From the IMG/VR virus record IMGVR_UViG_3300021295_000003, positions 32,001 through 96,000 of that record: 64,000 nt of DNA; one strand, written 5' to 3'. Made by a program: the position numbers and the translations under genes. Position 1 is the stretch's first letter; each line of letters starts with the position of its first letter. This document shows positions 1 to 64,000 of this stretch, in pieces. The DNA is from a virus. Its lineage: Duplodnaviria > Caudoviricetes. The notes under the pieces are model-generated. The model did not search any database and was not told the origin of the DNA. It saw nothing but the letters and a program-made list of their open reading frames with translations.

Positions 1-101
1 AATATTATATGAAAAAATAGGGGTAGGAGTACCTCCTTTTAATTCGTAAATATCATCAAACCAACTTCGCAACCAAGAAATTAATCCAATTACATCTTGA
101 C

Positions 102-1235
102 TCATTGTTCATCTCCATAATAAAGTCTTATAGCACCAGTAGAGTCATCTGATTTAGGTACAAGTTCAATACTTGTAATACTATCCCCTTTTTGAGATAA
201 TGTAATATATTTAAAATCAAAATGGAAATAAGGAGAAGAAACCTCTTTCCAATAATATAATCTCCATTCATTGCCATAATTGACAATATACATTTCTTCA
301 TATCCCCAATCACTTGTACCTTGTGGCAAATCAATATAATCAACATAAAATACTTTTCTTTTTGCTAATTCAACAGTTTCAATATTATCAATTGCTTCTT
401 CGATTTTTGTATTAATTGTTGTTTGTGTTGAATTTACATATGTTCCAATTGAAGTATGTGCATTTGGGTCTGTTAATTCGTTAGTATTATGAGTATGTGA
501 GAAATCAGTTATTTGTGATTTTGTATGATTATGTGTTGCATTTGCAAAATCTGATGGTTGTTTGTTACTAAATGGATTATTATCTATATCAGACCAGTCA
601 ATGCTCAAATCATCAAGAATATCAGAGTCCATTTTATGCCATTCAAAATTATTCCCATCGGTTATGGTATAATAAACATTAATCTTACTATTTTCTGAAA
701 TAATATATAATCTTCCCATTGTACTGCTACTTGCAGTCGGTAAGGTTGAAACCACTTCAATCGCTTTAATACTACTTAAATTACCAATCGCAGTATCAAT
801 AGCCAAGTTAATTGTAGTTTGACTATCTCCTAAACTTGTTCCAATATTATTTAACACATTAACCTCATAAACCTCATCAGTCTTATGAGTATGTGTTTTA
901 TTTGCTTTTTTAGCCAGTTCAGTATTTATTACCTTATTCTGTAAAGGATTAGTGCTTGTACTTGACAATGCACTATCCACAACAGTCTTATTCGCCTCTG
1001 CCTCAATATTCGCCAATTTAGACTTCTCTGCACTTGTATAATCCTCTGTGGACAAACCTTTACCAGTAACCTTATCAACCTTATTATCAACAGTTGATTG
1101 CAAAGCAGATAAATTACTATTAGTTGTCTGCAAATCACTAACATTCGCCTTATTATTCAAAAAACCAGTTACTTCGGTCTTATCATAAAACCAACCCTTC
1201 AACCAAGTTATAATCCCATTTAAATCAACACTCAT
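102..1235 (-). CDS. Tail fibre-like protein
   Basis: KVDKVTGKGLSTEDYTSAEKSKLANIE segment and HxH repeats (THTHK, THNHTK, SHTHN) typical of phage fibres; last gene of tail operon, followed by a hairpin and T-run near 12-40. Confidence 0.65.
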   Translation of the reverse strand: MSVDLNGIITWLKGWFYDKTEVTGFLNNKANVSDLQTTNSNLSALQSTVDNKVDKVTGKGLSTEDYTSAEKSKLANIEAEANKTVVDSALSSTSTNPLQNKVINTELAKKANKTHTHKTDEVYEVNVLNNIGTSLGDSQTTINLAIDTAIGNLSSIKAIEVVSTLPTASSSTMGRLYIISENSKINVYYTITDGNNFEWHKMDSDILDDLSIDWSDIDNNPFSNKQPSDFANATHNHTKSQITDFSHTHNTNELTDPNAHTSIGTYVNSTQTTINTKIEEAIDNIETVELAKRKVFYVDYIDLPQGTSDWGYEEMYIVNYGNEWRLYYWKEVSSPYFHFDFKYITLSQKGDSITSIELVPKSDDSTGAIRLYYGDEQ

Positions 1236-1237
1236 AC

Positions 1238-1621
1238 TTAATCACCATTTATATTAATCTGTTTAACACTTAACAACTTTTCAACAATCGCAGTATTTAT
1301 TCTGATAGTATCATCTTGCCCACTTAACCCAAATTGGAAATCCAAATCCACATCATAATCCTCTGTTAATTCGGATTTCTTCACATAATCAGATAAATCA
1401 ATACCCTCTCCTGTGATAGCGTCAAGGATTTTCTCATCAATTTCTCCACTATCATAATAAATAGAAAGGATTTCGTCGATAGTTTGGAGGTTTCCTGCAC
1501 TATCGACAAATTTGGTATCCTCATTGTATTTCACTACGTTTGCAGTTTTCCCATCGATACGATATAAATCGTGGAATAATTTATCTATGTCTTTACGGTC
1601 TTGGAACTCACCGTTCATCAC
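1238..1621 (-). CDS. Hypothetical tail-region protein
   Basis: 127-aa ORF tightly packed in the operon. Confidence 0.6.
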   Translation of the reverse strand: MMNGEFQDRKDIDKLFHDLYRIDGKTANVVKYNEDTKFVDSAGNLQTIDEILSIYYDSGEIDEKILDAITGEGIDLSDYVKKSELTEDYDVDLDFQFGLSGQDDTIRINTAIVEKLLSVKQININGD

Positions 1622-1745
1622 TCACCACCTCTAAAATGGTTTTGCAAGAGTCATCGTGCCTTGCTTGACAATTATACCTTATACAATAACCGAAAAACTC
1701 ATCGTGCTTAATATAACTTCTGCATTTTCTACAAAACTTATCCAT
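1608..1745 (-). CDS. Small Cys-rich protein (MDKFCRKC...)
   Basis: AGGAGG RBS precedes ATG at 1745, so the true start is downstream of the ORF-track start; CxxC plus further Cys. Confidence 0.55.
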   Translation of the reverse strand: MDKFCRKCRSYIKHDEFFGYCIRYNCQARHDDSCKTILEVVSDER

Positions 1746-1761
1746 AATTGATTTTCCTCCT

Positions 1762-4700
1762 TTATGCGTCCCAAATATAAATATCAGGGTCTTCAATAGG
1801 TGAAGCGGTTCTACCAAAGTAAGTCTTATCGCTTCTTGCTTGTTTACGTAACGCCTCTTGCTCCTTACGAATACGAAGATAAGGTTCTATCTCATCTAAA
1901 CCAATTTCAGTTTGAATTTTAGGTATCTGACTATTCTTATAAGTTATCTTAATACTTTCAACAGTTTTTACATCATTCAACTTCCTATAATTAGAAACCA
2001 CTTGTACCAAATCCCCCAATTCTAATTTAGGAGCATACGGTACAACAATTGTATAAGTATACTGCTGTTCAGGATTATAATCCGCAGTATTCCTTGCATT
2101 GAAATACGCTTCCTTACTACCCGTCTGCTCACTAATAGTCTGTAAAGTAGTCTTCTCACCATAATTCAACATACTACCAATATCCGCAGTATCAACATAC
2201 TTATACTTATTCGCAGTATCCTTAAACACACAAATACTCTTATTCCTTAAAGTAGACACAGGAGTATACGTAATATTCGACCAGTTCAAAATATTATTAT
2301 TGTCCCCTTCCGTTGCCTCAAATTTAATTCTATTATCATTATCAACACGGAAATGGATACGGTCATCGCACCTATGTTGCTCATAAGTCATACTAACCAA
2401 ATACTTTGACTGCTCCACAACAGTACCCAGCATATCAATAACAGTCTTACCACAGCTTTGCAAATCAGTAGGGTTTAACGGTTGTCTATCATCAAAAATA
2501 ATCTGATATAAATTCATTTTACAACTACTATTATCCTTTGTAGACTTATCACTTGTATACCAAGTAGTTTTATCTTCTTCGGTTTTTGTCTTTATTTTCG
2601 GAGCTATGATTTTAATACCTTGCAGGTATATACGCTGATTAGGTTCGTTATCTGCAAACCAGTTTTTCAAGTCTACACTTGTTTGGCGTGTTGCATTGTT
2701 CACCCAAACCGCAGACAATCCACTTACATCATTGTTAGTTCCTGCTTTTTGTGTAAAGTTCAAATTAACAGTCTTGGTTTTTGCTTTAAAGGATTGAGTA
2801 GTGGAATAAATGATTTGAATGTAACCTTGAAGAGGAGCGTCTTTATCGTATCCATAAGTAGATGTTGTAGTGGTGGTATTTGTTGATGTGTTACTTCCTT
2901 TTGTTGTTACATTTGCGATATTTCCTCCTTTATACTCTTTGTAAGGTCTATCTTTCAAGTTCGCTCCTTTGGTGGTGTATAACATATGATTTAAGTTATA
3001 TTTAGCATAAGGAAACCTACTCCACCCATTTTGAGCGTTTTTATAGTATACTTCTTGATGTGTACTGCTTTGACTTGTTGAAAACTCATAAATTCTACAA
3101 GCAACTTTATATTTCTTTAATTCTGTGAAAATCAAATCAGAAAAAGCGTGACAATCCCCTTTACCTGATTTCTTCATTGAAGAGTAAGTAGCACTTGTTC
3201 CTCTTTCGTATTTGTATTTTTTAGCAATCTTTGCAACTGATTTTAATACGTCATCACTACTTACTTTTACTCCGGATTTTGCTACTCCTGACATTTCGCC
3301 ATTATGGAGTTTATTCTGTTCGGCTTTACTTGATTTAACAGGTCTTTTAACATATTTTAAACGTTTACTGTAATGTCCGTCCTTATCCCAACCTGTAACA
3401 GAACAGAAATCGGCACAACAGTTACTACAAGTAATCTCTGTTTCACTTATGTTACCCCATTCACGTTTACTATGCTTGTAATGTCCGCAATGAACACAAT
3501 CTGTGTCTTTACGTCCACTATCCCAAACGAGCTTACCTCCACAATGAGGACACTTGTTCTCAAAGACTGTACGATAAATCTGATGGTAAGGATAAGTGTT
3601 TTTACCTTTCCCAACACTTCTTTGACCAATAGCCATCAAATACTTACCGTCTTGGCTTCTTCCACATTTACCAAACTTCTGACTTCCCGCAGCGTTTTCA
3701 GAATTATCTACTTGTTCAATGGTAGTGTTTTTCTTTTCTGATTTGGTCGCACCTAAACCATAGGTCATATGGAATGTTAAGTGATTTGTAATGTCTATTG
3801 GTTTTTTAACGTGTTTTTCTGCATTGTATAGTTCAAAGACTTGTTTTTTCTTTCCACTTGCATTGTTACGTAGCATTATACTGTTTTTATTAACTTTGCT
3901 TGTACAATTTGTAGTTTTGATTTTTTTAATGTCTTTGTTTTTACCGAATTTAATTGCTTTTGCAGTAGAATACTTTTCCCCTGCTACAAGATAGTTTTTA
4001 CTAATGTTACTGTCTAATGTTACTTCAAATACATCGCAAATGTATTTTAATGCTTGTCCGTAGTTTTGGAAGTTGATTGGATTGTAGTATTCCCATTCTG
4101 TATCGGCAACAGTTCCTTTTAAGATTAAAAGACTATCCAAGATGTATTTATTCTCGCCATCTTGTAAACGGTCAGCACAACTAAATTGCAAAGTTGTACG
4201 GTCATCATCAAGTTTAACAGTAGAAATATAACCTCCAAAACGCCTAACAACTTCACCATTAAGTTTATCATTGACACGGTAATAAACATTGACTTCGTCC
4301 ATATAATCCATATAAAAACCGCTACGGGACAATGGATTGTCGAAAGTTTGGCTATATGAAACGGTGAAAGAAGCTTCACTTGGTTTAACCATATCAGAAT
4401 GGGTCACAGAGCATTCAGTAAGTGACAAGTTTGTCCCTGCACTATCAACATTATCACCTGTGAATAGTTTTATTTTACGTATAATCACGCCGACGAAATA
4501 ACAATTAACAGGAACATCAATAGCAAGTTTATGATTACCCTTTTCACCCATATTCACGTATAGTGTTGTACGTTTTAGGATATTTGGTTCACCATCAAAG
4601 TTTAACCTGTCCCCTGCTAAACGTGGAGTTTTAACAATCTTATTTTTTAATTTGGTTATTAAATCTTTGACTTTTTGAACTTCTGCTTTACTTAATCTTT

Positions 4701-5241
4701 TTGCTTTCTTAACAGCGTCATCATACGCTTTTTTATCGGCTTTTGTTTTTTTAGATTTGTTATAAACCTCTTTTGCTTTTTTAAGTTTCTTTTTATAAGT
4801 TAAGTCTGACGCTTCTTGAACTTCTTTTAATTTTTTATTGTAAGCAGTTAAATCTTTTAATGATTTACTAATTGTTGCAGAGTTCTTATAAGTTACTTTT
4901 GAAGTAGTATGAGTGAGAGTGTATGCTCCCACGTAATCACTACTGTTTTTATTCTCATAGAGAATGTCTATACGATAATCCCCACTTTCAAGACAATTAT
5001 AATCCATCTCCATAGTGAAATGACTTTGTTTATCTTTTGACTCAAAACAAGTTAAGTGTCTATGACTTACTTTTGAATGGTTCTCCCCTTTAAAGTCATA
5101 ATTACCGTTATGATAAGTTTTAGTGAGCTTATGCTCATAACTAAATATTTCTACTCCGCAATATTCGTGTAGAGGTCGAAACACTTCTTCTTTGTGTCCT
5201 GTCCAATCACGATATATATGTTCTGATACCACAAAAATCAC
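1762..5241 (-). CDS. Tail hub / tail-associated lysin with Cys-rich domain and transglutaminase-like (pseudomurein peptidase-like) domain
   Basis: Hub-like FGGYIS...LQFSCADRL N-part and LELGDLVQV C-part; internal FENKCPHCGG...EITCSNCCADFC and GDCHAFSDLIF...STHQEV motifs. Confidence 0.65.
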   Translation of the reverse strand: MIFVVSEHIYRDWTGHKEEVFRPLHEYCGVEIFSYEHKLTKTYHNGNYDFKGENHSKVSHRHLTCFESKDKQSHFTMEMDYNCLESGDYRIDILYENKNSSDYVGAYTLTHTTSKVTYKNSATISKSLKDLTAYNKKLKEVQEASDLTYKKKLKKAKEVYNKSKKTKADKKAYDDAVKKAKRLSKAEVQKVKDLITKLKNKIVKTPRLAGDRLNFDGEPNILKRTTLYVNMGEKGNHKLAIDVPVNCYFVGVIIRKIKLFTGDNVDSAGTNLSLTECSVTHSDMVKPSEASFTVSYSQTFDNPLSRSGFYMDYMDEVNVYYRVNDKLNGEVVRRFGGYISTVKLDDDRTTLQFSCADRLQDGENKYILDSLLILKGTVADTEWEYYNPINFQNYGQALKYICDVFEVTLDSNISKNYLVAGEKYSTAKAIKFGKNKDIKKIKTTNCTSKVNKNSIMLRNNASGKKKQVFELYNAEKHVKKPIDITNHLTFHMTYGLGATKSEKKNTTIEQVDNSENAAGSQKFGKCGRSQDGKYLMAIGQRSVGKGKNTYPYHQIYRTVFENKCPHCGGKLVWDSGRKDTDCVHCGHYKHSKREWGNISETEITCSNCCADFCSVTGWDKDGHYSKRLKYVKRPVKSSKAEQNKLHNGEMSGVAKSGVKVSSDDVLKSVAKIAKKYKYERGTSATYSSMKKSGKGDCHAFSDLIFTELKKYKVACRIYEFSTSQSSTHQEVYYKNAQNGWSRFPYAKYNLNHMLYTTKGANLKDRPYKEYKGGNIANVTTKGSNTSTNTTTTTSTYGYDKDAPLQGYIQIIYSTTQSFKAKTKTVNLNFTQKAGTNNDVSGLSAVWVNNATRQTSVDLKNWFADNEPNQRIYLQGIKIIAPKIKTKTEEDKTTWYTSDKSTKDNSSCKMNLYQIIFDDRQPLNPTDLQSCGKTVIDMLGTVVEQSKYLVSMTYEQHRCDDRIHFRVDNDNRIKFEATEGDNNNILNWSNITYTPVSTLRNKSICVFKDTANKYKYVDTADIGSMLNYGEKTTLQTISEQTGSKEAYFNARNTADYNPEQQYTYTIVVPYAPKLELGDLVQVVSNYRKLNDVKTVESIKITYKNSQIPKIQTEIGLDEIEPYLRIRKEQEALRKQARSDKTYFGRTASPIEDPDIYIWDA

Positions 5242-5850
5242 CTATATTGGTTTAATATTTGTTGTTTGTTCTGTTTGATAAATAAATTCGACAAATAAGT
5301 TCTCTGGTTTATCGGTTAAAGGTTCGCCCTCAATGTGAGGTGCTAAAACAGTTAAATCAGTTGCAGACAATACATTAGAAGTGAATGGCTTACGTTTCGG
5401 TCTAATAATCTGCAAATAATTACCATTAGCAGTATAAACATTCACATAACTATTATTAACAAAACCAATGTCCGCTTCTACTAAATCATCATTAACATAA
5501 TGGTAATCCTCAAATTCTCCATTTTGGAACATCATCTCGGTGAAATAACACGGATTATCATCATCAACATTAATCAAGACTAATTCTAACTGTATTTGAT
5601 AAATCTCTTCTAAATCGGCTTCGGATAACTCGAAACTATCGTGATAACTACTCCAAGTTTCATCAATAGCCCACCTACTTCCAGTATAGAAAGGGTTATT
5701 GATTTCGTTCCCCTCGTAATCAAAGCAATGGAGAATATAATACATTACAGCGACTGTTCTACATTTTAAATAGTTCACAGAGAATGTTATTGTCCCTGCT
5801 TCCATCTCGTGATTTTGTTTTGGGAATAAAATATGTATCTCATCTTGCAT
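5242..5850 (-). CDS. Putative tail protein
   Basis: 202-aa beta-rich ORF abutting its neighbours in the tail operon. Confidence 0.55.
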   Translation of the reverse strand: MQDEIHILFPKQNHEMEAGTITFSVNYLKCRTVAVMYYILHCFDYEGNEINNPFYTGSRWAIDETWSSYHDSFELSEADLEEIYQIQLELVLINVDDDNPCYFTEMMFQNGEFEDYHYVNDDLVEADIGFVNNSYVNVYTANGNYLQIIRPKRKPFTSNVLSATDLTVLAPHIEGEPLTDKPENLFVEFIYQTEQTTNIKPI

Positions 5851-5853
5851 AGT

Positions 5854-7560
5854 TTACAACCTCTTGATTTTCAAATAATTAAATGTTACAAAACTGGAAA
5901 CGAACTTTTTGTCCACTGCGGAGTTTTGAGCAGGTTCAGCCATCAAGAAAGAAGTTACCCCACTTATATCCCCTGAAAAAGATGTAATTAATACACTATT
6001 ACGATAGATGTAATATGTACCATTCTGATGTCTAAACCTTACCACATCATTCGCTTTTACAGAAAACCCATCTCCCATAAAGATAGAAAGTAAAGCATTC
6101 TGATAAGTAACATTTTCCCAATAATAACCTTGACCCTTTGTTTTTTTCTCATTAAATACAGATTGGGCTTGAACAACACTTAAAGACACTTCAAAATCAA
6201 TACTCAAATCCAAAGCAACACTAATAGAAGACCCATTCGTTAATTTATAACCTGTACTCAAACTCTGCAACGAACCATTAACATTAGTATACTCTTGATT
6301 ATAAGAAACACCACTTGCTCTCCAATACTGCAAAACATCTTCAATAGTCAAACTGCTTGAACTACCTGTAATTGCTGCGGAAACATTCACATCACCTGCC
6401 CCTGATCCGTTATATTGTTTGACTATTAAACCATCTTCACTTGTAGTATATGTTCCACTTATCGCTCCTGTGAAATTCACAGGGATTGGAGTTTCTGCTC
6501 CTTGTACAGTTGCAGTAATAGTTGATTGATAGTTTTGAGAAGTAATCAAAGTATCAGCGGTTAATGAAACAGTAACATCAGGGTATAATACAATAGTAAT
6601 ATAATCTGAATAATAAGTCACATCATCAATAGTTGTAGGTAATCTAAATGTCCATCTCCTTTCAGAAACAACAGATGCAGGTTCGTGAGGGTATGGACGA
6701 GATATATTTACTTCTCCATTGCTATCAGTAGTAACGTCCCATATTGTTTGGTTTGCTATACCTTGTCCAAGATAATTCTCCAATCTTGCACGGATATTCA
6801 CATTTTCAAAATTAACAGAATAAGGAGAATAAGATAATATTTGTATAAGGTATCCTACACTTATATTGAAAGTTAATTCACTTGCTCCGCTGTGTTCGTC
6901 ACCTTCAAAATTAATTCTAATGGTATGACTGCCATCAGTTAATCCATTAACTTCAAGAGTTGTATTCCCTCTATCGGTATTAGCTGGGAGAGTAATATTA
7001 GTTGTACCTTGGCTTACATCATCAATAAACCATTCAACAGATTTAACTTCTGCCTTAACAAAAGATTGTCCACTTACAAATTCAATAGGTAATGAGAAAG
7101 CTGAATTTGGAGTATAATTAACGGTTGAGTCATTATATCTTCTAATAGTGGAAGAATAAGCGTCAGGAGTTGGTTCAGTAATAGTTATAAGTCTTGATTT
7201 ACTTCCAAGACAACGGTCATTGCCTTTAAACCTTGCACGGAGATTATGCTCAACATCATAATTCAAATGAACATTAAACGTAAGTTCAGGGTCTTCTTCG
7301 CTCCAATCAATCATATCTGTTTGTAATCCTCCAACGAAAATAGGTATAGGTTCGTCATTATCGTAAACAATAATGTTACTTGTTCCTTTTTCCCCTACCA
7401 CATCAACGGTGAAAGTTTGAACCCCATACTCAATCCTACTATTAGAAAAAGAAACAGGAGTTAAAGTAATGTCAGTTGATTTCGTATAACCAACATCACC
7501 TAAAACCTCAAAAGCTTCTTTTTTTATTTCATAATCGTAGTAAGTTTTTATTCTTGCCAT
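5854..7560 (-). CDS. Ig-like domain tail / adhesin protein
   Basis: Ig-like motifs LRARFKGNDRCLGS, GSHTIRINFEGDEH, TTDSNGEV. Confidence 0.6.
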   Translation of the reverse strand: MARIKTYYDYEIKKEAFEVLGDVGYTKSTDITLTPVSFSNSRIEYGVQTFTVDVVGEKGTSNIIVYDNDEPIPIFVGGLQTDMIDWSEEDPELTFNVHLNYDVEHNLRARFKGNDRCLGSKSRLITITEPTPDAYSSTIRRYNDSTVNYTPNSAFSLPIEFVSGQSFVKAEVKSVEWFIDDVSQGTTNITLPANTDRGNTTLEVNGLTDGSHTIRINFEGDEHSGASELTFNISVGYLIQILSYSPYSVNFENVNIRARLENYLGQGIANQTIWDVTTDSNGEVNISRPYPHEPASVVSERRWTFRLPTTIDDVTYYSDYITIVLYPDVTVSLTADTLITSQNYQSTITATVQGAETPIPVNFTGAISGTYTTSEDGLIVKQYNGSGAGDVNVSAAITGSSSSLTIEDVLQYWRASGVSYNQEYTNVNGSLQSLSTGYKLTNGSSISVALDLSIDFEVSLSVVQAQSVFNEKKTKGQGYYWENVTYQNALLSIFMGDGFSVKANDVVRFRHQNGTYYIYRNSVLITSFSGDISGVTSFLMAEPAQNSAVDKKFVSSFVTFNYLKIKRL

Positions 7561-7564
7561 ATTA

Positions 7565-10500
7565 TCACTTCTTCGCTACTGTTTCGTGGAAAGTCCAAGT
7601 TTTCTTTTTCAAATTCTTATCTCCGGCATAGGTTACTTTGTATGTCTTATATCCTGCTTTGTTAATCAAGAGATAAGCATTTCCGTTATCATTTGTTGTT
7701 TTTGTGTAACGTTTTCCCCCGTGACTGATAACAACTTTCTTCTTTGCTAATGGATAACCCTGTGGGTCTTGCAATTTAAATTTTGCTTTTGCTCCTTTCT
7801 TTCCTGCTCCGGTGAAAGTCATTTTAGGTGTGCCTTTGGATATAGTTATGTCACGTGACACGGAAGTGAGCATAGGCAAAGTAGGGTCATCGTATTGATG
7901 AAATCTTGCTCTAACGGTATGTTTTCCAACAGTCCAACGTCTAAACTGGTCTAATCGCACCTCATTGTTTAAATTCAAGTCTTTCAAGTAGATTTTACCA
8001 TCTTTATCGGTTGTAGCAGTCCAAACTCCTCCGTGAGGTAAATCTCTTTGAATGAGTTTCCCTTGTACGGGTTGTCCTCCTTTGGTTAATCTCCAACTCC
8101 AATTTGGCATTTCCATATATGTGGATTTTGTTGGGAGATTTAGGATTTCCAATTTATATGCTCCTTGCGGATCAGTAGAAGAGGAATTGTCTTTGTATTG
8201 TTCTGGTATGACGGTTATTTTGTCGGTGTATGCTATTCCTTTGTTTCCGTTTCCTGTGTAGACTGCTCTGACTGTGTGTTCTTTGTTGTCTGGGAATATT
8301 ATTCCGAATTTTGGTGTTGTTACCAAATCCGTCATAATATATTTGCCATTTTCATCTGTTTGAGGTGTATTGTTTAATACAGAAATGACTTCGGATACTT
8401 CTCCATCGATTAGAATGATTACTCCATCGTTTATTATATCATTTGACCCATCAAGTGTCCAAATACTTACTTGGTTATTGTATATTTTAGCACTTGGGGG
8501 AGTCAATGATAATGTCGGGTTGATAGTAACATCAGGATTACCTGTATCATCAATGACAAGACAATTACTATTAATATCTCTACTACCCACACAATCAGGC
8601 AGCATATTTTGATGGTTAAGCAAATCCCAAAAGATTGGAATGTCTTCGGCTTCACCATTCACGCTTTCAGCCCAAATTTGTGTCCATTTAGTATGGAATT
8701 TCAAATCTTCATTTGGGTGTTTGATTAACACGTAAGGGTGTCCTCTATACATTGTATAAACAGTTGTATCTGCTACAATCTCTATTTTATCATCAGAAAA
8801 TGCTCCAATACTGAAATCAGTATGAATACCTTGTAATTCTGCAACATTAATATAACTGTTAGATTGCACATCATATTTAGACAAGTACAATTCACCATTT
8901 AAACGATTAAAACCAAGTCTAACCAATCCATTATCTAAATAGAAAGTAGAATAACTATTATCAAGACTAAATAATGAACTTCCAACTTGATTTTCAATAT
9001 CTACGCCACAGAAATACATATAGAACGGTTCTTGTATATATGTGAAGTTATTACTGCCATCATCTTTGAAATAATAGATAGTTCCTTCATTACATTGACG
9101 TGTAAATAAAACCTTTTTATCAGGAATAGGGAATGATGAGATGTACATTCCTGCATAATCGTTCGCATAATCACTTGTAATCATTGACTCTGCCACTTCA
9201 AAGTTAAAGAAGTGTAAAACGTCAGCAGTATCTCCATCGGTGTTTAAGTTTTGGAATTGTAAGTCATAATAATAGTTTTTAGGAAGTAATTCTGTACTGA
9301 AAGTTATGGATTTACCGTTATAACCCTCATCAGTAACTGTTAAGTTGTTTTTGTTGATATAGAAACGTACTGATGACCCATACACGTAATCGTTGAATGC
9401 GAAGATTTCCCCATCATCAGTATCATCGTCATCATCAACATATAAATCTTCTTCGTCTTCTTGTACAACCTCATATTTACCAGTTTCTTCATTAAAGACT
9501 GTTTTTAACTGTAAACTTTCAACATCAACAGATAATAACAGTTCTTTATCAATAACTTCTTCCCAAGACCCATCTTCCAACAAGCGACTTGCTTTAACCA
9601 TACAAGTGAAATACTCTGTATCAGTATCAAACTCATAATTGTAATATTGATATTTAAATAATGGAGTTCCCTTATCATCGGTGATGTAGATTATTCTTTC
9701 GATATTATTTTCTTTATTTTCTTCAATCTTTGAACTGTTCCAAGTTAAATGAATATCTGCTTGTTCAGGTAAAGTTTCATTAGATTTAATACGGATATGT
9801 TGCTTATTATCCATTGTGATAATTGTACGAAGGTTCTCATCGATTTCTTCCGGTTCTTCGTCCTCTTCAACATCAGCGTATTTGTCATAAATGTAAACTC
9901 CATCGGTATCTACATCAAAATAACCGCTACTGGTGACTGGTTCTCCGTCTTCGTCAAGATAAGTGTATGTGGCAAATTCTTCTCCACTTTCAAGAACGTT
10001 AATAGTCATTTGAGGCATTTCCGCAGGAGTAGAGTCTTTTGATTTCTCAATACTAAATCTTGTATTGATATTATGAGTCAAGTAACTGACCTCTAATTCC
10101 CCATCATAGTATAAAGGATTAGTTTTACTTACTCCTTTAACTCCATAAAGTTCAACCCAACCCCTATGGTTCAATACGTCCCCTTCAAACGCTTTCGGAA
10201 CAAGATTAACAGGCACAGGCTTATCCACTTTGGTTAAACCTTGCAAAGTAGTCCAATCACGTGGAGGCAGTTTGATTTGAAGACTAATGTCCTCATCAAT
10301 TTCACCTTTTTTACCCATATAGGTTTTGTTTTTATAACTTTCACGTAATAAATCGTTACTGTAATCAGATTTAGGTTCATAATGACTTGTATGTACTGGA
10401 ACACACCCAATATAAGCAACTTCGTCCCATTTATGAGCTTTAAGAGTACAATCCCCTTCAATCATCACACTATCATACGGATTAACCGCAATAGGCAAAA

Positions 10501-12016
10501 TATGCCCCAAAGCGTCCACTTCAACCAATACACGATGGTCGAACCAAATAATAGGGTCAATCTGAAAAGCAATCTCGGTATTTTCACTATCCAAAGCAGT
10601 ATAAGGGTCAGTATACCTATGTGTAACACTTCCATCTTGCCTTGTAACAATCAAAGTGTTATCACCATCAATTAAAGGAATAAAACAACCTCTCCATTTG
10701 ATAACTGCATTATCAATATGCTCACCGCCATCATTAATTAAATCAAAAGTAACACTATTATTAGTATAATCCACAATACTAATACCTTCGGCAGCACTTG
10801 AAGGGTCAAGCTCCCAATTAACTAACACATTAGTATTATCAGTTGATAAATCCAAACCATACTGCTCAATAACCGCAGAAGACACTTTTGAGTAATCTAC
10901 ACGGTCTTGACCGTCCACATCAACATAATAAGTAACAGTATTTGCAGAAGTTGAAGTACGTATACTGAAATACCAACAAGACTCCTTATTCGCTTGTATT
11001 GTACCGTGTTGAATAGTAATGTCCTCTGATGGACGAGGGTCAATATAATAAGGATAATCCGCATTACCAAGCTTTGAATGTAACGTTTTCAAACCAAACG
11101 CAGACAAACGCAAACACAAACGATTAGTTGTAGACGCTAAACCTGCACCACTACAAACCCAAGAATACTCACCATTACCAAGATTAGTCATTGGTTTAGT
11201 ATTCGATACCAACGTAGTATCAGGAGGCAAACTAATCTTAACAGTCTGATTACCCCCATTCGCTTTCGTAGTATTCCTTAAAGTAACATCAACACAAACA
11301 GTATCATTAACACTACAAGAATGAGGATTATCCTTACTTGTAGCCCTACCATAAGTTAAAACATAATTAGGAATTTCATAATCAACAATAACATAAGCGT
11401 GTTTCAAATAAACATTCGCAGAGTTATCAGTCATAGAGTCAATGTCTTGAAACTTCAAATCAATACCAAACGCAGGTTTATGTAACTGCCCTGTTGGATA
11501 CGCCATTTTATTCCATTCTTCTCCACTAATGGTATAAGCAATATCCTGATTTGAAGTTGTTAATTTTGTTGATGGATATACACGGTAAGTATTATTATAC
11601 CAACCGGTTTTACCATCTTTGGAATGTTGAGTAACCTTACCTTTACCATTATAAATCATAAAAGAACCGACAGGAGCTTTCACCTTCAATCCTTTCTCAC
11701 AAGACAAACCTACGTAAATTGTAACTTTATTAATATACGCATTTTTGGGAATGTCTTCTGTGCTGATCCGAAAATCTGCTATTGCAATAGTTTGAGGATT
11801 TACCATATAGGAAGTTCCTGCTTTTGCATTTTTAAAAGCCGAAGAGTCGCTTCCTTTTGAGGTGTATTTTATTTTCCGTGTATATTTTCCAGTTGCAACA
11901 GTTTCTGTATTCCCATTTGCGTTTTGGATATTAATCCATTTGTTGTAGGGGGTTGTTACGTTTGGGTTCGGTTGTTCGTTTGTGGTTTTAGAGTATATTT
12001 TTTTAGTTTTAGTCAT
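7565..12016 (-). CDS. Large tail-tip protein with adhesin-like Ig domains
   Basis: 1483 aa, second gene after tape measure; C-terminal LQDPQGYPLAKKKVVI...YTKTTNDNGNA...YKVTYAGDKN resembles methanogen adhesin-like repeats. Confidence 0.65.
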   Translation of the reverse strand: MTKTKKIYSKTTNEQPNPNVTTPYNKWINIQNANGNTETVATGKYTRKIKYTSKGSDSSAFKNAKAGTSYMVNPQTIAIADFRISTEDIPKNAYINKVTIYVGLSCEKGLKVKAPVGSFMIYNGKGKVTQHSKDGKTGWYNNTYRVYPSTKLTTSNQDIAYTISGEEWNKMAYPTGQLHKPAFGIDLKFQDIDSMTDNSANVYLKHAYVIVDYEIPNYVLTYGRATSKDNPHSCSVNDTVCVDVTLRNTTKANGGNQTVKISLPPDTTLVSNTKPMTNLGNGEYSWVCSGAGLASTTNRLCLRLSAFGLKTLHSKLGNADYPYYIDPRPSEDITIQHGTIQANKESCWYFSIRTSTSANTVTYYVDVDGQDRVDYSKVSSAVIEQYGLDLSTDNTNVLVNWELDPSSAAEGISIVDYTNNSVTFDLINDGGEHIDNAVIKWRGCFIPLIDGDNTLIVTRQDGSVTHRYTDPYTALDSENTEIAFQIDPIIWFDHRVLVEVDALGHILPIAVNPYDSVMIEGDCTLKAHKWDEVAYIGCVPVHTSHYEPKSDYSNDLLRESYKNKTYMGKKGEIDEDISLQIKLPPRDWTTLQGLTKVDKPVPVNLVPKAFEGDVLNHRGWVELYGVKGVSKTNPLYYDGELEVSYLTHNINTRFSIEKSKDSTPAEMPQMTINVLESGEEFATYTYLDEDGEPVTSSGYFDVDTDGVYIYDKYADVEEDEEPEEIDENLRTIITMDNKQHIRIKSNETLPEQADIHLTWNSSKIEENKENNIERIIYITDDKGTPLFKYQYYNYEFDTDTEYFTCMVKASRLLEDGSWEEVIDKELLLSVDVESLQLKTVFNEETGKYEVVQEDEEDLYVDDDDDTDDGEIFAFNDYVYGSSVRFYINKNNLTVTDEGYNGKSITFSTELLPKNYYYDLQFQNLNTDGDTADVLHFFNFEVAESMITSDYANDYAGMYISSFPIPDKKVLFTRQCNEGTIYYFKDDGSNNFTYIQEPFYMYFCGVDIENQVGSSLFSLDNSYSTFYLDNGLVRLGFNRLNGELYLSKYDVQSNSYINVAELQGIHTDFSIGAFSDDKIEIVADTTVYTMYRGHPYVLIKHPNEDLKFHTKWTQIWAESVNGEAEDIPIFWDLLNHQNMLPDCVGSRDINSNCLVIDDTGNPDVTINPTLSLTPPSAKIYNNQVSIWTLDGSNDIINDGVIILIDGEVSEVISVLNNTPQTDENGKYIMTDLVTTPKFGIIFPDNKEHTVRAVYTGNGNKGIAYTDKITVIPEQYKDNSSSTDPQGAYKLEILNLPTKSTYMEMPNWSWRLTKGGQPVQGKLIQRDLPHGGVWTATTDKDGKIYLKDLNLNNEVRLDQFRRWTVGKHTVRARFHQYDDPTLPMLTSVSRDITISKGTPKMTFTGAGKKGAKAKFKLQDPQGYPLAKKKVVISHGGKRYTKTTNDNGNAYLLINKAGYKTYKVTYAGDKNLKKKTWTFHETVAKK

Positions 12017-12037
12017 TATACTCTTACCTCCATTTGT

Positions 12038-12517
12038 TTAAATTTGTCCTTCGTACGCTTGACTGTAAATAGACCATATCATACCATCAATAGGCATAAT
12101 AACCTCCTTTTGGATAGTCATAGGAGCATTGTTAATAGAATACGCTAAAACAGTTCCACTCGCATTACCAGTCGCTACAATCAAAAACGCTCCTTTAAGT
12201 AAGTGAGTTTCATCGTTCAAGTCATAACTAATACTATTACTTGCAATACTAATAGTACGATTAGCATTAACAGATTTCTGCCATAACAAAGCACATAAAC
12301 CATCTTCACTATCAGTATTAATTAAAGTAACCTCATCATTCAAACAACCATTCTCATCAAGACATTCCTCGATATTGGCTGGACAAGCTTCTACAAGTAC
12401 AACACGGAAATTCTTTGTAGTTCCATCGAACATTGATGTTTTCAAGTCATCAGTATCGATTAAAGTTTCCATAAAATCGTCTATCTTCGTAAAACTAAAC
12501 AAAATACTATCTGCCAT
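12038..12517 (-). CDS. Putative tail protein downstream of tape measure
   Basis: GGTGA RBS, 159 aa, position in operon. Confidence 0.55.
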   Translation of the reverse strand: MADSILFSFTKIDDFMETLIDTDDLKTSMFDGTTKNFRVVLVEACPANIEECLDENGCLNDEVTLINTDSEDGLCALLWQKSVNANRTISIASNSISYDLNDETHLLKGAFLIVATGNASGTVLAYSINNAPMTIQKEVIMPIDGMIWSIYSQAYEGQI

Positions 12518-12551
12518 ATTTAATCACCATAAAAAAAAGATAAAAAGGGGA

Positions 12552-15500
12552 TTAATTACCAGTAGCTGGATTAATACCCAAAATATCAAGAATTTGTTTT
12601 CCACTTCTTTCGTCAATCCTTTTATTATTCACTTCAACATCGTTTCCGTGAACATTAATTTCAATATTAGTATTGTAAGTATCTCCACCGTTTGTAGGTA
12701 CATCGCCTTTTGTTGCGTATCTACGAGGCATACTACCTGCGTTATAACCTTTAACAGCACTACTTGTGAAACTACCTCTGTTCTGTATAGCAGTAGGGTC
12801 AATAATACCAAGACCCGGAATATTAGCCCATACGTGACCTATACCGTTCCAAGTACCGTGTCCACGTGAACCTTCAAATCCAAATGCTCTTGCAATTGCA
12901 AGGACAATATTAGTACCGTCCCAACAATTAAATGCTCCCGCTCTCAAAGCAGCAACAGGGTCATCACCGAAATTACTATCAAAGTATTTATCATAATCAG
13001 TAGCACGAATAACATCGAAAATATACTGTTTCGCAACATCAGCTCTACCTTTAACAGGGAAATTACTATTTTCAAACTTACCTACATTTAGGAAATCGTC
13101 AAGGTGATATGCTCCGAAATGAGTATTCCAACCTTTAAACTTCTTACTAATCTTATTAGTCCAGTTAAAGTTCCAACCACCTGCATAGCAAGGTTTACCT
13201 GTTTCCATCATACATTTTAAGTATTCTAACATACTATTATCAGAAGGTTGTCCGCTACTACGTCTTCCTTTGAAGAGTGATTGACTTCTACTGATTGTAC
13301 CTCCTGCGTAATGCCCATTCGCACGTCCACCTGTAAACCTGCGTCTAATAGACCCAGTATGCCCTCCTTGACTACCAATCAACTGGTCTGGGTGTTTAAT
13401 CTTATTCCAAAACTCTCCAAGATTAGATTTCAATTTATTAATCTTCTGACCTGTTTGAGTCTTGATATGGTCGGCACTTGCAATTAATGCGTCTTGCATT
13501 CCTCTCCAAGATGTTTTAATGTTTCCAATATTACCAATTGTGGCTGCTTTCATATTTGACAAGCTTGAACGTGTTTTCGCTACAATGTTGGTGAAACTTG
13601 ATTGTATACCTGTCTTCATAGCATTAAAGTTTGTAACAACTTGTGATTTCATACCAGTTACAGTAGGTAGAATAGTAGAAATTGACTGTTTGAATTGGTC
13701 GAGGTTAGGAAGTTGAATATTGCCTAAACCAAATGTAGGGTTGAAGTTAGTAGTTAATGATTGAGCTAACTGTGAAGCCATTTGAGGTAAGTTCAAACCC
13801 CCTGTGTTAGTCAAAGCTTGACCGATGTAACCCATCTCATCAGATACCGCCCTTGCCATTTTACCTGGACTGTGCTGATCCAATCCATTGTTATCTTTGA
13901 AACCATTAGACAAGGAAGTACCCAAAGCAGCCCCTCTGTCATAGAAATCTTGTTTACGCTCATCAAGATATTGTAAAGCATATCCTACTTCGGTTTCAAC
14001 GGTGCTTTTGATTTTAGCATTGTCCTTAAAACCATTGGATAATTTTTCTCCGAGTCCTTTTCCTTTACTACTCATTGTGTCAGATAACCCTGTAAGAGCA
14101 GAAGAAACGTCGCTATTTAAGGAGGTTAATCCTTCTTTGACTCCACTTACGATAGCAGTACCCATATTCTTTGCAGTTGCCTTAACAGTAGGGATTGCTC
14201 CTGTCAGGGTAGTTTTGGTATTATTGATTTGGGTTTGCAATGCAGACACAACATTACTTGCATTAGTCACTCCACTTGTATCCCCACTTCCAGTAGCAGT
14301 TAAACCATTAATTTTAGTATTGAAGTTCATTATGTCTTTAACAGACATATATAACTCATCTAATCCGCTTTTAAGACCACTTGCTTGTGGGTTTCCATCT
14401 CCAATTAAGTAACCAACTGCTGCTCCAAGAATACCCCCACTTGCCATATTTCCTTGCCAAGAAGCGTCCACAGCACTTCCCATAGCATTTTTAACAGCGT
14501 CAATAGCGGTTTGAATAGCACTAATACCATTAGCACTATTTTGAAGGGCAGCGACTTTATCAGGATTAATCGGTTCAACAGTAATGTTTTCATTGAAGTT
14601 TTTAACAAACTCGTTTAACTGGTCTATTGGTTGTTTTAATTGTTCAAAGTAGTTAGTTACACCATTAGTGTCTGCTGTGGCTGCTCCACTTACTGCGTCT
14701 TGGTATTTTTCGTTTGGTGAACGAGTATCTGTTTCAAAGTTTGGTAAATCTTTTAAGGCTTCTTTTACAGTTACTAATGCAGTTTTAACACTATCTATAC
14801 CAGTAGCAGACTCTGACAAAGTAGTAACTTTCGCAGAGTCAATTTGGGTAATTTCTAATTTATTAAAATCAGTTATGAAAGTTTCTAATTGAGAGAAGAA
14901 ACCTCCTTCACCAGTTAATTGAGTTAAATCCGCACCAATCTTAACTCCAATTAAATTAGCAACAGCAGTAGCAAGACTATCCCAAGCAATCAAAGCAAAA
15001 GCACTCATAGCTTGTTCAACATAACCTAACGCTTCGGCAGTTAATTTAATAGCCTCTGCACCTTGTTGAACATTACTTAAATCAGTAAACTTATCCCCCA
15101 ATGCTCCTATTTGTTGCAATGGATATTCAAGACTCCAAATAGTTTCGGCAACCCATAACATACCGATAGGAATGCCTAATGTAATTGCAGTTCCCATAAT
15201 CGCTCCAAGAATTGGATTAGCAAATGCAATCGCAACAGTAGCAATCGCCAAAGCCAAAGCAGGGATAAATGGTGCAAGATACATTAAAGAGTCAGACACA
15301 ATCTTCATAGCTTGTGTTCCTTTTTGCACTTGTGCTTGAATACCACTATACTGGTCGCCTAATGCTCCAATCGCCCAAATACTTGGAATAATCATTACAA
15401 TAGTTTCTGCTACAAGCAACATACCTGCTACAATACCAATCGCTGCTTTAAGAGTTCCTGTAACAATTTGAGTATAAGATGGAGCATATTTATCCATAAT

Positions 15501-18500
15501 CAAAGATAACCCTACAACAGCAGGGAGTAACACCGCTAAAACAGGGGAAATCATTTTCAAACCTTCAATTCCTGCTTGGATTTCAGGTTCTTGTGCTTTA
15601 AATTGTTTACCAACTTCGGCTAACCCCCACATAGGTGCTTTAAGCAATATAATCGCTTCTGTGATTAAAAGCATACCTGCTACAATACCTATGGCGGCTC
15701 TTGCATAATTTTGAGCGTCAGATTTCAAAGTTTCTTTAAATGGTGTTTTTGCTTTGGTTTTATCCACATCACCATTTATCCCACCAGTAGAAGTTGATGT
15801 ACTGCCTCCTGTTTTTTCAATAGCGTCTTCGGCATTGTCTTTAACATCTTTCCAACCTTTTGCAACATCTTTAAGTTTACCACCAACTTTCTTCAAGACC
15901 TCAAAGACAGAGTCAGAACCTGAAACCCATTTACCAATCTTTAAACCAATAAGTCCCAAACCAGTTCCTAATGCACCAATTGCAAAGACCCATCGACCGC
16001 TTTCAGTACCAAAGAAGTTCAATAACGCTTCTCCAATGCCTACAAGAGCGTCTTTAATTGCATAAGCAGTAGGTTTTAAATCGTCCCAAGTCTTTTGAAC
16101 AGCTTTCCAAAAGTTAAGGAATGCGTCATTATTCCAAATGTCAATCCAAAGTAATTTAAGGTTATCAATAGCAAAGTAAGCCCCTGCCATTAAATCTCCT
16201 TGATAGAACTGTTTTAAATGCTCTCCGGCTTCCTCTGCAACAGTAGAATACTCCATTATGTACTTATCCATATCCTTTTGAGTACGATTAGTTTCATTCA
16301 TATGCTCCAAGTTTTCGCTAATATGTTTACTTGAAGCTTCTAACCAATCGTACTGTTTGTTATATGAATTAGTAATCTCATATTGGGCTTGATTGATTTT
16401 ATCAACCCAAAATGCTTGTTTTTCAGTCGCTTCGGTTTCAGAGTGTCCTGCTGCCATTAAATTTTGTTTACGGAAACTTGATTGAGCCAACTTAATGGAT
16501 TTTTCCCTTTCATCATTTTGGGCTTTATAACTTTTCGCTAACTTATTCGCAGTTTCTAATTCTTTTACATTACCATCTACAATGGCTTTGTTAGCTTTTG
16601 CTTGTGCATATTTATTTTTATCTTCTTTTGAAGTAGCATTAGCATACTTATCCATTATTTTCTGATAACTTGCAGACTCTTCTTTTGCCTCTTTGAGTTT
16701 GTCTGATCCGGTTTCAACAATTTCGTTGAACGCTTCAACTCGTTTTTTGACAAGGTCTGCTTGAACTGCCATTGAAGATAACCAAGCAACTATACCAATA
16801 GCCATTACTCCACGGATTGCCAAACCAAGCACTTTCCAAGAAGTAGCAGTTTTAAGAATGGCTTTTCCTCTACTTAATTCAGCAGCTTCACTTAATTTAA
16901 TATTATTTGTTAGATATGCTAATCTTTGAGAGCGAGTTAATTCTAATTTACTTAACTTTCCAGTTAATTTACCATTTTTATCCCGTTCCAAGAAAGATAT
17001 ACGCTCAATATCAATACCCTCTTTTAATAAAGCTTTATTATGTAACAATGCTTTTCCATATCCTTTTTCGGCAAGAACTGTTTGATTAACTCCTAATAAT
17101 CTTCCCATTATGGATTTAGTCCAACGGGTGTTTGCTACTTCACTTGCTTTTGTTCCGCTGATAACTGCGGCTAATGCTCTACGGAAACCATACTGTGCTA
17201 CTTCGGCTTTATTCAAGTTCAAAGCAGCAGTAGCAATTGATTTGCTCCAACCGATAGTTGCAATATCTGCAAGACCCATTCCTTTGGTTACCATTGGTAA
17301 AGCGGTGAGTATTCCTCCGAATAATGCTCCTCCTCCACCAATCCAAAGGAAACTTCTCCAAAATGAATTTAAACTATTAAATGAAGTAGAAACACTATCA
17401 ATTGCTCCAATAATCATATTAAATGCTTCTACAATCATTGGAGAGGCAGAGTCAAGTAAATCAGCACCAGTTTCCTCAAACCTTGATTGAGTAATAGTCA
17501 ATACATCATTTAAGGAAGTTGCTTTTTTAGCAAAAACGTCCCAATGCCTATCAAGGGCTGCTTTTTTCAATGCTTTGAGTAAACCATCGATGTTGGTTTT
17601 ATCTTCGTCCCAACCATATGCGACTAATTCTTCTTTACCTACACCAGTTTCTCTGGATAATCTTTGGAACTCTCCTTGAAGAATATCTTTAACTGCAAGT
17701 GCTGCTTCTTCTGATTTACGCCCTGCACGGACATATTCAGATTGTATCATAGTAACAATCGGTAGAGCATCTTTCATCTGTTTAGCAGTTAAATCAAATT
17801 CCAAACCAATGCTTGATACAGTTTCTCCTATACTGTACTTATTAACTTTTTTATAGGTTTTTGTGAGTTTATCAAGTTCCTTACGGAAATACTTTATTCC
17901 CCCTTCTCCAACCTTATCATTTTGTTTTAGTTGAGCTTCCATTTCGTTTTTAGCAGTTACGGTGGTTTTTATGCCTTCTGCAATTTGAGAAGCGAACCCC
18001 CAAAGAGCCATACCCCCCATTGCTGTGAAAATCATTTTAAGAGATAATAATGCCCCCCTAATTTGATAAAGAGTATTGGAAAGTATTCTACCACTATGGG
18101 CAGTTTGAGTCACGCCATTGTTGAAAGAAGTTAAACCTCTTCCAGTATTACGTGCATTAACTCCTGTTTTAGTTAATTCACTATTTCCAAGAGATAATTC
18201 TCTAATTGCTTGTTGAGAAGAACTTCCAAGTAATTTTAACTTATTTGCTAATTTAGTAAGTTCACTTTCATAAGTTTGAGCTGTGATTTCGCCTTTTTTA
18301 AATGCAGTTTCCAATACATTTAATTTATCACGGTAAATTGTTGTTTGTTGGCTTAATTTAGCAAGAGCAGATTTATTCTTACTACTTATACTTGAAAAAT
18401 GACTCAACTCCCTACTAATACGGGATAATTTACCTGCAAGTTCATTAGACATACCCATAGAGTCCATAGAAGACATTACCATATGTGCTTTATTAGAAAA

Positions 18501-21287
18501 AGCATTCATCTCCGCCCCAGTCTTTTTCAAAGCTTCGGCTAATGCTACCATTTGCTCTTTAAACTTTTCAGTTGAAGCATTATTTAATTTCTCTAATGCC
18601 TCTTGAACTTTTGTTATTTGGGAAAGATAATTACTGTATCCTCCAACGGTTTGTCTTCCTTGGTATTCGGTGGCTGATCCTCTTGTTCCAACACCACTAT
18701 TTAATTTCCACATTGCAGACGCTAAATGAGTAGTACGTTGATAGAATATACTTTCACGGTCTATTCCTTCAAGTAATTTAAAGTTAAATGTATTTAAAAC
18801 TTGTGTAGTTCTAACCATTGAGTCTGTTAGTTTATTATATCCTTGTGTTACATAATTAAGGCGTTCTTGTGTTTTTTGGAATGTATTATTAATTTTAGTC
18901 CAGTTTTCGTTGATTTCAGCAGTTCTTGTCATTCTACTAATAATCTCATTAGTTTCTGACTCAAAACGATTAAATTCAGTATTAACCTCTTTAATGGTAT
19001 TAGAAATCCCTCTTAACGCCCATACAAACTCTTGGGTAGCAGAAACACTTCTTCCAGTATCAGAGAATTTAGCAATTGCTTTATCAATCTCGGAAGCGGT
19101 TCTTTTAACAGTAATCTCTGCCTCCGCCCATACTTTTAAATAATTCTGAATATTCTGTGTTTTAATTTGTTTATTAGCAATTTCTTCTATAACATTGCCC
19201 CATTGCCTATAAAAATTTATAACTTCTGCATTTGGCATTCCAAATGGGTTAAGAGCGTCCGCTGCTTTTGTACCTTTAATGTTACGTTTAACCATCATAG
19301 CGTCAAGGACATACCCTTCGGCTCGTTGGGCTTCTCGTATTGCTTTTAACTGTTTTCCAGTTTCTGTGAAGTGTCTTCCTTGTGTACCTTTGTTTAACTC
19401 GTTATTTAACTTTTTAGCTTCGGTTGTGGCTTTTTTTTCTTCGTTAGTTAATTCTTCCAAAGGTTCAACAAGTTTAGGAATATTATTTTTATCTCCTATG
19501 TTTTCCACTTCTTTATCAAGTTTAGCGGTTTCTTTTACGGCTTTTTCTTCTTCTTCGGTTAATTCAATAATAGGCTCAACAAGACGAGGGATATTATTCT
19601 TATCTCCAAGTTCAGAAACTTCCTTGTCTAATTTAGCTGCTGCTTTACCTGCTTTTTCTTCTTCATTAGATAATTGTTTTATGGAGTTTACTCTTTGTTG
19701 GATTTCTTTGAAGTTACTTACACGGTCACTTAAAGTTCCACGATTATTAACTCCTACATTACTCATTCGGAGTTTTTTAAGTTGATTAGATAATTTAGCA
19801 GTTTCCTTTTCTGCATTCTTTTCAGAGGAGGTTAATTCTTTTACTTCTTGTGATACGGTTTTAACTTCATTACCTTTCCCCACTTTTTTAACTTCATTAT
19901 TGAGTTTTGTAGCTTCTACGGTTGCTTTACTTTCTTCTTTGGAAACCTCTTGAAAACTCTTCTTAACTTCTTCAACAGACTTTAAAGCAGATTTATCAAT
20001 ATATCCGAAATTTCGTCCAGCAATTTTAACAAATTTTTCAGGGTCACGTGAAGGGTACAATGAAGCCCCCATTCTCATAAGTGCATCTGACCATAACTTA
20101 TCAAATTCTCCTCTACTTTTAACTAATGGTTTAAATTGACTTTTTAATTGTTCATAAACCGGTTTTAATTCTACTGACCTTCCACTCATTGGAGCAATTG
20201 TTTTATACAACTCTTTTGTGAAACTTTTGTTTAAATCTGTTCCCACCTTACGATATTGAGCAGAAGTTTTCTTTGCTTGGGCTTCGGTTTTTTTCAAAGA
20301 CTCATTCAGTTTTTCAGTAGACTTAACCTCTGCGTCCAAACCTTTATCTTTACCCACTTTTGACAATTCACTATTTAACTTTGAAACTTCCCCTGCGGCT
20401 TTACGTGGAACAATCTCCATCTGCTCCAATTCTTTCAAAGTATTATGTAAATCCCATTTTTCAATTCTTTGGAAATTTGCGGCTCCCCCATTGAAATCTA
20501 ATGCACTTTTACGTGACCCGAACATTTTCTCCAATTTTTCAAGGTTATGAATGTTCTTTTTAAGCTCCTTGTCTATATCTCCCGGCATTACCAACTTTCT
20601 GAGAGGACTTTCATCAAGAATAGGTATCTGTTTACCCCACGCTTTTAACCCCTCTCCTATTTCATCTGTTAATCCATAGCTTAACCTTTTTATATCCCTA
20701 TATAGAGTCCTATCAATCCCTTCAAGAGCGGTTTGGTATTTTTTAGGTAATTGGTCGAAATTATCCCATAATTCTTCGTAGGAATATTTGGTTTTTCCGC
20801 TTAAATCTAATTTTTGTGTTTTTTTCTTTGAGGCAGCGAGTTTTTCGTTGGCTTTGGTTTCTTGGTTGATTATTTTTATATTGTCTTGTACTGCTTTGGT
20901 TTCTGTTTTTATTGCGTCTGCATTGGATTTATGAGATTTAACAGTATTATCTACACTTTTTTTAACATTATCAAGGGTAGTTTGGCTTTTCTTTAATTCA
21001 TTATTAGCGTTTTTAATTTCTTTTGTTAAAGATTTGTTTTCATCACGGAGATTATTTAATTGTTTCTTATAATCTTTACACTTGGTTTCTAAATCTTCTA
21101 TTTTAGTAGTGGACTGTTTTAACTGTTCTTGAACTTCTTTTAACTGTTTATTAACGTCCATTAATCCATTATTCTGTAACTGTGCTTTCAAAGAGTCCAC
21201 TTTACTCTGCAATTGTTTAACCTTATTATCAAAGTCCGAAGTGTCTAACTCAATCTTTGCACTTACGCTTCCAGCTGTATATGGCAA
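12552..21287 (-). CDS. Tape measure protein with C-terminal transglutaminase-like domain
   Basis: 2911 aa, TTG start after GGGGA; AGSVSAKIELDTSDF N-terminus, coiled coils, hydrophobic Ala/Gly-rich segments; C-terminal NCWDG...GHVWA...IIDPT triad. Confidence 0.92.
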   Translation of the reverse strand: MPYTAGSVSAKIELDTSDFDNKVKQLQSKVDSLKAQLQNNGLMDVNKQLKEVQEQLKQSTTKIEDLETKCKDYKKQLNNLRDENKSLTKEIKNANNELKKSQTTLDNVKKSVDNTVKSHKSNADAIKTETKAVQDNIKIINQETKANEKLAASKKKTQKLDLSGKTKYSYEELWDNFDQLPKKYQTALEGIDRTLYRDIKRLSYGLTDEIGEGLKAWGKQIPILDESPLRKLVMPGDIDKELKKNIHNLEKLEKMFGSRKSALDFNGGAANFQRIEKWDLHNTLKELEQMEIVPRKAAGEVSKLNSELSKVGKDKGLDAEVKSTEKLNESLKKTEAQAKKTSAQYRKVGTDLNKSFTKELYKTIAPMSGRSVELKPVYEQLKSQFKPLVKSRGEFDKLWSDALMRMGASLYPSRDPEKFVKIAGRNFGYIDKSALKSVEEVKKSFQEVSKEESKATVEATKLNNEVKKVGKGNEVKTVSQEVKELTSSEKNAEKETAKLSNQLKKLRMSNVGVNNRGTLSDRVSNFKEIQQRVNSIKQLSNEEEKAGKAAAKLDKEVSELGDKNNIPRLVEPIIELTEEEEKAVKETAKLDKEVENIGDKNNIPKLVEPLEELTNEEKKATTEAKKLNNELNKGTQGRHFTETGKQLKAIREAQRAEGYVLDAMMVKRNIKGTKAADALNPFGMPNAEVINFYRQWGNVIEEIANKQIKTQNIQNYLKVWAEAEITVKRTASEIDKAIAKFSDTGRSVSATQEFVWALRGISNTIKEVNTEFNRFESETNEIISRMTRTAEINENWTKINNTFQKTQERLNYVTQGYNKLTDSMVRTTQVLNTFNFKLLEGIDRESIFYQRTTHLASAMWKLNSGVGTRGSATEYQGRQTVGGYSNYLSQITKVQEALEKLNNASTEKFKEQMVALAEALKKTGAEMNAFSNKAHMVMSSMDSMGMSNELAGKLSRISRELSHFSSISSKNKSALAKLSQQTTIYRDKLNVLETAFKKGEITAQTYESELTKLANKLKLLGSSSQQAIRELSLGNSELTKTGVNARNTGRGLTSFNNGVTQTAHSGRILSNTLYQIRGALLSLKMIFTAMGGMALWGFASQIAEGIKTTVTAKNEMEAQLKQNDKVGEGGIKYFRKELDKLTKTYKKVNKYSIGETVSSIGLEFDLTAKQMKDALPIVTMIQSEYVRAGRKSEEAALAVKDILQGEFQRLSRETGVGKEELVAYGWDEDKTNIDGLLKALKKAALDRHWDVFAKKATSLNDVLTITQSRFEETGADLLDSASPMIVEAFNMIIGAIDSVSTSFNSLNSFWRSFLWIGGGGALFGGILTALPMVTKGMGLADIATIGWSKSIATAALNLNKAEVAQYGFRRALAAVISGTKASEVANTRWTKSIMGRLLGVNQTVLAEKGYGKALLHNKALLKEGIDIERISFLERDKNGKLTGKLSKLELTRSQRLAYLTNNIKLSEAAELSRGKAILKTATSWKVLGLAIRGVMAIGIVAWLSSMAVQADLVKKRVEAFNEIVETGSDKLKEAKEESASYQKIMDKYANATSKEDKNKYAQAKANKAIVDGNVKELETANKLAKSYKAQNDEREKSIKLAQSSFRKQNLMAAGHSETEATEKQAFWVDKINQAQYEITNSYNKQYDWLEASSKHISENLEHMNETNRTQKDMDKYIMEYSTVAEEAGEHLKQFYQGDLMAGAYFAIDNLKLLWIDIWNNDAFLNFWKAVQKTWDDLKPTAYAIKDALVGIGEALLNFFGTESGRWVFAIGALGTGLGLIGLKIGKWVSGSDSVFEVLKKVGGKLKDVAKGWKDVKDNAEDAIEKTGGSTSTSTGGINGDVDKTKAKTPFKETLKSDAQNYARAAIGIVAGMLLITEAIILLKAPMWGLAEVGKQFKAQEPEIQAGIEGLKMISPVLAVLLPAVVGLSLIMDKYAPSYTQIVTGTLKAAIGIVAGMLLVAETIVMIIPSIWAIGALGDQYSGIQAQVQKGTQAMKIVSDSLMYLAPFIPALALAIATVAIAFANPILGAIMGTAITLGIPIGMLWVAETIWSLEYPLQQIGALGDKFTDLSNVQQGAEAIKLTAEALGYVEQAMSAFALIAWDSLATAVANLIGVKIGADLTQLTGEGGFFSQLETFITDFNKLEITQIDSAKVTTLSESATGIDSVKTALVTVKEALKDLPNFETDTRSPNEKYQDAVSGAATADTNGVTNYFEQLKQPIDQLNEFVKNFNENITVEPINPDKVAALQNSANGISAIQTAIDAVKNAMGSAVDASWQGNMASGGILGAAVGYLIGDGNPQASGLKSGLDELYMSVKDIMNFNTKINGLTATGSGDTSGVTNASNVVSALQTQINNTKTTLTGAIPTVKATAKNMGTAIVSGVKEGLTSLNSDVSSALTGLSDTMSSKGKGLGEKLSNGFKDNAKIKSTVETEVGYALQYLDERKQDFYDRGAALGTSLSNGFKDNNGLDQHSPGKMARAVSDEMGYIGQALTNTGGLNLPQMASQLAQSLTTNFNPTFGLGNIQLPNLDQFKQSISTILPTVTGMKSQVVTNFNAMKTGIQSSFTNIVAKTRSSLSNMKAATIGNIGNIKTSWRGMQDALIASADHIKTQTGQKINKLKSNLGEFWNKIKHPDQLIGSQGGHTGSIRRRFTGGRANGHYAGGTISRSQSLFKGRRSSGQPSDNSMLEYLKCMMETGKPCYAGGWNFNWTNKISKKFKGWNTHFGAYHLDDFLNVGKFENSNFPVKGRADVAKQYIFDVIRATDYDKYFDSNFGDDPVAALRAGAFNCWDGTNIVLAIARAFGFEGSRGHGTWNGIGHVWANIPGLGIIDPTAIQNRGSFTSSAVKGYNAGSMPRRYATKGDVPTNGGDTYNTNIEINVHGNDVEVNNKRIDERSGKQILDILGINPATGN

Positions 21288-21558
21288 TTTTATAATCCCC
21301 CGTTTAATTTAATTAGTTAAAATCCTGATCCGTAGGTAAGCGGTAGGATTTTCACCTACCTGTCCGAATAAAAAAAATTAGTAGTTCAATTTCACCTACC
21401 TACGGCGAAAGGTGAAAATATGAACATAAGTATAGGTACTGCCTCCAAAATGGTTTATTGGAGGAAGTCCTAAAATATCGTATCTTAACCATTAGAGGCA
21501 GATACCTAAATAAAGTAAAAGAGGATTTGCACCTCTTCAAAGAATACTATTTTTACTT

Positions 21559-22086
21559 TTAAATGAGTTTTGGAGGTATATCCCCTCCTCCACGTTTTAT
21601 AATACTTTCCAAGTATTTTGTGGAATGGTCTAATAATTCTCGTCCAGACATATATACTCCACGTTCAATAGCATATTTATGCCTTGCTCCACTTGGAGTA
21701 GCCCATTTATCTACCCCTGTTTCTTGATAGAACGCATAATCTCTTTCGATTATTCCCATTTCTTTATCCCCAAATTCAAACCATACTTTGGAGTCCGGAC
21801 TATGAGGTAATCGCATACCAGTATAAATGGCTTCTAATGTTGTTATTTCCCCATTAGAGAGTATTTGCCAATATTCTTCTTCTTGCCCACTTATATACAA
21901 GTTTGGGTTAAATTCAGTAGACATTCTTGGAGCAATATACCCATCTTCCTCTCCTTCGTGTCCTACCATTAATCGAGCCATTTTCTTTATCTCTTTTTCA
22001 GTAGTTTGGTGGAGAGTATTATAGATGTAGTCAAAGTATTCACTTATGGTGTCTTCTTTGATTGTTATTTTAGCATTAGTCTTCAT
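21559..22086 (-). CDS. HK97 gp10-like tail/neck component
   Basis: DYAFYQETG resembles the YAxYxExGT motif of this family. Confidence 0.45.
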   Translation of the reverse strand: MKTNAKITIKEDTISEYFDYIYNTLHQTTEKEIKKMARLMVGHEGEEDGYIAPRMSTEFNPNLYISGQEEEYWQILSNGEITTLEAIYTGMRLPHSPDSKVWFEFGDKEMGIIERDYAFYQETGVDKWATPSGARHKYAIERGVYMSGRELLDHSTKYLESIIKRGGGDIPPKLI

Positions 22087-22402
22087 TGAACATTTCCTCG
22101 TATAAGTCTTCGACTTCTGGGTTGTTTTGGCTTTCTGGTTTGTCTTTGTTTAATTCTCGGTTTTCCTCATCGATTACATCTAATTCCATACAGTATAATT
22201 TAGATGTAGTCCAAGTGTCAGCTTTCCAAAAATCATCAAGACTCCAACCTAACCCTTTTATTCTATGTGCTAATAAAAAATACATCTCCAATAAACCCTG
22301 TTCAATAGCCCAAGCCATTGAGGTGTTCATTGGAGTTAATCGTATTTCTTCATCGTTATTTTCTGTTTTAGAGTTGTTTTTGTCTTTCACGAAAACTGGC
22401 AA
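22076..22402 (-). CDS. Tail assembly chaperone, second ORF (probable frameshift extension)
   Basis: Overlaps upstream chaperone in the +1 frame; LGWSLDDFWKAD resembles gpT-like segments. Confidence 0.6.
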   Translation of the reverse strand: MPVFVKDKNNSKTENNDEEIRLTPMNTSMAWAIEQGLLEMYFLLAHRIKGLGWSLDDFWKADTWTTSKLYCMELDVIDEENRELNKDKPESQNNPEVEDLYEEMFNED

Positions 22403-22946
22403 TGTCTTCCCTTATTTCGTTTTGGATTTTAGACTCTCTTTCACCGACCATACACATCTCGTAGTATTTGCTGATATTGGCAGCGATACGGTTGTCGATT
22501 GCGTCGGCTTTTTCGAGGAACTCTTTTGCGGTTATTCCATCGAGAATGGCTTCCATTTTACGTGCCATTATATCGTTTAATTCAGAGTCTAATTTGCTTG
22601 TTAAGTCTTCGTTTTCTTTGTTGAATTGTTTAACTTTATCTAAATGTTTTTCTTGTTTTTCCAAGAGTTTATCAAGTTCATCTTGCAATTTGAGGATTGT
22701 GTCGATGTCTTCTTCATCACCTTTATCTTCAAGTAATCTTATTCTTCTTTCTTTACTTTCGATTTGGCGGTCGATTTTTTCTCCTTCACGGTTAATGAGT
22801 TCAGACTCATCGGTTAAAGGTTCGATTTCTTTGATTTTTGCTTCCATTTCTTCGTCGAATGATTTTAAGACTTCATTCGGACATCTTTTGAAGTAATATT
22901 CGCCACCACAAATTGCTATACTTGTTTGAGTAAATTCTCTTGCCAT
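22368..22946 (-). CDS. Tail assembly chaperone
   Basis: GGAGG RBS, helical acidic protein between major tail and tape measure genes. Confidence 0.65.
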   Translation of the reverse strand: MAREFTQTSIAICGGEYYFKRCPNEVLKSFDEEMEAKIKEIEPLTDESELINREGEKIDRQIESKERRIRLLEDKGDEEDIDTILKLQDELDKLLEKQEKHLDKVKQFNKENEDLTSKLDSELNDIMARKMEAILDGITAKEFLEKADAIDNRIAANISKYYEMCMVGERESKIQNEIREDIASFRERQKQL

Positions 22947-22971
22947 AATTAACTTCCTCCTATGTGTTATG

Positions 22972-23043
22972 TGGGAACAGACGGATTTGAACCGTCATCA
23001 ATGGGTTTGGAGTCCATTATGATAGCCATTACACTATGCTCCC
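22972..23043 (-). tRNA. tRNA-Trp(CCA), intronless
   Basis: Minus strand: acceptor GGGAGCA/TGTTCCC + A, anticodon arm ATGGA-CTCCAAA-CCCAT, T arm GACGG-TTCAAAT-CCGTC; no encoded CCA end. Confidence 0.9.
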
Positions 23044-23045
23044 CT

Positions 23046-23085
23046 AAAAAATAAAAAAAATAAACTTCTCCATTTATGGAGAAGC
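23046..23085 (-). terminator. Hairpin plus T-run after major tail gene
   Basis: CTTCTCCAT-AA-ATGGAGAAG followed by long T tracts on the minus strand. Confidence 0.5.
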
Positions 23086-23089
23086 TGGT

Positions 23090-24319
23090 TTATTCACCTG
23101 TAATTTGGGCTTCACTTGCTTTTAAAGCGTCTAATGTAGTTCCTTCGTTGTCAATGTGTAAATCTTCAAGGAAGGTAGTCATATCTACGGATAAGTAGGA
23201 TTGTTCAGGTTTTTCCAAGATTTTAAACTCCATAGTTAAATCTTTGGCTTCGTCACCTGATTTTGGGGACTCTACATTAGTTAATTCACAAACAGGACAT
23301 TTGATTAAACATTCAAATGGAATACCAGTATCAATAGTGTAGGTAGTAACTTCTTGACCGTCTACTGTGGTGGTATTGGTTTCGATGATTTTTTCTCCTT
23401 CCGCAATGGTGTTGGAATTAGACCATCTTGGTATAGAACCTCCGTATGCTCTAAACCATACTTGTTTGTGGGTAATTTCTTCGCTAACTACGTGTCCGTA
23501 CTTATTGAACGCTTCGTACTCAGGTTCAAAGAGTTTAGTTCCATCTACCCAAGGCATAGTAATACTACCTTCGGCTTCTCTTGCTCCCATAATCTTTGTG
23601 TTTTTACCAAATTCGTCAGCGTGACAAGATTGTGACTCTGCGTTATGGTTAATAGTAATAGAAGCTTCGGTGAAACAGTCAATAGGCACTTGTAACATTT
23701 CTTCTGCACTTGCTCCAACAGCTCCAACGTACACTTGGGTGTGTACTGCTTTTGCAAAGTAACTATTGGTTGGGAAACTCCTTGTAGGGTTTAATAAGTT
23801 GAAGTTGTTATAATCTGAAACGAAAGTTGGGTTAATTGTAGGTGCTTCGTCTGCACTAAAATTAATTTCTAATTCGTTTAAGAGTGCGTGGTTGAATACT
23901 CTTGCGTCGGTTTGGGTTTTAGCGAAACCATTGTAGATGGTTGCTAATGGTAATTCTTTATCGACGTCCGGTGGCATTTCAAAGTGGAAATCGTAGACAT
24001 CAGTACCGGTAGCGTGAGCTTGTTTGGTATAAGTACCTAATAAGAGGTAGAAGTAGTCTTCTAATCCTTCACCGTATCTGAATTTGTCTTCCCAAGATGG
24101 GCTTGACTCTGCGGTGGTACGGTATGAACCCATATCTAAATTAGATACACCGGTGTGTCCTTCGTCTGTTTCGGTTTCAATTTCGTTTCCGTCTTCAAAT
24201 CCAGTTTGTCTGATAGAAACGAGGTCTTTTGCATATTTGGTGGAGTCTTTTGCTAACTCTTCACTCAAAATTCCCATTTTAGTATAATGGAAACTTGCAT
24301 TTGGTGCTATATCAGCCAT
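23090..24319 (-). CDS. Major tail (tube) protein
   Basis: 409 aa, position before chaperones; LNELEINFS and GAREAEGSIT tube-like strands. Confidence 0.75.
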   Translation of the reverse strand: MADIAPNASFHYTKMGILSEELAKDSTKYAKDLVSIRQTGFEDGNEIETETDEGHTGVSNLDMGSYRTTAESSPSWEDKFRYGEGLEDYFYLLLGTYTKQAHATGTDVYDFHFEMPPDVDKELPLATIYNGFAKTQTDARVFNHALLNELEINFSADEAPTINPTFVSDYNNFNLLNPTRSFPTNSYFAKAVHTQVYVGAVGASAEEMLQVPIDCFTEASITINHNAESQSCHADEFGKNTKIMGAREAEGSITMPWVDGTKLFEPEYEAFNKYGHVVSEEITHKQVWFRAYGGSIPRWSNSNTIAEGEKIIETNTTTVDGQEVTTYTIDTGIPFECLIKCPVCELTNVESPKSGDEAKDLTMEFKILEKPEQSYLSVDMTTFLEDLHIDNEGTTLDALKASEAQITGE

Positions 24320-24553
24320 CTATTTTTCCTCCTTTTTGTCTTTTTTTTCCTTTTTAGGTTTAATTACTTTTTTAGGTTCATTATAAACCTCGTAATTTCC
24401 ATTAATTTTAATACGATTGATTAAATACTCGTTGGAGTCAGGTACATCAATTATCATTCCATTGAATAATTGTTGCTGTGGTTTCATTACTTTATTTAAT
24501 ACAAGGTCTATGTCTTTGTACCCATTTCCTCCAATCCATTTAAATTTAGCCAT
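24320..24553 (-). CDS. Small virion-module protein
   Basis: 77 aa, abuts neighbours, Lys-rich tail. Confidence 0.55.
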   Translation of the reverse strand: MAKFKWIGGNGYKDIDLVLNKVMKPQQQLFNGMIIDVPDSNEYLINRIKINGNYEVYNEPKKVIKPKKEKKDKKEEK

Positions 24554-24554
24554 T

Positions 24555-25001
24555 TTAATACCTCAATAAATAACTTAAAACAATCATAGATGAGTATAAA
24601 GTCTTACTTCCTTTATAGGACTCTGCGTCCTCACGGTTATTCCTCATTGCACGTATTTCAGATGTTTGTAAGAATGTTAAGTCAAGATTTGATGTTAATA
24701 ATAAATTATCAATTATTTCTTTCATTGACTCTGCATACTTGGTTAATCGTAGAGTTATACTACGTGGGTGGTTTGTATTATGTATAATGATTATATCGAG
24801 TTGCCTTTCATAAACACAACCAGTAGCGTCCAATTGATAAGGTTTCCCTTGCAATACTATTTCGGTTGTAGTCATATTATCAGGGATCAGCTCAATCATA
24901 TCCCATCTGACAGGAACTTTATTAAAATCTGTGTCATCAGTTATGGCTTTCCCTAATTGTTCTAATACTACTGCATACCTTGACATATTCTCGGTATCCA
25001 T
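24555..25001 (-). CDS. Putative tail terminator / neck protein
   Basis: Size and position upstream of the major tail gene. Confidence 0.45.
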   Translation of the reverse strand: MDTENMSRYAVVLEQLGKAITDDTDFNKVPVRWDMIELIPDNMTTTEIVLQGKPYQLDATGCVYERQLDIIIIHNTNHPRSITLRLTKYAESMKEIIDNLLLTSNLDLTFLQTSEIRAMRNNREDAESYKGSKTLYSSMIVLSYLLRY

Positions 25002-25004
25002 AGT

Positions 25005-25811
25005 TTACCACTTCCTGCGTCCTACTCTGAATAATTGCATTTGAATGTATTCTTCGTTTCGATTATTCTCGATGTTGGATAGGTAATTGGCAATTGCGGA
25101 GTCTACTTTTCCGAATAATCTGTCTGCATAGTTGTTAGACTCTGATTTAGGTTCTTTCATTGGTTTGGCTTCGTATTCCCAACGTGTTAGCCAAGCGAAT
25201 GCTCCTGCTGCCATATAAACGTATCTTTGAAGAGTTTTCGGTATTTCTATTGTACCTGTTTTCTCTTTTTTCATATCGTTAAGTCCACGAAATACGTAGT
25301 CTTCTCCGCTGTAACAGGCTTTTTCTATATCGGTTAAGGTATAGGTGTAGTCTAAACTTTTTATTATGAGGTTGAGTATTTCTACACCTGTTACATCTGT
25401 TCCGAAATCGATTTTTATACTTTCGAGTCCTGTGAGTTCACGGGTGAGGTCTACTGCGGTATTGTTTCGGTCTATCTCAAATAAAAGAATGTCTTCTTTA
25501 TCTGATGATATTTCGGTGTTCTTTGGTTTTACTGATAGGACACTTGCATTTCCGTTAAGTAGTGGACTAAAACTTAAAGTAATATTAGATACATCTACCT
25601 CAACTTGGTGACAATTGATAAAAACTTGCACATAATCAGTACCCTCAAACTCCGCATAGATTAATGGCAAGACAATACTATCTCCTTCAACAAAAGTTTC
25701 TTCTGTAAAGCAGACTGGTTCTTGTCTATCTACACGTGCTTTTGGTAAATATTCCAAGACTTTATAATAATCTTTCATTGTGAATTTAGAGGTCTTATCC
25801 TCTGTTATCAT
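25005..25811 (-). CDS. Putative head-tail adaptor
   Basis: GGAGG RBS; position after capsid; helical C-terminal part IPKTLQRYVYMAAGA. Confidence 0.45.
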   Translation of the reverse strand: MITEDKTSKFTMKDYYKVLEYLPKARVDRQEPVCFTEETFVEGDSIVLPLIYAEFEGTDYVQVFINCHQVEVDVSNITLSFSPLLNGNASVLSVKPKNTEISSDKEDILLFEIDRNNTAVDLTRELTGLESIKIDFGTDVTGVEILNLIIKSLDYTYTLTDIEKACYSGEDYVFRGLNDMKKEKTGTIEIPKTLQRYVYMAAGAFAWLTRWEYEAKPMKEPKSESNNYADRLFGKVDSAIANYLSNIENNRNEEYIQMQLFRVGRRKW

Positions 25812-25839
25812 AGGTTAAAAACCTCCATTTATAATTTTT

Positions 25840-26301
25840 TTAGTCTAATGTTATATCGAAATGATTATTAGTTTTACTAACTTCAATAGGAGTCCAACGT
25901 GAAGAAAGTTCTACATCACCAGTTGGGTTCCCAGTAGCCATTACTCTATAACTGCCTGTTGGAATGTCCCTTATTGTGCAACCTCCTTGACTACCAGTAG
26001 TTCCAGTTCCTATTGTAGTAGGCGTTTCCTCATCTGTACCTATGGTTACAGTAGCATTATTAACAGGGTTTCCATTAGCAGTTACTGTAAAACTAACCTC
26101 TATTGAGCCAGTAGTAGGTTCAGATGTGCTACTTTGAGAGTCAGTAGAGGAAGAGTCATTAGACTCTCCTCCACTACCATTAGCATTCTCTAATGCCTCT
26201 AATCTATCCTCAAAATCCTGTAAAAGAGAGAATAACCTAACCTTTTGGATTTTACCCCTTTTCAACAATTTAACTTTGATACCTTGAAACATCAGTATCA
26301 A
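25840..26301 (-). CDS. Ig-like (carboxypeptidase regulatory-like) domain protein, possible head appendage
   Basis: Ser-rich linker then GNPVNNATVTI...GTTGSQGGCTIRDIPTGSYRVMA; real start may be the ATG near 26292. Confidence 0.6.
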   Translation of the reverse strand: MILMFQGIKVKLLKRGKIQKVRLFSLLQDFEDRLEALENANGSGGESNDSSSTDSQSSTSEPTTGSIEVSFTVTANGNPVNNATVTIGTDEETPTTIGTGTTGSQGGCTIRDIPTGSYRVMATGNPTGDVELSSRWTPIEVSKTNNHFDITLD

Positions 26302-26308
26302 CTCCTAT

Positions 26309-27202
26309 TTAGATACCTTCTTGGAAGACTACTGCTTTTGGTTCAAGAACTGCAAATCCATATTCAACATACATTTGGATTTTAACACTACGAGGGATTT
26401 CATCTAATTTATCAACACGATTAATGTGGATAAAAGTACCGAAATCATCGTGTAAAAGGTTATCAGTTGGATATACATTGTAATACCATTTAGCAGGTTT
26501 AAGGTTCATATCAATACCAAGTAAACCGCTTTCTAATTCGCCAATACCTTTAAGGGTTGCACCACGTACGTTAGCAGGGTTGAAACCATCATCATTCACA
26601 ACTTCGTAGTAATCTTCTGCTCCCCAATAGGAAGCTTTGGAAGTGAACATATCAGTTAATTTGTAATCGTAACCTTCCTGATTTTCAAAAGCACGTATTA
26701 AGTGTTTCACGTCATCATCAATGTACTCATTACCTTCGGTAGCCCAAGAACCTCCACCAAGAGTAATGGTTGGAGCTTCTGCTGCTTGGGTGAGTACAAC
26801 ATAAGCGTGTCTGTTAAGGGTTCTTGCCATAGCATAACCCATCATATCAGTAGTTAATTGGATTTTATCAGCGTTAATTGGGTCACGGAGTGCTTCTTCG
26901 GTGAACTCTGCTTCAAAACCAATTCTACGCATTTTACCGATGTTACGGCTAATTCCAGTAATTTTAACTTGTGGAAGTTGTGCTGCTTCCATAATTTCAA
27001 CTGGTTCGTGTAAAATACCGTTTACGATTTGTTGTTCTGCGTTAGACTCGTTTCTTGCGAATGCAAAACTATCTCTACCTTCATTGTTCTTTTTCTCGAA
27101 CATTCCAAGCATATTTAAAGTTGGGTTCATCTTTTCAAAGGTAGTGAGTTCGATATTTTCTGGTTGTAATATCTCATCAATTTCTTGTACGATAAGTGAC
27201 AT
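26309..27202 (-). CDS. Major capsid protein (HK97-fold expected)
   Basis: 297 aa; RIGFEAEFTEEAL and C-terminal YVEYGFAVLEPKAV patterns; position after scaffold and decoration genes. Confidence 0.8.
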   Translation of the reverse strand: MSLIVQEIDEILQPENIELTTFEKMNPTLNMLGMFEKKNNEGRDSFAFARNESNAEQQIVNGILHEPVEIMEAAQLPQVKITGISRNIGKMRRIGFEAEFTEEALRDPINADKIQLTTDMMGYAMARTLNRHAYVVLTQAAEAPTITLGGGSWATEGNEYIDDDVKHLIRAFENQEGYDYKLTDMFTSKASYWGAEDYYEVVNDDGFNPANVRGATLKGIGELESGLLGIDMNLKPAKWYYNVYPTDNLLHDDFGTFIHINRVDKLDEIPRSVKIQMYVEYGFAVLEPKAVVFQEGI

Positions 27203-27216
27203 AAAAATAATCCTCC

Positions 27217-27768
27217 TTATTTAATTGCTAATGCAGGAACGAAACCTGCTTTTAAAGCTTCTACACTTGCAAGGGAAATCCAATTAGTTTCACTATTAGA
27301 TGTTTCAAATTCCTCATTTGCTGTGGAGTCTAAAAAGTCCCCTGCGGTAATTGCAGCATTTGCGGATTTGATTTTTAGTTCGTCTACTGTTGCTCCGAAA
27401 AATTCGACAGTTGCTCCTCTTGGGATAAATTCTCCCCATTCTTTGCTTTCTCTTGGTAAAATGTTTTGTTCATCTTCTGTCCAACCCATACCATCTCTTA
27501 ATTGTGGGTTGTTGATGATTTTACCAATGGCTTGACTTGCTTTTGGAGCTGGTTTTACAATAATATCTCTTGCAGTTGAGTCTTGGTGTAAAATAACGTA
27601 CTGTCCAATGTGCATAGGTGCAGCAAAAGTCCAATCAGGGTTTGGTCTACCAAATTCATCAAATCCTGTGTTCTTAAAAGTCATATCCCCTTCATACAGT
27701 CTTACTGCTAATCTTGGTCTATGATTTCCGTAATCCCTTGCAGGGATACCTGCGTCAATAACTCCCAT
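27217..27768 (-). CDS. Putative capsid decoration / cement protein
   Basis: 183 aa between scaffold and capsid genes; AAITAGDFL motif. Confidence 0.5.
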   Translation of the reverse strand: MGVIDAGIPARDYGNHRPRLAVRLYEGDMTFKNTGFDEFGRPNPDWTFAAPMHIGQYVILHQDSTARDIIVKPAPKASQAIGKIINNPQLRDGMGWTEDEQNILPRESKEWGEFIPRGATVEFFGATVDELKIKSANAAITAGDFLDSTANEEFETSNSETNWISLASVEALKAGFVPALAIK

Positions 27769-27769
27769 T

Positions 27770-28681
27770 CTATTCTCCTCCTTGTTTTATAAAAGATGGT
27801 TCTTTACCATCGTGGGTTTTTTTGTAAAATTCTAATGCTTTTTCAGCTTTTGACGGTTCGTTACCCTCGTTTCCTTCACCTACACCTTCGGCGTTTTGTG
27901 AGCCGATACCTTGTGCTTTTTTAGTGATTTCACGGTGGTTTGCAAGACTTTCAAGTTGTTCCATTGAAGCGTCTTTCCACGCTTTTTTGGCTTCTTCGTC
28001 TTCGCCAAATGCCTTGTTAAGCAATTCTGTTTTCTTGGCTTCTTCTATTTTAGAATAAGCCTCTGCTCTTGGTTTTAAACCATCTATTTGAGCTTGATAA
28101 TCTTCGTTTGAAGATTTTAAAGTAGTAATTTCTTGTTCTAATTCAGTAATCCTATTGTTTAAATCATCGACTTCGCCTAATTTTTTCTTATTAGCTTCAA
28201 TAATCGCTTCTTTTTGTGCGACTTGTTTGTTTAAGTCTTTGATTTGTCCATTTAAGGTATTAATTAGTTCTTCGTTCATTTTACTTCCTCCTTCGACACT
28301 ATTACATAAAATATGGCTTCTTGGTTTATCAGTCAAAATTACTTTTAATAATTCCCCATCAATAGCTTCGTAATAATCGCCTTTATCAATAAAATTAACA
28401 GAGAACTCTGGACTGAACCCTAAACCATCTAATTTCTCGTTAGTAGTTACTTCGGCTACTAATTCATTGTTATTAAAACCATAATTGTTAGTATAACCTA
28501 TCACATCAATTTTATTGTCCCCGTGTGAAGCTTCTAATGTTGAGCCACCAGTCTTTGAGGCAATCTCCTTTAAGAAACCATCAGTATAATTAACAGGTTT
28601 AACATCAAGTCCCTGTTTAATATACCATTCCTTATCATAAGTGATAGTACCAGTTTTAAATATAGTAAATTTATCAGTCAA
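27770..28681 (-). CDS. Prohead protease / scaffold protein
   Basis: Globular N-half (GFSPEF, VILTDKPR) plus coiled-coil C-half; internal GGAGG-ATG (MNEELIN) suggests a nested scaffold start. Confidence 0.6.
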   Translation of the reverse strand: MTDKFTIFKTGTITYDKEWYIKQGLDVKPVNYTDGFLKEIASKTGGSTLEASHGDNKIDVIGYTNNYGFNNNELVAEVTTNEKLDGLGFSPEFSVNFIDKGDYYEAIDGELLKVILTDKPRSHILCNSVEGGSKMNEELINTLNGQIKDLNKQVAQKEAIIEANKKKLGEVDDLNNRITELEQEITTLKSSNEDYQAQIDGLKPRAEAYSKIEEAKKTELLNKAFGEDEEAKKAWKDASMEQLESLANHREITKKAQGIGSQNAEGVGEGNEGNEPSKAEKALEFYKKTHDGKEPSFIKQGGE

Positions 28682-28687
28682 TATACA

Positions 28688-29461
28688 TCACCAACCCCTT
28701 AATTCCATATACTCATCAGAATAAACATCAGGCAACACCGGAACAAGAACACACATACCATTCGGGTGGTCTACTGGCCACCAAGACAATGGCATTGCTC
28801 CCATCGCTTCCAATTCATAACACCACGCACAAGTATTAATTCCACTCACACGCCAATAGAACAACGCTTCCTGCCCATAAATAAAAGTCTGATATTCACG
28901 TACAATCCTATTCCTTGCATACTGGGCATTATAATCAATATGATTAACCAAACGCCTCATAGCTCTACGGAAATTACTATGCAAACTAAACATACCAGTT
29001 GTAATAGCAACGTCCTTGTAAAAAGTTGCTTTATTCTTCAAATCAGTATATAATGTATCAGTAACTGTATCAACAGCAGAGTCAATAATAGACTCCAAAT
29101 CAACATCAGTAGAAACAGTTCCAGTTGGAATAGTGTATTCTACATCGAAATCAGCTTGAACATCAGCAATATAAGTCGCAAACAATGACATTAACAAATC
29201 TTTCATATCTGTATTGAAATCAGCGAGTTCCTCCTCAAAGGTTTCAGACAAGATATAAAATTCAGAGTCATACTTATGCAACAAATAAAACTCTTGAAGA
29301 AGACTTAAAGCAATTGCAATGAGTTTTTTAATTTTCTCATCACGTTCCTTCTCTTCTTCTTCCTCAAATTCTTCATCAGAGATTTCATTATCTAATAAAC
29401 CAAAAAACTCCTCATAATTTGGGGCTTCACGAACTGACTTCGGCAAGTCTACCAGCTCCAT
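28688..29461 (-). CDS. Head morphogenesis protein (Mu gpF / SPP1 gp7-like)
   Basis: W...TCAWC...PVDHPNGMC motif, directly after portal. Confidence 0.7.
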   Translation of the reverse strand: MELVDLPKSVREAPNYEEFFGLLDNEISDEEFEEEEEKERDEKIKKLIAIALSLLQEFYLLHKYDSEFYILSETFEEELADFNTDMKDLLMSLFATYIADVQADFDVEYTIPTGTVSTDVDLESIIDSAVDTVTDTLYTDLKNKATFYKDVAITTGMFSLHSNFRRAMRRLVNHIDYNAQYARNRIVREYQTFIYGQEALFYWRVSGINTCAWCYELEAMGAMPLSWWPVDHPNGMCVLVPVLPDVYSDEYMELRGW

Positions 29462-30722
29462 TGTTGATATTATTATAATTCATACCATCGGTTGGTTTTG
29501 AAGTTGAAATATTACCATTCTCATTGGTTATTGTATCGTCACCGTTTCCTGATCCTTCTTCGTTTTCAAGATATGTTCCCTCATTGATTTCAGGGTTGAA
29601 ATTAATCCAAACTTTTCCAGTCATACCTTTTAATTCAAGCATTGTTTGGAATAGTTTTTCCATATAACGTGATAACTTCTCTTGAATATATTCTTGGACT
29701 AATACTCTTCCGCTTTTGTCAGAGTCTAATTGTACTACCGCAGTAGAACGATTAGAGCTACTTGAAGAGTAAATCGCTTCCGGTGTGAATAATCCAACGA
29801 AAATACAATGTTCTAAATAATTTAAGTAATCTTGAACGTCAGGTAAGTTTGTATCTCCAATGAGTTGCGGTTCAATACCGAACGGTAAAGCAGTAACACC
29901 TAAATTATGATAATCTGATAACGCTTCGACCATTGCGTCCACTTCGTCATCTTCTATATTAACTTCCTTACGGTCTTTGTTACCTATTTGTAAAAATAAA
30001 GTGTTTGCTTGTTTAAAAACAATTTGGGGCATCATCTTTGTGAGCATTAAGTGCATATAAGCAAAATCCAAGACATTAGCCACTATTCCTTGTGGTTTAT
30101 CGTGTCTACGGAAAAATGCGGACACCATTAAATCATCAGGTTCAAAATCAAACTCCATTTGCTCATTATTCTTCACAATTTCGTTGAAACGTTTTCTAAA
30201 CCAACCTTTGTTAGTATTTTGGTTTACTTCAACGATTTGTTTGTAACCTATGATTTCTGCTCCGGTTTCATCATCGTAGATTTCTTTTATACGATAATTT
30301 TCCCCATCAAACGCTAATTCACGTAGAGTAACTTCGTTTTTATCTATAACTATCTCACGGAAGTCCACTCCATCAACACAATTATTCCATACAAGATTGT
30401 GCATTAAGGTTGAATAATCTAATCTTTCGTCTTCTTTGATGATGAAATCAATCGCTTCTTGATTATCGCCCTCAATAACCCAACCGCTAATAGATTTAAT
30501 TACTAAATCTTCTAAAATACCATTAACAATTGGGGATTTCTCTGCACATAATCGTAAATTCTTTATTGATGGAATAACAAGGTCTGGGAGTTTCTCTCCC
30601 CAATTAACACTTTCTTGATTTATATTCCCTCTTACATCATCAAAGCCAACATCTGTAATATCAGATTTTTCGCTATTGAATAATCTTGAACCGACTTTGA
30701 TAATTGGGTCAAATATTCCCAT
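29427..30722 (-). CDS. Portal protein (virus A)
   Basis: 431 aa immediately after TerL; SSSSNRSTA and IQEKLSRYMEKLF portal-like segments. Confidence 0.75.
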   Translation of the reverse strand: MGIFDPIIKVGSRLFNSEKSDITDVGFDDVRGNINQESVNWGEKLPDLVIPSIKNLRLCAEKSPIVNGILEDLVIKSISGWVIEGDNQEAIDFIIKEDERLDYSTLMHNLVWNNCVDGVDFREIVIDKNEVTLRELAFDGENYRIKEIYDDETGAEIIGYKQIVEVNQNTNKGWFRKRFNEIVKNNEQMEFDFEPDDLMVSAFFRRHDKPQGIVANVLDFAYMHLMLTKMMPQIVFKQANTLFLQIGNKDRKEVNIEDDEVDAMVEALSDYHNLGVTALPFGIEPQLIGDTNLPDVQDYLNYLEHCIFVGLFTPEAIYSSSSSNRSTAVVQLDSDKSGRVLVQEYIQEKLSRYMEKLFQTMLELKGMTGKVWINFNPEINEGTYLENEEGSGNGDDTITNENGNISTSKPTDGMNYNNINNGAGRLAEVSS

Positions 30723-30723
30723 C

Positions 30724-32043
30724 TTAATACACTCTCACTTTTCTGTAAAAATCTTTTCCCATAGGACGATTTGGTGATAAACTTCCCCTTACACCATACA
30801 CTCCATAAGCCAATGCGTCCATAGCGTGGTCATTAACCTTTACTGGCTCATCAAGAGTCACTCCTTCACGGTTTTTACGATATTTATAACCTTTAATCTC
30901 ACGTATTGTATTAACGCAACGTGGGTGAATATGAATACGAGTCTGCTTTGTAGTAGTGATTTTCGCCTTAACGTCCTTAATTCCTTTCTCCATTGGAAAA
31001 CCATTCTGTACAAACTCTTCAATACGGTCAGGTTCGGCAGCGTCACCGTAACCTGTGTTTAAATGCTCCGGCAGTAATTTATGCTTGAATAACATATCTT
31101 TACACTCTTGAATTAATTCACGGTTTAATAATTTCGCTTTATAAACCTCATCAAGCACATACACTTCATTATCATACCAAGCAAGTAATAAAAAACAACT
31201 TGGATTGTTAAAACCGAAGTCTGCTCCGAAACTGTAAAAATCAAAATTATCACGGACAACAACTGTATCATAGTTCGGATAAATCACATCTGTTAATTTA
31301 CCCCATTGTCCGGCACTATAACGAAGCCATAGCTCGTAATCTTCGTTTTTCAAGTTATCATAATAATCACGCTGAAATTTCGGTAATTTCAAATTCTCAC
31401 TATAATGGAAATGTGCTGATTTCCTCCTTTTCTGAATATTAGCCAAAATTTCCTCATAACTTGGATAAGGTTTGCCCTCTGCGATGGCTTCTTGTTTTTT
31501 AGTTTCAAATTCAGTAGTAGCGTCCGCAAATTCGTGATAACGTTTATAAATCCAATGCTCCTCACTTTCAGGTTGAACTACAAGTAACATTTGCGAATAT
31601 CCTCCTTCACGTTTACTTGCCTCGCCCCTACCAAGACGTAACATTAGTTCAATATAAAACTCGGGACTATTAAGTTCCTCCGCTTGTTCAATGTATATCA
31701 TATCTGCGTTGATTGAACGCACCTTCGAGAGCTCGTCTAACGCACCAAAATACAATTTACTATTGTTACTAAACGTAATAACTCCCTCTGACTTGTTTTC
31801 CTCATAAGGAATACCCAAATCATACAAAATATTACGAATTTCCTTCCAAGAAGTACGCTTCAAAGACGGTAAAGTCTTACGATAAATATAAATTGAAGCG
31901 TCAGGATACTTTAACGCATAAAAAATGACTTTATAACAAGCAAAGATAGTCTTACCTGATCCCGCACTACCCTCTATGAGTAATTCACGTGTACGGTCAT
32001 TAATCCATCTCTGTTGAGTTGGAGTCATCTCTACTGCTACCAT
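30724..32043 (-). CDS. terL: Terminase large subunit, PBSX-like (virus A)
   Basis: Walker A EGSAGSGKT, Walker B-like IYIEQAEE, nuclease GADFGFNNP, DAAEP, DHAMDALAY. Confidence 0.95.
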   Translation of the reverse strand: MVAVEMTPTQQRWINDRTRELLIEGSAGSGKTIFACYKVIFYALKYPDASIYIYRKTLPSLKRTSWKEIRNILYDLGIPYEENKSEGVITFSNNSKLYFGALDELSKVRSINADMIYIEQAEELNSPEFYIELMLRLGRGEASKREGGYSQMLLVVQPESEEHWIYKRYHEFADATTEFETKKQEAIAEGKPYPSYEEILANIQKRRKSAHFHYSENLKLPKFQRDYYDNLKNEDYELWLRYSAGQWGKLTDVIYPNYDTVVVRDNFDFYSFGADFGFNNPSCFLLLAWYDNEVYVLDEVYKAKLLNRELIQECKDMLFKHKLLPEHLNTGYGDAAEPDRIEEFVQNGFPMEKGIKDVKAKITTTKQTRIHIHPRCVNTIREIKGYKYRKNREGVTLDEPVKVNDHAMDALAYGVYGVRGSLSPNRPMGKDFYRKVRVY

Positions 32044-32533
32044 CGTTTACCTCATAATCAACTTCTATCGCTTCTTCTTCGTTGTTATCTGCGTCCACCC
32101 CAGTCATATTCACAATGTTGATTTCAATTGCTTTATCATCTTTGGCGTCTAATTCCAATGTATTTTTACGTTTATTAGCCGCACCGAAACGATTATCCTC
32201 TAAATACATAAGAATACGTGTATCTCCTTCGTCTACTTTCTTCCACATTGCTTTTAATAATCGTTTATGCAATTGAATATCAGCTCTTGCAAGTTCATCG
32301 ATAAACATTATCAAATTTGTACCGGTGTAACCGTCTTCAACATCTTCTCTGTAAAAACGTAACCAATCTTTAAATGTATGTTTAGACCCTCCGGCTGCAA
32401 CAAATGCCTCTGACGCAGTTAAACCACAATTAATCCCATCTTTAACTTTTTTTAAAAGGATTTCTCTATCTAATTTATCTGCAAGTAATCGTGGTTCGTG
32501 TGGTGGTCTGTAATCCGCAGGTAATTTTGCCAT
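32000..32533 (-). CDS. terS: Terminase small subunit (virus A)
   Basis: HTH-like EAFVAAGGSKHTFKDW, directly upstream of and overlapping TerL. Confidence 0.7.
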   Translation of the reverse strand: MAKLPADYRPPHEPRLLADKLDREILLKKVKDGINCGLTASEAFVAAGGSKHTFKDWLRFYREDVEDGYTGTNLIMFIDELARADIQLHKRLLKAMWKKVDEGDTRILMYLEDNRFGAANKRKNTLELDAKDDKAIEINIVNMTGVDADNNEEEAIEVDYEVNDGSSRDDSNSTEMD

Positions 32534-32580
32534 ATTCCTTCACTTCCTCCAATTTTGATACACAAAAGAAATTAGCTGAA

Positions 32581-32979
32581 TTACAATATATGTGAATTGA
32601 ACAATATTGATAAGACAATAGTTAAAACAGTTAATCCTAATCCAAAAATGGTTAATATCCTATTAATACGGATACGTGACTCTTTTTTGTCCTCTTCTAT
32701 CTTTTCTTCAAATGCTTGTTGTTTTGTTTCAATTGATTGTAATCTTAATTCTAATTCGCTATCGTCTGATTTAGACTCAATTTTTAATTCATTGAAGCCT
32801 TCAAGCACTTTATCGAATTTGTCATTCAATTTATCCATCTTACTGTTTAATTCATCTATTCTTCTTTCCTTAAAATCGCTATGAGCTTCTAATCTTTCTA
32901 TTTTCCTTGATTGAGCTTGTATTTGTTCTTCGTGTAAACATTCTAACGAAGTATTATGATTAGCAGTCATCATCATCAC
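32581..32979 (-). CDS. Coiled-coil protein with C-terminal TM helix
   Basis: Heptad pattern plus hydrophobic C-terminus; visibly homologous to 59228-59596. Confidence 0.7.
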   Translation of the reverse strand: MMMMTANHNTSLECLHEEQIQAQSRKIERLEAHSDFKERRIDELNSKMDKLNDKFDKVLEGFNELKIESKSDDSELELRLQSIETKQQAFEEKIEEDKKESRIRINRILTIFGLGLTVLTIVLSILFNSHIL

Positions 32980-33235
32980 CAGTCACGTATTCATCGTTCA
33001 AAACACCATCATCGGTAACTGGTTCTGCTTTTTTATTTCCTAAAAATTTAAATGTATTCGGATTGTAACTACTCCATACTGCCAATATTATCCCTACTAA
33101 TGCAACAAAGAATGTTGTAAAGGTTGCTTCATCAATGTTAATACCATACTTAACGAGTAATGGGGAAATTAACACATAAATCCATACTGCAATAGTTGAG
33201 ATGTTTCCTTGTGTAAAATCCAATATAATCACCAT
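32960..33235 (-). CDS. Holin-like membrane protein
   Basis: Two TM segments and acidic tail LNDEYVTGDDD; homologous to 58996-59250. Confidence 0.55.
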   Translation of the reverse strand: MVIILDFTQGNISTIAVWIYVLISPLLVKYGINIDEATFTTFFVALVGIILAVWSSYNPNTFKFLGNKKAEPVTDDGVLNDEYVTGDDDDC

Positions 33236-33244
33236 AAATGTTTT

Positions 33245-33409
33245 TTATTTTGTTGTCATTTCGTTTGCTATCGCTACCAATTCCCTGTATGTGAATAGCC
33301 ATTGATTATTACGCATTAAGACTACTCCTGTTTCTTCGATAAACACTTCATCGTGGTGTGTGTCTTTAATTAAGCGTATTCGTCCAAATAAATAACCATA
33401 ACCTTTCAT
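33245..33409 (-). CDS. Possible small protein (MKGYGYLF...)
   Basis: Only the 3' part of the ORF-track 163-aa ORF looks protein-like. Confidence 0.35.
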   Translation of the reverse strand: MKGYGYLFGRIRLIKDTHHDEVFIEETGVVLMRNNQWLFTYRELVAIANEMTTK

Positions 33410-33764
33410 AATGTAAACGTAGAGAGAAGAGGAGCGTATTATGGGTAAAAATGATAGTAAAAAAACCATTAATACGTCCCTCTTATGGAAATGACATAAT
33501 TTGAGTTGTTTATTTTGGAGGTTTATTGTCCTCTCTATTCGTATTATTCTTAATAATGGCATTTTTTGGTTTTCTGAAAAAATTTGGGGATTGTATATAG
33601 AAAACGTAATAATATACTCGGGAAAAGTAATACTAACCTTGAAAAATAAGCCAAAAAATAACTCCAACATAACCACTCCAAAACCACAGCACACAAACCA
33701 CAACCCCCAAACACACCAACCAAGAAAAAAAACCAATCAAATCAACAAAACAAGCCCAGCACAT

Positions 33765-33990
33765 CGTAGACACATTAGACACATTTTGACACATTTTACA
33801 AATGTGTCTTCACGGAGCAAGGAGAACACGTAAAAACAGTAAAAGAAACCATAAAAACAGTTTTCATATGAAGACACATTTCCGTGTTACATACACCCCC
33901 CTTTTTTTCAAAAAGTAGGAAAAATATAATGTGTCTTTGTGACCTTGTGACCTAATACAATGAAATGTGTCTATGTGACTATGTGTCTAA
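33765..33990. repeat. Cluster of GACACA(TT)/TGTGTC and TGTGAC short repeats, direct and inverted
   Basis: tagacacattagacacattttgacacattttacaaatgtgtc; aagacacatt; aatgtgtctttgtgaccttgtgacc; aatgtgtctatgtgactatgtgtct. Confidence 0.75.
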
Positions 33991-34610
33991 CTAATAATAT
34001 ACTATATAAAATAATAATATACTAATATATAAGAAAATAAATATATATAATACTCTAAAAGAAAAAATAAATAATATCCATTCTCCAACACTCAAATAAA
34101 CCCTCACTCCAAAAACCACCAAACACAACAAGACACAATAAAAAAATATAACAACGTTATAAAAAGAAAAAAAGGATACAAACATATGACAATCTGTAAA
34201 AAGCCGCTTTCCCTGGTCCCGTGATGTATTAAAAATTTTAAAAAAATAAAATATTCATTGAAAAAAGCGTATTTTTAAGCTTTTTTTTATTCAAATATTA
34301 GAAAACTTATTAAAAAACGTGACTTTATAGAATAGAAAACAATAAAAAAACTAAAAATTAAACGTTAAAAAAAAATAAAAAAAAGATTGAAAACATAACA
34401 ATAAAAAAATAATACGTTAAAAAATCAGTAATAAAGATATTAAAAAAATAAGATATGTTGCGGGCCTTGGTGGTGCCCGTAACATATGAGTATATTATTA
34501 ATAGGTTTTAAGGCGTTTGCTTTTTTTTATTGTAGTATTTTGTATATTATTTTTAGTATTGTTCTTAATATACTATATAAGATTAGGAATAATATAATAT
34601 ATATGAAGGT

Positions 34611-35276
34611 TTAGACCTCCCGTATATATTGTTTTGTTTTGCATTCATAGTATATTTTCTTGGTGGTTTTGCCGTTGCGCCCGTAATATGGTTTTATTGT
34701 CTTTTTAAAGTAATGGTTTACGGTTTTAATATAATAGTTATATAGATATTTAAAAGTTGTTTTCCTTGTTATGACGGTTTTATGGTTCCCGTTTTTGTAT
34801 TGGGTTTTTTCTGTTTTATAGTGTTTTGAATACTCTGTTATTAATTGGTTTTCTTTATACGCGTTGGTGCTAATTCCGTTTATTTTGTTTTTTATGGTTT
34901 GACTGTCTGTAAACTCTTCTAAAATATCTAATAATAGTATTGATAGTTCGTTTTTATTGTTGGTGTCACGGATTAGTATAAAAGTTTCTGGTTTTACGTT
35001 TGGAATTACTATAAAATTATTATAATTTGCTAAACGGTTAAACCTTGGTTTATGTTTGGTTGCGGTGGTGGTGCTATATACGGCGGCGGTTTCTATATAA
35101 AAACGGTTTCCGTCAATATCTATAAAAGCCCCGATAATAGTATTGTAACTATAAGCTAAATTTAAATTTGTATTTATGTCTAATAATGCCGCGCTTGTAT
35201 AATCTACGCGGTACTCGTTGTTAAATCCGTCTTTAATTAGATTTAAACTAATATAAGGTGTTTCTTTAATTAACAT
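34611..35276 (-). CDS. Hypothetical early protein
   Basis: 221 aa, preceded by AAGGACGTGTTAAAAAATG leader. Confidence 0.7.
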   Translation of the reverse strand: MLIKETPYISLNLIKDGFNNEYRVDYTSAALLDINTNLNLAYSYNTIIGAFIDIDGNRFYIETAAVYSTTTATKHKPRFNRLANYNNFIVIPNVKPETFILIRDTNNKNELSILLLDILEEFTDSQTIKNKINGISTNAYKENQLITEYSKHYKTEKTQYKNGNHKTVITRKTTFKYLYNYYIKTVNHYFKKTIKPYYGRNGKTTKKIYYECKTKQYIREV

Positions 35277-35477
35277 TTTTTAACACGTCCTTTAATTGTT
35301 TTTTTTAAATATAGTGTTTTTTTACGTGGTTTTATCTTATCCACGTTATAAAAAAGCTTTATAAACTTAAAATATACAATAAAATAAGATTAAAAATATT
35401 TATTGCATAAATAAAATAATTGGAGGTTAAAATTAATTTTAACCTTTTAAAGCTGTAATAAATTTTAAACACGTCCT

Positions 35478-35708
35478 TTAAAATTCTATTTGCTCGAACT
35501 CTATGTTTAATTTTAAATTAAAATCTAATAATAAACGTTTAATTTCATTAAAATAGTATTTTTTATCTTTTTTATTTTCAAATAACTTATAAAAATTAAT
35601 ACAATCATTCAAACGTATTTTACTAACATATGAACAACTGTTTAAATCATTTATAAGTATATTGTTACTTACTCCTTCGATAAGTTTTATAAAATCTTTG
35701 TTTTTCAT
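35478..35708 (-). CDS. Hypothetical early protein
   Basis: Same AAGGACGTGTTAAAAATG leader places the start at 35708 (MKNKDF). Confidence 0.55.
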   Translation of the reverse strand: MKNKDFIKLIEGVSNNILINDLNSCSYVSKIRLNDCINFYKLFENKKDKKYYFNEIKRLLLDFNLKLNIEFEQIEF

Positions 35709-35884
35709 TTTTAACACGTCCTTAAAAAATAAAATTTTTATTGCTATAAAAACGCTTTCATTATTAACGGCGGTTTTATGCCGTTAAACGCCTTTACTTT
35801 AACGTAACCTTGACGGTTACACGCGTTTAAAATTTTACCTTTAAACGCGGTGTCTAACTATTGATAATAATAGTTATGTTACTG

Positions 35885-35903
35885 TACTATATAAATGTTT
35901 TGG
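35885..35903 (-). promoter_or_regulatory. Archaeal BRE-TATA promoter
   Basis: CCAAAACATTTATATAGTA on the minus strand, nearly identical to the site at 40749-40767. Confidence 0.6.
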
Positions 35904-36440
35904 TATAATGTAATATTTATTTTACACTTAAAATTAAAAATAGTTTATCTGGTCCCGTTAAACGTGCGGCACGTGTTAAACGTCCCGTTAATTGAATAAA
36001 TCAATATTTTTAAAGTTAGTTTATTTTATTGTTAAAAATTGTTAGGCGTTTACGTGCCGTTTAAATTAACATAACGTTTAATTAAATCAATACTTTAAAC
36101 ATTAACTATTAAAATAAATAATCATATCTTTAATAATTCTAACTAATAACAATAAAAACAATAAAGTTAAACTATTAAATATAGATTAACTAATAAAAAA
36201 AGATTACTTTTTAAAAATTTTAACGGCGGACCCGTCAATATAAATGTTTAAAGGCGGGATCCGTTACGGCGTTATAAAATTTAAAATTTTAAAAGATCAG
36301 TACGGGACAATATAAAATTTTATTTTTTTAAAAGATCAGCTTTCCAGGTAGTTTATCAGCGGCAGCAGCGTCTGTTTCGGGTCCTGGTCCTGATAGGTTA
36401 ATCTTTTCACGTGAGTGAGTTGGTGAGAGTGTTTTTTTAC

Positions 36441-36808
36441 TTTAAGTTATGGTAGATAACTCGGCGGAAAAATTTTTTTTCTTTAAGTTTATGGTAGATA
36501 ACTGGGGCGTTTTTGTTTTAAGTTATGGTAGATAGATTTTGGAAAATTCGGCTTTAAGTCTTGGTAGATAGATTTCAAAAGTTTTTCTTTTAAGTTATGG
36601 TAGATAACTTTGAGGGTTTTTGTTTTTTTTTTAAGTTTTGGTAGATGGAGTGTGCTTGGATTTTTGTTTTAAGTATTGGTAGATGGTTTTTTAAGTTTTC
36701 GTAGATGGATTTGGCGTGTTTTTAAATTTATGGTAGATGGATTTTTGATTTTGGTTTAAGTGTTGGTAGATAGGTATGGAATGCTTTTTTTAAGTTTATG
36801 GTAGATGA
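36441..36808. repeat. Array of 11 bipartite repeats TTTAAGT-N2/3-TGGTAGAT with variable spacers
   Basis: Copies start near 36441, 36482, 36517, 36553, 36589, 36630, 36668, 36690, 36721, 36755, 36789. Confidence 0.92.
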
Positions 36809-37137
36809 TTTTTTAGTATTTTTTAGGGTTTTTCAAGTGTTTCAGCTGCTTTTCAAGTGTTTTTTCAGCAGATAAAATTAAAAAATAGTAATTTTCAATG
36901 ATTTTAAGATAATTTGTTAAAAAAAAGAGTAGTTTTCTGTTTGGACGTGTCAAGGAGAGAGAAATGTTTGTGCAAAGACGTGTAAAATTGCACAATATTC
37001 CTCTCTCCTCTTATGTGTTTTCTTTTAAGTGTTTTTCCTTTTAAAATAGTTAGACTTTTTTTAAAAAAAACAATTTAAAAGACGTGTAGAACTATCCTTA
37101 TGGACAGTTCAGTTAAATTATTTGTACTTGAATGTAT

Positions 37138-37416
37138 TTAAAACTTTCGAGGAGTCACATCAATAAAGTTTTTGATTAATTCCTCCAATTGTTTAAATTC
37201 AACTTTGCTACCGAAGATTAAGAGGTGAGAATGGTATACAAATCCTTTCCTACTGTATCTGCAATGAGCAGTACGATTATTCACTTCTCCTCCTTCGTAT
37301 TTGTTCCATTTACCATAATCAACGTCCTTTTTGATAATGGACGCTAACTGTTTAACGGTAACAGTTTTGCCTTTTGTTGTACTGTAACTATCGTTAGTTC
37401 CGTAAATATATCTCAT
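37138..37416 (-). CDS. Hypothetical early protein
   Basis: 92 aa, GAGGAGG RBS. Confidence 0.65.
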   Translation of the reverse strand: MRYIYGTNDSYSTTKGKTVTVKQLASIIKKDVDYGKWNKYEGGEVNNRTAHCRYSRKGFVYHSHLLIFGSKVEFKQLEELIKNFIDVTPRKF

Positions 37417-37420
37417 AATA

Positions 37421-37660
37421 TTAGTCCTCCTCTGTTAATAAGTCAATGTAATTTTCTTTAAGGTATTCTTGTACATCAGGAAACCTGCTGATTAGTTCGT
37501 CAAGGATTTGACAAGCAGTTTCAGCTTCTAAATCCCTTAATTTGTCTACAATATTGAATGCAATTAAGGGGGTTGGTTTTTCTACTGGTCTGAAACAGTT
37601 ATACTGTTTGTTTGTTGGGGTTTTGATTAAATCCATCAGATTAATCCTCCTTTGGTTCAT
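37421..37660 (-). CDS. Hypothetical early protein
   Basis: GGAGG inside the 5' end suggests the start is at MDLIK. Confidence 0.6.
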   Translation of the reverse strand: MNQRRINLMDLIKTPTNKQYNCFRPVEKPTPLIAFNIVDKLRDLEAETACQILDELISRFPDVQEYLKENYIDLLTEED

Positions 37661-38090
37661 TTCTACGATTTTTTTAAGCTTCGTTCATTTCTACGTTGAA
37701 ATCGTGGTTCATTTCTACGGTTCATTTCTACACGATTTGTTTGTTCATTTCCAGCGTTCATTTCTGGTTCATTTTTGGCGTTCATTTCCAGTTCATTTCC
37801 ACAAACCGTTTCATTTTTAAAAGAGAGTTCATTTCTGAACCCTATGTTCATTTCCACCCTTCTTGTTCATTTCCACAGAGTTCAGAGAAAAGAACGTATA
37901 GTTCATTTCCATTCACCTTTGCAGAGTCGATTTCATTTCCATCAATGACTTCATTTCTATGTTGAATTAAAACATAGAGAACAGTCATAAAGTATAGTTC
38001 ATTTCCAATTGTGTCTTGAAGAGCAGTATAATACTGCTCGTCATTTGTAATCCATAACCAAGTTTCATTTGTGTCCCAATTCATTTCTAC
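37655..38090. repeat. About 19 direct copies of GTTCATTTC (GAAATGAAC on minus strand)
   Basis: 13 perfect copies (37655, 37683, 37707, 37720, 37743, 37756, 37780, 37791, 37827, 37846, 37865, 37901, 37997) plus variants. Confidence 0.92.
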
Positions 38091-38093
38091 CAT
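37848..38093 (-). CDS. Hypothetical protein overlapping the repeat array
   Basis: GGAGG RBS; NETWLWITNDEQYY looks like a real phage protein. Confidence 0.6.
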   Translation of the reverse strand: MVEMNWDTNETWLWITNDEQYYTALQDTIGNELYFMTVLYVLIQHRNEVIDGNEIDSAKVNGNELYVLFSELCGNEQEGWK

Positions 38094-38824
38094 TCTATAA
38101 ATCCTCCTTTGATAATATCATCACATTCTTTGCAGCGAACATTACCGTCATCATCTACATAAGTCCGTTTGTAAATCTCATCTTTGCCAATGTAATCTCC
38201 TGTGGAGTCGGTGGCGTCATCTGATCCGTAGATTGTGTAATCATTTAATCCACATTCACATTGACAGAAACGGTCAGATTGTCCAAGCAAGAAGTATTCA
38301 ATGTCTTTCAATTTGAATAGTTGAGGGTAGGTGTAGCCGCTGCGAACGTCACACCCATTATGTACTTCAAGGAGTACATAATCGTCCCCATTGTAACTGA
38401 AACAAATGTATAATAATGTTTGTGACAGATATTCCTCATAGTTGTAAGTATTGGTATACTCTAATCGAATAGCCCAACTTTCTTCTATCCAATCAGTTGA
38501 TTTTAACCAGTCTGAAACCTCGTAAATCTCATAGGGTTCAAATCCATTGTCTTTAAACTCTTTGAAGAGAGCTTTTTCAAGTTCAATGGTTTCCTCATCT
38601 TTTTCAAGATTATATTTGAGAAAATCAAATACAGGGATAGTAATTTCCAAGGTTCTCTCTTCGCATTTTTCGTCAGTCCATTCATCTACTGGGTTTAATC
38701 CTTTAAGATAACCTTCGGTTTGGTTTCTTTCGTAGATATAACCGTATACTCCTCCGCTATCACATAAGTGATGTGCGATAGGTTCTTTCAATAATTTGTC
38801 AATAATAGTTTCAATTTCGCTCAT
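38087..38824 (-). CDS. Hypothetical protein with Cys/His motifs
   Basis: HLCDSGG, VHNGCDVRSGYT, CQCEC and CKEC motifs. Confidence 0.7.
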   Translation of the reverse strand: MSEIETIIDKLLKEPIAHHLCDSGGVYGYIYERNQTEGYLKGLNPVDEWTDEKCEERTLEITIPVFDFLKYNLEKDEETIELEKALFKEFKDNGFEPYEIYEVSDWLKSTDWIEESWAIRLEYTNTYNYEEYLSQTLLYICFSYNGDDYVLLEVHNGCDVRSGYTYPQLFKLKDIEYFLLGQSDRFCQCECGLNDYTIYGSDDATDSTGDYIGKDEIYKRTYVDDDGNVRCKECDDIIKGGFIEW

Positions 38825-39081
38825 TTTATCACCGTAATATATACTCCTGATACGTAAAATTCTTCGTTTGGTATTGCAGTTCTTACAACTTGTTTGAGTC
38901 TTGCAGGGCTAATTTCTTTGAATAAATAATCTAATTCGTCTTCGCAGCCCAAAGGGATAAGTTCGTACTTATCTAATCGTAATCGAATAGTACGTTCAGT
39001 ATCCCAAGGACGGTCTAATACTACTTCAAATTCAATCAAGTTAATCACTCCTTTACACCTACCCAATTGATTTCTTCCCAT
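38821..39081 (-). CDS. Hypothetical protein
   Basis: Packed operon ORF; start probably after AGGAGTG. Confidence 0.5.
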   Translation of the reverse strand: MGRNQLGRCKGVINLIEFEVVLDRPWDTERTIRLRLDKYELIPLGCEDELDYLFKEISPARLKQVVRTAIPNEEFYVSGVYITVIK

Positions 39082-39980
39082 TTAGAAGAATTAGGGATAG
39101 TTTTTTTACTATCTAATAATTCTGACAACTTTAAATCTTCAATGATTTTAGTAGCAGTCTTTAAAACATTGCTACCTTTCCCTTTCAGTAATTTAGTCCT
39201 TTTTTCATCAGAATACTTGCGAGTCCACCCTCTAATATAAGCAGGAGCTTCGTCATCTTTAATACCAAGATAACAACTAACAAGGTAAGAAACCGCTTCC
39301 GCTTCAAGTTCCTTGGTCGCAGAAGTTAATTCGTGACGATTTTCGTCAAAATGTAATAAGTAATGAGCTAATTCGTGGAAATAAACACAAATCTGCTTTG
39401 GAGTAGAAATATGTTTGCTGATCCATATTTCGTTTCCATCGGTGTATCCACGTGTAATCTCTTTGTTTGAGAGATTTACTTTTACATTGTTTCTTGAAGT
39501 GATTTCGTCAAGTTTGTAGTCGATAGCAGCGTTTGTGAAATCAACTTCAAAAGGGTCACCTTCGGTTTGGCTTAAATCGAAGACTGGAACGGATTTGAAC
39601 CTTAACACAGTCTTCTTCACTTCTTCGCCGTCTTCGTTCTCTTCGGTTATAGTTACAGTATAAGGGGCGAGGATACGTAATGCTTTTTCGCCTTTTTTAA
39701 CGTTTCGGCGAATTTTAGTTCCGTCTTCAAGTTCGATTTTGCCCCATTTGCTGTAAGGGGCGAGGAGTTCAGCGGTTTCCCCTGTCCTTTGGTATAATTG
39801 CCAACTTGCAAGGTAAATATTCCTTAATGAATATTGATGGAAACCTTGCCTGGAAGCGAGTTGGATTTTAATAATGTTTTCTAAATCTTCTGGTTTGGTT
39901 AATATTGTATCAACCAATTCTTTTTGGATTTTACGGAGTTCTGCTCCGTTTGTAGAGTATTCTAAACCTTTTTTTACCAT
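39045..39980 (-). CDS. ArdC-like ssDNA-binding domain fused to zincin metallopeptidase-like domain
   Basis: YSLRNIYL, W...RRNVKKGEKALRILAP, VFDLSQTEG (ArdC-N); FHELAH...ELEAEAVSYLV...YIRGW (HExxH). Confidence 0.85.
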   Translation of the reverse strand: MVKKGLEYSTNGAELRKIQKELVDTILTKPEDLENIIKIQLASRQGFHQYSLRNIYLASWQLYQRTGETAELLAPYSKWGKIELEDGTKIRRNVKKGEKALRILAPYTVTITEENEDGEEVKKTVLRFKSVPVFDLSQTEGDPFEVDFTNAAIDYKLDEITSRNNVKVNLSNKEITRGYTDGNEIWISKHISTPKQICVYFHELAHYLLHFDENRHELTSATKELEAEAVSYLVSCYLGIKDDEAPAYIRGWTRKYSDEKRTKLLKGKGSNVLKTATKIIEDLKLSELLDSKKTIPNSSKWEEINWVGVKE

Positions 39981-40306
39981 TGTAATCTCTCCATTTCAAC
40001 TTTGTAACATTTGAAATTATGTATCTCTGGAATGCTTGGGCATTCAGATAAAAGTTCAACAAATTCTTCATCTGCTTTGAAGCATTGTTTTAGAAAGTCA
40101 TAAGCTTCTGCTTCGGCAGATTGTGCGGGATAAGGATTTTTTGGAATAGTTAGTTGTCTTTCTTTTGTGTTTGGGTTGATATATTGGATTTGTTCAGAGC
40201 TTTCAAAGAAATCAAAATCCAATATTCCCCTGATCTGTACATTTGGTAAAAACAAATGTTGCACGTAGAATACAACTAACTGATTTCCATTCATACCAAA
40301 TTCCAT
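39974..40306 (-). CDS. Hypothetical protein
   Basis: 110-aa packed ORF. Confidence 0.6.
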   Translation of the reverse strand: MEFGMNGNQLVVFYVQHLFLPNVQIRGILDFDFFESSEQIQYINPNTKERQLTIPKNPYPAQSAEAEAYDFLKQCFKADEEFVELLSECPSIPEIHNFKCYKVEMERLQW

Positions 40307-40315
40307 TGTGAAGAC

Positions 40316-40657
40316 CTACTCGATATATCCGGCAAAGTAGACTCCGTGTTGGAAATCTTTGGCAAAGCAAACAAACCATTGATGAATGATTTTAGGTAAA
40401 AAATCATATGTAGGTTCGTAAATGCCTAAATATTCGTCCCAAGAATAACGTTTGCCGTTGTCTTCGTTGATAAATTCAGTACGAATTTCAATTCTCCTTT
40501 TTGAAGAGTTTAAGGTTATGTAAGTACAATCAACTTCGTGGTAACCTTTTAATTCTTCAATTTCACCTATTTGATAGTAGATTTCTTGTGCTATTGCTTT
40601 TGCATTGTAATAAGCACTATCCAAATCTTGTCTATCTTTGAATATTGTTAATGTCAT
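40316..40657 (-). CDS. Hypothetical protein, first gene of leftward early operon
   Basis: GAGGTGA RBS before ATG 40657 (MTLTIF). Confidence 0.65.
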   Translation of the reverse strand: MTLTIFKDRQDLDSAYYNAKAIAQEIYYQIGEIEELKGYHEVDCTYITLNSSKRRIEIRTEFINEDNGKRYSWDEYLGIYEPTYDFLPKIIHQWFVCFAKDFQHGVYFAGYIE

Positions 40658-40748
40658 TTTATTTTTCACCTCTCGGAATATAATTGGCACAAGTGTTGAA
40701 TTTTTGTGGTGATTTTCAACTACTTGTTGTATAAAAGTTAGATTTTTA

Positions 40749-40767
40749 TAGTATATAAAGGTTTTGG
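40749..40767 (-). promoter_or_regulatory. Archaeal BRE-TATA promoter
   Basis: CCAAAACCTTTATATACTA about 95 bp upstream of the first gene. Confidence 0.6.
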
Positions 40768-41068
40768 CAGTAATGGGTATCCACCAAATTAACTAAAATA
40801 TAATAAAAAACATAACCTACTAACAGAGAGTATAAACATTCAAAGAGGGAACATTAAGTTCTTTAAGAAAGTCATAAACATAGTAGATAGCACATTTTAA
40901 TTTTTCATAACTTTTTAGACCTCGGAAAACGAATTTTTTTAATCTCTAAAAACGCAACCTACGTCCTCCAAGAATGTTATACTCTTTTATTTACTTAAAT
41001 GAATAATCTACTACTTTTTACAAATATAATAATATCACCACAAAAATTTTCGAGAGGTATAATAACAT

Positions 41069-41269
41069 ATGTTAGATTTATTTAAAATTGCCGGATTAAC
41101 TGGAATAGTGGTAATAATACTTTTTATAATTTTATTGCCATTAATAGCAACTATAATCGTCGGAATTGCATTTGCAAACATTTTAGGGTTCACAGGTATT
41201 ACTTGGTGGGCTTTCCTAATAGTATTCTACTTAATTGTAAGCGGAATAATAAGTTTGTTAAGCAGATAA
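41069..41269 (+). CDS. Small membrane protein
   Basis: GAGGT RBS; almost entirely hydrophobic, 2 TM segments. Confidence 0.65.
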   Translation: MLDLFKIAGLTGIVVIILFIILLPLIATIIVGIAFANILGFTGITWWAFLIVFYLIVSGIISLLSR

Positions 41270-41287
41270 ATCGGATTAGGGCAATTT

Positions 41288-42043
41288 ATGAAAAAAATTT
41301 TACTTATTATTATATTATTGTTTATGCTGCCGATTGTGGCAGCTGGAAATAATACGGCTCCTGTTGATAATCCGACTATGTTGATTGAGGATTGTGATAC
41401 GGTTGTTGCTCTTGAAGATGGTGACTCTAATATCTCTTTTACTGATGGTTACAAGGGATATTGTGCTGAATGGGGTAAGCATTCAGCAGAGAAAGGTGAT
41501 GAGTTCTACGTGCATAATGGAGTAGATAATAACATCAAAGTGTATTTTGTTTATTATTATAATGAAACTACCAAGGACAAAATTGCTACACAGCATATGA
41601 TTTGGAAGTTCACGGATAATAAAGAGTTTAGTCGCTTTAACAAGACATTATATCATCAGATAATAGATACAAGCAAGGAAATTCATTTAAATGATAATGG
41701 ACGGATTAAATATAATTCTACACATTATTTAGTATATGATTTCAAGTTATTCAAATCAAAGTTCGTCGAATATCAAGACTACATTGGCATTAAAATCTAC
41801 TTTGAGAAAATCTTGTCCGTGAATAATACCATAATAATTAACGATACATTTGATAAAAACACTACTTCAAACTTAACTTATGAGAATAATCTAACAATTA
41901 TCCAAGTAAATCAAACTTATTCTCAAAAGCAAGATAAACACTACAACTCATCTACATTAAACAGCCACAAAACAGGGAAAAACATTATATTTTTAATTTT
42001 AACATTACTCTGTTTAATAATCAATAGGAGAAAACAATTATGA
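41288..42043 (+). CDS. Secreted / surface-anchored thioester-domain (TQXA-like) protein
   Basis: Signal peptide; GYC, TQHMIWKF and YQDYI motifs; Asn/Thr-rich stalk; HKTG + TM + RRK tail. Confidence 0.7.
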   Translation: MKKILLIIILLFMLPIVAAGNNTAPVDNPTMLIEDCDTVVALEDGDSNISFTDGYKGYCAEWGKHSAEKGDEFYVHNGVDNNIKVYFVYYYNETTKDKIATQHMIWKFTDNKEFSRFNKTLYHQIIDTSKEIHLNDNGRIKYNSTHYLVYDFKLFKSKFVEYQDYIGIKIYFEKILSVNNTIIINDTFDKNTTSNLTYENNLTIIQVNQTYSQKQDKHYNSSTLNSHKTGKNIIFLILTLLCLIINRRKQL

Positions 42044-42564
42044 CAGACTCTAATACCAAAACAATCAGATATTTAAGCTTGTTTAGTGGAATTGGAGGAT
42101 TTGAATTAGGATTACAAAATTCAAAGCACAATTTTGAGTGTGTAGGATTTTCGGAGATAGATAAATACGCGGTGAGCATATATGAAAGAAACTTTCCAAA
42201 CCACATTAACCTCGGTGACGCAACAAAAATCAAAACAGAAGAATTACCCGACTTTGACCTCTTGGTTGGCGGATTCCCGTGTCAAGCATTTTCTATCGCA
42301 GGAAAGAGAAGAGGGTTTGATGACACAAGAGGAACTCTCTTTTTTGAGATTGCACGGGTTCTCAAAGACAAAAGACCCAGATATTTTCTTCTCGAAAATG
42401 TACGGGGCTTATTATCTCACAACAAAGGCGAAACTTTCCAGACAATACTTGAAGTTCTCTCCGACCTACGGTATGATGTTCAATGGGAGGTACTTAATAG
42501 TAAAGACTTCGGCGTCCCGCAGCGAAGAGAAAGGGTGTTTATTAAAGGATATTCTCGAAGATGA
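42040..42564 (+). CDS. C5-cytosine DNA methyltransferase, catalytic polypeptide (motifs I-VIII only)
   Basis: LFSGIGG, EID, GGFPCQ, ENV, QRRERVF; stops right after motif VIII. Confidence 0.92.
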   Translation: MTDSNTKTIRYLSLFSGIGGFELGLQNSKHNFECVGFSEIDKYAVSIYERNFPNHINLGDATKIKTEELPDFDLLVGGFPCQAFSIAGKRRGFDDTRGTLFFEIARVLKDKRPRYFLLENVRGLLSHNKGETFQTILEVLSDLRYDVQWEVLNSKDFGVPQRRERVFIKGYSRR

Positions 42565-42628
42565 GGTTGATGAGAAATATTATCTCTCACAAGAGATGAT
42601 GGAGAAAATTTTGGTTGATAGAAAATGA
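42320..42628 (+). CDS. Nested +1-frame methyltransferase-associated polypeptide (M.EcoHK31I beta-like)
   Basis: GAGGG then ATG 42320; YGMMFNGRYL...CLLKDILEDEVDEKYYLS; stop overlaps next ATG. Confidence 0.65.
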   Translation: MTQEELSFLRLHGFSKTKDPDIFFSKMYGAYYLTTKAKLSRQYLKFSPTYGMMFNGRYLIVKTSASRSEEKGCLLKDILEDEVDEKYYLSQEMMEKILVDRK

Positions 42629-43499
42629 GGAAAGTAAAATGCTTAAATCCCTCTAAACATCAAGCACAGAAAGTGTATAGTGTTGATGGACTTGCGTGTA
42701 CGCTCTCCGCTAATGGGGGGGGGGTCAAGGTGGAAAAACTGGATTGTATTTGGTGGAGAATATGGATAAAAAGATTATAGAGAAGAATTTTGCGGAAATA
42801 GACAAAGGGAAATATGTAACTACTGATAAAGAAAAAGAAAACTGTTACGCCGTGACAACCGCTCAAAGAAGCCGTCCAGTATACAGAAAACAAGATAATT
42901 ATGTTCTTGAAGAAACACGGAAAGTAAAATGTCTTGGGACATATAATACTCATCAAAGTGGGAATATTTATAATCCTGAGGGTATAAGCCCGTCATTGTG
43001 TGCTACGGATTATAAAGCACCTGTTAAGATAATCGAAAAAAAAGTCGAAGAAGTTATTGGTAGCACACAGAAACACGCTGCAAGAACTGATGGAACAGAA
43101 ACCCCTACATTAACCGCTTCAATGGGACAAGGAGGAGGACACGTTCCAATGCTTAAAATACGTGAAACTACTAAAAAAGGATACAAAGAAGCAAAGCCAG
43201 GTGATGGAGTATTAGTAGAACGAGCAAGTAGAAAAATAGCAAAAGGTATGGTTCAAAAGGACTCTACTGGAACTATTCGTGCTAAAAGTAACTGGGGAGC
43301 AGTAACTGGGGATTATCGTATCCGCAGACTTACTCCACGTGAATGCGAACGTCTTCAAGGATTTCCTGATGACTGGACCAAATACGGCAAAGATGGAGAA
43401 TTGATAAGCGACACCCAAAGGTATAAATGCTGCGGAAATGCAGTTACTACAACAGTAATAACTGCAATAGTGGATAAAATGTTTGATGATGTAGAATGA
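42625..43499 (+). CDS. Methyltransferase TRD array plus motifs IX-X, interrupted by an out-of-frame G10 tract
   Basis: MRKVKC...VYSVDGLACTLSANGGG / GQGGKTGLY joins with G8 or G11; ends RRLTPRECERLQGFPDDW...QRYKCCGNAV. Confidence 0.8.
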
Positions 43500-43672
43500 A
43501 ACGTGAAGTGCGTGTATGGGGGGGCATAGGTGAAAAGAAATCAAATAAAAATACTCAATGGTATTTCCAAGACCGTATCTATGATATTAATGGAATTTCT
43601 CCCTCACTTACAAGTTGGAAATCAGATTATATGATTGCAATAAAAAAGAGGAGCTCAAAAGATGAAGATTAA
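43496..43672 (+). CDS. Free-standing methyltransferase TRD-like peptide (58 aa)
   Basis: ATGA-coupled; GGIGEKKSNKNTQWYFQDRIYDINGISPSLT parallels QSGNIYNPEGISPSLC in the upstream gene. Confidence 0.7.
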   Translation: MKREVRVWGGIGEKKSNKNTQWYFQDRIYDINGISPSLTSWKSDYMIAIKKRSSKDED

Positions 43673-43850
43673 CCATTTAATAAGTATATTAAAAACATAT
43701 AATCAAGAAGCGAACATTACATTAACAACAAGTGAGGATATTACCGTGTCTTATATCTGTGAAGACCCTAAAACAAAGAGAGAATTAACTCCACAGACAA
43801 CCAGGCAAGTATTCATAGAACCAAAAGATTATGAGGGAGAATATGACTAA
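43662..43850 (+). CDS. Hypothetical protein
   Basis: GAGGAG RBS, MKINHLISILKTYN phage-type start. Confidence 0.6.
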   Translation: MKINHLISILKTYNQEANITLTTSEDITVSYICEDPKTKRELTPQTTRQVFIEPKDYEGEYD

Positions 43851-43995
43851 AAAAATAGTTGATTTGAAGATAAATATAGACGGGCTGATCCTTGCTAATG
43901 AAAGTGTTGAAGATTTTATTCAGCGTATCGGATCAGGTGTTGATAGTAATTATGATATTCAGTATGAAGTGTTATATGAAGAAGTGATAGACTGA
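43843..43995 (+). CDS. Small hypothetical protein (50 aa)
   Basis: GAGGGAG RBS, overlapping start; carries two CTGATCC motifs in opposite orientation. Confidence 0.5.
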   Translation: MTKKIVDLKINIDGLILANESVEDFIQRIGSGVDSNYDIQYEVLYEEVID

Positions 43996-44391
43996 TTGAT
44001 ATTATTTACTCAAAATAATAATATTATATTAATTATAAAGTATTATATGGTGAAATTTAATAATTTTACCTTTGGTAGGAAAATGGTGTGAAGGGTAAAT
44101 CTTCTTCTGTTGTTTTATTATCAATATAAACTCCATAATTTATCGAAAACAAGATTTATCCTTCTCTTTTGAAACTTCTGTATTCATTAAAAAAACCTAT
44201 TTAACTGGATACTTGGGGGAGATGAATTATAATAGTAATTCCTACGTTTAATGGCGTTTCATAAGCTCTGTTTCATTATATCACTTATCCTTTCCCCCAG
44301 TATTCGCTTTTGCTTATCACCTTTGATAAGACTTGATATATCCTTTGAGTGTGGAGAAAAATGCAGTTATTCATTTATTATCTCCAAATAT

Positions 44392-44427
44392 GTCGCTTCC
44401 TTTGATGGTGGGAAGCGACTTTTTTTT
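44392..44427 (+). terminator. Hairpin plus T-run
   Basis: GTCGCTTCC...GGAAGCGAC followed by T8. Confidence 0.6.
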
Positions 44428-44439
44428 ATAACTTATTTT

Positions 44440-44454
44440 GAAAACCTTTATATA
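44440..44454 (+). promoter_or_regulatory. BRE-TATA promoter, probably leaderless transcript
   Basis: GAAAACCTTTATATA about 24 bp before ATG 44478. Confidence 0.6.
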
Positions 44455-44477
44455 TTATAATATTCATATTATTATTT

Positions 44478-44615
44478 ATGTCAGAACAAAAGACATTACA
44501 AATACGAAAGAATACTTATGAGCGATTACAGCTACATAAGAACAAATTCGATACGTATAACATAGTGCTTACCCGTTTATTAGATAAATGGGAGGCGTTC
44601 TACAATGTCTTCTAA
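44478..44615 (+). CDS. Small ribbon-helix-helix-like regulator
   Basis: MSEQKTLQIRKNTYERL...DTYNIVLTRLLD pattern; too short for the ORF track. Confidence 0.6.
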   Translation: MSEQKTLQIRKNTYERLQLHKNKFDTYNIVLTRLLDKWEAFYNVF

Positions 44616-45012
44616 TCCTTATATGGGAGTTCCGATTTCAGAGGAAACTCATCAACGTTTAACCAAATTAAAAGGTGAAAATGACACTTTTGATGATGTT
44701 GTGAATAAACTCCTGGAATTGGAAGAAACATATAATATGCCGGAGGAAACAATGGAATACGAGTATATCTTGCCGAATGGTAAGACAAAAGTGTTCCGTG
44801 TGGTCTTTGGTGATAAAACCAAGATTGAGTATTACAATCGGAGGAAATATGACTTTGAAAAGGATATTCGTGCTTGGTTTACTGGGGAGAGGATTTCTGA
44901 CTCTGAAATAAACTCTTTCATTAGGTTTATTGTTAAGGACAGTAATTTGATGTTGTTATATGATATGGACGAAGAACTGGTCTTGAATGATATTCATATT
45001 AGAAGGGTTTAG
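44605..45012 (+). CDS. RHH-like DNA-binding protein with extra C-terminal domain
   Basis: VPISEETHQRLTKLKGENDTFDDVVNKLLE. Confidence 0.65.
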   Translation: MSSNPYMGVPISEETHQRLTKLKGENDTFDDVVNKLLELEETYNMPEETMEYEYILPNGKTKVFRVVFGDKTKIEYYNRRKYDFEKDIRAWFTGERISDSEINSFIRFIVKDSNLMLLYDMDEELVLNDIHIRRV

Positions 45013-45252
45013 GTAACTATTATATAGATAGTGGTTACATATGATTATACTGTGAGATTAACAGAATAGTTTTGGAAAAGGTTTGATTTTTACTCTTTTT
45101 TCAAGGTAGTAAAATGTTCTTAAAAAAACTACCTTTATAAATATGAAAGAGTAGATTTCTACTAATTTTTCAAGATTATTACTGCCCAAATGCTCTCTTG
45201 GAAATAATCAAACAATACTCAAAAAGGATATAATTAAATTGGAGGTAAAAAA

Positions 45253-46446
45253 ATGACTGCAATAGAAACATTTTGTACAGAAAAAAATCTGTCAAAAAGC
45301 ACCACTTCTCTCTATGAGTCTTGTGTTAAATCATACGAGGCAGTAAATCAGTTAAGTCTTGATGATTTACTCAAAGAAGCCGATAGAGAAGAAGAAGAAG
45401 CGATTAGATGGAAAAATCGTTCATTAAGGACAAGGTTAATTAATTTCCGTAAATGGTTATTTGACAACAAAAGTCAAGGAACAGCAAACAGATACTTGGG
45501 TTGCATTAAAACAATCTATCGCCACTTTGAGATTGAATTACAAGACCTTCCGTCTTTTAATTCAAAGCAAGTGGATAAAACTCACGAAAAAAGCTTTGAA
45601 GATATACCTACAAAGCAGGAATTAATCGACGCTTACTACGAAGCGAATAATGTATGTAAATGTATTATTTTATTTGCCAGTAGTAGTGGGATTTCCAAAG
45701 TGGACTTCTTAAACCTTTCTGTTGCAGATTTCATAAATGCTTGTTCTGATTTTGTTACAACTGATACTTTATTGGAGCAGTTGTATGAATTAAAGCAAGT
45801 AGACAATCTAATTCCTTGTTTTGAAGGGTGCAGACAGAAAACAGGTACAAGATACACTACATTCTGCTCCCCAGAGGCAGCAGAACATATCCTCCAATAC
45901 TTAATCGGACGTGACGCTGAAATCAAAGAAACCTTTGAAAAAGCAGATGATGAAGAACAGGAAGACCTTCCTGAATGTTTGTCAGAGTCTGATCCGTTGT
46001 TTGATATTTCAAGTAGTCACTTATGGTATGTGTTTAGACGTATTAATAATAAATTACAATTGGGCAAAGTTGGTAAGTTTACACGTTTCCGCTGCCATCA
46101 GTTACGTGCTTTTCAAGCTTCTACTTTGGTGAATTTGGAGGAAAATTCTTTCACTATTGATGAGGTGGACGCTTTACAAGGTAGGAAGAAAGATAAAACT
46201 CATAGAGCATATTTCACAGAGTCCAAGCAGAAACTCTTTAAGAAGTATTGTGAGAACGTGGACGCTTTACAGCTCTTCAAGACTACTCATAGTGTTACTA
46301 ATGAAGAGTATGCACGTATCAAAGAAGAAAACAGATTTTATAAGAACGAAGTTGTTAAAAATGAGAACAAATTGGAGGAGCAACAAAGGACTATTAATCA
46401 AATTCTTGCTAATCAGCGTGAGTTGGAAGCGTTATTAGGATTATAA
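45253..46446 (+). CDS. Tyrosine recombinase / integrase
   Basis: GGAGG RBS; RQKT, HQLR (HxxR), LQGR and AYF motifs; C-terminal coiled coil. Confidence 0.85.
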   Translation: MTAIETFCTEKNLSKSTTSLYESCVKSYEAVNQLSLDDLLKEADREEEEAIRWKNRSLRTRLINFRKWLFDNKSQGTANRYLGCIKTIYRHFEIELQDLPSFNSKQVDKTHEKSFEDIPTKQELIDAYYEANNVCKCIILFASSSGISKVDFLNLSVADFINACSDFVTTDTLLEQLYELKQVDNLIPCFEGCRQKTGTRYTTFCSPEAAEHILQYLIGRDAEIKETFEKADDEEQEDLPECLSESDPLFDISSSHLWYVFRRINNKLQLGKVGKFTRFRCHQLRAFQASTLVNLEENSFTIDEVDALQGRKKDKTHRAYFTESKQKLFKKYCENVDALQLFKTTHSVTNEEYARIKEENRFYKNEVVKNENKLEEQQRTINQILANQRELEALLGL

Positions 46447-46835
46447 ATTGTGGGGTTGTGAGTTAATCACCACAAAAACTCACCAAACCCTGCAATTAGT
46501 TTTTTTTCTTCCGAGAAGTTGAAAAAAATAACAATTCTTGTAAAAATAGTTAATTCTAATTGCATTTTCTATTTTTATTCATTGTTGTATTTAAGTGTAA
46601 AGTATTGATTTTTAGTAATTTTTCGTAGGTGCAAGGTAAAAAAAATCACCACATAAAATTTTACCTGTAACCTATTCTTCCGAGAAAAGAACTAACAGAG
46701 GTAAAAAAAAATGAAGAAAATAACATATCAAGGCGAAGACGGAGTCTTCTATTCACAAGAAGAGTTCCAGTCTTTACAATCAAAGATTTTGGAACAAAAT
46801 CAGCTCATTCAAGACCTCCTGAAAAAGGTGGTAGA

Positions 46836-47090
46836 ATGAACGAATTTAAGCAGCAGATAGTGAATGTTCAAGCTTCAACCGTATTGGTTAAATCAAGCAA
46901 AGGCACTATTTATCCTGTTGTGGTATCTGACAGAGTCAGATTAAGTGGTAAAACTATTAACAAGGGAGATACTGGTGTTATTCATCGTACTAATGGTAGG
47001 TATTACTTATATGATGTAATACCTAAACAAGATGAAACCGACAGTTATCTATCCGATGTACCGTTAGGAGATTTGGGCTATGACTACTAA
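46836..47090 (+). CDS. Hypothetical protein
   Basis: ATGA-coupled to a small ORF at 46711-46839. Confidence 0.55.
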   Translation: MNEFKQQIVNVQASTVLVKSSKGTIYPVVVSDRVRLSGKTINKGDTGVIHRTNGRYYLYDVIPKQDETDSYLSDVPLGDLGYDY

Positions 47091-47240
47091 AAAACCGAAA
47101 TCTTTGTATCCAGCAACCGAAACAGAGCAGATTAATGTAAACTTTGCGTTAATTGTTTTAATGAGCGTTTTATTTGGATTTGTATTAGCATTAATTGGGT
47201 TTGCAACTATGCACTACCCATCTATTCAGGGGGTGATTTA

Positions 47241-47999
47241 ATGAATTTAGTATACAGGAGAATAACCGAAGAAGTCTACGAAGACGAGAACCTTGTGGAA
47301 ATTAAATCTAACGATGACGAAATTAAAACTCTTCATCGTAGGATTGATTTATTACAAGCGGAAATTAATGAAATGAAATCTTTGTTAGTACAACCTGCAA
47401 AGACAACCGTTTCCACCGTTTCCACAACCCCAGTTAAAACAAGAACTGTTGCTGCTTGTAATCAGAAACCGTTTAAAAGGTTTGTTTACTCTAATTATGA
47501 GTTCCAATCAACCGCTCGATATTCAGGGAAAGTCTTATTTGATATTTCTGATGTTGTGAGATTATCTAAACTTATTGATAATGTAGAGAAGTTTCCGACA
47601 ATGAAATTGTTAAAGGAGAATGTTGCTCCATTTATGGGTAATAATACTTTTACTAAACTTGTTTATAATTATCAGGAAGGATTTTTCAAGGATTATCTTT
47701 CAGAATATTATAAGAATGTTAAATTCACTATCTGCAATAATCACATTTGTATTGATGGAATGGATACCAAATTGCGTCCTGATGAGGTTTGGTACATTGT
47801 TAATTTAGTGATTAATTCCAATAATCATTATGAATGTGTTGATAATCTTGTTAAACAGTATTCAAAGACTAAACCTTTGTTTATCAAGATTATAACTGAT
47901 TTTGCAAGTGATGGGAGATTGAGCAGACTGCTCCACCCTCCACTAAAACAGGTTAAAATTGAGAATAATCCTGAAAAAAGGAGAGAAATGGGCTTATGA
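47241..47999 (+). CDS. Hypothetical protein
   Basis: GGGGTGA RBS, 252 aa. Confidence 0.65.
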   Translation: MNLVYRRITEEVYEDENLVEIKSNDDEIKTLHRRIDLLQAEINEMKSLLVQPAKTTVSTVSTTPVKTRTVAACNQKPFKRFVYSNYEFQSTARYSGKVLFDISDVVRLSKLIDNVEKFPTMKLLKENVAPFMGNNTFTKLVYNYQEGFFKDYLSEYYKNVKFTICNNHICIDGMDTKLRPDEVWYIVNLVINSNNHYECVDNLVKQYSKTKPLFIKIITDFASDGRLSRLLHPPLKQVKIENNPEKRREMGL

Positions 48000-48123
48000 A
48001 TGATTTAGAAGCAAGAAAATTGGGTGCAATCTTGGAGGAGATTGCAACTCAATTAAAAATACAAAATGAGTTGTTAAGACAGATGAATGATAATTTAATT
48101 GATATTAAAGGAGGTATGCCTTA

Positions 48124-48387
48124 ATGGGTATAGAAGAAGCGTTATTAAACGAAATGAGAGCAGAAGCGAATAAAGTAATGATTGAACGTATCAAAGATGG
48201 TAGAATTACACTTGACAATGATGTTATTCCCCCGTTCCTATCAGCAAACTTGGTATCAAATCCTCAAATGATTGATATACTTGAAGCAATGGCTGATTTG
48301 ATTATGGAGGAAACAATGGAAAAAGAATACGTTGTCTTTTTCTTAAACAAAGTCAGAGAACTTGCAAACAAAGAAAGGAGTTTCTAA
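48124..48387 (+). CDS. Hypothetical protein
   Basis: GGAGGT RBS. Confidence 0.55.
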   Translation: MGIEEALLNEMRAEANKVMIERIKDGRITLDNDVIPPFLSANLVSNPQMIDILEAMADLIMEETMEKEYVVFFLNKVRELANKERSF

Positions 48388-48389
48388 AT

Positions 48390-49091
48390 ATGGCAAGAAG
48401 ACCTAAAAAAGAAGAAACTGCACCGATTGTCATTCACGATGAACAAGGGGGTATAATGGCTGAATATCCATCTGATTTGGTGGATACAATCAAAGCGACC
48501 GTAGCAAAAGGAGCTACCGATGAGGAACTTTATATGTTCCTCTCTATCGCTAATCAGTACGATTTAAACCCATTTATGAAGGAGATATGGTTCACAAAAA
48601 TGCAAGGAGAAGTCGCTATAATGACTTCCCGTGACGGTTATAAGAAATTAGCCGAAAAAGAACCGAATTTCCGTAAATGTCAATCAATGGCAGTTTATGA
48701 GAACGATGAGTTTGAAATGGAGTTAGTAATGGGTGAAGTGATGAATATTACTCACAAATTCAAGCAGAACGATAGAGGAAATATTATCGGTGCATATGCA
48801 GTCTTAAAGACCACAGACCACGATAATTATGTGTCCTACGTTGATTTCAAAGAATATGACAAAAGAAATAACATTTGGAAACGTTATCCGTCCGCAATGA
48901 TACGTAAAGTTGCAGAGAATGATGTTTACAAACGCTTTGCGAAAGTTAATGGGGTTTCAGATTTCGAGTCTATGCCTAACGGGTTCAGAAATGAACTTGC
49001 AGAGGAAGAGATGGATTTTAGTGAAGAATTTGAACCGATAGACATTCAACAAGTAATAGATGATACAATCGAAGAAAGTAAGGAGGAATAA
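48390..49091 (+). CDS. bet: Single-strand annealing recombinase (Bet/RecT family)
   Basis: ATDEELYMFL...YDLNPFMKEIWF...SRDGYKKLA...W...PSAMIRKVAE. Confidence 0.9.
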   Translation: MARRPKKEETAPIVIHDEQGGIMAEYPSDLVDTIKATVAKGATDEELYMFLSIANQYDLNPFMKEIWFTKMQGEVAIMTSRDGYKKLAEKEPNFRKCQSMAVYENDEFEMELVMGEVMNITHKFKQNDRGNIIGAYAVLKTTDHDNYVSYVDFKEYDKRNNIWKRYPSAMIRKVAENDVYKRFAKVNGVSDFESMPNGFRNELAEEEMDFSEEFEPIDIQQVIDDTIEESKEE

Positions 49092-49093
49092 TT

Positions 49094-49681
49094 ATGGCAG
49101 TAGACCCAAAATATGTAGAAGAAGTTAAAAACGAAGAAGAAAAAACCGATTTCACTTCCACTTTGGAAATGTTTGGAATTGAAGCGTCCAACGAGTCCGT
49201 CGGCAACGGAATAGACATTACTGGTTATATGGAAACCAAACTCCGTGATATGTATGATGGTGACGAATGTACTGGAAAACCCGTCTTATCTGACATTTAT
49301 ACTGTTGAGTTTAAGGACAAAAATACTGGGGAAACCATTGTAAACAATAAATTAGATTTATTACTCTTTGATGACAGTTATGAGGACGAAAAAGAAGTTT
49401 ACACTTTCCCAATCAACTTAAACAGCGACAACATTGACTTTGAAAAACACATTGTCAAAAATGTAAACTCTGCAAGTGGATTGTATGCTCTCGCAATGGG
49501 ATTTATGGACTTGGAAACTCCGGGTATCAGTAAAGCGTTCAATAAACTTGATGTTGTACCATATGTACAGTTAAAAAAGATTATTGAAAGTTATAAAACC
49601 GTGATGGTACAAGTTGTTGAAAAACAATTCAACAATAATTATTACAATAGTTTTAGAGTTGTAGAAGGTAAAAAAGAGTAG
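49094..49681 (+). CDS. Acidic protein between Bet and helicase (possible SSB)
   Basis: GGAGG RBS; function inferred from position only. Confidence 0.45.
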   Translation: MAVDPKYVEEVKNEEEKTDFTSTLEMFGIEASNESVGNGIDITGYMETKLRDMYDGDECTGKPVLSDIYTVEFKDKNTGETIVNNKLDLLLFDDSYEDEKEVYTFPINLNSDNIDFEKHIVKNVNSASGLYALAMGFMDLETPGISKAFNKLDVVPYVQLKKIIESYKTVMVQVVEKQFNNNYYNSFRVVEGKKE

Positions 49682-49690
49682 GAATGAGAA

Positions 49691-51694
49691 ATGAACTGGG
49701 AAGAGCAAGGTAAAAAACTGGTGGACGTTTTAACACCGGTTTATAAACCGCAGAGCGAAAGAAAACTCTTTAAAAGTATCATAAGTGCTTTATATCATAA
49801 TACTTTTGAGATTGATGACGCTGAAAAGATGATAATGAGCATTTATGATAATCTTCCCGACCATCGATTTGAACGTTCTGAAATCTTCAAACTATTAGAT
49901 GATGTATTTATGGGAGAAGAAACTTCAAATGGAGGAATATCCTCCCTTGAAGACATCTTAACCATTGACTATGGTAATAAATCTGCACGTAAAGCTGTAA
50001 AAAAAATCAAAAAAATCATAAGTCCTGCCGAGTCTATGGGAAACTTTGAAATCACCGATAATTCTTGGATCAGGATTGATTTTGTTAATAATGAAGTGGA
50101 TTATGAGTCTGTGTCTTTGGTTAAGAATGAGCGTGTTGTTTCTTCTTCAAAGATTTTGTTATGTAGACCGTATAAGGTTGTAGTTCACGAAGACCCTTTG
50201 TATGATGGGCAACGTGAGTTTACGATTACTTGGGTTACTACAAACAATACATATTTCACTACACGTAAAACTACTATCTCTGCGATGGAGTCCCAGTTAT
50301 ATGATAGTGGATATGTAGTTAATCAGAAACATTTGAAGACTGCTATGGCAAGTGTTATTCAATTGTTTGTAGCGAATGGTGTAGCAGAAATCCAAAATGA
50401 AATACAAGCAAAAGGTTTCTATGTGAGTAAATCTAATCAGTTGGTTATGGTTGATTATGAGTTGAAACCAGTTGTTAAATCAGAAGTTGAGTCTGCTTTG
50501 GATTTGATTGAGGATTTGAGGCATTTTTTTATAGGTCACGAACCGAAACTTGCTACTACATTGAAGCACGGAATGATAGCTCCATTTGGTTTCGCAAAGA
50601 AACAGTTAGGTTTGCCATTGGAGTTGTTAATTCCTTATTTGTATCATTATGGGAAAGCAGGGTCAGGTAAGACTACTATTGCCCGTATTGGTTTATGGTT
50701 TTACGATAAACCTCAAATGGACTTTAATGACATTGGAGGAACTGAATTTGATACCGTTCCAAGAATTGGAGAACAGTTGCGTAAATCAACATTTGGTTTG
50801 TTGGTAAATGAACCTGAAACAAGTTTGTCAAAGAAATCCTGTGCAGCAACATTAAAAACATCAGTTGAAAGGACAAACGCAAGACAGCGTATAAGTGGAA
50901 ATCGTATGGAGCATATCCTTGCTTTATCTACTGTTAGTTTCGCTTCAAATATTCCTTTACCAAATATTGAGGGTTTACCACGTCGGTTTGTTCAAATATT
51001 GTATAGTTACAATGAGAAGAAATCCGATGAGGAAAAGGAAGCGTTTATGAAACATTTTAAATTAAACTCTCCTGACGAATGTGAGTTCAACAAACTTCAA
51101 TTCTTGGCGAATTTTGTTGTCAAACAGATAGATAATGAGATTGATTTGTTAAAACTTTCTTGGAAAGAGTTAGGAAATGAATTAATCAATCGAGCATATG
51201 ACTATGTTGGGCGTGAAGTACCTATTTGGTTGCTCCAATATGTTGAGTCCGTGACAGAGGAAGACCTTGATGATGAGGAAATTGAGGACATCAGAATATT
51301 TTTCTTAAATGAAATCAATAAACAATCTTCTCAAATCAAATTATACTCATCAGAGGACGGACGTAGTTTAAATCAAGATGTATTTTATACAGAAGAGGTT
51401 AAAACAAGTGAGGACTTTGAAGAGAGAGTTTGGAACGTTTTAAATGAGGGATTAATCCCATTTATGGTTACTCACGAAAATCGTGAGGGAATACGTGAAG
51501 TCTGTTTCCTAAATGGTTTGAAAAAAGCATTGAACGAAGCGAATATTGCGTGTTACTCTATCCCTTCTACTGCGGAACTGCTTGGTTGGGATACAGGATA
51601 TACTAAAATCAATGGGAAGTCCAGTCGATGTATGAAAATTAATTTCAGACGATTTGTAAGGTTCTTGTATCCTTCTTTGGAGGGTCTTGAATGA
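49691..51694 (+). CDS. P-loop NTPase, putative replicative helicase
   Basis: Walker A YGKAGSGKTT, LLVNEP Walker B-like, SFASN, RRF; helical N-terminus reminiscent of primase C-terminal domains. Confidence 0.75.
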   Translation: MNWEEQGKKLVDVLTPVYKPQSERKLFKSIISALYHNTFEIDDAEKMIMSIYDNLPDHRFERSEIFKLLDDVFMGEETSNGGISSLEDILTIDYGNKSARKAVKKIKKIISPAESMGNFEITDNSWIRIDFVNNEVDYESVSLVKNERVVSSSKILLCRPYKVVVHEDPLYDGQREFTITWVTTNNTYFTTRKTTISAMESQLYDSGYVVNQKHLKTAMASVIQLFVANGVAEIQNEIQAKGFYVSKSNQLVMVDYELKPVVKSEVESALDLIEDLRHFFIGHEPKLATTLKHGMIAPFGFAKKQLGLPLELLIPYLYHYGKAGSGKTTIARIGLWFYDKPQMDFNDIGGTEFDTVPRIGEQLRKSTFGLLVNEPETSLSKKSCAATLKTSVERTNARQRISGNRMEHILALSTVSFASNIPLPNIEGLPRRFVQILYSYNEKKSDEEKEAFMKHFKLNSPDECEFNKLQFLANFVVKQIDNEIDLLKLSWKELGNELINRAYDYVGREVPIWLLQYVESVTEEDLDDEEIEDIRIFFLNEINKQSSQIKLYSSEDGRSLNQDVFYTEEVKTSEDFEERVWNVLNEGLIPFMVTHENREGIREVCFLNGLKKALNEANIACYSIPSTAELLGWDTGYTKINGKSSRCMKINFRRFVRFLYPSLEGLE

Positions 51695-52035
51695 TTAATT
51701 GTGATTTTGAGCGATGTACTGACAAGTGTACTTATTATGAGTCTTGTATACTACATCACCCATCACATTTTAATCAACTTCAAGTCGAAGAGGAATTAAA
51801 ATGGAATGTCAATCGATTAAATGAATTGACAAGAGGGATTAATCAATATAAACAATCGCTCTATGAATATGATAGGTTGCCTGATGAGGTGCAGAAATAC
51901 TTGTCACGTGAAAAACTACAAGACCTGATCCGTAAGAGTGAGCTTGAAAAACAGGAAGTTCAATCAACAATCAGGGAATTGCAAATTAAAGAGTTAAACA
52001 TTAGAAAAATTTTACAGAGAAGAAAGGGGAATTAG
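51691..52035 (+). CDS. Cys-rich N-terminus plus coiled coil
   Basis: ATGA-coupled. Confidence 0.55.
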   Translation: MINCDFERCTDKCTYYESCILHHPSHFNQLQVEEELKWNVNRLNELTRGINQYKQSLYEYDRLPDEVQKYLSREKLQDLIRKSELEKQEVQSTIRELQIKELNIRKILQRRKGN

Positions 52036-52037
52036 TT

Positions 52038-52421
52038 ATGAATTTTGTTGTAATAGAGAATAAGGAGTCTAATGTGGATATGGGGTCTTTTGAGGACGAG
52101 TATTTACATTCTACTATTATGAATGAGGAATTAAGGGTTAAGTATGGTTTATCTAAATTAGAGTTTCGTAATTTGACTCAAAAGATTAAAGAGCGTCTTG
52201 GTGTGAGTCGCAGACCGAATGTGGCTGCCAAGTATTATTATGTGCATTGTAATGCGTGGGTTATTCATAGGAAAATTAATGGGGAATTAGTTTACTATGG
52301 GCGTATTCCGTTTAGTATGGGGGAGGAAACTTTAAATCAGGCATTACAGATTTGTGAAGCGAATAACTGGGAATGTGAAAAATGTAAGAAATTGATTAGG
52401 GAGTTGAAACAATGCAATTAG
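52038..52421 (+). CDS. AP2-like DNA-binding domain protein
   Basis: WVIHRKINGELVYYG...NNW. Confidence 0.55.
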   Translation: MNFVVIENKESNVDMGSFEDEYLHSTIMNEELRVKYGLSKLEFRNLTQKIKERLGVSRRPNVAAKYYYVHCNAWVIHRKINGELVYYGRIPFSMGEETLNQALQICEANNWECEKCKKLIRELKQCN

Positions 52422-52521
52422 AACCTACTCTTGAAAAAGGTTACATTATTGATTGTGATTATTTGATACGTGTGAGGGATTATCATCGTTTAACTCCGTT
52501 GATTATTGTTGAGGTGGATTT

Positions 52522-52902
52522 GTGGGACGAGTTATAGATGTTGAAGAGTTTCGTAAGGATTTAAGGACTATGTCGCTTGAAGATACTCTTATCAAGCATA
52601 ATGTGTCTTTGGAGGAAGCAATGGACTGTATGCCGAAGACGTATACAAAACCTAAACCTAAAAAGAAACGTTTAAAGAATGTGGATAGGTATATTCAAGA
52701 GCGTGATGGTCGCTTTTATCTTCGGAAATGGATTAATGGTAAAACATTAATGTTCGGGACTTATAATAGTCTGAATGACGCTAAAAAAGTCAGGGAACAT
52801 TGTGAAAAACACGGGTGGAAACAAAATTGTATTAAACAGTATTGTGAAGAGCTTGGGATTGAACTGATTTCAGTTCATAAAACAAAGGAGAGATACGAAT
52901 GA
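52522..52902 (+). CDS. AP2-like DNA-binding domain protein
   Basis: FYLRKWINGKTLMFGTYNSLNDAKKVR...HGW. Confidence 0.6.
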   Translation: MGRVIDVEEFRKDLRTMSLEDTLIKHNVSLEEAMDCMPKTYTKPKPKKKRLKNVDRYIQERDGRFYLRKWINGKTLMFGTYNSLNDAKKVREHCEKHGWKQNCIKQYCEELGIELISVHKTKERYE

Positions 52903-53234
52903 ACATTGTAGTTAATGGAGATGTGGTTATTTATGAAAACACTTCTTCTAAAAAGTCTGTTAAGGATATACGTGTTTCTTCTCAATTAAGTAAAGTTAAG
53001 CAGAAAGTAAAAAGCAGAGATGGTCTTTGTCAATGTTGCGGAGAGGACGCTAATGGGCATTTAGAAGTCCATCATATCCTCCCCGTTGCAAAATACAAAG
53101 ATTTGGCTTGTGATATGAATAATATGATTAGTTTGTGTCAGAAATGCCACGCAAAGTATCACGATTTGTATCCGCAGGTGAATGCTGTTACTTTTAGCGA
53201 TTATATGAAAAGATATGCGAATAGGAGGGGTTAA
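52899..53234 (+). CDS. HNH endonuclease
   Basis: RDGLCQCCG...LEVHHILP...NMISLCQKCH. Confidence 0.9.
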   Translation: MNIVVNGDVVIYENTSSKKSVKDIRVSSQLSKVKQKVKSRDGLCQCCGEDANGHLEVHHILPVAKYKDLACDMNNMISLCQKCHAKYHDLYPQVNAVTFSDYMKRYANRRG

Positions 53235-53407
53235 ATTATGCCAAATAGTGCAGAAATGGAATTAAGAGCATTACATAACACAATAGCTGAAATTAAAAGA
53301 CAAATGCAAGACTGTGTGAATGTAAAACACTATGAAGAGTTACAAAAACAATTAAACGAATTTGAACAGATGAGAATTGACTTATTAAAAAAAATGGAAG
53401 TGGAATT

Positions 53408-53866
53408 ATGAGTTTTATTATTGATAAAATTGATTTAGATAATAGATTAGTTGTTAGGGAGAAATCTACTGGTTGGTTTTTCCCTGTTGAGTCTAAAATC
53501 CAAGCAGAAGTCTTATGTGATAAATTTAACGAAATTGAAAACAAACCATTGGATTTACATAAAAATTTTGAGGAATGGGACAAATACATTGACAATGTTA
53601 TTATCGGTGAAAAAAACTTAATCAATCTCAAACAAGAATTTGAAGAACAATCACAAGAAATAATCGCAAATACTGACTTCAAAGAACTTTACGGAGCAAA
53701 CAATCAGAAAGTAAGAGATAATCATATTAAAAAAGAATTATCCGAACTTACTGAAACAATCAATGATACCAAACTCAAAGTAGAGTATGCAAAAATGAGA
53801 ATAAGTTTCCTGAAACGCTTAATCGATATGAAAACAGAACTCATCAAATACGGAGAAGACAAATGA
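53408..53866 (+). CDS. Coiled-coil hypothetical protein
   Basis: TDFKELYGANNQKVRD, 152 aa. Confidence 0.65.
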   Translation: MSFIIDKIDLDNRLVVREKSTGWFFPVESKIQAEVLCDKFNEIENKPLDLHKNFEEWDKYIDNVIIGEKNLINLKQEFEEQSQEIIANTDFKELYGANNQKVRDNHIKKELSELTETINDTKLKVEYAKMRISFLKRLIDMKTELIKYGEDK

Positions 53867-54014
53867 GTAGATACAATGTTAAAAAAATCTTGAAAAAAAT
53901 CCGCTATGGGGTCGGTGATTTCAAATATCAAATTGTCACTTCGGATCAGGTTGTCTGTGATGACATCAGCAATGAGGAGTTGGCAATTGAATTATGTAGG
54001 GAGATGAACCGTGT

Positions 54015-54281
54015 ATGTCAGACAAGATAAAAGTAGTGTGTCAATCTACTGCTGAACGTGAACAGGAAACACGTGAGTTGTTTGAAGCTTGTGTTCCTTA
54101 TCTTGATAAGGGTATTGGTTTGGTTAATGCGATTATGATTGTTAAGGATATTCCTTATAGGCATTTTTATAATATGGCGTGGTATAAGGAGGTTAAAGCG
54201 TATGCGGAGAGTCAGGGGTATGAAACTCGTAAGATTGGGGGTCAGGGTGGTTTGAAGCCTTATGCGAGGGTTCATAAATGA
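54015..54281 (+). CDS. Hypothetical protein
   Basis: Packed operon ORF. Confidence 0.55.
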   Translation: MSDKIKVVCQSTAEREQETRELFEACVPYLDKGIGLVNAIMIVKDIPYRHFYNMAWYKEVKAYAESQGYETRKIGGQGGLKPYARVHK

Positions 54282-54481
54282 AGCGTGACCGTGAGTATTG
54301 TAGTTGTGGGTATTCATTTATCCCTTCTACATTTCAGCGTATCAGAATGTTATTGAATGATAATGAATTAACTGTTAGATGTCCGAGGTGTCAGGCAGAA
54401 ATGACATTACAGTTATCAAACTTTGTTTATGTGAAAAAAAGGAAACAGACAAGGGATATGAGTATTTGGAGGAAAGGATAA
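54278..54481 (+). CDS. Zn-ribbon protein
   Basis: CSCG...CPRC. Confidence 0.6.
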   Translation: MKRDREYCSCGYSFIPSTFQRIRMLLNDNELTVRCPRCQAEMTLQLSNFVYVKKRKQTRDMSIWRKG

Positions 54482-56425
54482 TGAGTGAAAAACAATGGCT
54501 AAATTTAGATAAAGTATTAGATTGGATATTCCCTTTGTTCTTGATTGAGGTTTTTGTATTTGGGAATATTTGTTTAATTATATTCGTATTACAAGAGTTG
54601 GGAGTGATTTAATGACAGAGAATAATTTTGAATGTGGTAAATGTGGTTATTTTGATGGAATGTGTTGTCGGAAAACTGGTGAAGATAGATATGAAGATGA
54701 AATCGTAAATGATTGCACATATTTTGATTTAAGTATTTACTATGGTGGTTAAATGACTGAAAAACGAGAGTATAGTTTATGTATTGACTGTAAGCATCAA
54801 GATGGCACTTGGGTATCTGATAGAGAAGTAGATACTTGGTGTAATATAAAAAAAGGAATTGATTGTGATGAAGTATTTGAATGTGATATGTTTGAGGGGG
54901 TTTGAATGACTGAAAAACGATTTGTTGATGATGGATTTGAAGCGATTGATGAACAGAGTTTTACAGATACTGAAACCGATAAAACTTATTATGTTGATTA
55001 CTTTGATGAAATTATTGATTTATGTAATGAGTTAAACGATGAAAATCAAAGACTCAAAAAGGAACTGGAAGAATGCAAGAATAATAAATTATTCAGTCGC
55101 AGAGAACTTGAAAGAGAAAACAAGGAACTCAAATATCATTTAAACAGAACAGAAAAAGAATTAAAAGAATATAAAGAATTTATGAGTTTAGGGTGATTTT
55201 GAATGACTGAATTTACTATTGGTAATATTTGTAAAGAAGTGCAAAGAATAAGGTTTGATTTGGAAAATGAAGATGTTGCAAGTGCAATTAAAAGATGTGA
55301 TAATCTTGATGAGTTATTATGTGAAATTGAAGATGGAAAACATACATTAGTTATAGGAGATACTGTAATTACAATAAATTAAAATGGTGATGTGGAATGA
55401 CTGAAAATCAATTAACTTACTATAAAGGTCGGCATAAAAATCCACGATGGATACATTACAATAAAAAATCTAAAAAATATACTATTAATCGTGTTGTTCA
55501 TAATTTCAGAACTTATTTCGGAAGTTATGATACATTAGAAGAAGCCGAACGAGTTGTTGAATTTTTGAACAAAAATAATTGGGATAAAAATAAATTAAAG
55601 GAGATTGAGAATTGACTGAAAAACGATTTATACTTGATGATGATGGAATAGTTACTGATATGCTTGATTTATCTATGTATATAGATAATGAAGATTGTTG
55701 TGAGAAGTTGAATGAGTTACACGAAGATGTGGAAAGACAAAGAGAATTTAAATTTAGTGCTATTAGACAAGCAAATCGTATAGATAAAGAAAATGAGCAG
55801 TTAAAAGAACGGAACAATCGACAAGCCAAACAATTAGATAATATCTACCAGTTAATCGAACAGAGAGATTGGAGAGCATTATCTGACATATTAAATGACT
55901 TCAAAAAAGCAGAAGAACAATTACAAAAAGAATGGAAGTGTTACGAATGACTGAACGATTCATAATCGATGATGCTGGGACACTAATAGATATGCAGACA
56001 AGAGATACCTATGATTATGTATCCGATGTATGTGGACTCTTGAATGTGTTACATTCACGAAATAAAAGACTTGAAGAGAAAATACAAAGAGAACGAACCT
56101 CATTTACAAAAACACACGAAAGATGGAGTAAAGAAGCCGAAACGAAAATCAAAGAATTATCAGAAGAGAATGAGCATATCAAACAAACAATCAAAAACAT
56201 GATGGAAACTGAAAGAACAGAACTCGGACAATCAGTCCTCCGACAATTAGGGGAAGCGATACAATGACTCAACTACAATTTGGACAACAATATTGCAATA
56301 CTTGTAAACAATACAATCCTCAAAGTATGAGAAACAACTGGGACGGTTGCAAATTACACGGTACCATTGTCTTACCATATAGTCACGCTTGCAGATATTA
56401 TGAAAAAAAGGAGAAAGAACAATGA
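54481..56425 (+). other. Tandem array of 9 small genes with shared 5' ends (MSEKQW, MTENNF, MTEKRE, MTEKRF, MTEF, MTENQ, MTEKRF, MTERF, MTQL)
   Basis: Starts at 54481, 54612, 54753, 54906, 55203, 55397, 55612, 55947, 56264; consensus ATGACTGAA(AAACGA). Confidence 0.8.
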
Positions 56426-56685
56426 ACGAACCATACAGTATAAAAGGAACACTAGTAAAAGACCACATACACCACAAAAGCTACAACATGACCAGCAAAA
56501 TCGACGCAGAAAACCTCTACAATACACTAACCACCTACCACAAAATACACATCCTAAACAAAAACATAGAAACACAATACGACAACATAACCAAACAAAT
56601 AATCCAACTACAACTATCAGTTAAGATATTGGAACATGAAATCAACACACTCCAGGAAGTGGTCACAAAATGCAAGTCACAATAG
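56422..56685 (+). CDS. Hypothetical protein; first gene with the virus-B k-mer signature
   Basis: AGGAG RBS, ATGA overlap; contains the first CTAG (56452) and CATG (56487) seen. Confidence 0.6.
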   Translation: MNEPYSIKGTLVKDHIHHKSYNMTSKIDAENLYNTLTTYHKIHILNKNIETQYDNITKQIIQLQLSVKILEHEINTLQEVVTKCKSQ

Positions 56686-57347
56686 ATTCAAGAGAACAAA
56701 CCAGAATAGACTCCGCCAAGAAATGCTTCAAAGAACAAGGATTAGAAGTAACTGTTGAAGAACTGGAAATAGGAGACTACATCTTCACTGATGGCAAAAA
56801 CGAAGTATGCTTTGAATTCAAACTAACAAGCGACTTCATAGCATCAATACAAGACGGAAGAGTCTTCAACCAAAGCATCGAAATGGCTGAAAACTATGAT
56901 TACGCATTCGTAATAATCCATGGAGACCTACCAACAAGAAGCAAATGCATAGCAATGAGCAGAAACTATCATGAAGTGAATGTCTTCCAATACATCGGAG
57001 CAATAAGCAGCTTAAACCGTTACGTCACAGTACTACAATGTTACAGTCCATTCATAAATGAAAGTTACTACACCATGATGACACAAGCCAAGAAGTGTTT
57101 ATCCAATAAACCAATAGTAAAGAAATTCCCCAGGAAACACCGAAACCCAGCAATGAATTACTTATGCTACTGTGTATACGGTTTGAATTATAAAAGAGCT
57201 GCTGAGATAGTGGAAAACCTAGACTTACATACCCTGGAAGACCTACTACTATTAGACTGTGAACAATTAACACGAGTTCCTGGCATCGGACTGAAACTAG
57301 CAGCTAAAATAATCAAGACAATTGAAGATGACAGTTATGAGGATTAA
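56670..57347 (+). CDS. ERCC4/XPF-family nuclease with HhH motif (possible resolvase)
   Basis: IDSREQ, LEIGDY, EFKLTSDFIASIQDGR, VPGIGLKLA. Confidence 0.9.
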   Translation: MQVTIDSREQTRIDSAKKCFKEQGLEVTVEELEIGDYIFTDGKNEVCFEFKLTSDFIASIQDGRVFNQSIEMAENYDYAFVIIHGDLPTRSKCIAMSRNYHEVNVFQYIGAISSLNRYVTVLQCYSPFINESYYTMMTQAKKCLSNKPIVKKFPRKHRNPAMNYLCYCVYGLNYKRAAEIVENLDLHTLEDLLLLDCEQLTRVPGIGLKLAAKIIKTIEDDSYED

Positions 57348-57672
57348 ATCTATTCAAACCAAATATGGAACAATAACTGAAAAACATGGATGGTACTATG
57401 TCAGCAGTAACGAACATGGACACAGAGTAATATTCGAAGATTACCATAAATGCACCTTACTTCCATGGGCAAACATCCATCACAGGAACTTCAACAAACA
57501 TGACAACCGAATAGAAAACCTCCAACTACTCAGTGCATCTGAGCATCAGAAAATCCACAAAGCAATCTACCGACCATCAGAACAACACAAACAAGCCATA
57601 AGCAACGGTTTAAAAGGCAGAAAACTGGATATAATCCATCGAATAAACTTAAGAAGGAGTAAAAAACGATGA
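57322..57672 (+). CDS. HNH endonuclease with NUMOD3-like tail
   Basis: HRVIF...IHHRNFNKHDNRIENLQLL...H; SEQHKQAISNGLKG. Confidence 0.85.
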   Translation: MKMTVMRIKSIQTKYGTITEKHGWYYVSSNEHGHRVIFEDYHKCTLLPWANIHHRNFNKHDNRIENLQLLSASEHQKIHKAIYRPSEQHKQAISNGLKGRKLDIIHRINLRRSKKR

Positions 57673-58160
57673 GTATTAACCAACTAATAAACAAATACTA
57701 TAAACCTGATGGGAAAAACAAAACAGGAACAATACGAGTAAACAAAGCAGAAAAACACACACCTGAATACAATAAAAAACTAAAAAGAGAACAATACCGT
57801 AGAAACAGACACTTAATACTGGACCAACTACTACTTGAAATTCCTTTTACATTAGAACCAAACCAGGTTACTCAAATAAGATACTGGATAGACAAATTCA
57901 ATGATAATTTCAAAGAATTTCACTACAACAGCAGCAACGAAACAATCATATTAGCATTTATCATGATACAGTGGAAACAGAAATACCCAAAATTATATGT
58001 AGCTAATATGCCAATCTGCAAAGAATACGAACTCACAACACCGAAATTCGAACTAATACAAAACAGATTAATATTCCAATTAATGAAAACTACTGAATTA
58101 ACATATAACCAAAGCAAATACGTTAATCATAACCTATTGGAGAAAAGCCACTATGACTAA
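57669..58160 (+). CDS. Hypothetical helical protein
   Basis: AGGAGT RBS, ATGA overlap. Confidence 0.6.
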   Translation: MSINQLINKYYKPDGKNKTGTIRVNKAEKHTPEYNKKLKREQYRRNRHLILDQLLLEIPFTLEPNQVTQIRYWIDKFNDNFKEFHYNSSNETIILAFIMIQWKQKYPKLYVANMPICKEYELTTPKFELIQNRLIFQLMKTTELTYNQSKYVNHNLLEKSHYD

Positions 58161-58386
58161 TAATATAATGAGGAAGAGTGAAATGGAGAAATGGAATAAC
58201 CCACGTTTATTCTACTTAAACTCCATCACAAAACCCTTACCTACTACATGCCCTGAATGTCATGGAGACTTAACCACCAATGATGATCAGGATGAAACAC
58301 TATGCAGTAGTTGTGGTTTAATAGTTTCAGCAAGTATTGAATATGTTGCTGGAATTCGTATAGATCTTCCTTACGGTAGACATTAA
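58153..58386 (+). CDS. TFIIB-type zinc-ribbon protein
   Basis: CPECHG...DETLCSSCGLIV. Confidence 0.75.
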   Translation: MTNNIMRKSEMEKWNNPRLFYLNSITKPLPTTCPECHGDLTTNDDQDETLCSSCGLIVSASIEYVAGIRIDLPYGRH

Positions 58387-58824
58387 ATTGGAATGTTGTA
58401 GTATAGGCTGGTGCGTACAAATATTTTTATATCATAATCAATCATAGGCAATCTTGTATTTCGGTTTTCTTCTGTGTTACGTATATTTTATCGTTTTTTC
58501 GTATCTCTTGGATTTAATTTCGATTTAACCTTCCAAATAATATCGTATTTGAAACACTCTATTTCGTTTTTTATAAAACTACCATAAATAAAAGAGCATT
58601 TTAGCTAATTTCATTAAAAAATAATACTGGTAAACCTACAACTATTAATGTCTACTATTTTTCATTTATCATTTATATATGCAGGTTAAAAGATTCATAA
58701 ACTGGAACTATGGACCACTGTTCATGGTTTTTAAATATAACTAACTATCCTTCTACAAATGGTGTGAAAACAAAAAAAGAATGTGCAACTCATTCTACCT
58801 GCCATGACTCACACCACAAAATAT

Positions 58825-58958
58825 GCCTTGTACAAGAGAATTGTACCAGGAAATAAAGTATTTGTAAATCTCTAATTTCAAGTAAAGATAATCATTTTAT
58901 TATCTCTACAATTGTGACTAATGGTGCAATAACTGGGGTGCAACTCCCCAGCAAGGCA
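58825..58958 (+). ncRNA. Putative structured RNA with tRNA-like acceptor stem and T-arm
   Basis: GCCTTGT/GCAAGGC+A, TGGGG-TGCAACT-CCCCA, inner TTGTACCA/TGGTGCAA stem. Confidence 0.45.
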
Positions 58959-58995
58959 ATTCTTTTATAAAACTAATTTTACGAGTTGATCAACA

Positions 58996-59250
58996 ATGAA
59001 CCCTGACATAATAGGAAACCTAACAACAATAATAAAAATAATAATCATGACTATTGCTCCAGCAATAGCAGTATACATTGGAACTGATGAACAAACCGTA
59101 GCAGCATTCTTAACTGCAATACTCACATTCGCATTGGCAATAATAGATGCACGTTACCCAAACAATTTCGGTGATAACAAACCAGTTGCAGCAGAATCAG
59201 AAATACTCAACGATGAGTACGTAACTGGTGATGAGGATGACAGCCAATGA
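58996..59250 (+). CDS. Holin-like membrane protein (virus B)
   Basis: Two TM segments, LNDEYVTGDED tail shared with 32960-33235. Confidence 0.55.
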   Translation: MNPDIIGNLTTIIKIIIMTIAPAIAVYIGTDEQTVAAFLTAILTFALAIIDARYPNNFGDNKPVAAESEILNDEYVTGDEDDSQ

Positions 59251-59596
59251 ATGCTACCGAGAAGACCAACTACAAGGTCAATCTAGGAAAATCACAGAAC
59301 TAGAAGCACGTGCAGATTTCAAAGACAAACGGATAGATGAACTATATCTTAAAATGGAAAAAATAGAGTTAAAGATGGATAAATTGAATGAAAACGTTAA
59401 CGCATTACTATTACAATCACAACAAGGTGACACTGACTTAGAACTACGATTAAAAGCAATAGAAACAGAACTAGCCTTGCAAAAACAAACCAACATAGAC
59501 AATCACAACCGTGTAAGCAGCCTATTAGCAGTAGTAGGAGTTGGTTTAACACTAATTACAATACTAATAAATGTTTACTTCAATATGATACATTAA
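59228..59596 (+). CDS. Coiled-coil protein with C-terminal TM helix (virus B)
   Basis: QSRKITELEARADFKDKRIDEL versus QSRKIERLEAHSDFKERRIDEL at 32581-32979. Confidence 0.7.
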   Translation: MMRMTANECYREDQLQGQSRKITELEARADFKDKRIDELYLKMEKIELKMDKLNENVNALLLQSQQGDTDLELRLKAIETELALQKQTNIDNHNRVSSLLAVVGVGLTLITILINVYFNMIH

Positions 59597-59622
59597 AAAC
59601 AAAAAAACTAGAACTGGGAAGG

Positions 59623-60207
59623 ATGGTTTATATTATGCAAATAGAAACAGTTAAAATCACGGAGTTAATAAGCCCTGACTACAACCCAAGGCACATAACA
59701 CCTGAAGCAATGGAAGGGTTAAAACAATCTCTAAAAGAATTCGGATATATAACTCCAATCATAGTAAACCGACATAATAACCACATCATAGGTGGAAATC
59801 AAAGATACGAAGCATTAAAACAACTAGGATACGAAACCGTTGATGTAATCTACACTACTATTACAGATATTAACCGTGAAAAAGCATTAAACATCCGACT
59901 AAATAACAACAGGGGAGACTGGGATATAGGAAAACTAGACACTATATTCGAAGACCTGGAACTAACAGGATTCGACTTAACACTAACAGGATTTCAAACA
60001 GAAAACCTACAACCAATCAAAACAGATAATGAAATTCCAAGTAATGAAACAATCACTGCTGACATAAATACTGGATTAAAAATTGAAAATAAAAAACCTG
60101 AAGTAGCAGCTGAAAAACCTAAAACTACTCCAGGACCTACTGAAAATAATGCTGAAAACATAATGATCTGTCCACATTGTGGACATGAAATAAAATTAAA
60201 AAAATGA
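59623..60207 (+). CDS. ParB/Srx-like N-terminal domain protein
   Basis: YNPR...LKQSLKEFGYITPIIVN...IIGGNQRYEAL...EKALNIRLN, C-terminal CPHCG. Confidence 0.85.
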   Translation: MVYIMQIETVKITELISPDYNPRHITPEAMEGLKQSLKEFGYITPIIVNRHNNHIIGGNQRYEALKQLGYETVDVIYTTITDINREKALNIRLNNNRGDWDIGKLDTIFEDLELTGFDLTLTGFQTENLQPIKTDNEIPSNETITADINTGLKIENKKPEVAAEKPKTTPGPTENNAENIMICPHCGHEIKLKK

Positions 60208-60223
60208 AATTTAATGAAAAAAT

Positions 60224-60862
60224 GTGAAAAAAAGACTGATTGATATGGAAGAATGCTACTGGGAGCAACCATTACTCGGTAAAAATGGAAGTACTGAAAA
60301 TGGAACTCGAAAATATAGAGATGTGTATTTTAACCATAATGGACACATCACTTGTGAACAGATAGCTAAAATGTTTGATACAGATAAAAGAAACATTGAG
60401 AACCATAAATCAAATTATAACTGGGATGGCGTATTAGCTGATAAAAAAGCATATCTTCAAAGGAAACGTGATGAGAAACGTGAAGAGAATTATCAGAAAC
60501 ATATTGATAAAGATTTCAAAAATGCTGATACAGTATTAACCATTAAATATGCTCAAATTCAAATGGCAGCTATCAAAGTTGGTCTTATGAAACCAAATGG
60601 TATGATTATACCTGAAGAGTTAACTTTCAAAGAAGCATGGAAAACCATAGACAATACTGATGTTAAAACATTACAAACTGTTATTATGCGTGACCTGGAA
60701 AAAGCTGGAAACATCAATGATAAACAAGTACATAATGTACATGGTGAAATGGATTTAACTCAAACAATCAAAGATGCAGATAATACTGCAAGCATCGATG
60801 ATTTATTTGAATTATACAAAGAGGATGAGGAGGAATCCATGAATGGAAATGACACCAAATGA
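60224..60862 (+). CDS. Terminase small subunit-like (virus B)
   Basis: HTH-like CEQIAKMF...YNW, directly upstream of TerL. Confidence 0.55.
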   Translation: MKKRLIDMEECYWEQPLLGKNGSTENGTRKYRDVYFNHNGHITCEQIAKMFDTDKRNIENHKSNYNWDGVLADKKAYLQRKRDEKREENYQKHIDKDFKNADTVLTIKYAQIQMAAIKVGLMKPNGMIIPEELTFKEAWKTIDNTDVKTLQTVIMRDLEKAGNINDKQVHNVHGEMDLTQTIKDADNTASIDDLFELYKEDEEESMNGNDTK

Positions 60863-62210
60863 TTATAAAAAAGAACTCAACCTCAACTACCAATTCTATA
60901 AAACACTATTAGATAAAACAATCTACCATAACCCTTACATTGAATTAGATCCATACCCATTACAAACATTTCCAATCATTGAAGCTAACAAACCAACAAC
61001 AACCTATAATGATGAATTAATAGGTGCTGGAGGATTCGGTGGAAAAACAATACTAGGTGCAATGTTAGCAGCACAATACCTAGAACATAGTAAATACCAA
61101 TGCCTGGTAACAAGATTACACTACCAGGAACTAACTGGACCAAATAGCATATGGAGTATACTAACTGAATGGTGCAATACTACATGTGAAATAAACAGTA
61201 CGAAATTATACATCAAATCTCCAGCAGGAGCATTAATTCAATTCAAAGCATTTGACCATGAAAAAAGAAAAGAAAAAGTCAAAAGTGAATCATACACCAG
61301 GATAGTAAATGATGAGGCTTCCGAATTAAAAGAATCAATACTAAGATTCCTATTCCGAAGTTTACGTAAAGAAAAAAACAATCCACTCCCATTAAGTTTC
61401 ATAAACTTATCAAACCCTGGTGGAGACAGTACTGAATACTTAGCAGACACTTATGTTAATGGAGATAAACCATACTTCGCATTAGATTGGAGACACAACC
61501 CATACATAGACAAAGAACAATATAAAGCAAGTCTTGAAAACCTGGATTATATCGACCAACAATACCAACTACACGGTAACTGGAATTACAAACCAAAAGT
61601 TGGTGACTTACTATCACGTGCTGAAGGAGAGGCACAGCTAATAACTAACTTAACTACACCATTATACTATGAAATCATAGGCATTGACTTAGCTGGAAAA
61701 GGAAAAGACATGTTTGCTGTAGTTTGCTATGATTACTTAGCTAATGGATTGGAGTATATTAAAGATTTCAATCAAACTCAATCACATAACCCTGAATCAT
61801 TACTATTAGATTTCATTGTTAAACATAATCCCAATCCCAACCTTCCAATGACTAGTGTAATAGTTATAGAACAAGAAGGTGGTGGAAGTCCTGAATATGC
61901 TAAAAAATACTTTAAGGACATGATTAACGATTATGGTTACAACATACCTGTAATACTGAAAAAACCATCAGGAAGCAAATACCAAAGAGCAAGACCATTA
62001 ATGCACAGCATAAAATATGGGAATACTAAACTAAACCAGGAATCAGAATACATGGATGATTTCATAGATGAGGGCATACAATTATCACCTGATGGAAAAG
62101 GTAGAAGTCCAAACCTGGTAGATAGTGCAAGTTTAGCAAGGAATTATTTACATACTGATATTTTAGGAAATACTACAACAGTTACTGTTGGAGCAAGAAT
62201 CGGAGGATAA
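60843..62210 (+). CDS. terL: Terminase large subunit (virus B)
   Basis: GAGGFGGKT, IVNDEASEL, SNPGG, NPYID, GIDLA, EQEGGGS, KYQRA. Confidence 0.92.
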   Translation: MEMTPNDYKKELNLNYQFYKTLLDKTIYHNPYIELDPYPLQTFPIIEANKPTTTYNDELIGAGGFGGKTILGAMLAAQYLEHSKYQCLVTRLHYQELTGPNSIWSILTEWCNTTCEINSTKLYIKSPAGALIQFKAFDHEKRKEKVKSESYTRIVNDEASELKESILRFLFRSLRKEKNNPLPLSFINLSNPGGDSTEYLADTYVNGDKPYFALDWRHNPYIDKEQYKASLENLDYIDQQYQLHGNWNYKPKVGDLLSRAEGEAQLITNLTTPLYYEIIGIDLAGKGKDMFAVVCYDYLANGLEYIKDFNQTQSHNPESLLLDFIVKHNPNPNLPMTSVIVIEQEGGGSPEYAKKYFKDMINDYGYNIPVILKKPSGSKYQRARPLMHSIKYGNTKLNQESEYMDDFIDEGIQLSPDGKGRSPNLVDSASLARNYLHTDILGNTTTVTVGARIGG

Positions 62211-63633
62211 AAAGATATTTATGATTATAACAGGAACACCAGTAGATAATCGTATTGCACGTGTAGAAAAAAGCATAGCAAACAATCTACAAAACAAAAA
62301 CTTATTTCAAAGTGAAAATAAGGACACTGCAAGTAATGTAATAGAATTAAAACCACCAATACCAATGAGTGATTGTTTATTCGTATTTGAAAACTCATCA
62401 CATGTAGCAAAAAGTTGCAGGATATTAGCTGCAGACATCATTTATAATGAAATCACATTAACCTATGATACAATAGAGGAACCAACAGAGCATGAAATCA
62501 ACAAGTTAAACAAAATCAATAATTACATCCATGACAATATAGATGAGTTCTATAACATGGCAGTAGATTGGTATTATGCAGGATGGTGTGCAATGGAATA
62601 CACCTGGAATAATGTCAGTTTCAAACTAAAACAAATTCCAATCCATTCATGTAAAATCATCAAAGTTCCACTTCAAGGTTTCACAGTATACCTATTGAAA
62701 CAACAAATCAATAGTACCACTAAATACTTTAAAATCATGGGTGAAACTTATCCTGATGATCTACTTTATTATGGTGGTGAAAAATTAGGTTATGCCTCCT
62801 TGATGGGTGGTGACAATATCTACCAATTTTTCAGCTTACCAAAATGGATACAAGATTATAAGAAAATACTCACTGAAATTGCAATCAGTGCAAGTGATTA
62901 TAAAACCGTATCCAATGGTAACATTAGTAGTGGTGTATTGAATATTAACCTGGAGCCTCAATTGAAACCACCATTACAATATGACCCTAATAATGGTGAA
63001 GTGATACCACAGGATAACATCAAATCAAGAGAAGAAGTGATTAGTGAGGAATTACAATCTGCAAACGGTGGAACTGCAGTAATATTCACTGAATCCAACA
63101 GACCATTAAACATGGATTACGTAAGCTTAGCAAATAACAATCACAGTTACTTATCTGACTTAAGCTACAAATGCCAACAAGCAGTATTAAACGATTACAA
63201 CATACCATTAGTACGTTTAATGATTAACAGTGAAAAAGAATCCATGAATAGTAATAAAACACAGTCAATATGGGAAATATACACATTAAACTTACAAAAC
63301 GAACAAAAACCATTCAAACTATTCATAAGAGAATTAATCCAGGACCTATATGATATTGATGTTACTGTTGAAATCAGTACTCCAATATTCAGTGACAGGC
63401 GTGAAATTGAAGTAGGTTTAATCAGCCAAGCTTGGAATGATGGAGCATTAACCTTGAAACAGTTTGTCACAGGTTTAAGTGAATACTTAAAAGTGATTGA
63501 CTTGAATGAATATGATTTCACAGTTAACCCTGAAATATGGGATTACAGGAAAATAGACAATCCTCAAAACATTAGTCCTGATGACCTCGCACTGATAGAT
63601 GAAGTGGAGGCACAGTTAAATGAGATTAACTAA
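62188..63633 (+). CDS. Portal protein (virus B)
   Basis: Follows TerL; NGNISSGVL, QAVLNDYNIP, WNDGALTL portal-like segments. Confidence 0.75.
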   Translation: MEQESEDKKIFMIITGTPVDNRIARVEKSIANNLQNKNLFQSENKDTASNVIELKPPIPMSDCLFVFENSSHVAKSCRILAADIIYNEITLTYDTIEEPTEHEINKLNKINNYIHDNIDEFYNMAVDWYYAGWCAMEYTWNNVSFKLKQIPIHSCKIIKVPLQGFTVYLLKQQINSTTKYFKIMGETYPDDLLYYGGEKLGYASLMGGDNIYQFFSLPKWIQDYKKILTEIAISASDYKTVSNGNISSGVLNINLEPQLKPPLQYDPNNGEVIPQDNIKSREEVISEELQSANGGTAVIFTESNRPLNMDYVSLANNNHSYLSDLSYKCQQAVLNDYNIPLVRLMINSEKESMNSNKTQSIWEIYTLNLQNEQKPFKLFIRELIQDLYDIDVTVEISTPIFSDRREIEVGLISQAWNDGALTLKQFVTGLSEYLKVIDLNEYDFTVNPEIWDYRKIDNPQNISPDDLALIDEVEAQLNEIN

Positions 63634-64000
63634 CAAGCATGACATTAAAAACTATCTCGGTAACCGTAGAATAGCTGTAATTCAAAAAGCACACTACACT
63701 ACACATACATTAATCCAATTCGTAAACAACCGTTTAATAGATAAAAAGATAATGGAATGGAATAATGAATACACTACTGACATAAGAGACCCTTTTAAAC
63801 AAGAGAATATTGAATCACAACTCTCAGGTTACAATGTCATGGCAACCAGCAAAGACTTACAAAGAATACTAAAACACAGTGCAATTCAACGTAATAGTTT
63901 CACTGAAAACGAAGCCAGGAAAGTAATACAATCAACTGCTGGAGACCTAACCCAAATAGAAGCCCAAAGAATAGTGAAAAACTTAGACTATGTTGGAAAT
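63620..64000 (+). CDS. Partial gene after portal, probably head morphogenesis protein
   Basis: GGAGG RBS, ATG 63620, frame open to the window end. Confidence 0.5.
   Translation, partial: MRLTNKHDIKNYLGNRRIAVIQKAHYTTHTLIQFVNNRLIDKKIMEWNNEYTTDIRDPFKQENIESQLSGYNVMATSKDLQRILKHSAIQRNSFTENEARKVIQSTAGDLTQIEAQRIVKNLDYVGN

Follow-up and report, generated by a model that had tools for sequence, protein, structure and literature searches.

The question raised by this 64,000-nucleotide stretch of viral DNA (the window; positions 32,001 to 96,000 of the IMG/VR record IMGVR_UViG_3300021295_000003) is why GATC, which is nearly eliminated from most of it, survives almost exclusively within one asymmetric 7-mer, CTGATCC (GGATCAG on the opposite strand). 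The initial annotation, made by eye, had listed 22 GATC sites in the first 56.4 kb, and exact counting returned the same set: 18 CTGATCC/GGATCAG, three CTGATCT and one GGATCC. All 18 positions of the 7-mer were exactly as first listed, and 10 of these copies extend to CTGATCCG. In the whole 104.7-kb record, two more copies are found directly left of the window, giving 20 in total.

The avoidance rule ends at about 56.4 kb of the window (22 of its 28 GATC sites lie before this point) because a second, different virus is joined there. The restriction-avoidance signature changes at a 739-bp repeat, and two distinct large terminase genes are present (Table 1). The 104.7-kb record behaves as two joined viruses and is best treated so, that is, as arc A (virus A) and arc B (virus B). 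Arc A (~61 kb) holds all 20 copies of CTGATCC and 24 GATC sites, while arc B has 30 GATC sites in mixed contexts; CATG occurs once in arc A and 169 times in arc B, and CTAG 0 and 61 times, respectively. Thus, the varied GATC contexts noted earlier beyond 56.4 kb do exist, but they reflect a junction with a second virus rather than a gradient within one genome, and the signal described as genome-wide is confined to arc A of a composite record. This two-virus composition of the 104.7-kb "genome" matters to users of the record.

The purge of GATC with one exempt 7-mer proved to be real, and the selective retention of GATC in CTGATCC within arc A is beyond doubt. The 24 GATC sites compare with ~172 expected in arc A, with 159–184 expected from Markov models of its 58.4-kb core, and with 117 under a codon-shuffle null. 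Twenty of the 24 are GGATCAG and three are AGATCAG (RGATCAG, 23 of 24), so that 20 fall in a single flank context out of ~128. When grouped by both neighbours, the sites comprise 20 GGATCA, three AGATCA and one GGATCC, all ten other classes being empty, and the base following GGATCA is G in every one of the 20 cases. Outside RGATCAG, one GATC was found against ~172 expected, a purge as complete as those of CTAG (0 observed, 146 expected), CATG (1 and 195) and GGCC (2 and 58); GCGC is likewise depleted (2 and 32). The "forbidden" sites that remain in arc A are concentrated in an AT-rich island, which harbors 11 of the 15 (one GGCC, two GCGC, five CGCG and three non-canonical GATC).

Table 1. 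Features of the window and copies of CTGATCC (window coordinates unless a prefix is given).
Feature	Coordinates	Strand	Remarks
Virus A large terminase (TerL)	30724–32043	-	phrog_2, E 5e-42
Virus B large terminase	60843–62210	+	Second and distinct; phrog_979, E 1e-38
Arc A/arc B junction repeat, 739 bp	54900–55638	+	99.3% identity to genome 25665–26403
AT-rich 1.9-kb island	34463–36334	.	Residual "forbidden" sites
C5 cytosine methyltransferase, catalytic half	42040–42564	+	Motifs I–VIII, stop at end; PF00145, E 4e-72; phrog_116, E 2.5e-75
First target-recognition-like module	42625–42726	+	Ends in G10 tract, 42715–42724
C5 methyltransferase, second half	42744–43499	+	More target-recognition-like modules, motifs IX–X
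58-aa ORF	43496–43672	+	One additional target-recognition-like module
Non-canonical GATC, GGATCC	36257–36262	.	GATC at 36258; AT-rich non-coding stretch
Non-canonical GATC, two AGATCAG	36294–36300, 36333–36339		GATC at 36295 and 36334; in repeated TTTTAAAAGATCAG, AT-rich non-coding stretch
Non-canonical GATC, fourth of arc A, CTGATCT (= AGATCAG)	40230–40236	+	GATC at 40232
CTGATCC	L213:3350–3356		Left of window
CTGATCC	L213:4271–4277		Left of window
CTGATCC	6402–6408	+	568-aa gene; Gly-Ser-Gly on coding strand
CTGATCC	8169–8175	-	GGATCAG on + strand; 1483-aa gene
CTGATCC	11763–11769	+	1483-aa gene
CTGATCC	13875–13881	+	2911-aa gene
CTGATCC	16703–16709	+	2911-aa gene
CTGATCC	18674–18680	+	2911-aa gene
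CTGATCC	21325–21331	+	Non-coding; start of 2911-aa gene 38 nt downstream
CTGATCC	24884–24890	-	148-aa gene; Leu-Ile-Pro, Leu-Met-Pro in relative L084
CTGATCC	29549–29555	+	431-aa gene adjoining TerL
CTGATCC	31956–31962	+	TerL Walker A codons GGA TCA GGT
CTGATCC	38221–38227	+	245-aa gene
CTGATCC	39418–39424	+	311-aa Peptidase_M78/ImmA-like gene
CTGATCC, first of inverted pair	43885–43891	+	50-aa ORF directly downstream of methyltransferase genes
CTGATCC, second of inverted pair	43930–43936	-	50-aa ORF; 45 bp from first
CTGATCC	45989–45995	+	Integrase gene
CTGATCC	50067–50073	-	667-aa gene
CTGATCC	51925–51931	+	114-aa gene
CTGATCC, last of arc A	53943–53949	-

Avoidance of short palindromes that serve as restriction sites is known in phage and archaeal virus genomes, e.g., the loss of GATC in T7-like coliphages. 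Virus A resembles these cases in that several 4-bp palindromes are purged from 7-fold to completely, in that the signature differs between viruses, as expected if it tracks host restriction enzymes, and in that cognate nuclease families are found in the host genus. It departs from the usual pattern in that GATC keeps 23 copies in one asymmetric 7-bp context, above the neutral frequency. Virus A is a tailed, temperate virus infecting Methanobrevibacter (gut methanogens), the host link coming from sequence relationships: its closest terminase relatives were found in Methanobrevibacter MAGs, and Methanobacteriales is the label on the nearest GenBank record. A strain with ~94% identity occurs in the sheep-gut run X13. 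Among 103 Methanobrevibacter genomes, full-length Sau3AI-family nuclease genes scoring over the curated cut-off are present in 12 and DpnII-family genes in 10; about one fifth of the species carry families of GATC-cutting enzymes. In all four loci inspected, the Sau3AI gene adjoins a C5 methyltransferase gene, and a GATC m5C methyltransferase is predicted by REBASE for Methanobrevibacter sp. YE315, according to a review (PMC11033074).

Our preferred explanation, to which we assign a probability of roughly 0.45, is that CTGATCC bears a protective modification specific to these 7 bp, the probable writer being a viral C5 methyltransferase. Virus A would evade host restriction by losing the target words CTAG, CATG, GGCC, GCGC and GATC. 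GATC is purged as fully as the rest, with only GGATCAG/CTGATCC and, rarely, AGATCAG spared; there, a modification recognising 7 bp would render the embedded GATC uncuttable. Recognition and modification of 7 bp would best explain the pattern because the exemption is one asymmetric 7-bp context. We infer that CTGATCC is methylated, that the candidate writer is the virus's own split C5 cytosine methyltransferase with its several target-recognition-like modules, and that this methylation spares the sites; methylation of the C in GATC would block Sau3AI-type enzymes.

The methyltransferase gene is interrupted twice: a frameshift lies near 42545, and a G10 tract sets the first target-recognition-like module out of frame with the remainder; the same tract is G9 in run X5. 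The FxGxG, PCQ, ENV, QRRER, RE..QGFP and GNAV motifs are all present, and the translation contains about 4–5 tandem modules resembling Q..[IV]Y...G[IL][SA]P[ST]L, with boundaries drawn by eye. The homopolymer tracts suggest phase variation, and part of the split enzyme may be off in this record. No close relatives of the modules were found in IMG/VR or in the 103 Methanobrevibacter genomes, the searches turned up neither a second carrier of these modules nor a characterised relative, and they are unlike the recognition region of the host Sau3AI-linked C5 methyltransferases. Multispecific C5 methyltransferases are known from Bacillus phages (M.SPRI, M.Phi3TI and M.Rho11sI), and a split enzyme is represented by M.AquI. 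Like the former, the enzyme of virus A is virus-borne and solitary, and several target-recognition-like modules stand in tandem between its motifs VIII and IX; like M.AquI, it divides catalysis and recognition between separate polypeptides. Unlike the Bacillus phage enzymes, which protect short palindromes such as GGCC, it occurs in a virus that purges GGCC, and it contains the homopolymer tracts that point to phase variation. Targets that are asymmetric and 7 bp long are unusual among C5 enzymes, and to our knowledge have no precedent in the multispecific phage family.

The tie between the 7-mer and the viral methyltransferase, raised as a possibility by the initial annotation, seems to be the best available lead. 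Four near-complete relatives in this virus group (G001, G002, G003 and G109) yielded no homologue of the enzyme, and none of them has an excess of CTGATCC; the association stands at one virus with both features against four with neither. A search of 67 proteins of arc A returned neither a restriction-type nuclease nor a MutH/Sau3AI domain or a Dam methylase. In the four relatives, GATC is at 0.20–0.24 of expectation (a 4–5-fold purge) and its contexts are mixed.

These relatives bear on another explanation, in which nothing is modified: the host nuclease or nucleases met by the virus would not cut GATC in GGATCAG, through flank-dependent cleavage or combined narrower specificities, and the word would be selectively neutral. 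A graded context bias is indeed seen in the relatives, in which no C5 methyltransferase homologue was found: G109 spares GGATCR (26 of 37 GATC sites) at an approximately neutral rate, and, when the relatives are pooled, GATC survives most often as GGATCA (65 of 161 sites; 112 of 494 in one sampled host genome). Nevertheless, a single asymmetric cutting rule acting on both strands could not, by our reasoning, yield an asymmetric 7-bp exemption, plain GATC cutters of the Sau3AI and DpnII families exist in the genus, and neutrality predicts 4–8 copies rather than 20. Exemption without modification is considered improbable.

The same numbers also constrain the preferred shielding explanation, since a pure shield likewise predicts the neutral frequency, and the exempt sites of arc A are not at that frequency. 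In the 58.4-kb core, 3.6–4.0 copies of CTGATCC are expected from Markov models of orders 0–2 and 0.54 from order 3; a codon-shuffle null, which keeps the amino acids and the codon use of each gene, expects 7.9 (a figure that counts four copies outside the ORF set, which shuffling leaves in place), and scaling by the fraction that this context makes up of GATC sites in the host gives ~8. The observed 20 thus lie above the codon-aware expectation, as had been anticipated (z = 6.9; rank 6 of 2872 7-mers), and 16 of 78 synonymous opportunities to write the word are used against 3.7 expected, across five frame/strand settings. The excess is real but moderate (2.5–5-fold), and it is unaccounted for by shielding alone. 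Positive selection, which had been read directly from the enrichment, is a weaker conclusion than was assumed: the excess exists, but five unrelated 7-mers are equally or more extreme under the same codon-shuffle null, which is therefore heavy-tailed.

One way to account for the excess is that CTGATCC serves the virus as a cis-acting site under positive selection. A viral protein would bind, nick or mark it, for replication, recombination, packaging or self-recognition, and the candidates are the HNH nuclease, the products of the ERCC4/RecT recombination genes and the methyltransferase (as writer); the embedded GATC would be tolerated or protected because the virus needs the sites. Besides the count and the use of synonymous opportunities, this explanation is consistent with the TerL Walker A motif, where the Gly-Ser pair is the same in seven relatives, which have no GATC there because glycine is encoded by GGT or GGG, virus A alone having GGA-TCA-G. 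The copies are also spaced slightly more evenly than random (CV 0.65 against 0.93; P = 0.03), and the motif extends weakly into its flanks, position +1 being G in 11 of the 20 copies and position -1 being C or G in 15. At 330 per Mb, the copies are 4–8 times as dense as in any one of the 103 genomes of the host genus. On the other hand, the null is heavy-tailed, no reader protein was identified, the four relatives have no excess of the motif, and one stretch of 9.1 kb has no copy. The orientation of the copies in the virus (12 sense, 4 antisense) matches codon expectation (2.3 and 1.4), so that there is no polarity. A cis-acting site is regarded as rather doubtful.

A Chi- or HIP1-like element, as had also been proposed, or a KOPS-like one, finds no support as a host signal in the 103 Methanobrevibacter genomes searched. 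CTGATCC resembles these oligomers in being a 7–8-mer that recurs about every 3 kb and, like HIP1, has GATC at its core; unlike them, it is non-palindromic and lacks strand polarity, and none of the 103 genomes of the host genus has it in excess. Its density there is 40–80 per Mb, which is about the compositional expectation, and forward and reverse copies are balanced in these genomes as well as in the checked region of one host genome. We know of no reader of the RecBCD/AddAB type in methanogens.

The excess might instead be a by-product of codon-pair habits peculiar to the lineage (e.g., GGA-TCA-G) or of the historical conversion of an earlier pool of ~20 spared GGATCA sites. Similar z-scores are reached by further 7-mers specific to arc A, among them AGCGTCC and CAGAGTC, which have no defined core, and the GGATCA total of 20 equals the compositional expectation (~19) and the count in G109 (19). 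This leaves the G after all 20 GGATCA unexplained, however, and it can be reasoned that conversion of the +2 base is usually non-synonymous, while a synonymous change of GGA to GGN easily destroys GATC; we consider a by-product improbable. Shielding and selection could also be combined, although we hold this to be improbable too: CTGATCC would be a selected epigenetic "self" tag, with the multi-module, phase-variable methyltransferase writing m5C at ~20 evenly spread sites and a viral function such as packaging or replication reading it to distinguish virus A from viruses resident alongside it, such as virus B, and GATC-containing sites would therefore be maintained in an otherwise GATC-scrubbed genome. 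If the excess reflects a signal that is read, virus A would offer a rare example of a restriction-type word deliberately kept by a virus.

If the shielding explanation is true, sequence alone would predict what an uncharacterised methyltransferase of an archaeal virus recognises and what biological effect it has; its specificity would be unusually long and asymmetric, and CTGATCC would give a defined substrate on which multi-module, phase-variable C5 enzymes could be tested. Viruses of methanogens are almost uncultured, and such sequence-based predictions are therefore one of the few routes to their arms race with the host.

An exact search of the window revealed 28 GATC sites, 22 of them before 56.4 kb, and 18 of these 22 lie in the 7-mer CTGATCC/GGATCAG, with ten of the 18 extending to CTGATCCG. 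The positions at which the initial annotation had placed these 18 copies were all matched exactly. The window also contains three copies of CTGATCT, the reverse complement of AGATCAG (GATC at 36295, 36334 and 40232), and a single GGATCC (GATC at 36258). The window is positions 32001–96000 of a 104,717-bp record, which as a whole has 54 GATC and 20 copies of the motif, the two extra ones being located just left of the window. Within the 58.4-kb core, 24 GATC were observed versus 159–184 expected, and the 7-mer was found 20 times versus 3.6–4.0 expected under Markov models of orders 0–2, or 0.54 under an order-3 model, which has the GATC depletion built in. The claim that GATC is purged except in one 7-mer is therefore upheld.

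Self-comparison of the record revealed a 151-bp overlap of its ends, which indicates a circular assembly, and a direct repeat that splits the circle into arc A (26404–86899 of the record, 60.5 kb) and arc B (42.6 kb). The motif is confined to arc A, where it makes up 20 of the 24 GATC; the 30 GATC of arc B have mixed contexts, and none of them is a motif copy. The arcs also differ in their restriction-avoidance signatures. Observed versus expected counts in arcs A and B, respectively, are 0/146 and 61/100 for CTAG, 1/195 and 169/223 for CATG, 2/58 and 1/36 for GGCC, 2/32 and 2/14 for GCGC, and 27/53 and 1/20 for CCGG. The signature changes abruptly: ahead of the first repeat copy, CATG is found up to a distance of 67 bp, and beyond the second copy it reappears after 560 bp. 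Other findings also point to two viruses. Each arc has a separate large terminase gene; relatives of the arc A terminase that are rated complete and have terminal repeats measure 57.8 and 63.7 kb. In a sheep-gut run of 2024, two contigs (43.6 and 18.6 kb) of a strain about 94% identical jointly cover arc A and stop at the repeat. Arc A and a single copy of the repeat, about 61 kb in total, are here called virus A. The record is probably either a chimeric assembly formed via the shared repeat or a recent cointegrate, and in both cases the histories of the two arcs have long been separate. The counts behind the initial statement that GATC contexts vary after 56.4 kb hold, but the boundary is the junction with a different virus. 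Matches of 28–40 bp to the repeat (90–97% identity) are found in several Methanobrevibacter genomes and could be CRISPR spacers.

Positions of features in the record (window coordinates unless the genome is named)
Feature	Position	Description
Direct repeat, 739 bp	genome 25665–26403 and 86900–87638 (window 54900–55638)	copies 99.3% identical
tRNA-Trp (CCA) gene	22971–23043	within the structural-gene block of virus A
AT-rich island, 1.9 kb	34463–36334	GC about 0.25
Conserved stretches, 37–60 bp	40727–40767 and 44420–44480	77–94% identity in many Methanobrevibacter genomes
Integrase gene	45253–46446	
Upstream 251-aa gene	41288–42043	overlaps the start of the methyltransferase gene
Split C5 methyltransferase genes	42040–43672 (+)	
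Methyltransferase catalytic half, motifs I–VIII		ends at a stop codon
Usual post-motif-VIII segment		reading frame different from that of the catalytic half
First recognition-like module	ends in G10 tract, 42715–42724	out of frame with the downstream part
251-aa methyltransferase product		more recognition-like modules and motifs IX–X
58-aa ORF		one additional recognition-like module

Virus A has genes for terminase, capsid and tail-tube proteins, integrase, RecT, ERCC4-type and HNH nucleases, and a C5 methyltransferase. The closest relatives of its terminase are encoded on Methanobrevibacter MAG contigs (84% and 71% identity), the second within a 121-kb host contig, and the nearest GenBank record bears the host label Methanobacteriales. 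Near-identical virus A DNA is contained in many ruminant and faecal metagenomes; a search of 103 Methanobrevibacter genomes with 20 kb of arc A (window 36001–56000) found no close provirus. The two conserved stretches near the integrase gene, where no tRNA was called, are candidate attachment-site cores. The AT-rich island harbors 11 of the 15 residual "forbidden" sites of arc A (one GGCC, two GCGC, five CGCG and three non-canonical GATC) and includes TTTTAAAAGATCAG twice; it represents either a recent acquisition or cis-elements that resist change.

Sorted by their NGATCN class, the 24 GATC of arc A comprise 20 GGATCA, three AGATCA and one GGATCC, with the seven remaining classes empty, and the base following GGATCA is G at all 20 sites. 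GGATCAG accounts for 4.7% of GATC sites in one sampled host genome. According to our own calculation, the binomial probability of 20 out of 24 sites sharing one context is about 1e-20, about 128 possible contexts being allowed for. GATC outside RGATCAG is present once in arc A versus about 172 expected, a purge as complete as that of CTAG or CATG.

The codon shuffle of arc A gave an expectation of 7.9 copies, including four that lie outside the ORF set and hence stay fixed in the shuffle, versus 20 observed (z = 6.9). Synonymous codons would permit the motif at 78 places, and it is used at 16 of them versus 3.7 expected, in five frame/strand settings. The enrichment noted initially thus exceeds the codon-shuffle expectation, but it is not unique, as CTGATCC ranks 6th of 2872 7-mers, and the other top words, likewise specific to arc A, include AGCGTCC, CAGAGTC and CTTCGGC. 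Since these unrelated 7-mers rank equally high, the 2.5–5-fold excess is suggestive and alone is no proof of positive selection. AGCGTCC, CAGAGTC and GAAGCG-type words were rejected as further motifs, their contexts being diffuse and reflecting more GCG-containing (CpG) words in arc A. That the excess is merely a by-product of codon habits or of history is the least probable of the readings considered here.

The motif copies are spaced more evenly on the circle than under random placement (CV 0.65 vs 0.93 ± 0.18, P = 0.03), and their flanks are weakly informative, with G at +1 in 11 and C or G at −1 in 15 of the 20 copies. Together with the excess, the mildly regular spacing and the weak extended consensus allow for a selected motif that is read as a signal, though we regard this as unlikely. 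Among the coding copies, GGATCAG is sense in 12 and antisense in four, in agreement with the 2.3 to 1.4 expected on a codon basis, so the motif shows no polarity in the virus. The inverted pair at 43885 and 43930 (45 bp apart) is not significant, about 0.3 such close pairs being expected by chance. A resemblance of TGATCC to the complement of the 16S rRNA 3' end was rejected, as the first base of the motif does not fit and 15 of the 20 copies are sense-oriented.

In all 103 Methanobrevibacter species genomes, CTGATCC is found at about 40–80 per Mb with balanced strands, and none of them is an outlier for its enrichment or avoidance; in virus A it reaches 330 per Mb. This neutral density and strand balance remove KOPS- and uptake-sequence-like readings, as well as the Chi/HIP1-like element proposed at the outset. 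An apparent all-forward run of the motif in one Methanobrevibacter genome merely reflected the order of listing, as both orientations are interleaved. In 400 kb sampled from one host, GATC occurs in ordinary contexts at 0.40 of the number expected from composition.

Full-length Sau3AI-family genes were identified in 12 and DpnII-family genes in 10 of the 103 genomes; GATC restriction is therefore patchy in Methanobrevibacter, which fits a partial purge in most of these viruses and a complete one in virus A. In all four Sau3AI loci inspected, a C5 methyltransferase gene adjoins the nuclease gene, in agreement with the GATC m5C enzyme predicted by REBASE in Methanobrevibacter sp. YE315 (PMC11033074). 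Host cleavage that itself depends on the bases flanking GATC would be another explanation of the pattern, though quite an improbable one.

All of the viruses related via the terminase or a 2911-aa protein are depleted in GATC 3–6-fold, and among them the exclusive motif context is limited to virus A and L001, a 4.1-kb fragment 99% identical to it, in which both GATC are motif copies and both are kept. The context is absent from the next-closest relatives (terminase at most 92% identical in amino acids, DNA about 75%). A terminase scan of metagenomes and genomes found nothing above that identity, and IMG/VR searches for close relatives with the 2911-aa, 667-aa and 1483-aa proteins gave at most 47% identity or no match. 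Two RecT cluster members (P0122 and P0124) stand for strains 90–99% identical. The strain of about 62 kb in sheep-gut run X13 (about 94% identical) has 1146 differences; none of the 40 listed falls at a motif, which is uninformative on motif conservation. In four near-complete relatives, GATC is present at 0.20–0.24 of expectation in mixed contexts; one of them, G109, is intermediate, with GGATCR at 26 of 37 GATC, roughly as many as neutrality predicts for this class. The Walker A codons of the terminase are GGA-TCA-GGT in virus A; seven relatives have this Gly-Ser as well but use GGT or GGG for it, which leaves them without a GATC there. No C5 methyltransferase homologue was detectable in the four near-complete relatives, and the context rule is absent in all distant methyltransferase relatives (L227–L275). 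A distinct set of 4-mers is fully purged in every one of the related methanogen viruses, for example ACGT, CCGG and CTAG in G002 and G003, CGCG, GCGC and GGCC in G001, and CCGG in arc B. Unlike these words, GATC stands at 0.20–0.26 across the four relatives and arc B.

The layout of the virus A methyltransferase was read from the translation of its locus. The G10 tract is G9 in metagenome run X5, so its length varies in nature, which would fit one recognition module being phase-variable. X5 also lacks one G of the G3 run (43882–43884) that immediately precedes the motif copy at 43885. None of the 67 arc A proteins was found to have a restriction-type nuclease domain. The upstream 251-aa gene has no match in Pfam, PHROG, NCBIfam or PDB; an Atlas search places it with thioester-domain/SpaA-like surface proteins, which are unexpected next to a DNA methylase, and it was thus rejected as a nuclease partner. 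The methyltransferase is therefore solitary, like anti-restriction methyltransferases.

Sau3AI-type cleavage is blocked by a methylated C in GATC. The most economical mechanism is a protective modification specific to this context, with the C5 methyltransferase of the virus itself as its most likely source (probability about 0.45): if this C were methylated on both strands of GGATCAG/CTGATCC, an enzyme of the Sau3AI type could not cut there. Against it, no characterised relatives of the recognition modules were found, the modules differ from the recognition region of the host Sau3AI-linked methyltransferases, and a 7-bp asymmetric target would, to our knowledge, be unprecedented for the C5 class; nor does shielding predict the excess, the spacing regularity or the extended consensus. 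Flank-dependent cleavage and a by-product are less likely than either shielding or a selected signal. The exemption in virus A is that of one asymmetric, over-represented 7-mer, for one word only (GATC), in a virus of an archaeon.

Follow-up and report, generated by a model that had tools for sequence, protein, structure and literature searches.

Does an uninterrupted run of ten G's within a viral methyltransferase gene break that gene, or does it serve as a switch for one of the recognition modules of the enzyme? We pursued this question in a window of 64 kb, which comprises bases 32001-96000 of the 104,717-bp IMG/VR virus record IMGVR_UViG_3300021295_000003; the tract sequences are all metagenome assemblies, without read-level data. 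A first-pass annotation had proposed that the tract is a slippage switch. Most likely, the tract indeed works by replication slippage, as a switch through which one methylation specificity is added to the enzyme or taken away, its reversibility being inferred.

The G10 tract and the gene around it

The G10 homopolymer (42715-42724, + strand) is preceded by AAT and followed by TCAAGGTGGAAAAACTGGATTGTAT, exactly as first described. It codes for the Gly-Gly-Gly of a glycine-rich loop in the recognition module TRD1 and is prone to slippage. The exceptional nature claimed for it was borne out, as its length is far above chance: a first-order Markov model of the whole 104,717-bp genome (34% GC) predicts 0.011 G/C runs of at least 10 nt, and 0.058 of at least 9 nt, per genome. 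GGG is, furthermore, the rarest glycine codon, with a share of 10% among the glycine codons of long ORFs. Only one other G/C run of at least 7 nt was found in the 64 kb, a G7 at 43518-43524, which sits 800 nt downstream of G10 within the same locus. The complete genome holds three such runs, these two and a G9 at genome positions 22139-22147, all of them within methyltransferase loci that make up 2.2% of the genome (P ~1e-5). That the G10 tract is real, and not a chance feature, is confirmed.

Judged by its motifs and profile matches, the gene encodes a C5 cytosine DNA methyltransferase of a tailed virus, split over several frames and built from multiple modules. The catalytic N-terminal chain, ORF A (42040..42564, + strand, 174 aa), carries motifs I-VIII, including I (FSGIGG), IV (GFPCQAFS), VI (ENV) and VIII (QRRER), and matches PF00145 with E=4e-72 (profile positions 2-162 of 324). 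It stops 15 codons past motif VIII (QRRERVFIKGY), and the exact ORF A protein occurs on 15 public contigs. Nested in ORF A, in the +1 frame, lies ORF B (42182..42628, + strand, 148 codons), with GGTGA 6 nt upstream of its ATG at 42182; it ends in LKDILEDEVDEKYYLSQEMMEKILVDRK, and its TGA overlaps the ATG at 42625 (ATGA). From there, ORF C (42625..42780, + strand) encodes, with G10, 51 aa that consist of TRD1 (MRKVKCLNPSKHQAQKVYSVDGLACTLSANGGG) and out-of-frame residues up to the TAG at 42778-42780. ORF D (42762..43499, + strand, 245 aa from ATG 42762) contains TRD-like modules and motifs IX (RIRRLTPRECERLQGFPDDW, also given as RRLTPRECERLQGFPD) and X (GNAV), and matches PF00145 with E=5e-16 (profile positions 252-323); the ORF list gives this downstream frame, which is not that of 42625..42780, as 42744..43499 (251 aa). 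A free-standing, TRD-like mini-gene (43496..43672, + strand, 58 aa) follows, whose ATG overlaps the ORF D stop (ATGA), which carries the G7 in frame, and whose protein was found on 13 contigs. The enzyme belongs to the PF00145 family, with its motifs spread over two ORFs.

Between motifs VIII and IX, the recognition modules are arranged in tandem: TRD1, a module with GNIYNPEGISPSLCATDYKAPVKI, a module with TPTLTASMGQGGGHVPMLK and a KKGYKEA... segment. An alignment of protein relatives of the downstream chain revealed that whole modules are present or absent as cassettes. The degree of fusion varies as well: L055, L056 and L060 encode single chains of 429-524 aa, L057 encodes two chains, and L051, L054 and L079 show the same kind of split as the window, while in protein P0006 the mini-gene module, TRD1 and the rest are fused into one chain. 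The window enzyme is not a single polypeptide like those of the SPR/phi3T type, as ORF A stops at 42564 and frame 0 has five stops ahead of TRD1; because it is split, we do not file it as a member of that family, which it resembles in its working. We also observed that two TRD modules (window 42627-42647 and 42918-42938) both begin with RKVKCL and have a 13-nt string, GGAAAGTAAAATG, in common; modules lying between the two copies of this direct repeat could thereby be deleted or duplicated.

In the G8 product, TRD1 aligns to residues 237-273 of M.HhaI (QGERIYSTRGIAITLSAYGGGIFAKTGGYLV), a region that includes the glycine-rich DNA-recognition loops of M.HhaI. Because of this alignment, the tract is predicted to code for part of a recognition loop. 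Against relatives, pN/pS ranges from 0.24 to 0.56 in the TRD1 flanks, from 0.19 to 0.37 in ORF A and from 0.32 to 0.46 in ORF D, with 0.19-0.30 and 0.32-0.44 also given for these two ORFs; the values are uncorrected, and with synonymous sites near saturation the true ratios are lower. Going by these ratios, purifying selection acts on TRD1 as it does on the other parts of the enzyme. No lesion besides the repeats was found in TRD1 or ORF D of the window, and the tract alone parts the two.

About 60 related loci (L002-L087, L199) have the same +1 peptide, and in them, too, the +1 frame is open over a long stretch. In nearly all of these roughly 60 full-length loci, the open stretch of the +1 frame ahead of motif VIII measures 96-214 codons, and the nested ORFs end in the conserved L.DILE..V..KY[YF]LS. 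Nucleotide diversity after motif VIII is 0.51/0.38/0.28 by frame-0 codon position, and because it peaks at the third positions of the +1 frame, the wobble falls on that frame. The nested ORF is also present in gp12 of the cultured Methanobacterium virus Drs3, in which the G tract is absent. With a second polypeptide encoded in another frame, the locus looks like an alpha/beta arrangement of the M.EcoHK31I type, widespread in phage C5 methyltransferases, although this rests on no direct sequence comparison to M.EcoHK31I. For the A/B junction, we also weighed a programmed +1 frameshift where motif VIII ends, and dismissed it: it would lack a conserved slippery site, the codons at the junction varying between AAA GGA, GAG GGA, GTC GGA and GTT GGA, and it is also disfavoured by a frame 0 that is open to motif IX in nearly all relatives. 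The nested ORF fits the junction better. For the B-TAG-TRD1 arrangement of L051, evidence for TAG read-through or another genetic code is lacking.

The claim that this is an archaeal virus agrees with four genes that have their best or only phage-collection matches in viruses of Methanobacteriales. The large terminase, the portal and a 1483-aa tail-region protein match Caudoviricetes sp. vir249 (host: Methanobacteriales) in this way; the primase/polymerase-like protein matches Methanobacterium virus Drs3, vir080 (Methanobacteriales) and Hyperthermophilic Archaeal Virus 2, and the N-terminal half of the methyltransferase shares 73% DNA identity with Drs3. An assignment to tailed archaeal viruses related to those of Methanobacteriales is well supported by these similarities, with the host species unassigned; scans of genome contigs yielded neither a close provirus nor a host assignment. 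The pseudomurein endoisopeptidase family PF12386 had no match in the genome, and none in control genomes either, so that its absence carries no weight. Beside the clear large terminase (window 30724-32043, - strand), a second, weak Terminase_3 match (E ~1e-3) lies at 60843-62210 (+ strand), and the 104.7-kb record may contain more than one packaging module or two elements.

Tract length, reading frame and natural alleles

To follow the frame in silico, the number of G's in the window sequence was altered, and nothing else, before translation. From ATG 42625, G8 gives a chain of 290 aa and G11 one of 291 aa, both with their stop at 43499 and both reading TLSANGGG(G)QGGKTGLYLVENMDKK..., which is the fusion to the downstream frame that the first-pass annotation had expected of these two lengths. 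G9 gives 47 aa and G10 gives 51 aa, the latter ending at 42780 in the ORF list and in the translation alike, as had also been claimed. The G9 frame ends at TAA 42767-42769, 3 nt past ATG 42762, and the G10 frame at its TAG, 14 nt past the same ATG. These translations show that G8 and G11 place TRD1 in frame at the head of one chain, before the other modules (ON), and that with G9 and G10 the TRD1 ORF ends no more than 20 nt after ATG 42762 (OFF). The repeat lies inside a reading frame, ORF C, as is expected of a frame-switching SSR contingency locus.

A search with ORF D led to a 90%-identity protein cluster with four members. P0123 (290 aa, one Logan contig) is letter for letter the window ORF from ATG 42625 with G8 and reads ...TLSANGGGQGGKTGLYLVENMDKK...; P0001 (270 aa, 10 contigs from JGI, Logan and ENA) is letter for letter the window ORF from ATG 42686 with G9; P0121 (245 aa, two contigs, one of them this 104,717-bp genome) is the chain from ATG 42762 and represents the G10-type frame, a 245-aa protein being compatible with G10, G7 or G13. 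The fourth member, P0122 (215 aa), lacks the N-terminal part. Over the shared 245 aa, P0123, P0001 and P0121 are identical, so that at least three tract states exist on an otherwise identical background, the predicted ON state among them. These alleles demonstrate that slippage by a polymerase, or another process, has produced G8, G9 and G10-type tracts. OFF states account for 12 of the 13 informative contigs (G9, n=10; G10-type, n=2; G8, n=1). The contig counts of 10, 2 and 1 are possibly not independent, since one sample may have been assembled by several pipelines, and the evidence for the G8 and G9 alleles consists of the exact protein sequences of the cluster, the contigs behind them not having been inspected. 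An exact-pattern scan of viral contigs, from which near-identical records may be excluded, did not recover the tract context of the window itself; a looser pattern scan matched contigs of L051 and L054 only.

Tracts at homologous codons were found in related lineages. L084, L051 and L054 form one lineage, L079 and L080 (two samples) a third. L051 carries GGA followed by G9 and is in frame (SSGGGGQGGKTGLY), L054 with G11 and L084 with G8 are out of frame, and L079/L080 have AAT followed by G8, one G less than the G9 needed, and are out of frame, too. An in-frame G9 is present in L087, a GC-richer monospecific gene. ON and OFF states thus occur within L084/L051/L054 as they do within P0123/P0001/P0121. 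L051 and L054 are 97% identical over the aligned stretch from motif VIII to the end; their indels in the TRD array are those of the G tract, which differs by 2 nt, and of an (AG)n repeat in the neighbouring module. As a check of the switch, the first-pass annotation had proposed a tally of tract lengths in related genomes, and the lengths do vary, with G8, G9 and G10-type tracts in public assemblies and G8/G9/G11 and G8 in the sister lineages.

It had also named relatives with mixed glycine codons, together with a single in-frame length in all accurate reads, as what would speak against the switch. Such relatives exist: L057, L060, L055, L066/L068 and others encode the same glycines by mixed codons and are simply in frame, L057 coding for the identical peptide SANGGGQGGKTGLY by AAT GGT GGG GGT. 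In the tract-bearing lineages, however, this is not the case. When the lineages of the window, L051 and L079 are compared, synonymous divergence in the TRD1 flanks amounts to 0.5-0.6, and in all three the G run extends unbroken across three wobble positions. Since pure G has been kept in three lineages despite such synonymous divergence, and although GGG is the rarest glycine codon, the comparison argues for a tract that is maintained.

The proposed switch and its alternatives

The downstream chain starts at a GGTGGAG ribosome-binding motif with ATG 42762 (42752..42764, + strand). In this genome, GGAG is found upstream of 36 of the 86 long-ORF ATG starts, compared with 3.6 expected, and GGTG upstream of 13 of the 86, compared with 3.9 expected. 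ATG 42762 and its upstream GGTG are kept in both sister lineages (L051, L079), where the in-frame TRD1 ORF terminates within or beside the conserved downstream ATG. An internal start that would let the enzyme survive without TRD1 had been suggested; the start itself stands on these signals, and the survival of the enzyme remains only plausible. Since a ribosome-binding site and an ATG of its own are conserved for the downstream part, we infer that only one module is toggled.

The TRDs of the multispecific methyltransferases of Bacillus phages are mutually independent. In the OFF states, the 245-aa chain would still be made, by way of its own GGTGGAG-ATG or by termination-reinitiation, and chains A, B and TRD-IX-X may assemble as in M.EcoHK31I and M.AquI. 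Because of the independence of TRDs in the Bacillus phage enzymes, the OFF enzyme would be expected to keep the other specificities and to lose the HhaI-like specificity of TRD1 alone, its assembly, activity and specificity all being inferred. The virus population would then hold mixed methylation patterns, which could hedge between two kinds of host, one in which the TRD1 mark blocks the restriction enzymes and one in which it is a target of methylation-dependent nucleases. We put the probability that G10 is a hypermutable SSR contingency locus in TRD1 at roughly two in three. The natural G8, G9 and G10-type alleles support the slippage switch, while reversibility within a population, the OFF-state chain, the methylome change and the hedging benefit are inferred.

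That most sampled alleles are OFF also fits a loss of the module. TRD1 could be subject to mutational decay, with the slippery tract merely being the first site to shift the frame, rather than a reversible switch that is maintained. Such decay would agree with the prevalence of out-of-frame alleles in the cluster and with L054, L084, L079 and L080, which are likewise out of frame, as is module D1 at its (AG)n in both L051 and L054; TRD1 of the L051 and L079 lineages, moreover, has no ATG, GTG or TTG of its own and follows the ORF B stop in the same frame. We nevertheless consider decay unlikely, since an exact in-frame G8 allele exists, the sole lesions in TRD1 and ORF D of the window are repeats, and the TRD1 flanks show purifying selection across lineages with near-saturated synonymous change. 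An uninterrupted G run in three lineages despite the rarity of its codon, and the location of every long G run of the genome in methyltransferase genes, are not what decay would lead one to expect, either.

The length differences could also be errors of sequencing or assembly, with G8 as the true length everywhere and G9, G10 and G11 as artefacts. Homopolymers are classic miscall sites, and both G tracts of L079/L080 are exactly one G short of frame, which is a point in favour of miscalling in assemblies without reads. Yet the 13 contigs, which come from three assembly sources, show three recurrent lengths, the commonest of them (G9) being out of frame, and between L051 and L054 there is a difference of 2 nt at the tract as well as differences at (AG)n dinucleotide repeats, which are not typical error sites. 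As a control of accuracy, this genome has A/T runs of up to 9-10 nt and nevertheless keeps its long ORFs (2911, 1483 and 1159 aa) unbroken. Error therefore seems very improbable to us. We give equally little credence to recoding, that is, a ribosomal -1 slip on GGG GGG GGG G or stutter of the RNA polymerase on a fixed G10 or G9 template. A homopolymer would permit the P-site tRNA-Gly to re-pair in any frame, a -1 slip on G10 would yield the same NGGGGQGGK product as G11, and a programmed -1 frameshift is known from the capsid gene of Methanobrevibacter MSTV1-like viruses (PMC11375127). Recoding, however, does not predict the length variation that was directly observed at the DNA level, and the relatives with mixed glycine codons are in frame without it. 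A contribution of recoding cannot be excluded, but it leaves the DNA polymorphism unexplained.

Further repeats accompany the G10 tract, which we continue to regard as a probable slippage switch. The G9 elsewhere in the genome lies outside the window in an N6_N4 DNA methyltransferase gene (G000:C1:21912-22601, equal to L088:1913-2602; PF01555, E=3e-36), where it is in frame and codes for KMGGGIY. P0127, a 71-aa protein of the N6_N4 cluster, ends in KMGGGNLYVLQ, which is the reading with one extra G; in L089, the nearest viral relative of this methyltransferase (74% identity), the G tract is absent. In L051 (L051:2970-2992), L054 (L054:2970-2992), L058, L059 and L084, an (AG)n repeat separates the ATG of the catalytic ORF from a mini-TRD ORF (MRDVEVIGGIGEK...) that lies upstream. 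With its 7 units in L051, L058 and L084, the mini-TRD is fused in frame to the catalytic domain, and with 9 units in L054 and 6 in L059 it is not. The (AG)n inside module D1 is one unit apart between L051 and L054. In L057 (L057:4093), the mini-gene ATG is directly followed by G10, in L079/L080 by G9, both one G short of the frame GGG[VI]G.K.SN.NTQ.Y; the mini-gene of L060 (L060:4835) has a G7.

These repeats may together form a combinatorial switch system on a modular methyltransferase in relatives of Methanobacteriales viruses, which would comprise the first contingency loci to be described for an archaeal virus; we hold this wider reading only tentatively, with slightly less than even confidence. 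The poly-G in the TRD1 loop, the poly-G after the mini-gene ATG, and the (AG)n linkers between modules and before the catalytic ORF would each attach, detach or silence one recognition module, and a second poly-G would gate the N6/N4 methyltransferase. If so, one virus lineage could reach many methylome states.

Two other repeats were seen in related genes. An in-frame G9 in L020 (L020:1338-1346) codes for LLSH-GGG-QTFQ in the catalytic domain of another phage C5 methyltransferase and lies in the main frame and in the nested +1 ORF alike. Downstream of a related methyltransferase in L062 (L062:4226-4251), a G6...C8 inverted repeat (GGGGGGTTATCTAATAACCCCCCCC) looks like a hairpin and not like a coding tract.

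Relation to known systems

Bacterial pathogens are a textbook case of bet-hedging by phase-variable methyltransferases. That viruses have hypermutable tracts has been recognised only lately, mainly for phage genes of receptor binding. In the present case, the device appears in a virus of methanogen-type archaea and at a single recognition module of a multi-module enzyme. If confirmed, it would mean that viruses also vary the epigenetic coat they wear, as a defence against host restriction and against methylation-dependent nucleases, and that contingency loci are used by archaeal viruses, too. Virome annotation would be affected as well, as such methyltransferase genes are called broken or truncated.

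Repeat-driven phase variation is established for bacterial methyltransferases (phasevarions; Type III mod genes) (PMC13076061, PMC11868660), and in the Type I specificity gene of NgoAV a poly-G tract changes specificity without abolishing activity (PMC9577141). Like in these systems, a homopolymer in a methyltransferase or specificity gene slips and shifts the frame, with ON and OFF states among close relatives. Unlike them, the tract described here is found in an archaeal virus and in a Type II-like C5 enzyme, and lies in one of several tandem modules, so that one specificity would be toggled while the rest is inferred to persist. Regulation of host genes, as in the phasevarion sense, is not implied for the viral tract. 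Among viruses, contingency loci have been described in T2 and T4 (bioRxiv 10.1101/2025.10.21.683753); that preprint also cites poly-G tracts in receptor-binding genes of Fletchervirus and one that was noted, but not studied, in the methylase gene of Bordetella phage BPP-1. Our tract shares with these the virus-encoded homopolymer of 7-11 G, which gives frameshift diversity in the progeny and is read as bet-hedging against host defence. The known cases, in contrast, are bacteriophages, and those studied concern receptor binding or escape from defence. For the Methanobrevibacter virus MSTV1, methyltransferases in a variable region and the -1 frameshift in the capsid gene have been reported, with no mention of a repeat switch (PMC11375127). 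Our literature search found no contingency tract in archaeal viruses, nor any publication in which a single recognition module is switched in this way.

M.AquI is a naturally split C5 methyltransferase. In M.EcoHK31I, the beta chain is encoded in another frame within alpha (PMC2836561). As in these two enzymes, motifs I-VIII and IX-X of the window enzyme are located on separate ORFs, and the last residues of its conserved nested +1 ORF are the peptide found behind motif VIII in monomeric enzymes; a repeat-controlled module has not been described for M.EcoHK31I or M.AquI.

The multispecific C5 methyltransferases of the Bacillus phages SPR, phi3T, rho11s and H2 are known from the work of the Trautner laboratory. 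As in these enzymes, the TRD modules of the window enzyme stand in tandem between motifs VIII and IX, and relatives differ by whole modules. The Bacillus phage enzymes, however, are single polypeptides without known repeat switches, whereas the window enzyme is split into A, the nested B, the TRD-IX-X chain and the mini-gene, and carries slippery repeats in and between its modules.

Follow-up and report, generated by a model that had tools for sequence, protein, structure and literature searches.

The 64,000-bp window analyzed here (contig positions 32,001–96,000; below, numbers that carry a "c" are contig positions and all others are window positions) belongs to a record in which two distinct circular genomes of co-occurring Methanobrevibacter-type viruses, alpha and beta, have, in all likelihood, been wrongly joined via a repeat, R. 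We infer that this join most likely arose during assembly and not in a cell. The record as a whole comprises one contig of 104,717 bp that is scored as 100% complete in the public listing; by self-comparison, its two ends share a 151-bp overlap that contains one mismatch, and we know of no k-mer size that this overlap would fit. Splitting the contig at R yields two circles, that is, alpha (61,235 bp) and beta (43,331 bp). The preliminary description had proposed a chimera of two related viruses; two genomes are indeed joined at R, but they are only distantly related.

R is the only long internal repeat of the contig. Self-BLAST and a per-base comparison identify it as a direct repeat of 739 bp with 99.3% identity and an exact run of 678 bp. 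The copy in the window (R2; 54,900–55,638, + strand; c86,900–87,638) is the alpha/beta junction, and its partner (R1; c25,665–26,403) is located outside the window, 61,235 bp upstream of R2. The edges of the repeat are sharp: the five mismatches between the copies are all located ≤3 bp from the left edge or ≤58 bp from the right edge. Three small ORFs (96, 59, and 72 aa) lie within R, as do the initial nine codons of a 112-aa ORF; the genes of R have no significant match to a Pfam or PHROG family. The position of R is alike in both viruses, between the early genes and the ERCC4/HNH nuclease block; an integrase-like gene precedes the repeat copy by 1.4 kb in beta and by 8.5 kb in alpha.

Alpha and beta also share a 69-bp match (88% identity), and the right part of R is found at 97% identity in a third virus (G006), the sequence of which ends inside R. 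As R occurs at 97–99% identity in three Methanobrevibacter-type viruses that are unrelated in other respects (in G006, its right part), gene flow among them has been very recent. When IMG/VR and the JGI metagenomes were scanned with the protein of an R gene, two exact R patterns, and the right flanks of alpha and beta, no independent contig with R and both flanks was retrieved; G006 was the only record found. A 117,090-bp JGI contig was considered as a possible combination of alpha and a G006-type virus and was rejected; the G006 proteins peak at contigs of 77,646 bp and never occur at 117,090 bp.

In the window, alpha occupies positions 1–54,899 (whole tract, c26,404–86,899), a motif-purged tract with the gene order of two relatives, G001 and G002. 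The late region of beta starts at 55,639 and continues on the + strand to 64,000, as identified by motif density and by genes that match only relatives with the beta type of terminase; past the window, the beta tract extends to c104,566 and then round to c25,664. Alpha and beta are both head-tail viruses, with methanogens of the Methanobrevibacter type (rumen or gut) as hosts. The alpha circle is siphovirus-like: its tail is long and non-contractile, its tape measure is 2,911 aa in length, and its large terminase (TerL1) is of the PBSX type; its late arm (lysin, tail, head, TerL1, TerS1) is on the − strand and its early arm is on the + strand from 41.3 kb. This divergent layout is native, as it also occurs in G001 and G002; a second misjoin at the inverted late arm was considered and discarded, with no flanking inverted repeats detected by self-BLAST. 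The beta circle encodes a sheath, a baseplate, and a large terminase of the psiM2/MSTV1 type (TerL2), and all of its genes share one strand, early genes first, then those for packaging, tail, and lysin.

An integrase-like gene, a 667/668-aa early protein, an ERCC4 nuclease, and the small gene pair are present separately in each circle, as is a late set made up of a TerS, a TerL, a portal candidate, a capsid protein, a tail, and a C39-type lysin; the MuF-like head gene and head protease were identified for beta only. Homologues in beta were identified for approximately 10 of the 70 alpha genes, with no head or tail gene among them. These inventories bear on the proposal that the record is one virus or provirus with two head-packaging systems, or a nested/tandem provirus formed by site-specific integration. 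As the preliminary description had noted, the gene run crosses the junction seamlessly, with no att site and no host gene; the seamless run, the lack of host genes anywhere in the contig, and the integrase-like gene in each unit are what such a proposal would accommodate. Two full early and two late modules, however, mean that nothing is shared; each junction consists of a 739-bp coding module in mid-operon, not of an att core beside an integrase. The nested provirus that had been offered as an alternative is not supported as one bounded by att sites: the contig closes on itself and has neither short att cores beside an integrase nor host flanks; also, none of five complete or near-complete relatives contains both TerL types. 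We therefore regard a single virus or provirus as highly improbable.

The packaging genes of alpha are on the − strand. TerL1 (30,724–32,043; Walker A, GSAGSGKT) matches Pfam Terminase_3 (9.3e-17), Terminase_6N, and Terminase_3C, with scores of 61.7 bits for PF04466 (cut-off 23.2) and 39.9 bits for PF17288; as its ATPase and nuclease domains both exceed the threshold and it has the Walker A motif, it is a large terminase of the Terminase_3/PBSX type. The TerS1 candidate (32,000–32,533) is directly upstream and has a weak profile match (phrog_4102, 1.8e-5). The portal candidate (431 aa; 29,427–30,722) is assigned by position and by Atlas predicted-structure look-alikes in portal clusters (TM 0.62–0.69). 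A coiled-coil gene with a C-terminal TM segment (32,581–32,979) and a holin-like 2-TM gene (32,960–33,235) were matched by BLASTP to their beta copies.

In beta, on the + strand, the nuclease block contains an ERCC4-type nuclease with an HhH domain (56,670–57,347; Pfam ERCC4 4.4e-15, HHH_5), a paralogue (39% identity) of the alpha gene at c29,079–29,795, and an HNH endonuclease (57,322–57,672; Pfam HNH_3 1.7e-7). The beta copies of the holin-like (58,996–59,250) and coiled-coil/TM (59,228–59,596) genes, identified by homology to the alpha copies, are followed by a ParB-N-like nuclease-domain protein (59,623–60,207; Pfam ParB_N 7.1e-11, phrog_620 1.1e-43) and the TerS2 candidate (60,224–60,862), which is assigned by position and a weak match to phrog_509 (7.8e-5). 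TerL2 (60,843–62,210; Walker A, GAGGFGGKT) is of the psiM2/PhiF3/MSTV1 type: it matches phrog_979 (1.1e-38) over residues 59–438, and tblastn aligns it to the annotated TerLs of PhiF3 (1e-50), MSTV1 (2e-42), and psiM2 (3e-34); its Pfam Terminase_3 score is 19.2 bits, under the 23.2 cut-off. A profile that covers the ATPase and nuclease regions, together with the Walker A motif, identifies TerL2 as a large terminase. The portal candidate (481 aa; 62,188–63,633), the true start of which is probably at codon 12 of the called ORF, is positioned between TerL2 and the MuF-like gene and has homologues of 70–71% identity in two loci of relatives (L016, L009); its Atlas feature look-alikes include portal clusters, a lead only. 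The MuF-like head-morphogenesis gene (63,620–64,000 and on to c96,522) matches phrog_2468 and phrog_2662 in its C-terminal part and is followed by the protease and MCP. Thus, the second packaging module is beta's own (ParB-like nuclease, TerS, TerL, portal, MuF, protease, MCP), and the second capsid and tail set that the preliminary description had proposed to look for past 64 kb is present in beta, with protease and MCP after the MuF-like gene and with a sheath and baseplate.

The observations on packaging in the preliminary description fared well. The two TerLs are of different types, as it stated, and mutually unrelated by BLASTP (E 0.074). Its two TerS candidates have weak profiles but fit by position; its two portal candidates are assigned by position and Atlas look-alikes, and neither has a Pfam, PHROG, or PDB sequence match. 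The gene pair said to precede each module is homologous for both members: the holin-like proteins (91 aa in alpha, 84 aa in beta) are 41% identical (E 2e-12) and have LNDEYVTGD in common, and the coiled-coil/TM proteins (132 and 122 aa) are 45% identical (E 5e-35) and have MTAN...QSRKI in common.

The two genomes also differ in composition. CATG occurs once in alpha vs 169 times in beta, CTAG 0 vs 61 times, and a set of nine restriction-type motifs has 12 sites in alpha vs 666 in beta; none of the nine is present within R. The last beta-type site is located 67 bp before R1, and from 56,452 in the window onward, motif density reaches ~15 per kb. An unbiased two-changepoint fit (CATG+CTAG; log-likelihood ratio, 204) places the switches at c25,600 and c88,150; the range for the window-side changepoint is c87,800–88,150 (55,800–56,150). 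Of the 24 GATC sites in alpha, 20 are contained in CTGATCC/GGATCAG; of the 30 in beta, none is (Fisher p = 3e-11). GC content, GC skew, and AT skew were too noisy to discriminate as junction markers. The k-mer change reported earlier is, therefore, real and much larger than chance would produce, but the junction is at 54,900–55,638, slightly to the left of the 56,422 given for it; the compositional discontinuity coincides with R. The same signatures are found in small independent contigs: the motifs are purged in L040 and L041 (TerL1 99% and 92%) and not purged in L004 and L005 (TerL2 93% and 91%). Restriction-motif maps can, then, place chimera junctions to ~100 bp without reads.

Complete relatives that carry end repeats have one module each: G001 (63,736 bp) and G002 (57,783 bp) contain TerL1 without TerL2, and G004 (52,135 bp) is TerL2-type and contains beta genes only. 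In both G001 and G002, the run of genes homologous to those left of R2 (c76605 to c85408) continues on the same strand with homologues of the genes to the right of R1 (c27820, the ERCC4 gene c29079, and c29764), which then converge on the tail end; this is the gene order of the alpha circle, not of this contig. In the Logan/ENA assemblies, the longest contig with exact alpha proteins is 61,653 bp, and the longest with the exact tape measure is 61,376 bp (61,235 + 141). Five exact beta proteins, including that of an early-A gene and that of the gene that spans the edge between R and the right flank of beta, reach a longest contig of 43,490 bp, that is, the beta circle + 159 bp, not + 141. The content of the 43,490-bp and 61-kb contigs was inferred from their lengths and the shared exact proteins.

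The assembly join would arise as follows. Alpha and beta would each natively carry R at the same place, and its 678-bp exact match would cause a short-read assembly graph to take the form of a figure of eight; with each loop walked once, the result would be one apparent circle of 104.6 kb with R at both crossings. The contig has the features expected of such a chimera: the same direct repeat, longer than the usual k-mers and inserts, is present at both junctions, and each loop is a complete genome with single-genome counterparts elsewhere (G001 and G002, with the gene order of the alpha loop, and G004, with beta genes only). A real cointegrate, formed when a homologous crossover within R in a co-infected cell produces an abundant 104.6-kb heterodimer circle, would yield an identical graph, so the contig alone provides no evidence of physical linkage. 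A single crossover would leave just such a 99.3% direct repeat at both junctions, the contig closes on itself, and R, the 69-bp match, and the right part of R in G006 indicate that these viruses exchange DNA. However, because the short-read graph is identical with or without a cointegrate, the contig lends it no support; 104.6 kb far exceeds the 52–64 kb of complete relatives of either head type and would not be packageable as a unit; the motif signatures are wholly unmixed up to the repeat; and the same exact proteins are found on ~43.5-kb and ~61.4-kb contigs in other assemblies. We consider a cointegrate, and with it the recent recombinant that the preliminary description gave as an alternative, unlikely as the source of the record, and it is rather improbable that a 104.6-kb heterodimer episome, the product of a crossover at R that linked two methanogen viruses (one siphovirus-like, one myovirus-like), is real in cells; if it were, two unrelated virion-building programmes would be linked on one replicon, caught during module exchange. 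Should the data be long reads, the 739-bp repeat would be spanned and the join would be real. We favor the false join because the repeat is present at both junctions, the two sub-genomes are complete, the switch at the repeats is sharp, complete relatives have a single module, and the same proteins occur on ~61-kb and ~43-kb contigs.

Left uncorrected, the record would distort genome-size and gene-content statistics and inferences about host and defence; it would also distort taxonomy, as its two TerLs and tail types are from different lineages. With the record divided at R, readings such as two virion modules around a single replication core, or GATC purged from part of a genome, become ordinary. 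Chimeric or over-collapsed metagenome contigs from viruses that co-exist and have a highly similar region in common have been benchmarked (PMC5610896). As in those chimeras, distinct genomes are fused at a near-identical stretch and the contig is seamless at the gene level; unlike them, the path here closes as an apparent circle that contains both whole genomes and is scored as 100% complete. For alpha, TerL1 is 73% and 70% identical to those of G001 and G002, which have the divergent early/late arms and gene order of the alpha circle, and 45% identical to that of Caudoviricetes sp. vir249 (51 kb; host Methanobacteriales); all three relatives are without R, and the set of purged motifs differs in each. 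For beta, TerL2 is 27–34% identical (E 1e-50 to 3e-34) to the TerLs of psiM2/psiM100, PhiF3, and MSTV1, head-tail viruses of Methanobacteriales, and the single-strand gene order of beta resembles theirs; beta is larger than these (43.3 kb vs 26–39 kb) and differs from them in having a sheath (weak PHROG match), a baseplate wedge (phrog_6, 2.8e-50), and a Peptidase_C39-like lysin.

Since the answer hinges on sequence outside the window, we analyzed the whole record, a single contig of 104,717 bp (contig coordinate = window coordinate + 32,000). Its first and last 151 bp match except for one mismatch (position 25), and joining them gives a circle of 104,566 bp; IMG/VR lists the record as linear because of this mismatch. 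Self-comparison identifies R, a direct repeat of 739 bp, as the sole long repeat; its copies are located at contig positions 25,665–26,403 (R1) and 86,900–87,638 (R2; window positions 54,900–55,638). The copies are 61,235 bp apart; therefore, partner exchange at R yields two circles, alpha (61,235 bp; R plus contig positions 26,404–86,899) and beta (43,331 bp; R plus contig position 87,639 round to 25,664). Each circle contains one early and one late module, with its own integrase-like gene (c77253 in alpha and c23172 in beta, named by contig coordinate; 39% identical), 667/668-aa early protein (45% identical), Peptidase_C39-type lysin (71% identical), ERCC4+HhH nuclease, HNH/NUMOD protein, small gene pair, TerS, TerL, head, and tail. 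Homologues in beta exist for only ~10 of 70 alpha genes, and head and tail genes are not among them.

The preliminary description had reported two packaging modules with differing large terminases, each preceded by a homologous gene pair, and the Pfam and PHROG matches agree. The alpha module (minus strand) includes a TerS candidate (window 32000–32533; phrog_4102, 1.8e-5), TerL1 (30724–32043; Terminase_3, 9.3e-17, with Terminase_6N and Terminase_3C; Walker A motif GSAGSGKT), and a 431-aa portal candidate (29427–30722) that had no match in profile searches and whose Atlas model resembles portal clusters (TM 0.62–0.69); these are followed by a MuF-like gene, a capsid protein (Phage_capsid_4), and a 2,911-aa tape measure. 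The beta module (plus strand) includes a ParB-N-like protein (ParB-like nuclease domain; 59623–60207), a TerS candidate (60224–60862; phrog_509, 7.8e-5), TerL2 (60843–62210; phrog_979, 1.1e-38; Walker A motif GAGGFGGKT), a 481-aa portal candidate (62188–63633), and a MuF-like gene. Pairwise comparison of TerL1 and TerL2 detected no similarity (E 0.074). The second capsid and tail set that the preliminary description had proposed to look for is present beyond 64 kb: a protease, the MCP (phrog_1623), a weak match to a sheath, and a baseplate wedge (phrog_6, 2.8e-50). The pair 5′ of TerS (holin-like plus coiled-coil/TM; 32581–33235, minus strand, in alpha and 58996–59596, plus strand, in beta) is homologous between the modules (41% and 45% identity; E 2e-12 and 5e-35), and the sequence motifs quoted for it earlier are present. 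Every relative that we read (including G001, G004, L009, L010, and L016), siphovirus-like and myovirus-like alike, has at least a homologue of the coiled-coil/C-terminal-TM gene just 5′ of its terminase genes; homologues of the holin-like 2-TM partner (acidic tail LNDEYVTGD) were detected in no relatives other than G001 and L045, both alpha-type.

Window positions 55,639–64,000 are the beginning of the late region of beta, with the gene order small coiled-coil genes, ERCC4/HhH nuclease, HNH endonuclease, holin-like pair, ParB-like protein, TerS, TerL, portal, and MuF; this module packages the 43-kb genome of beta itself and is unconnected to the packaging set of alpha at 29–33 kb. Alpha also contains a tRNA-Trp (CCA; 22971–23043, minus strand) inside its structural module and a stretch with few ORFs and 25–29% GC (34000–37000), located between the end of the packaging genes and a minus-strand gene block, that could be an origin or regulatory region; imperfect direct repeats of ~130–260 bp occur at 36434–36815.

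The two circles differ in restriction-type motifs. Of 24 GATC sites in alpha, 20 lie inside CTGATCC/GGATCAG, compared with none of the 30 beta sites (Fisher p = 3e-11), and a systematic k-mer contrast identified much stronger differences (alpha and beta counts, respectively): CATG (1, 169), CTAG (0, 61), GAATC (1, 88), CACTG (1, 84), CATCC (0, 58), CTGAAG (0, 49), GAGAC (0, 39), CTCCAG (0, 32), and CGTC (190, 17). Along the contig, nine such motifs total 666 sites in beta, a density of ~15.6 per kb, and 12 sites in alpha. The final dense site (25,598) is 67 bp before R1, R contains no sites, and on the right side of R2 sites resume at 87,957 and 88,198, with high density from 88,452 onward. 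When CATG and CTAG alone are used, an unbiased two-changepoint fit places the switches at 25,600 and 88,150 (support intervals 25,600–27,200 and 87,800–88,150; log-likelihood ratio 204). Thus, the k-mer change noticed previously is real: the halves of the record differ in restriction-avoidance history, and the switch points coincide with R. The purge in alpha extends over 60.5 kb and is near complete, with GATC surviving almost only in CTGATCC. In independent contigs, TerL1 fragments (99% and 92% identity) are purged and TerL2 fragments (93% and 91%) are unpurged.

The purged character includes R and ~0.5 kb rightward in beta, where only 1.5% of 739-bp windows are without any of the nine motifs; this suggests that beta gained the R patch from a purged alpha-like virus. 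Two other beta regions have a very low motif density (contig 11,000–12,000, 1 site in the kb; 22,000–24,000, 3 per kb) and may be further imports from purged viruses. The R copies differ at five positions, the third base and four within the last 58 bp, leaving an exact run of 678 bp; their edges are sharp, with identity dropping to background in 1–2 bases on both sides. R encodes ORFs of 96, 59, and 72 aa, without recognizable family, and the nine initial codons of a fourth. R1 has TAG (contig 26,346) where R2 has TGG (window 55,581), so the 72-aa ORF is shortened to 61 aa in the copy tied to the right flank of alpha; the start codon of the following gene is ATG in R1 and TTG in R2. The edges of R coincide with gene starts inside a tandem run of small paralogous genes (window 54753–56267; 50, 96, 112, and 111 aa) that start with MTEKRF..DD.G and have a coiled-coil end; the paralogous 5′ ends may be a recombination substrate that shifts R between viruses. 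G006, an otherwise unrelated and unpurged IMG/VR contig (44,964 bp) with proteins present in Methanobrevibacter sp. MAGs, terminates within R: it matches R positions 524–739 at 97%, followed by 137 bp resembling the alpha sequence to the right of R1. With this third carrier, whose contig likewise breaks at R, R is a mobile mosaic module among these viruses.

In IMG/VR, TerL1-type loci have alpha genes only and TerL2-type loci have beta genes only. We read three complete records with terminal repeats in full: G001 (63,736 bp) and G002 (57,783 bp) are alpha-type, without TerL2, and G004 (52,135 bp) is beta-type. In G001 and G002, homologues of the alpha early genes c76605, c77253, c80390, c81094, c81691, c84038, c84899, and c85408 (left of R2 here) come first; within ~1 kb, on the same strand, are homologues of c27820, c29079 (ERCC4), and c29764 (right of R1), and this second group is convergent with the late arm at its tail end. 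This is the order in the alpha circle; in the contig, the same two groups are 61 kb apart. Judged by gene order, we take G001 and G002 to be decisive for the linkage question. It also follows that the divergent layout of the early and late arms in alpha is native, and we rejected a second misjoin as its source. In G004, genes like the early beta genes to the left of R1 and genes like the beta genes to the right of R2 are together 5′ of a TerL2-type packaging module, and all share a single strand, which matches the arrangement of the beta circle; this synteny supports closure of the record.

Exact-sequence look-ups of proteins provide circumstantial evidence that alpha and beta genes would be on separate ~61-kb and ~43-kb contigs elsewhere. 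TTG/GTG starts are written as L or V in JGI and as M in Logan and ENA, so the M versions report the longest non-JGI contig. For each of five exact beta proteins (three structural, one early, and the 112-aa protein that crosses R at its right edge), the longest contig is 43,490 bp. For exact alpha proteins (two structural and one early) the longest is 61,653 bp, and for the alpha tape measure 61,376 bp, 141 bp more than the alpha circle, an excess that we take to be the end overlap usual for circular MEGAHIT contigs; ~60.8 kb (alpha) and ~42.9 kb (beta) are expected if the graph broke at R. A JGI contig of 117,090 bp contains exact alpha proteins and two tape-measure-cluster proteins (2,911 and 869 aa) and may be another over-assembled record of the alpha virus; a look-up of G006 proteins rejected alpha plus a G006-type virus.

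We consider it likely that the record is an assembly join of two separate viruses that both carry R, the explanation that the preliminary description favored. Two circles with a common exact stretch of 678 bp would produce a figure-of-eight short-read graph, and one walk through it would yield the 104.6-kb circle. A true crossover cointegrate of alpha and beta would yield the same graph, so the contig is no evidence of physical linkage; however, the sizes of complete relatives with either head type (52–64 kb), the motif signatures that are unmixed right up to the repeat, and the ~61-kb and ~43-kb contigs all favor separation, and we regard a cointegrate as rather improbable. The join would merit more credit as a real one if long reads underlay the assembly; to our knowledge, a 151-bp overlap with one mismatch fits no k-mer size. 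Far less probable is that one virus carries both packaging systems, or that the nested provirus previously offered as an alternative is present and bounded by att sites: the junctions are not att-like, host flanks are absent from the record, and no relative has both packaging modules.

The evidence indicates rumen or gut Methanobrevibacter-type methanogens as probable hosts: relatives of TerL2 are located in Methanobrevibacter and Methanobacteriaceae MAG contigs, the phage collection gives a single DNA match, to a Methanobacteriales virus, and the lysins are Peptidase_C39-like (Pfam). The purge pattern resembles a strain-specific imprint left by the restriction systems of the host; G001 purges a different set (0 CATCC, CTGAAG, GAGAC, CTCCAG, and CCWGG, but 217 CATG), and G004 has 0 GATC and 0 CTAG. 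Among annotated proteins, TerL2 is closest to the terminases of PhiF3, MSTV1, and psiM2/psiM100, all Methanobacteriales viruses; TerL1 is closest to that of Caudoviricetes sp. vir249 (also with a Methanobacteriales host), with bacterial PBSX-type terminases next.
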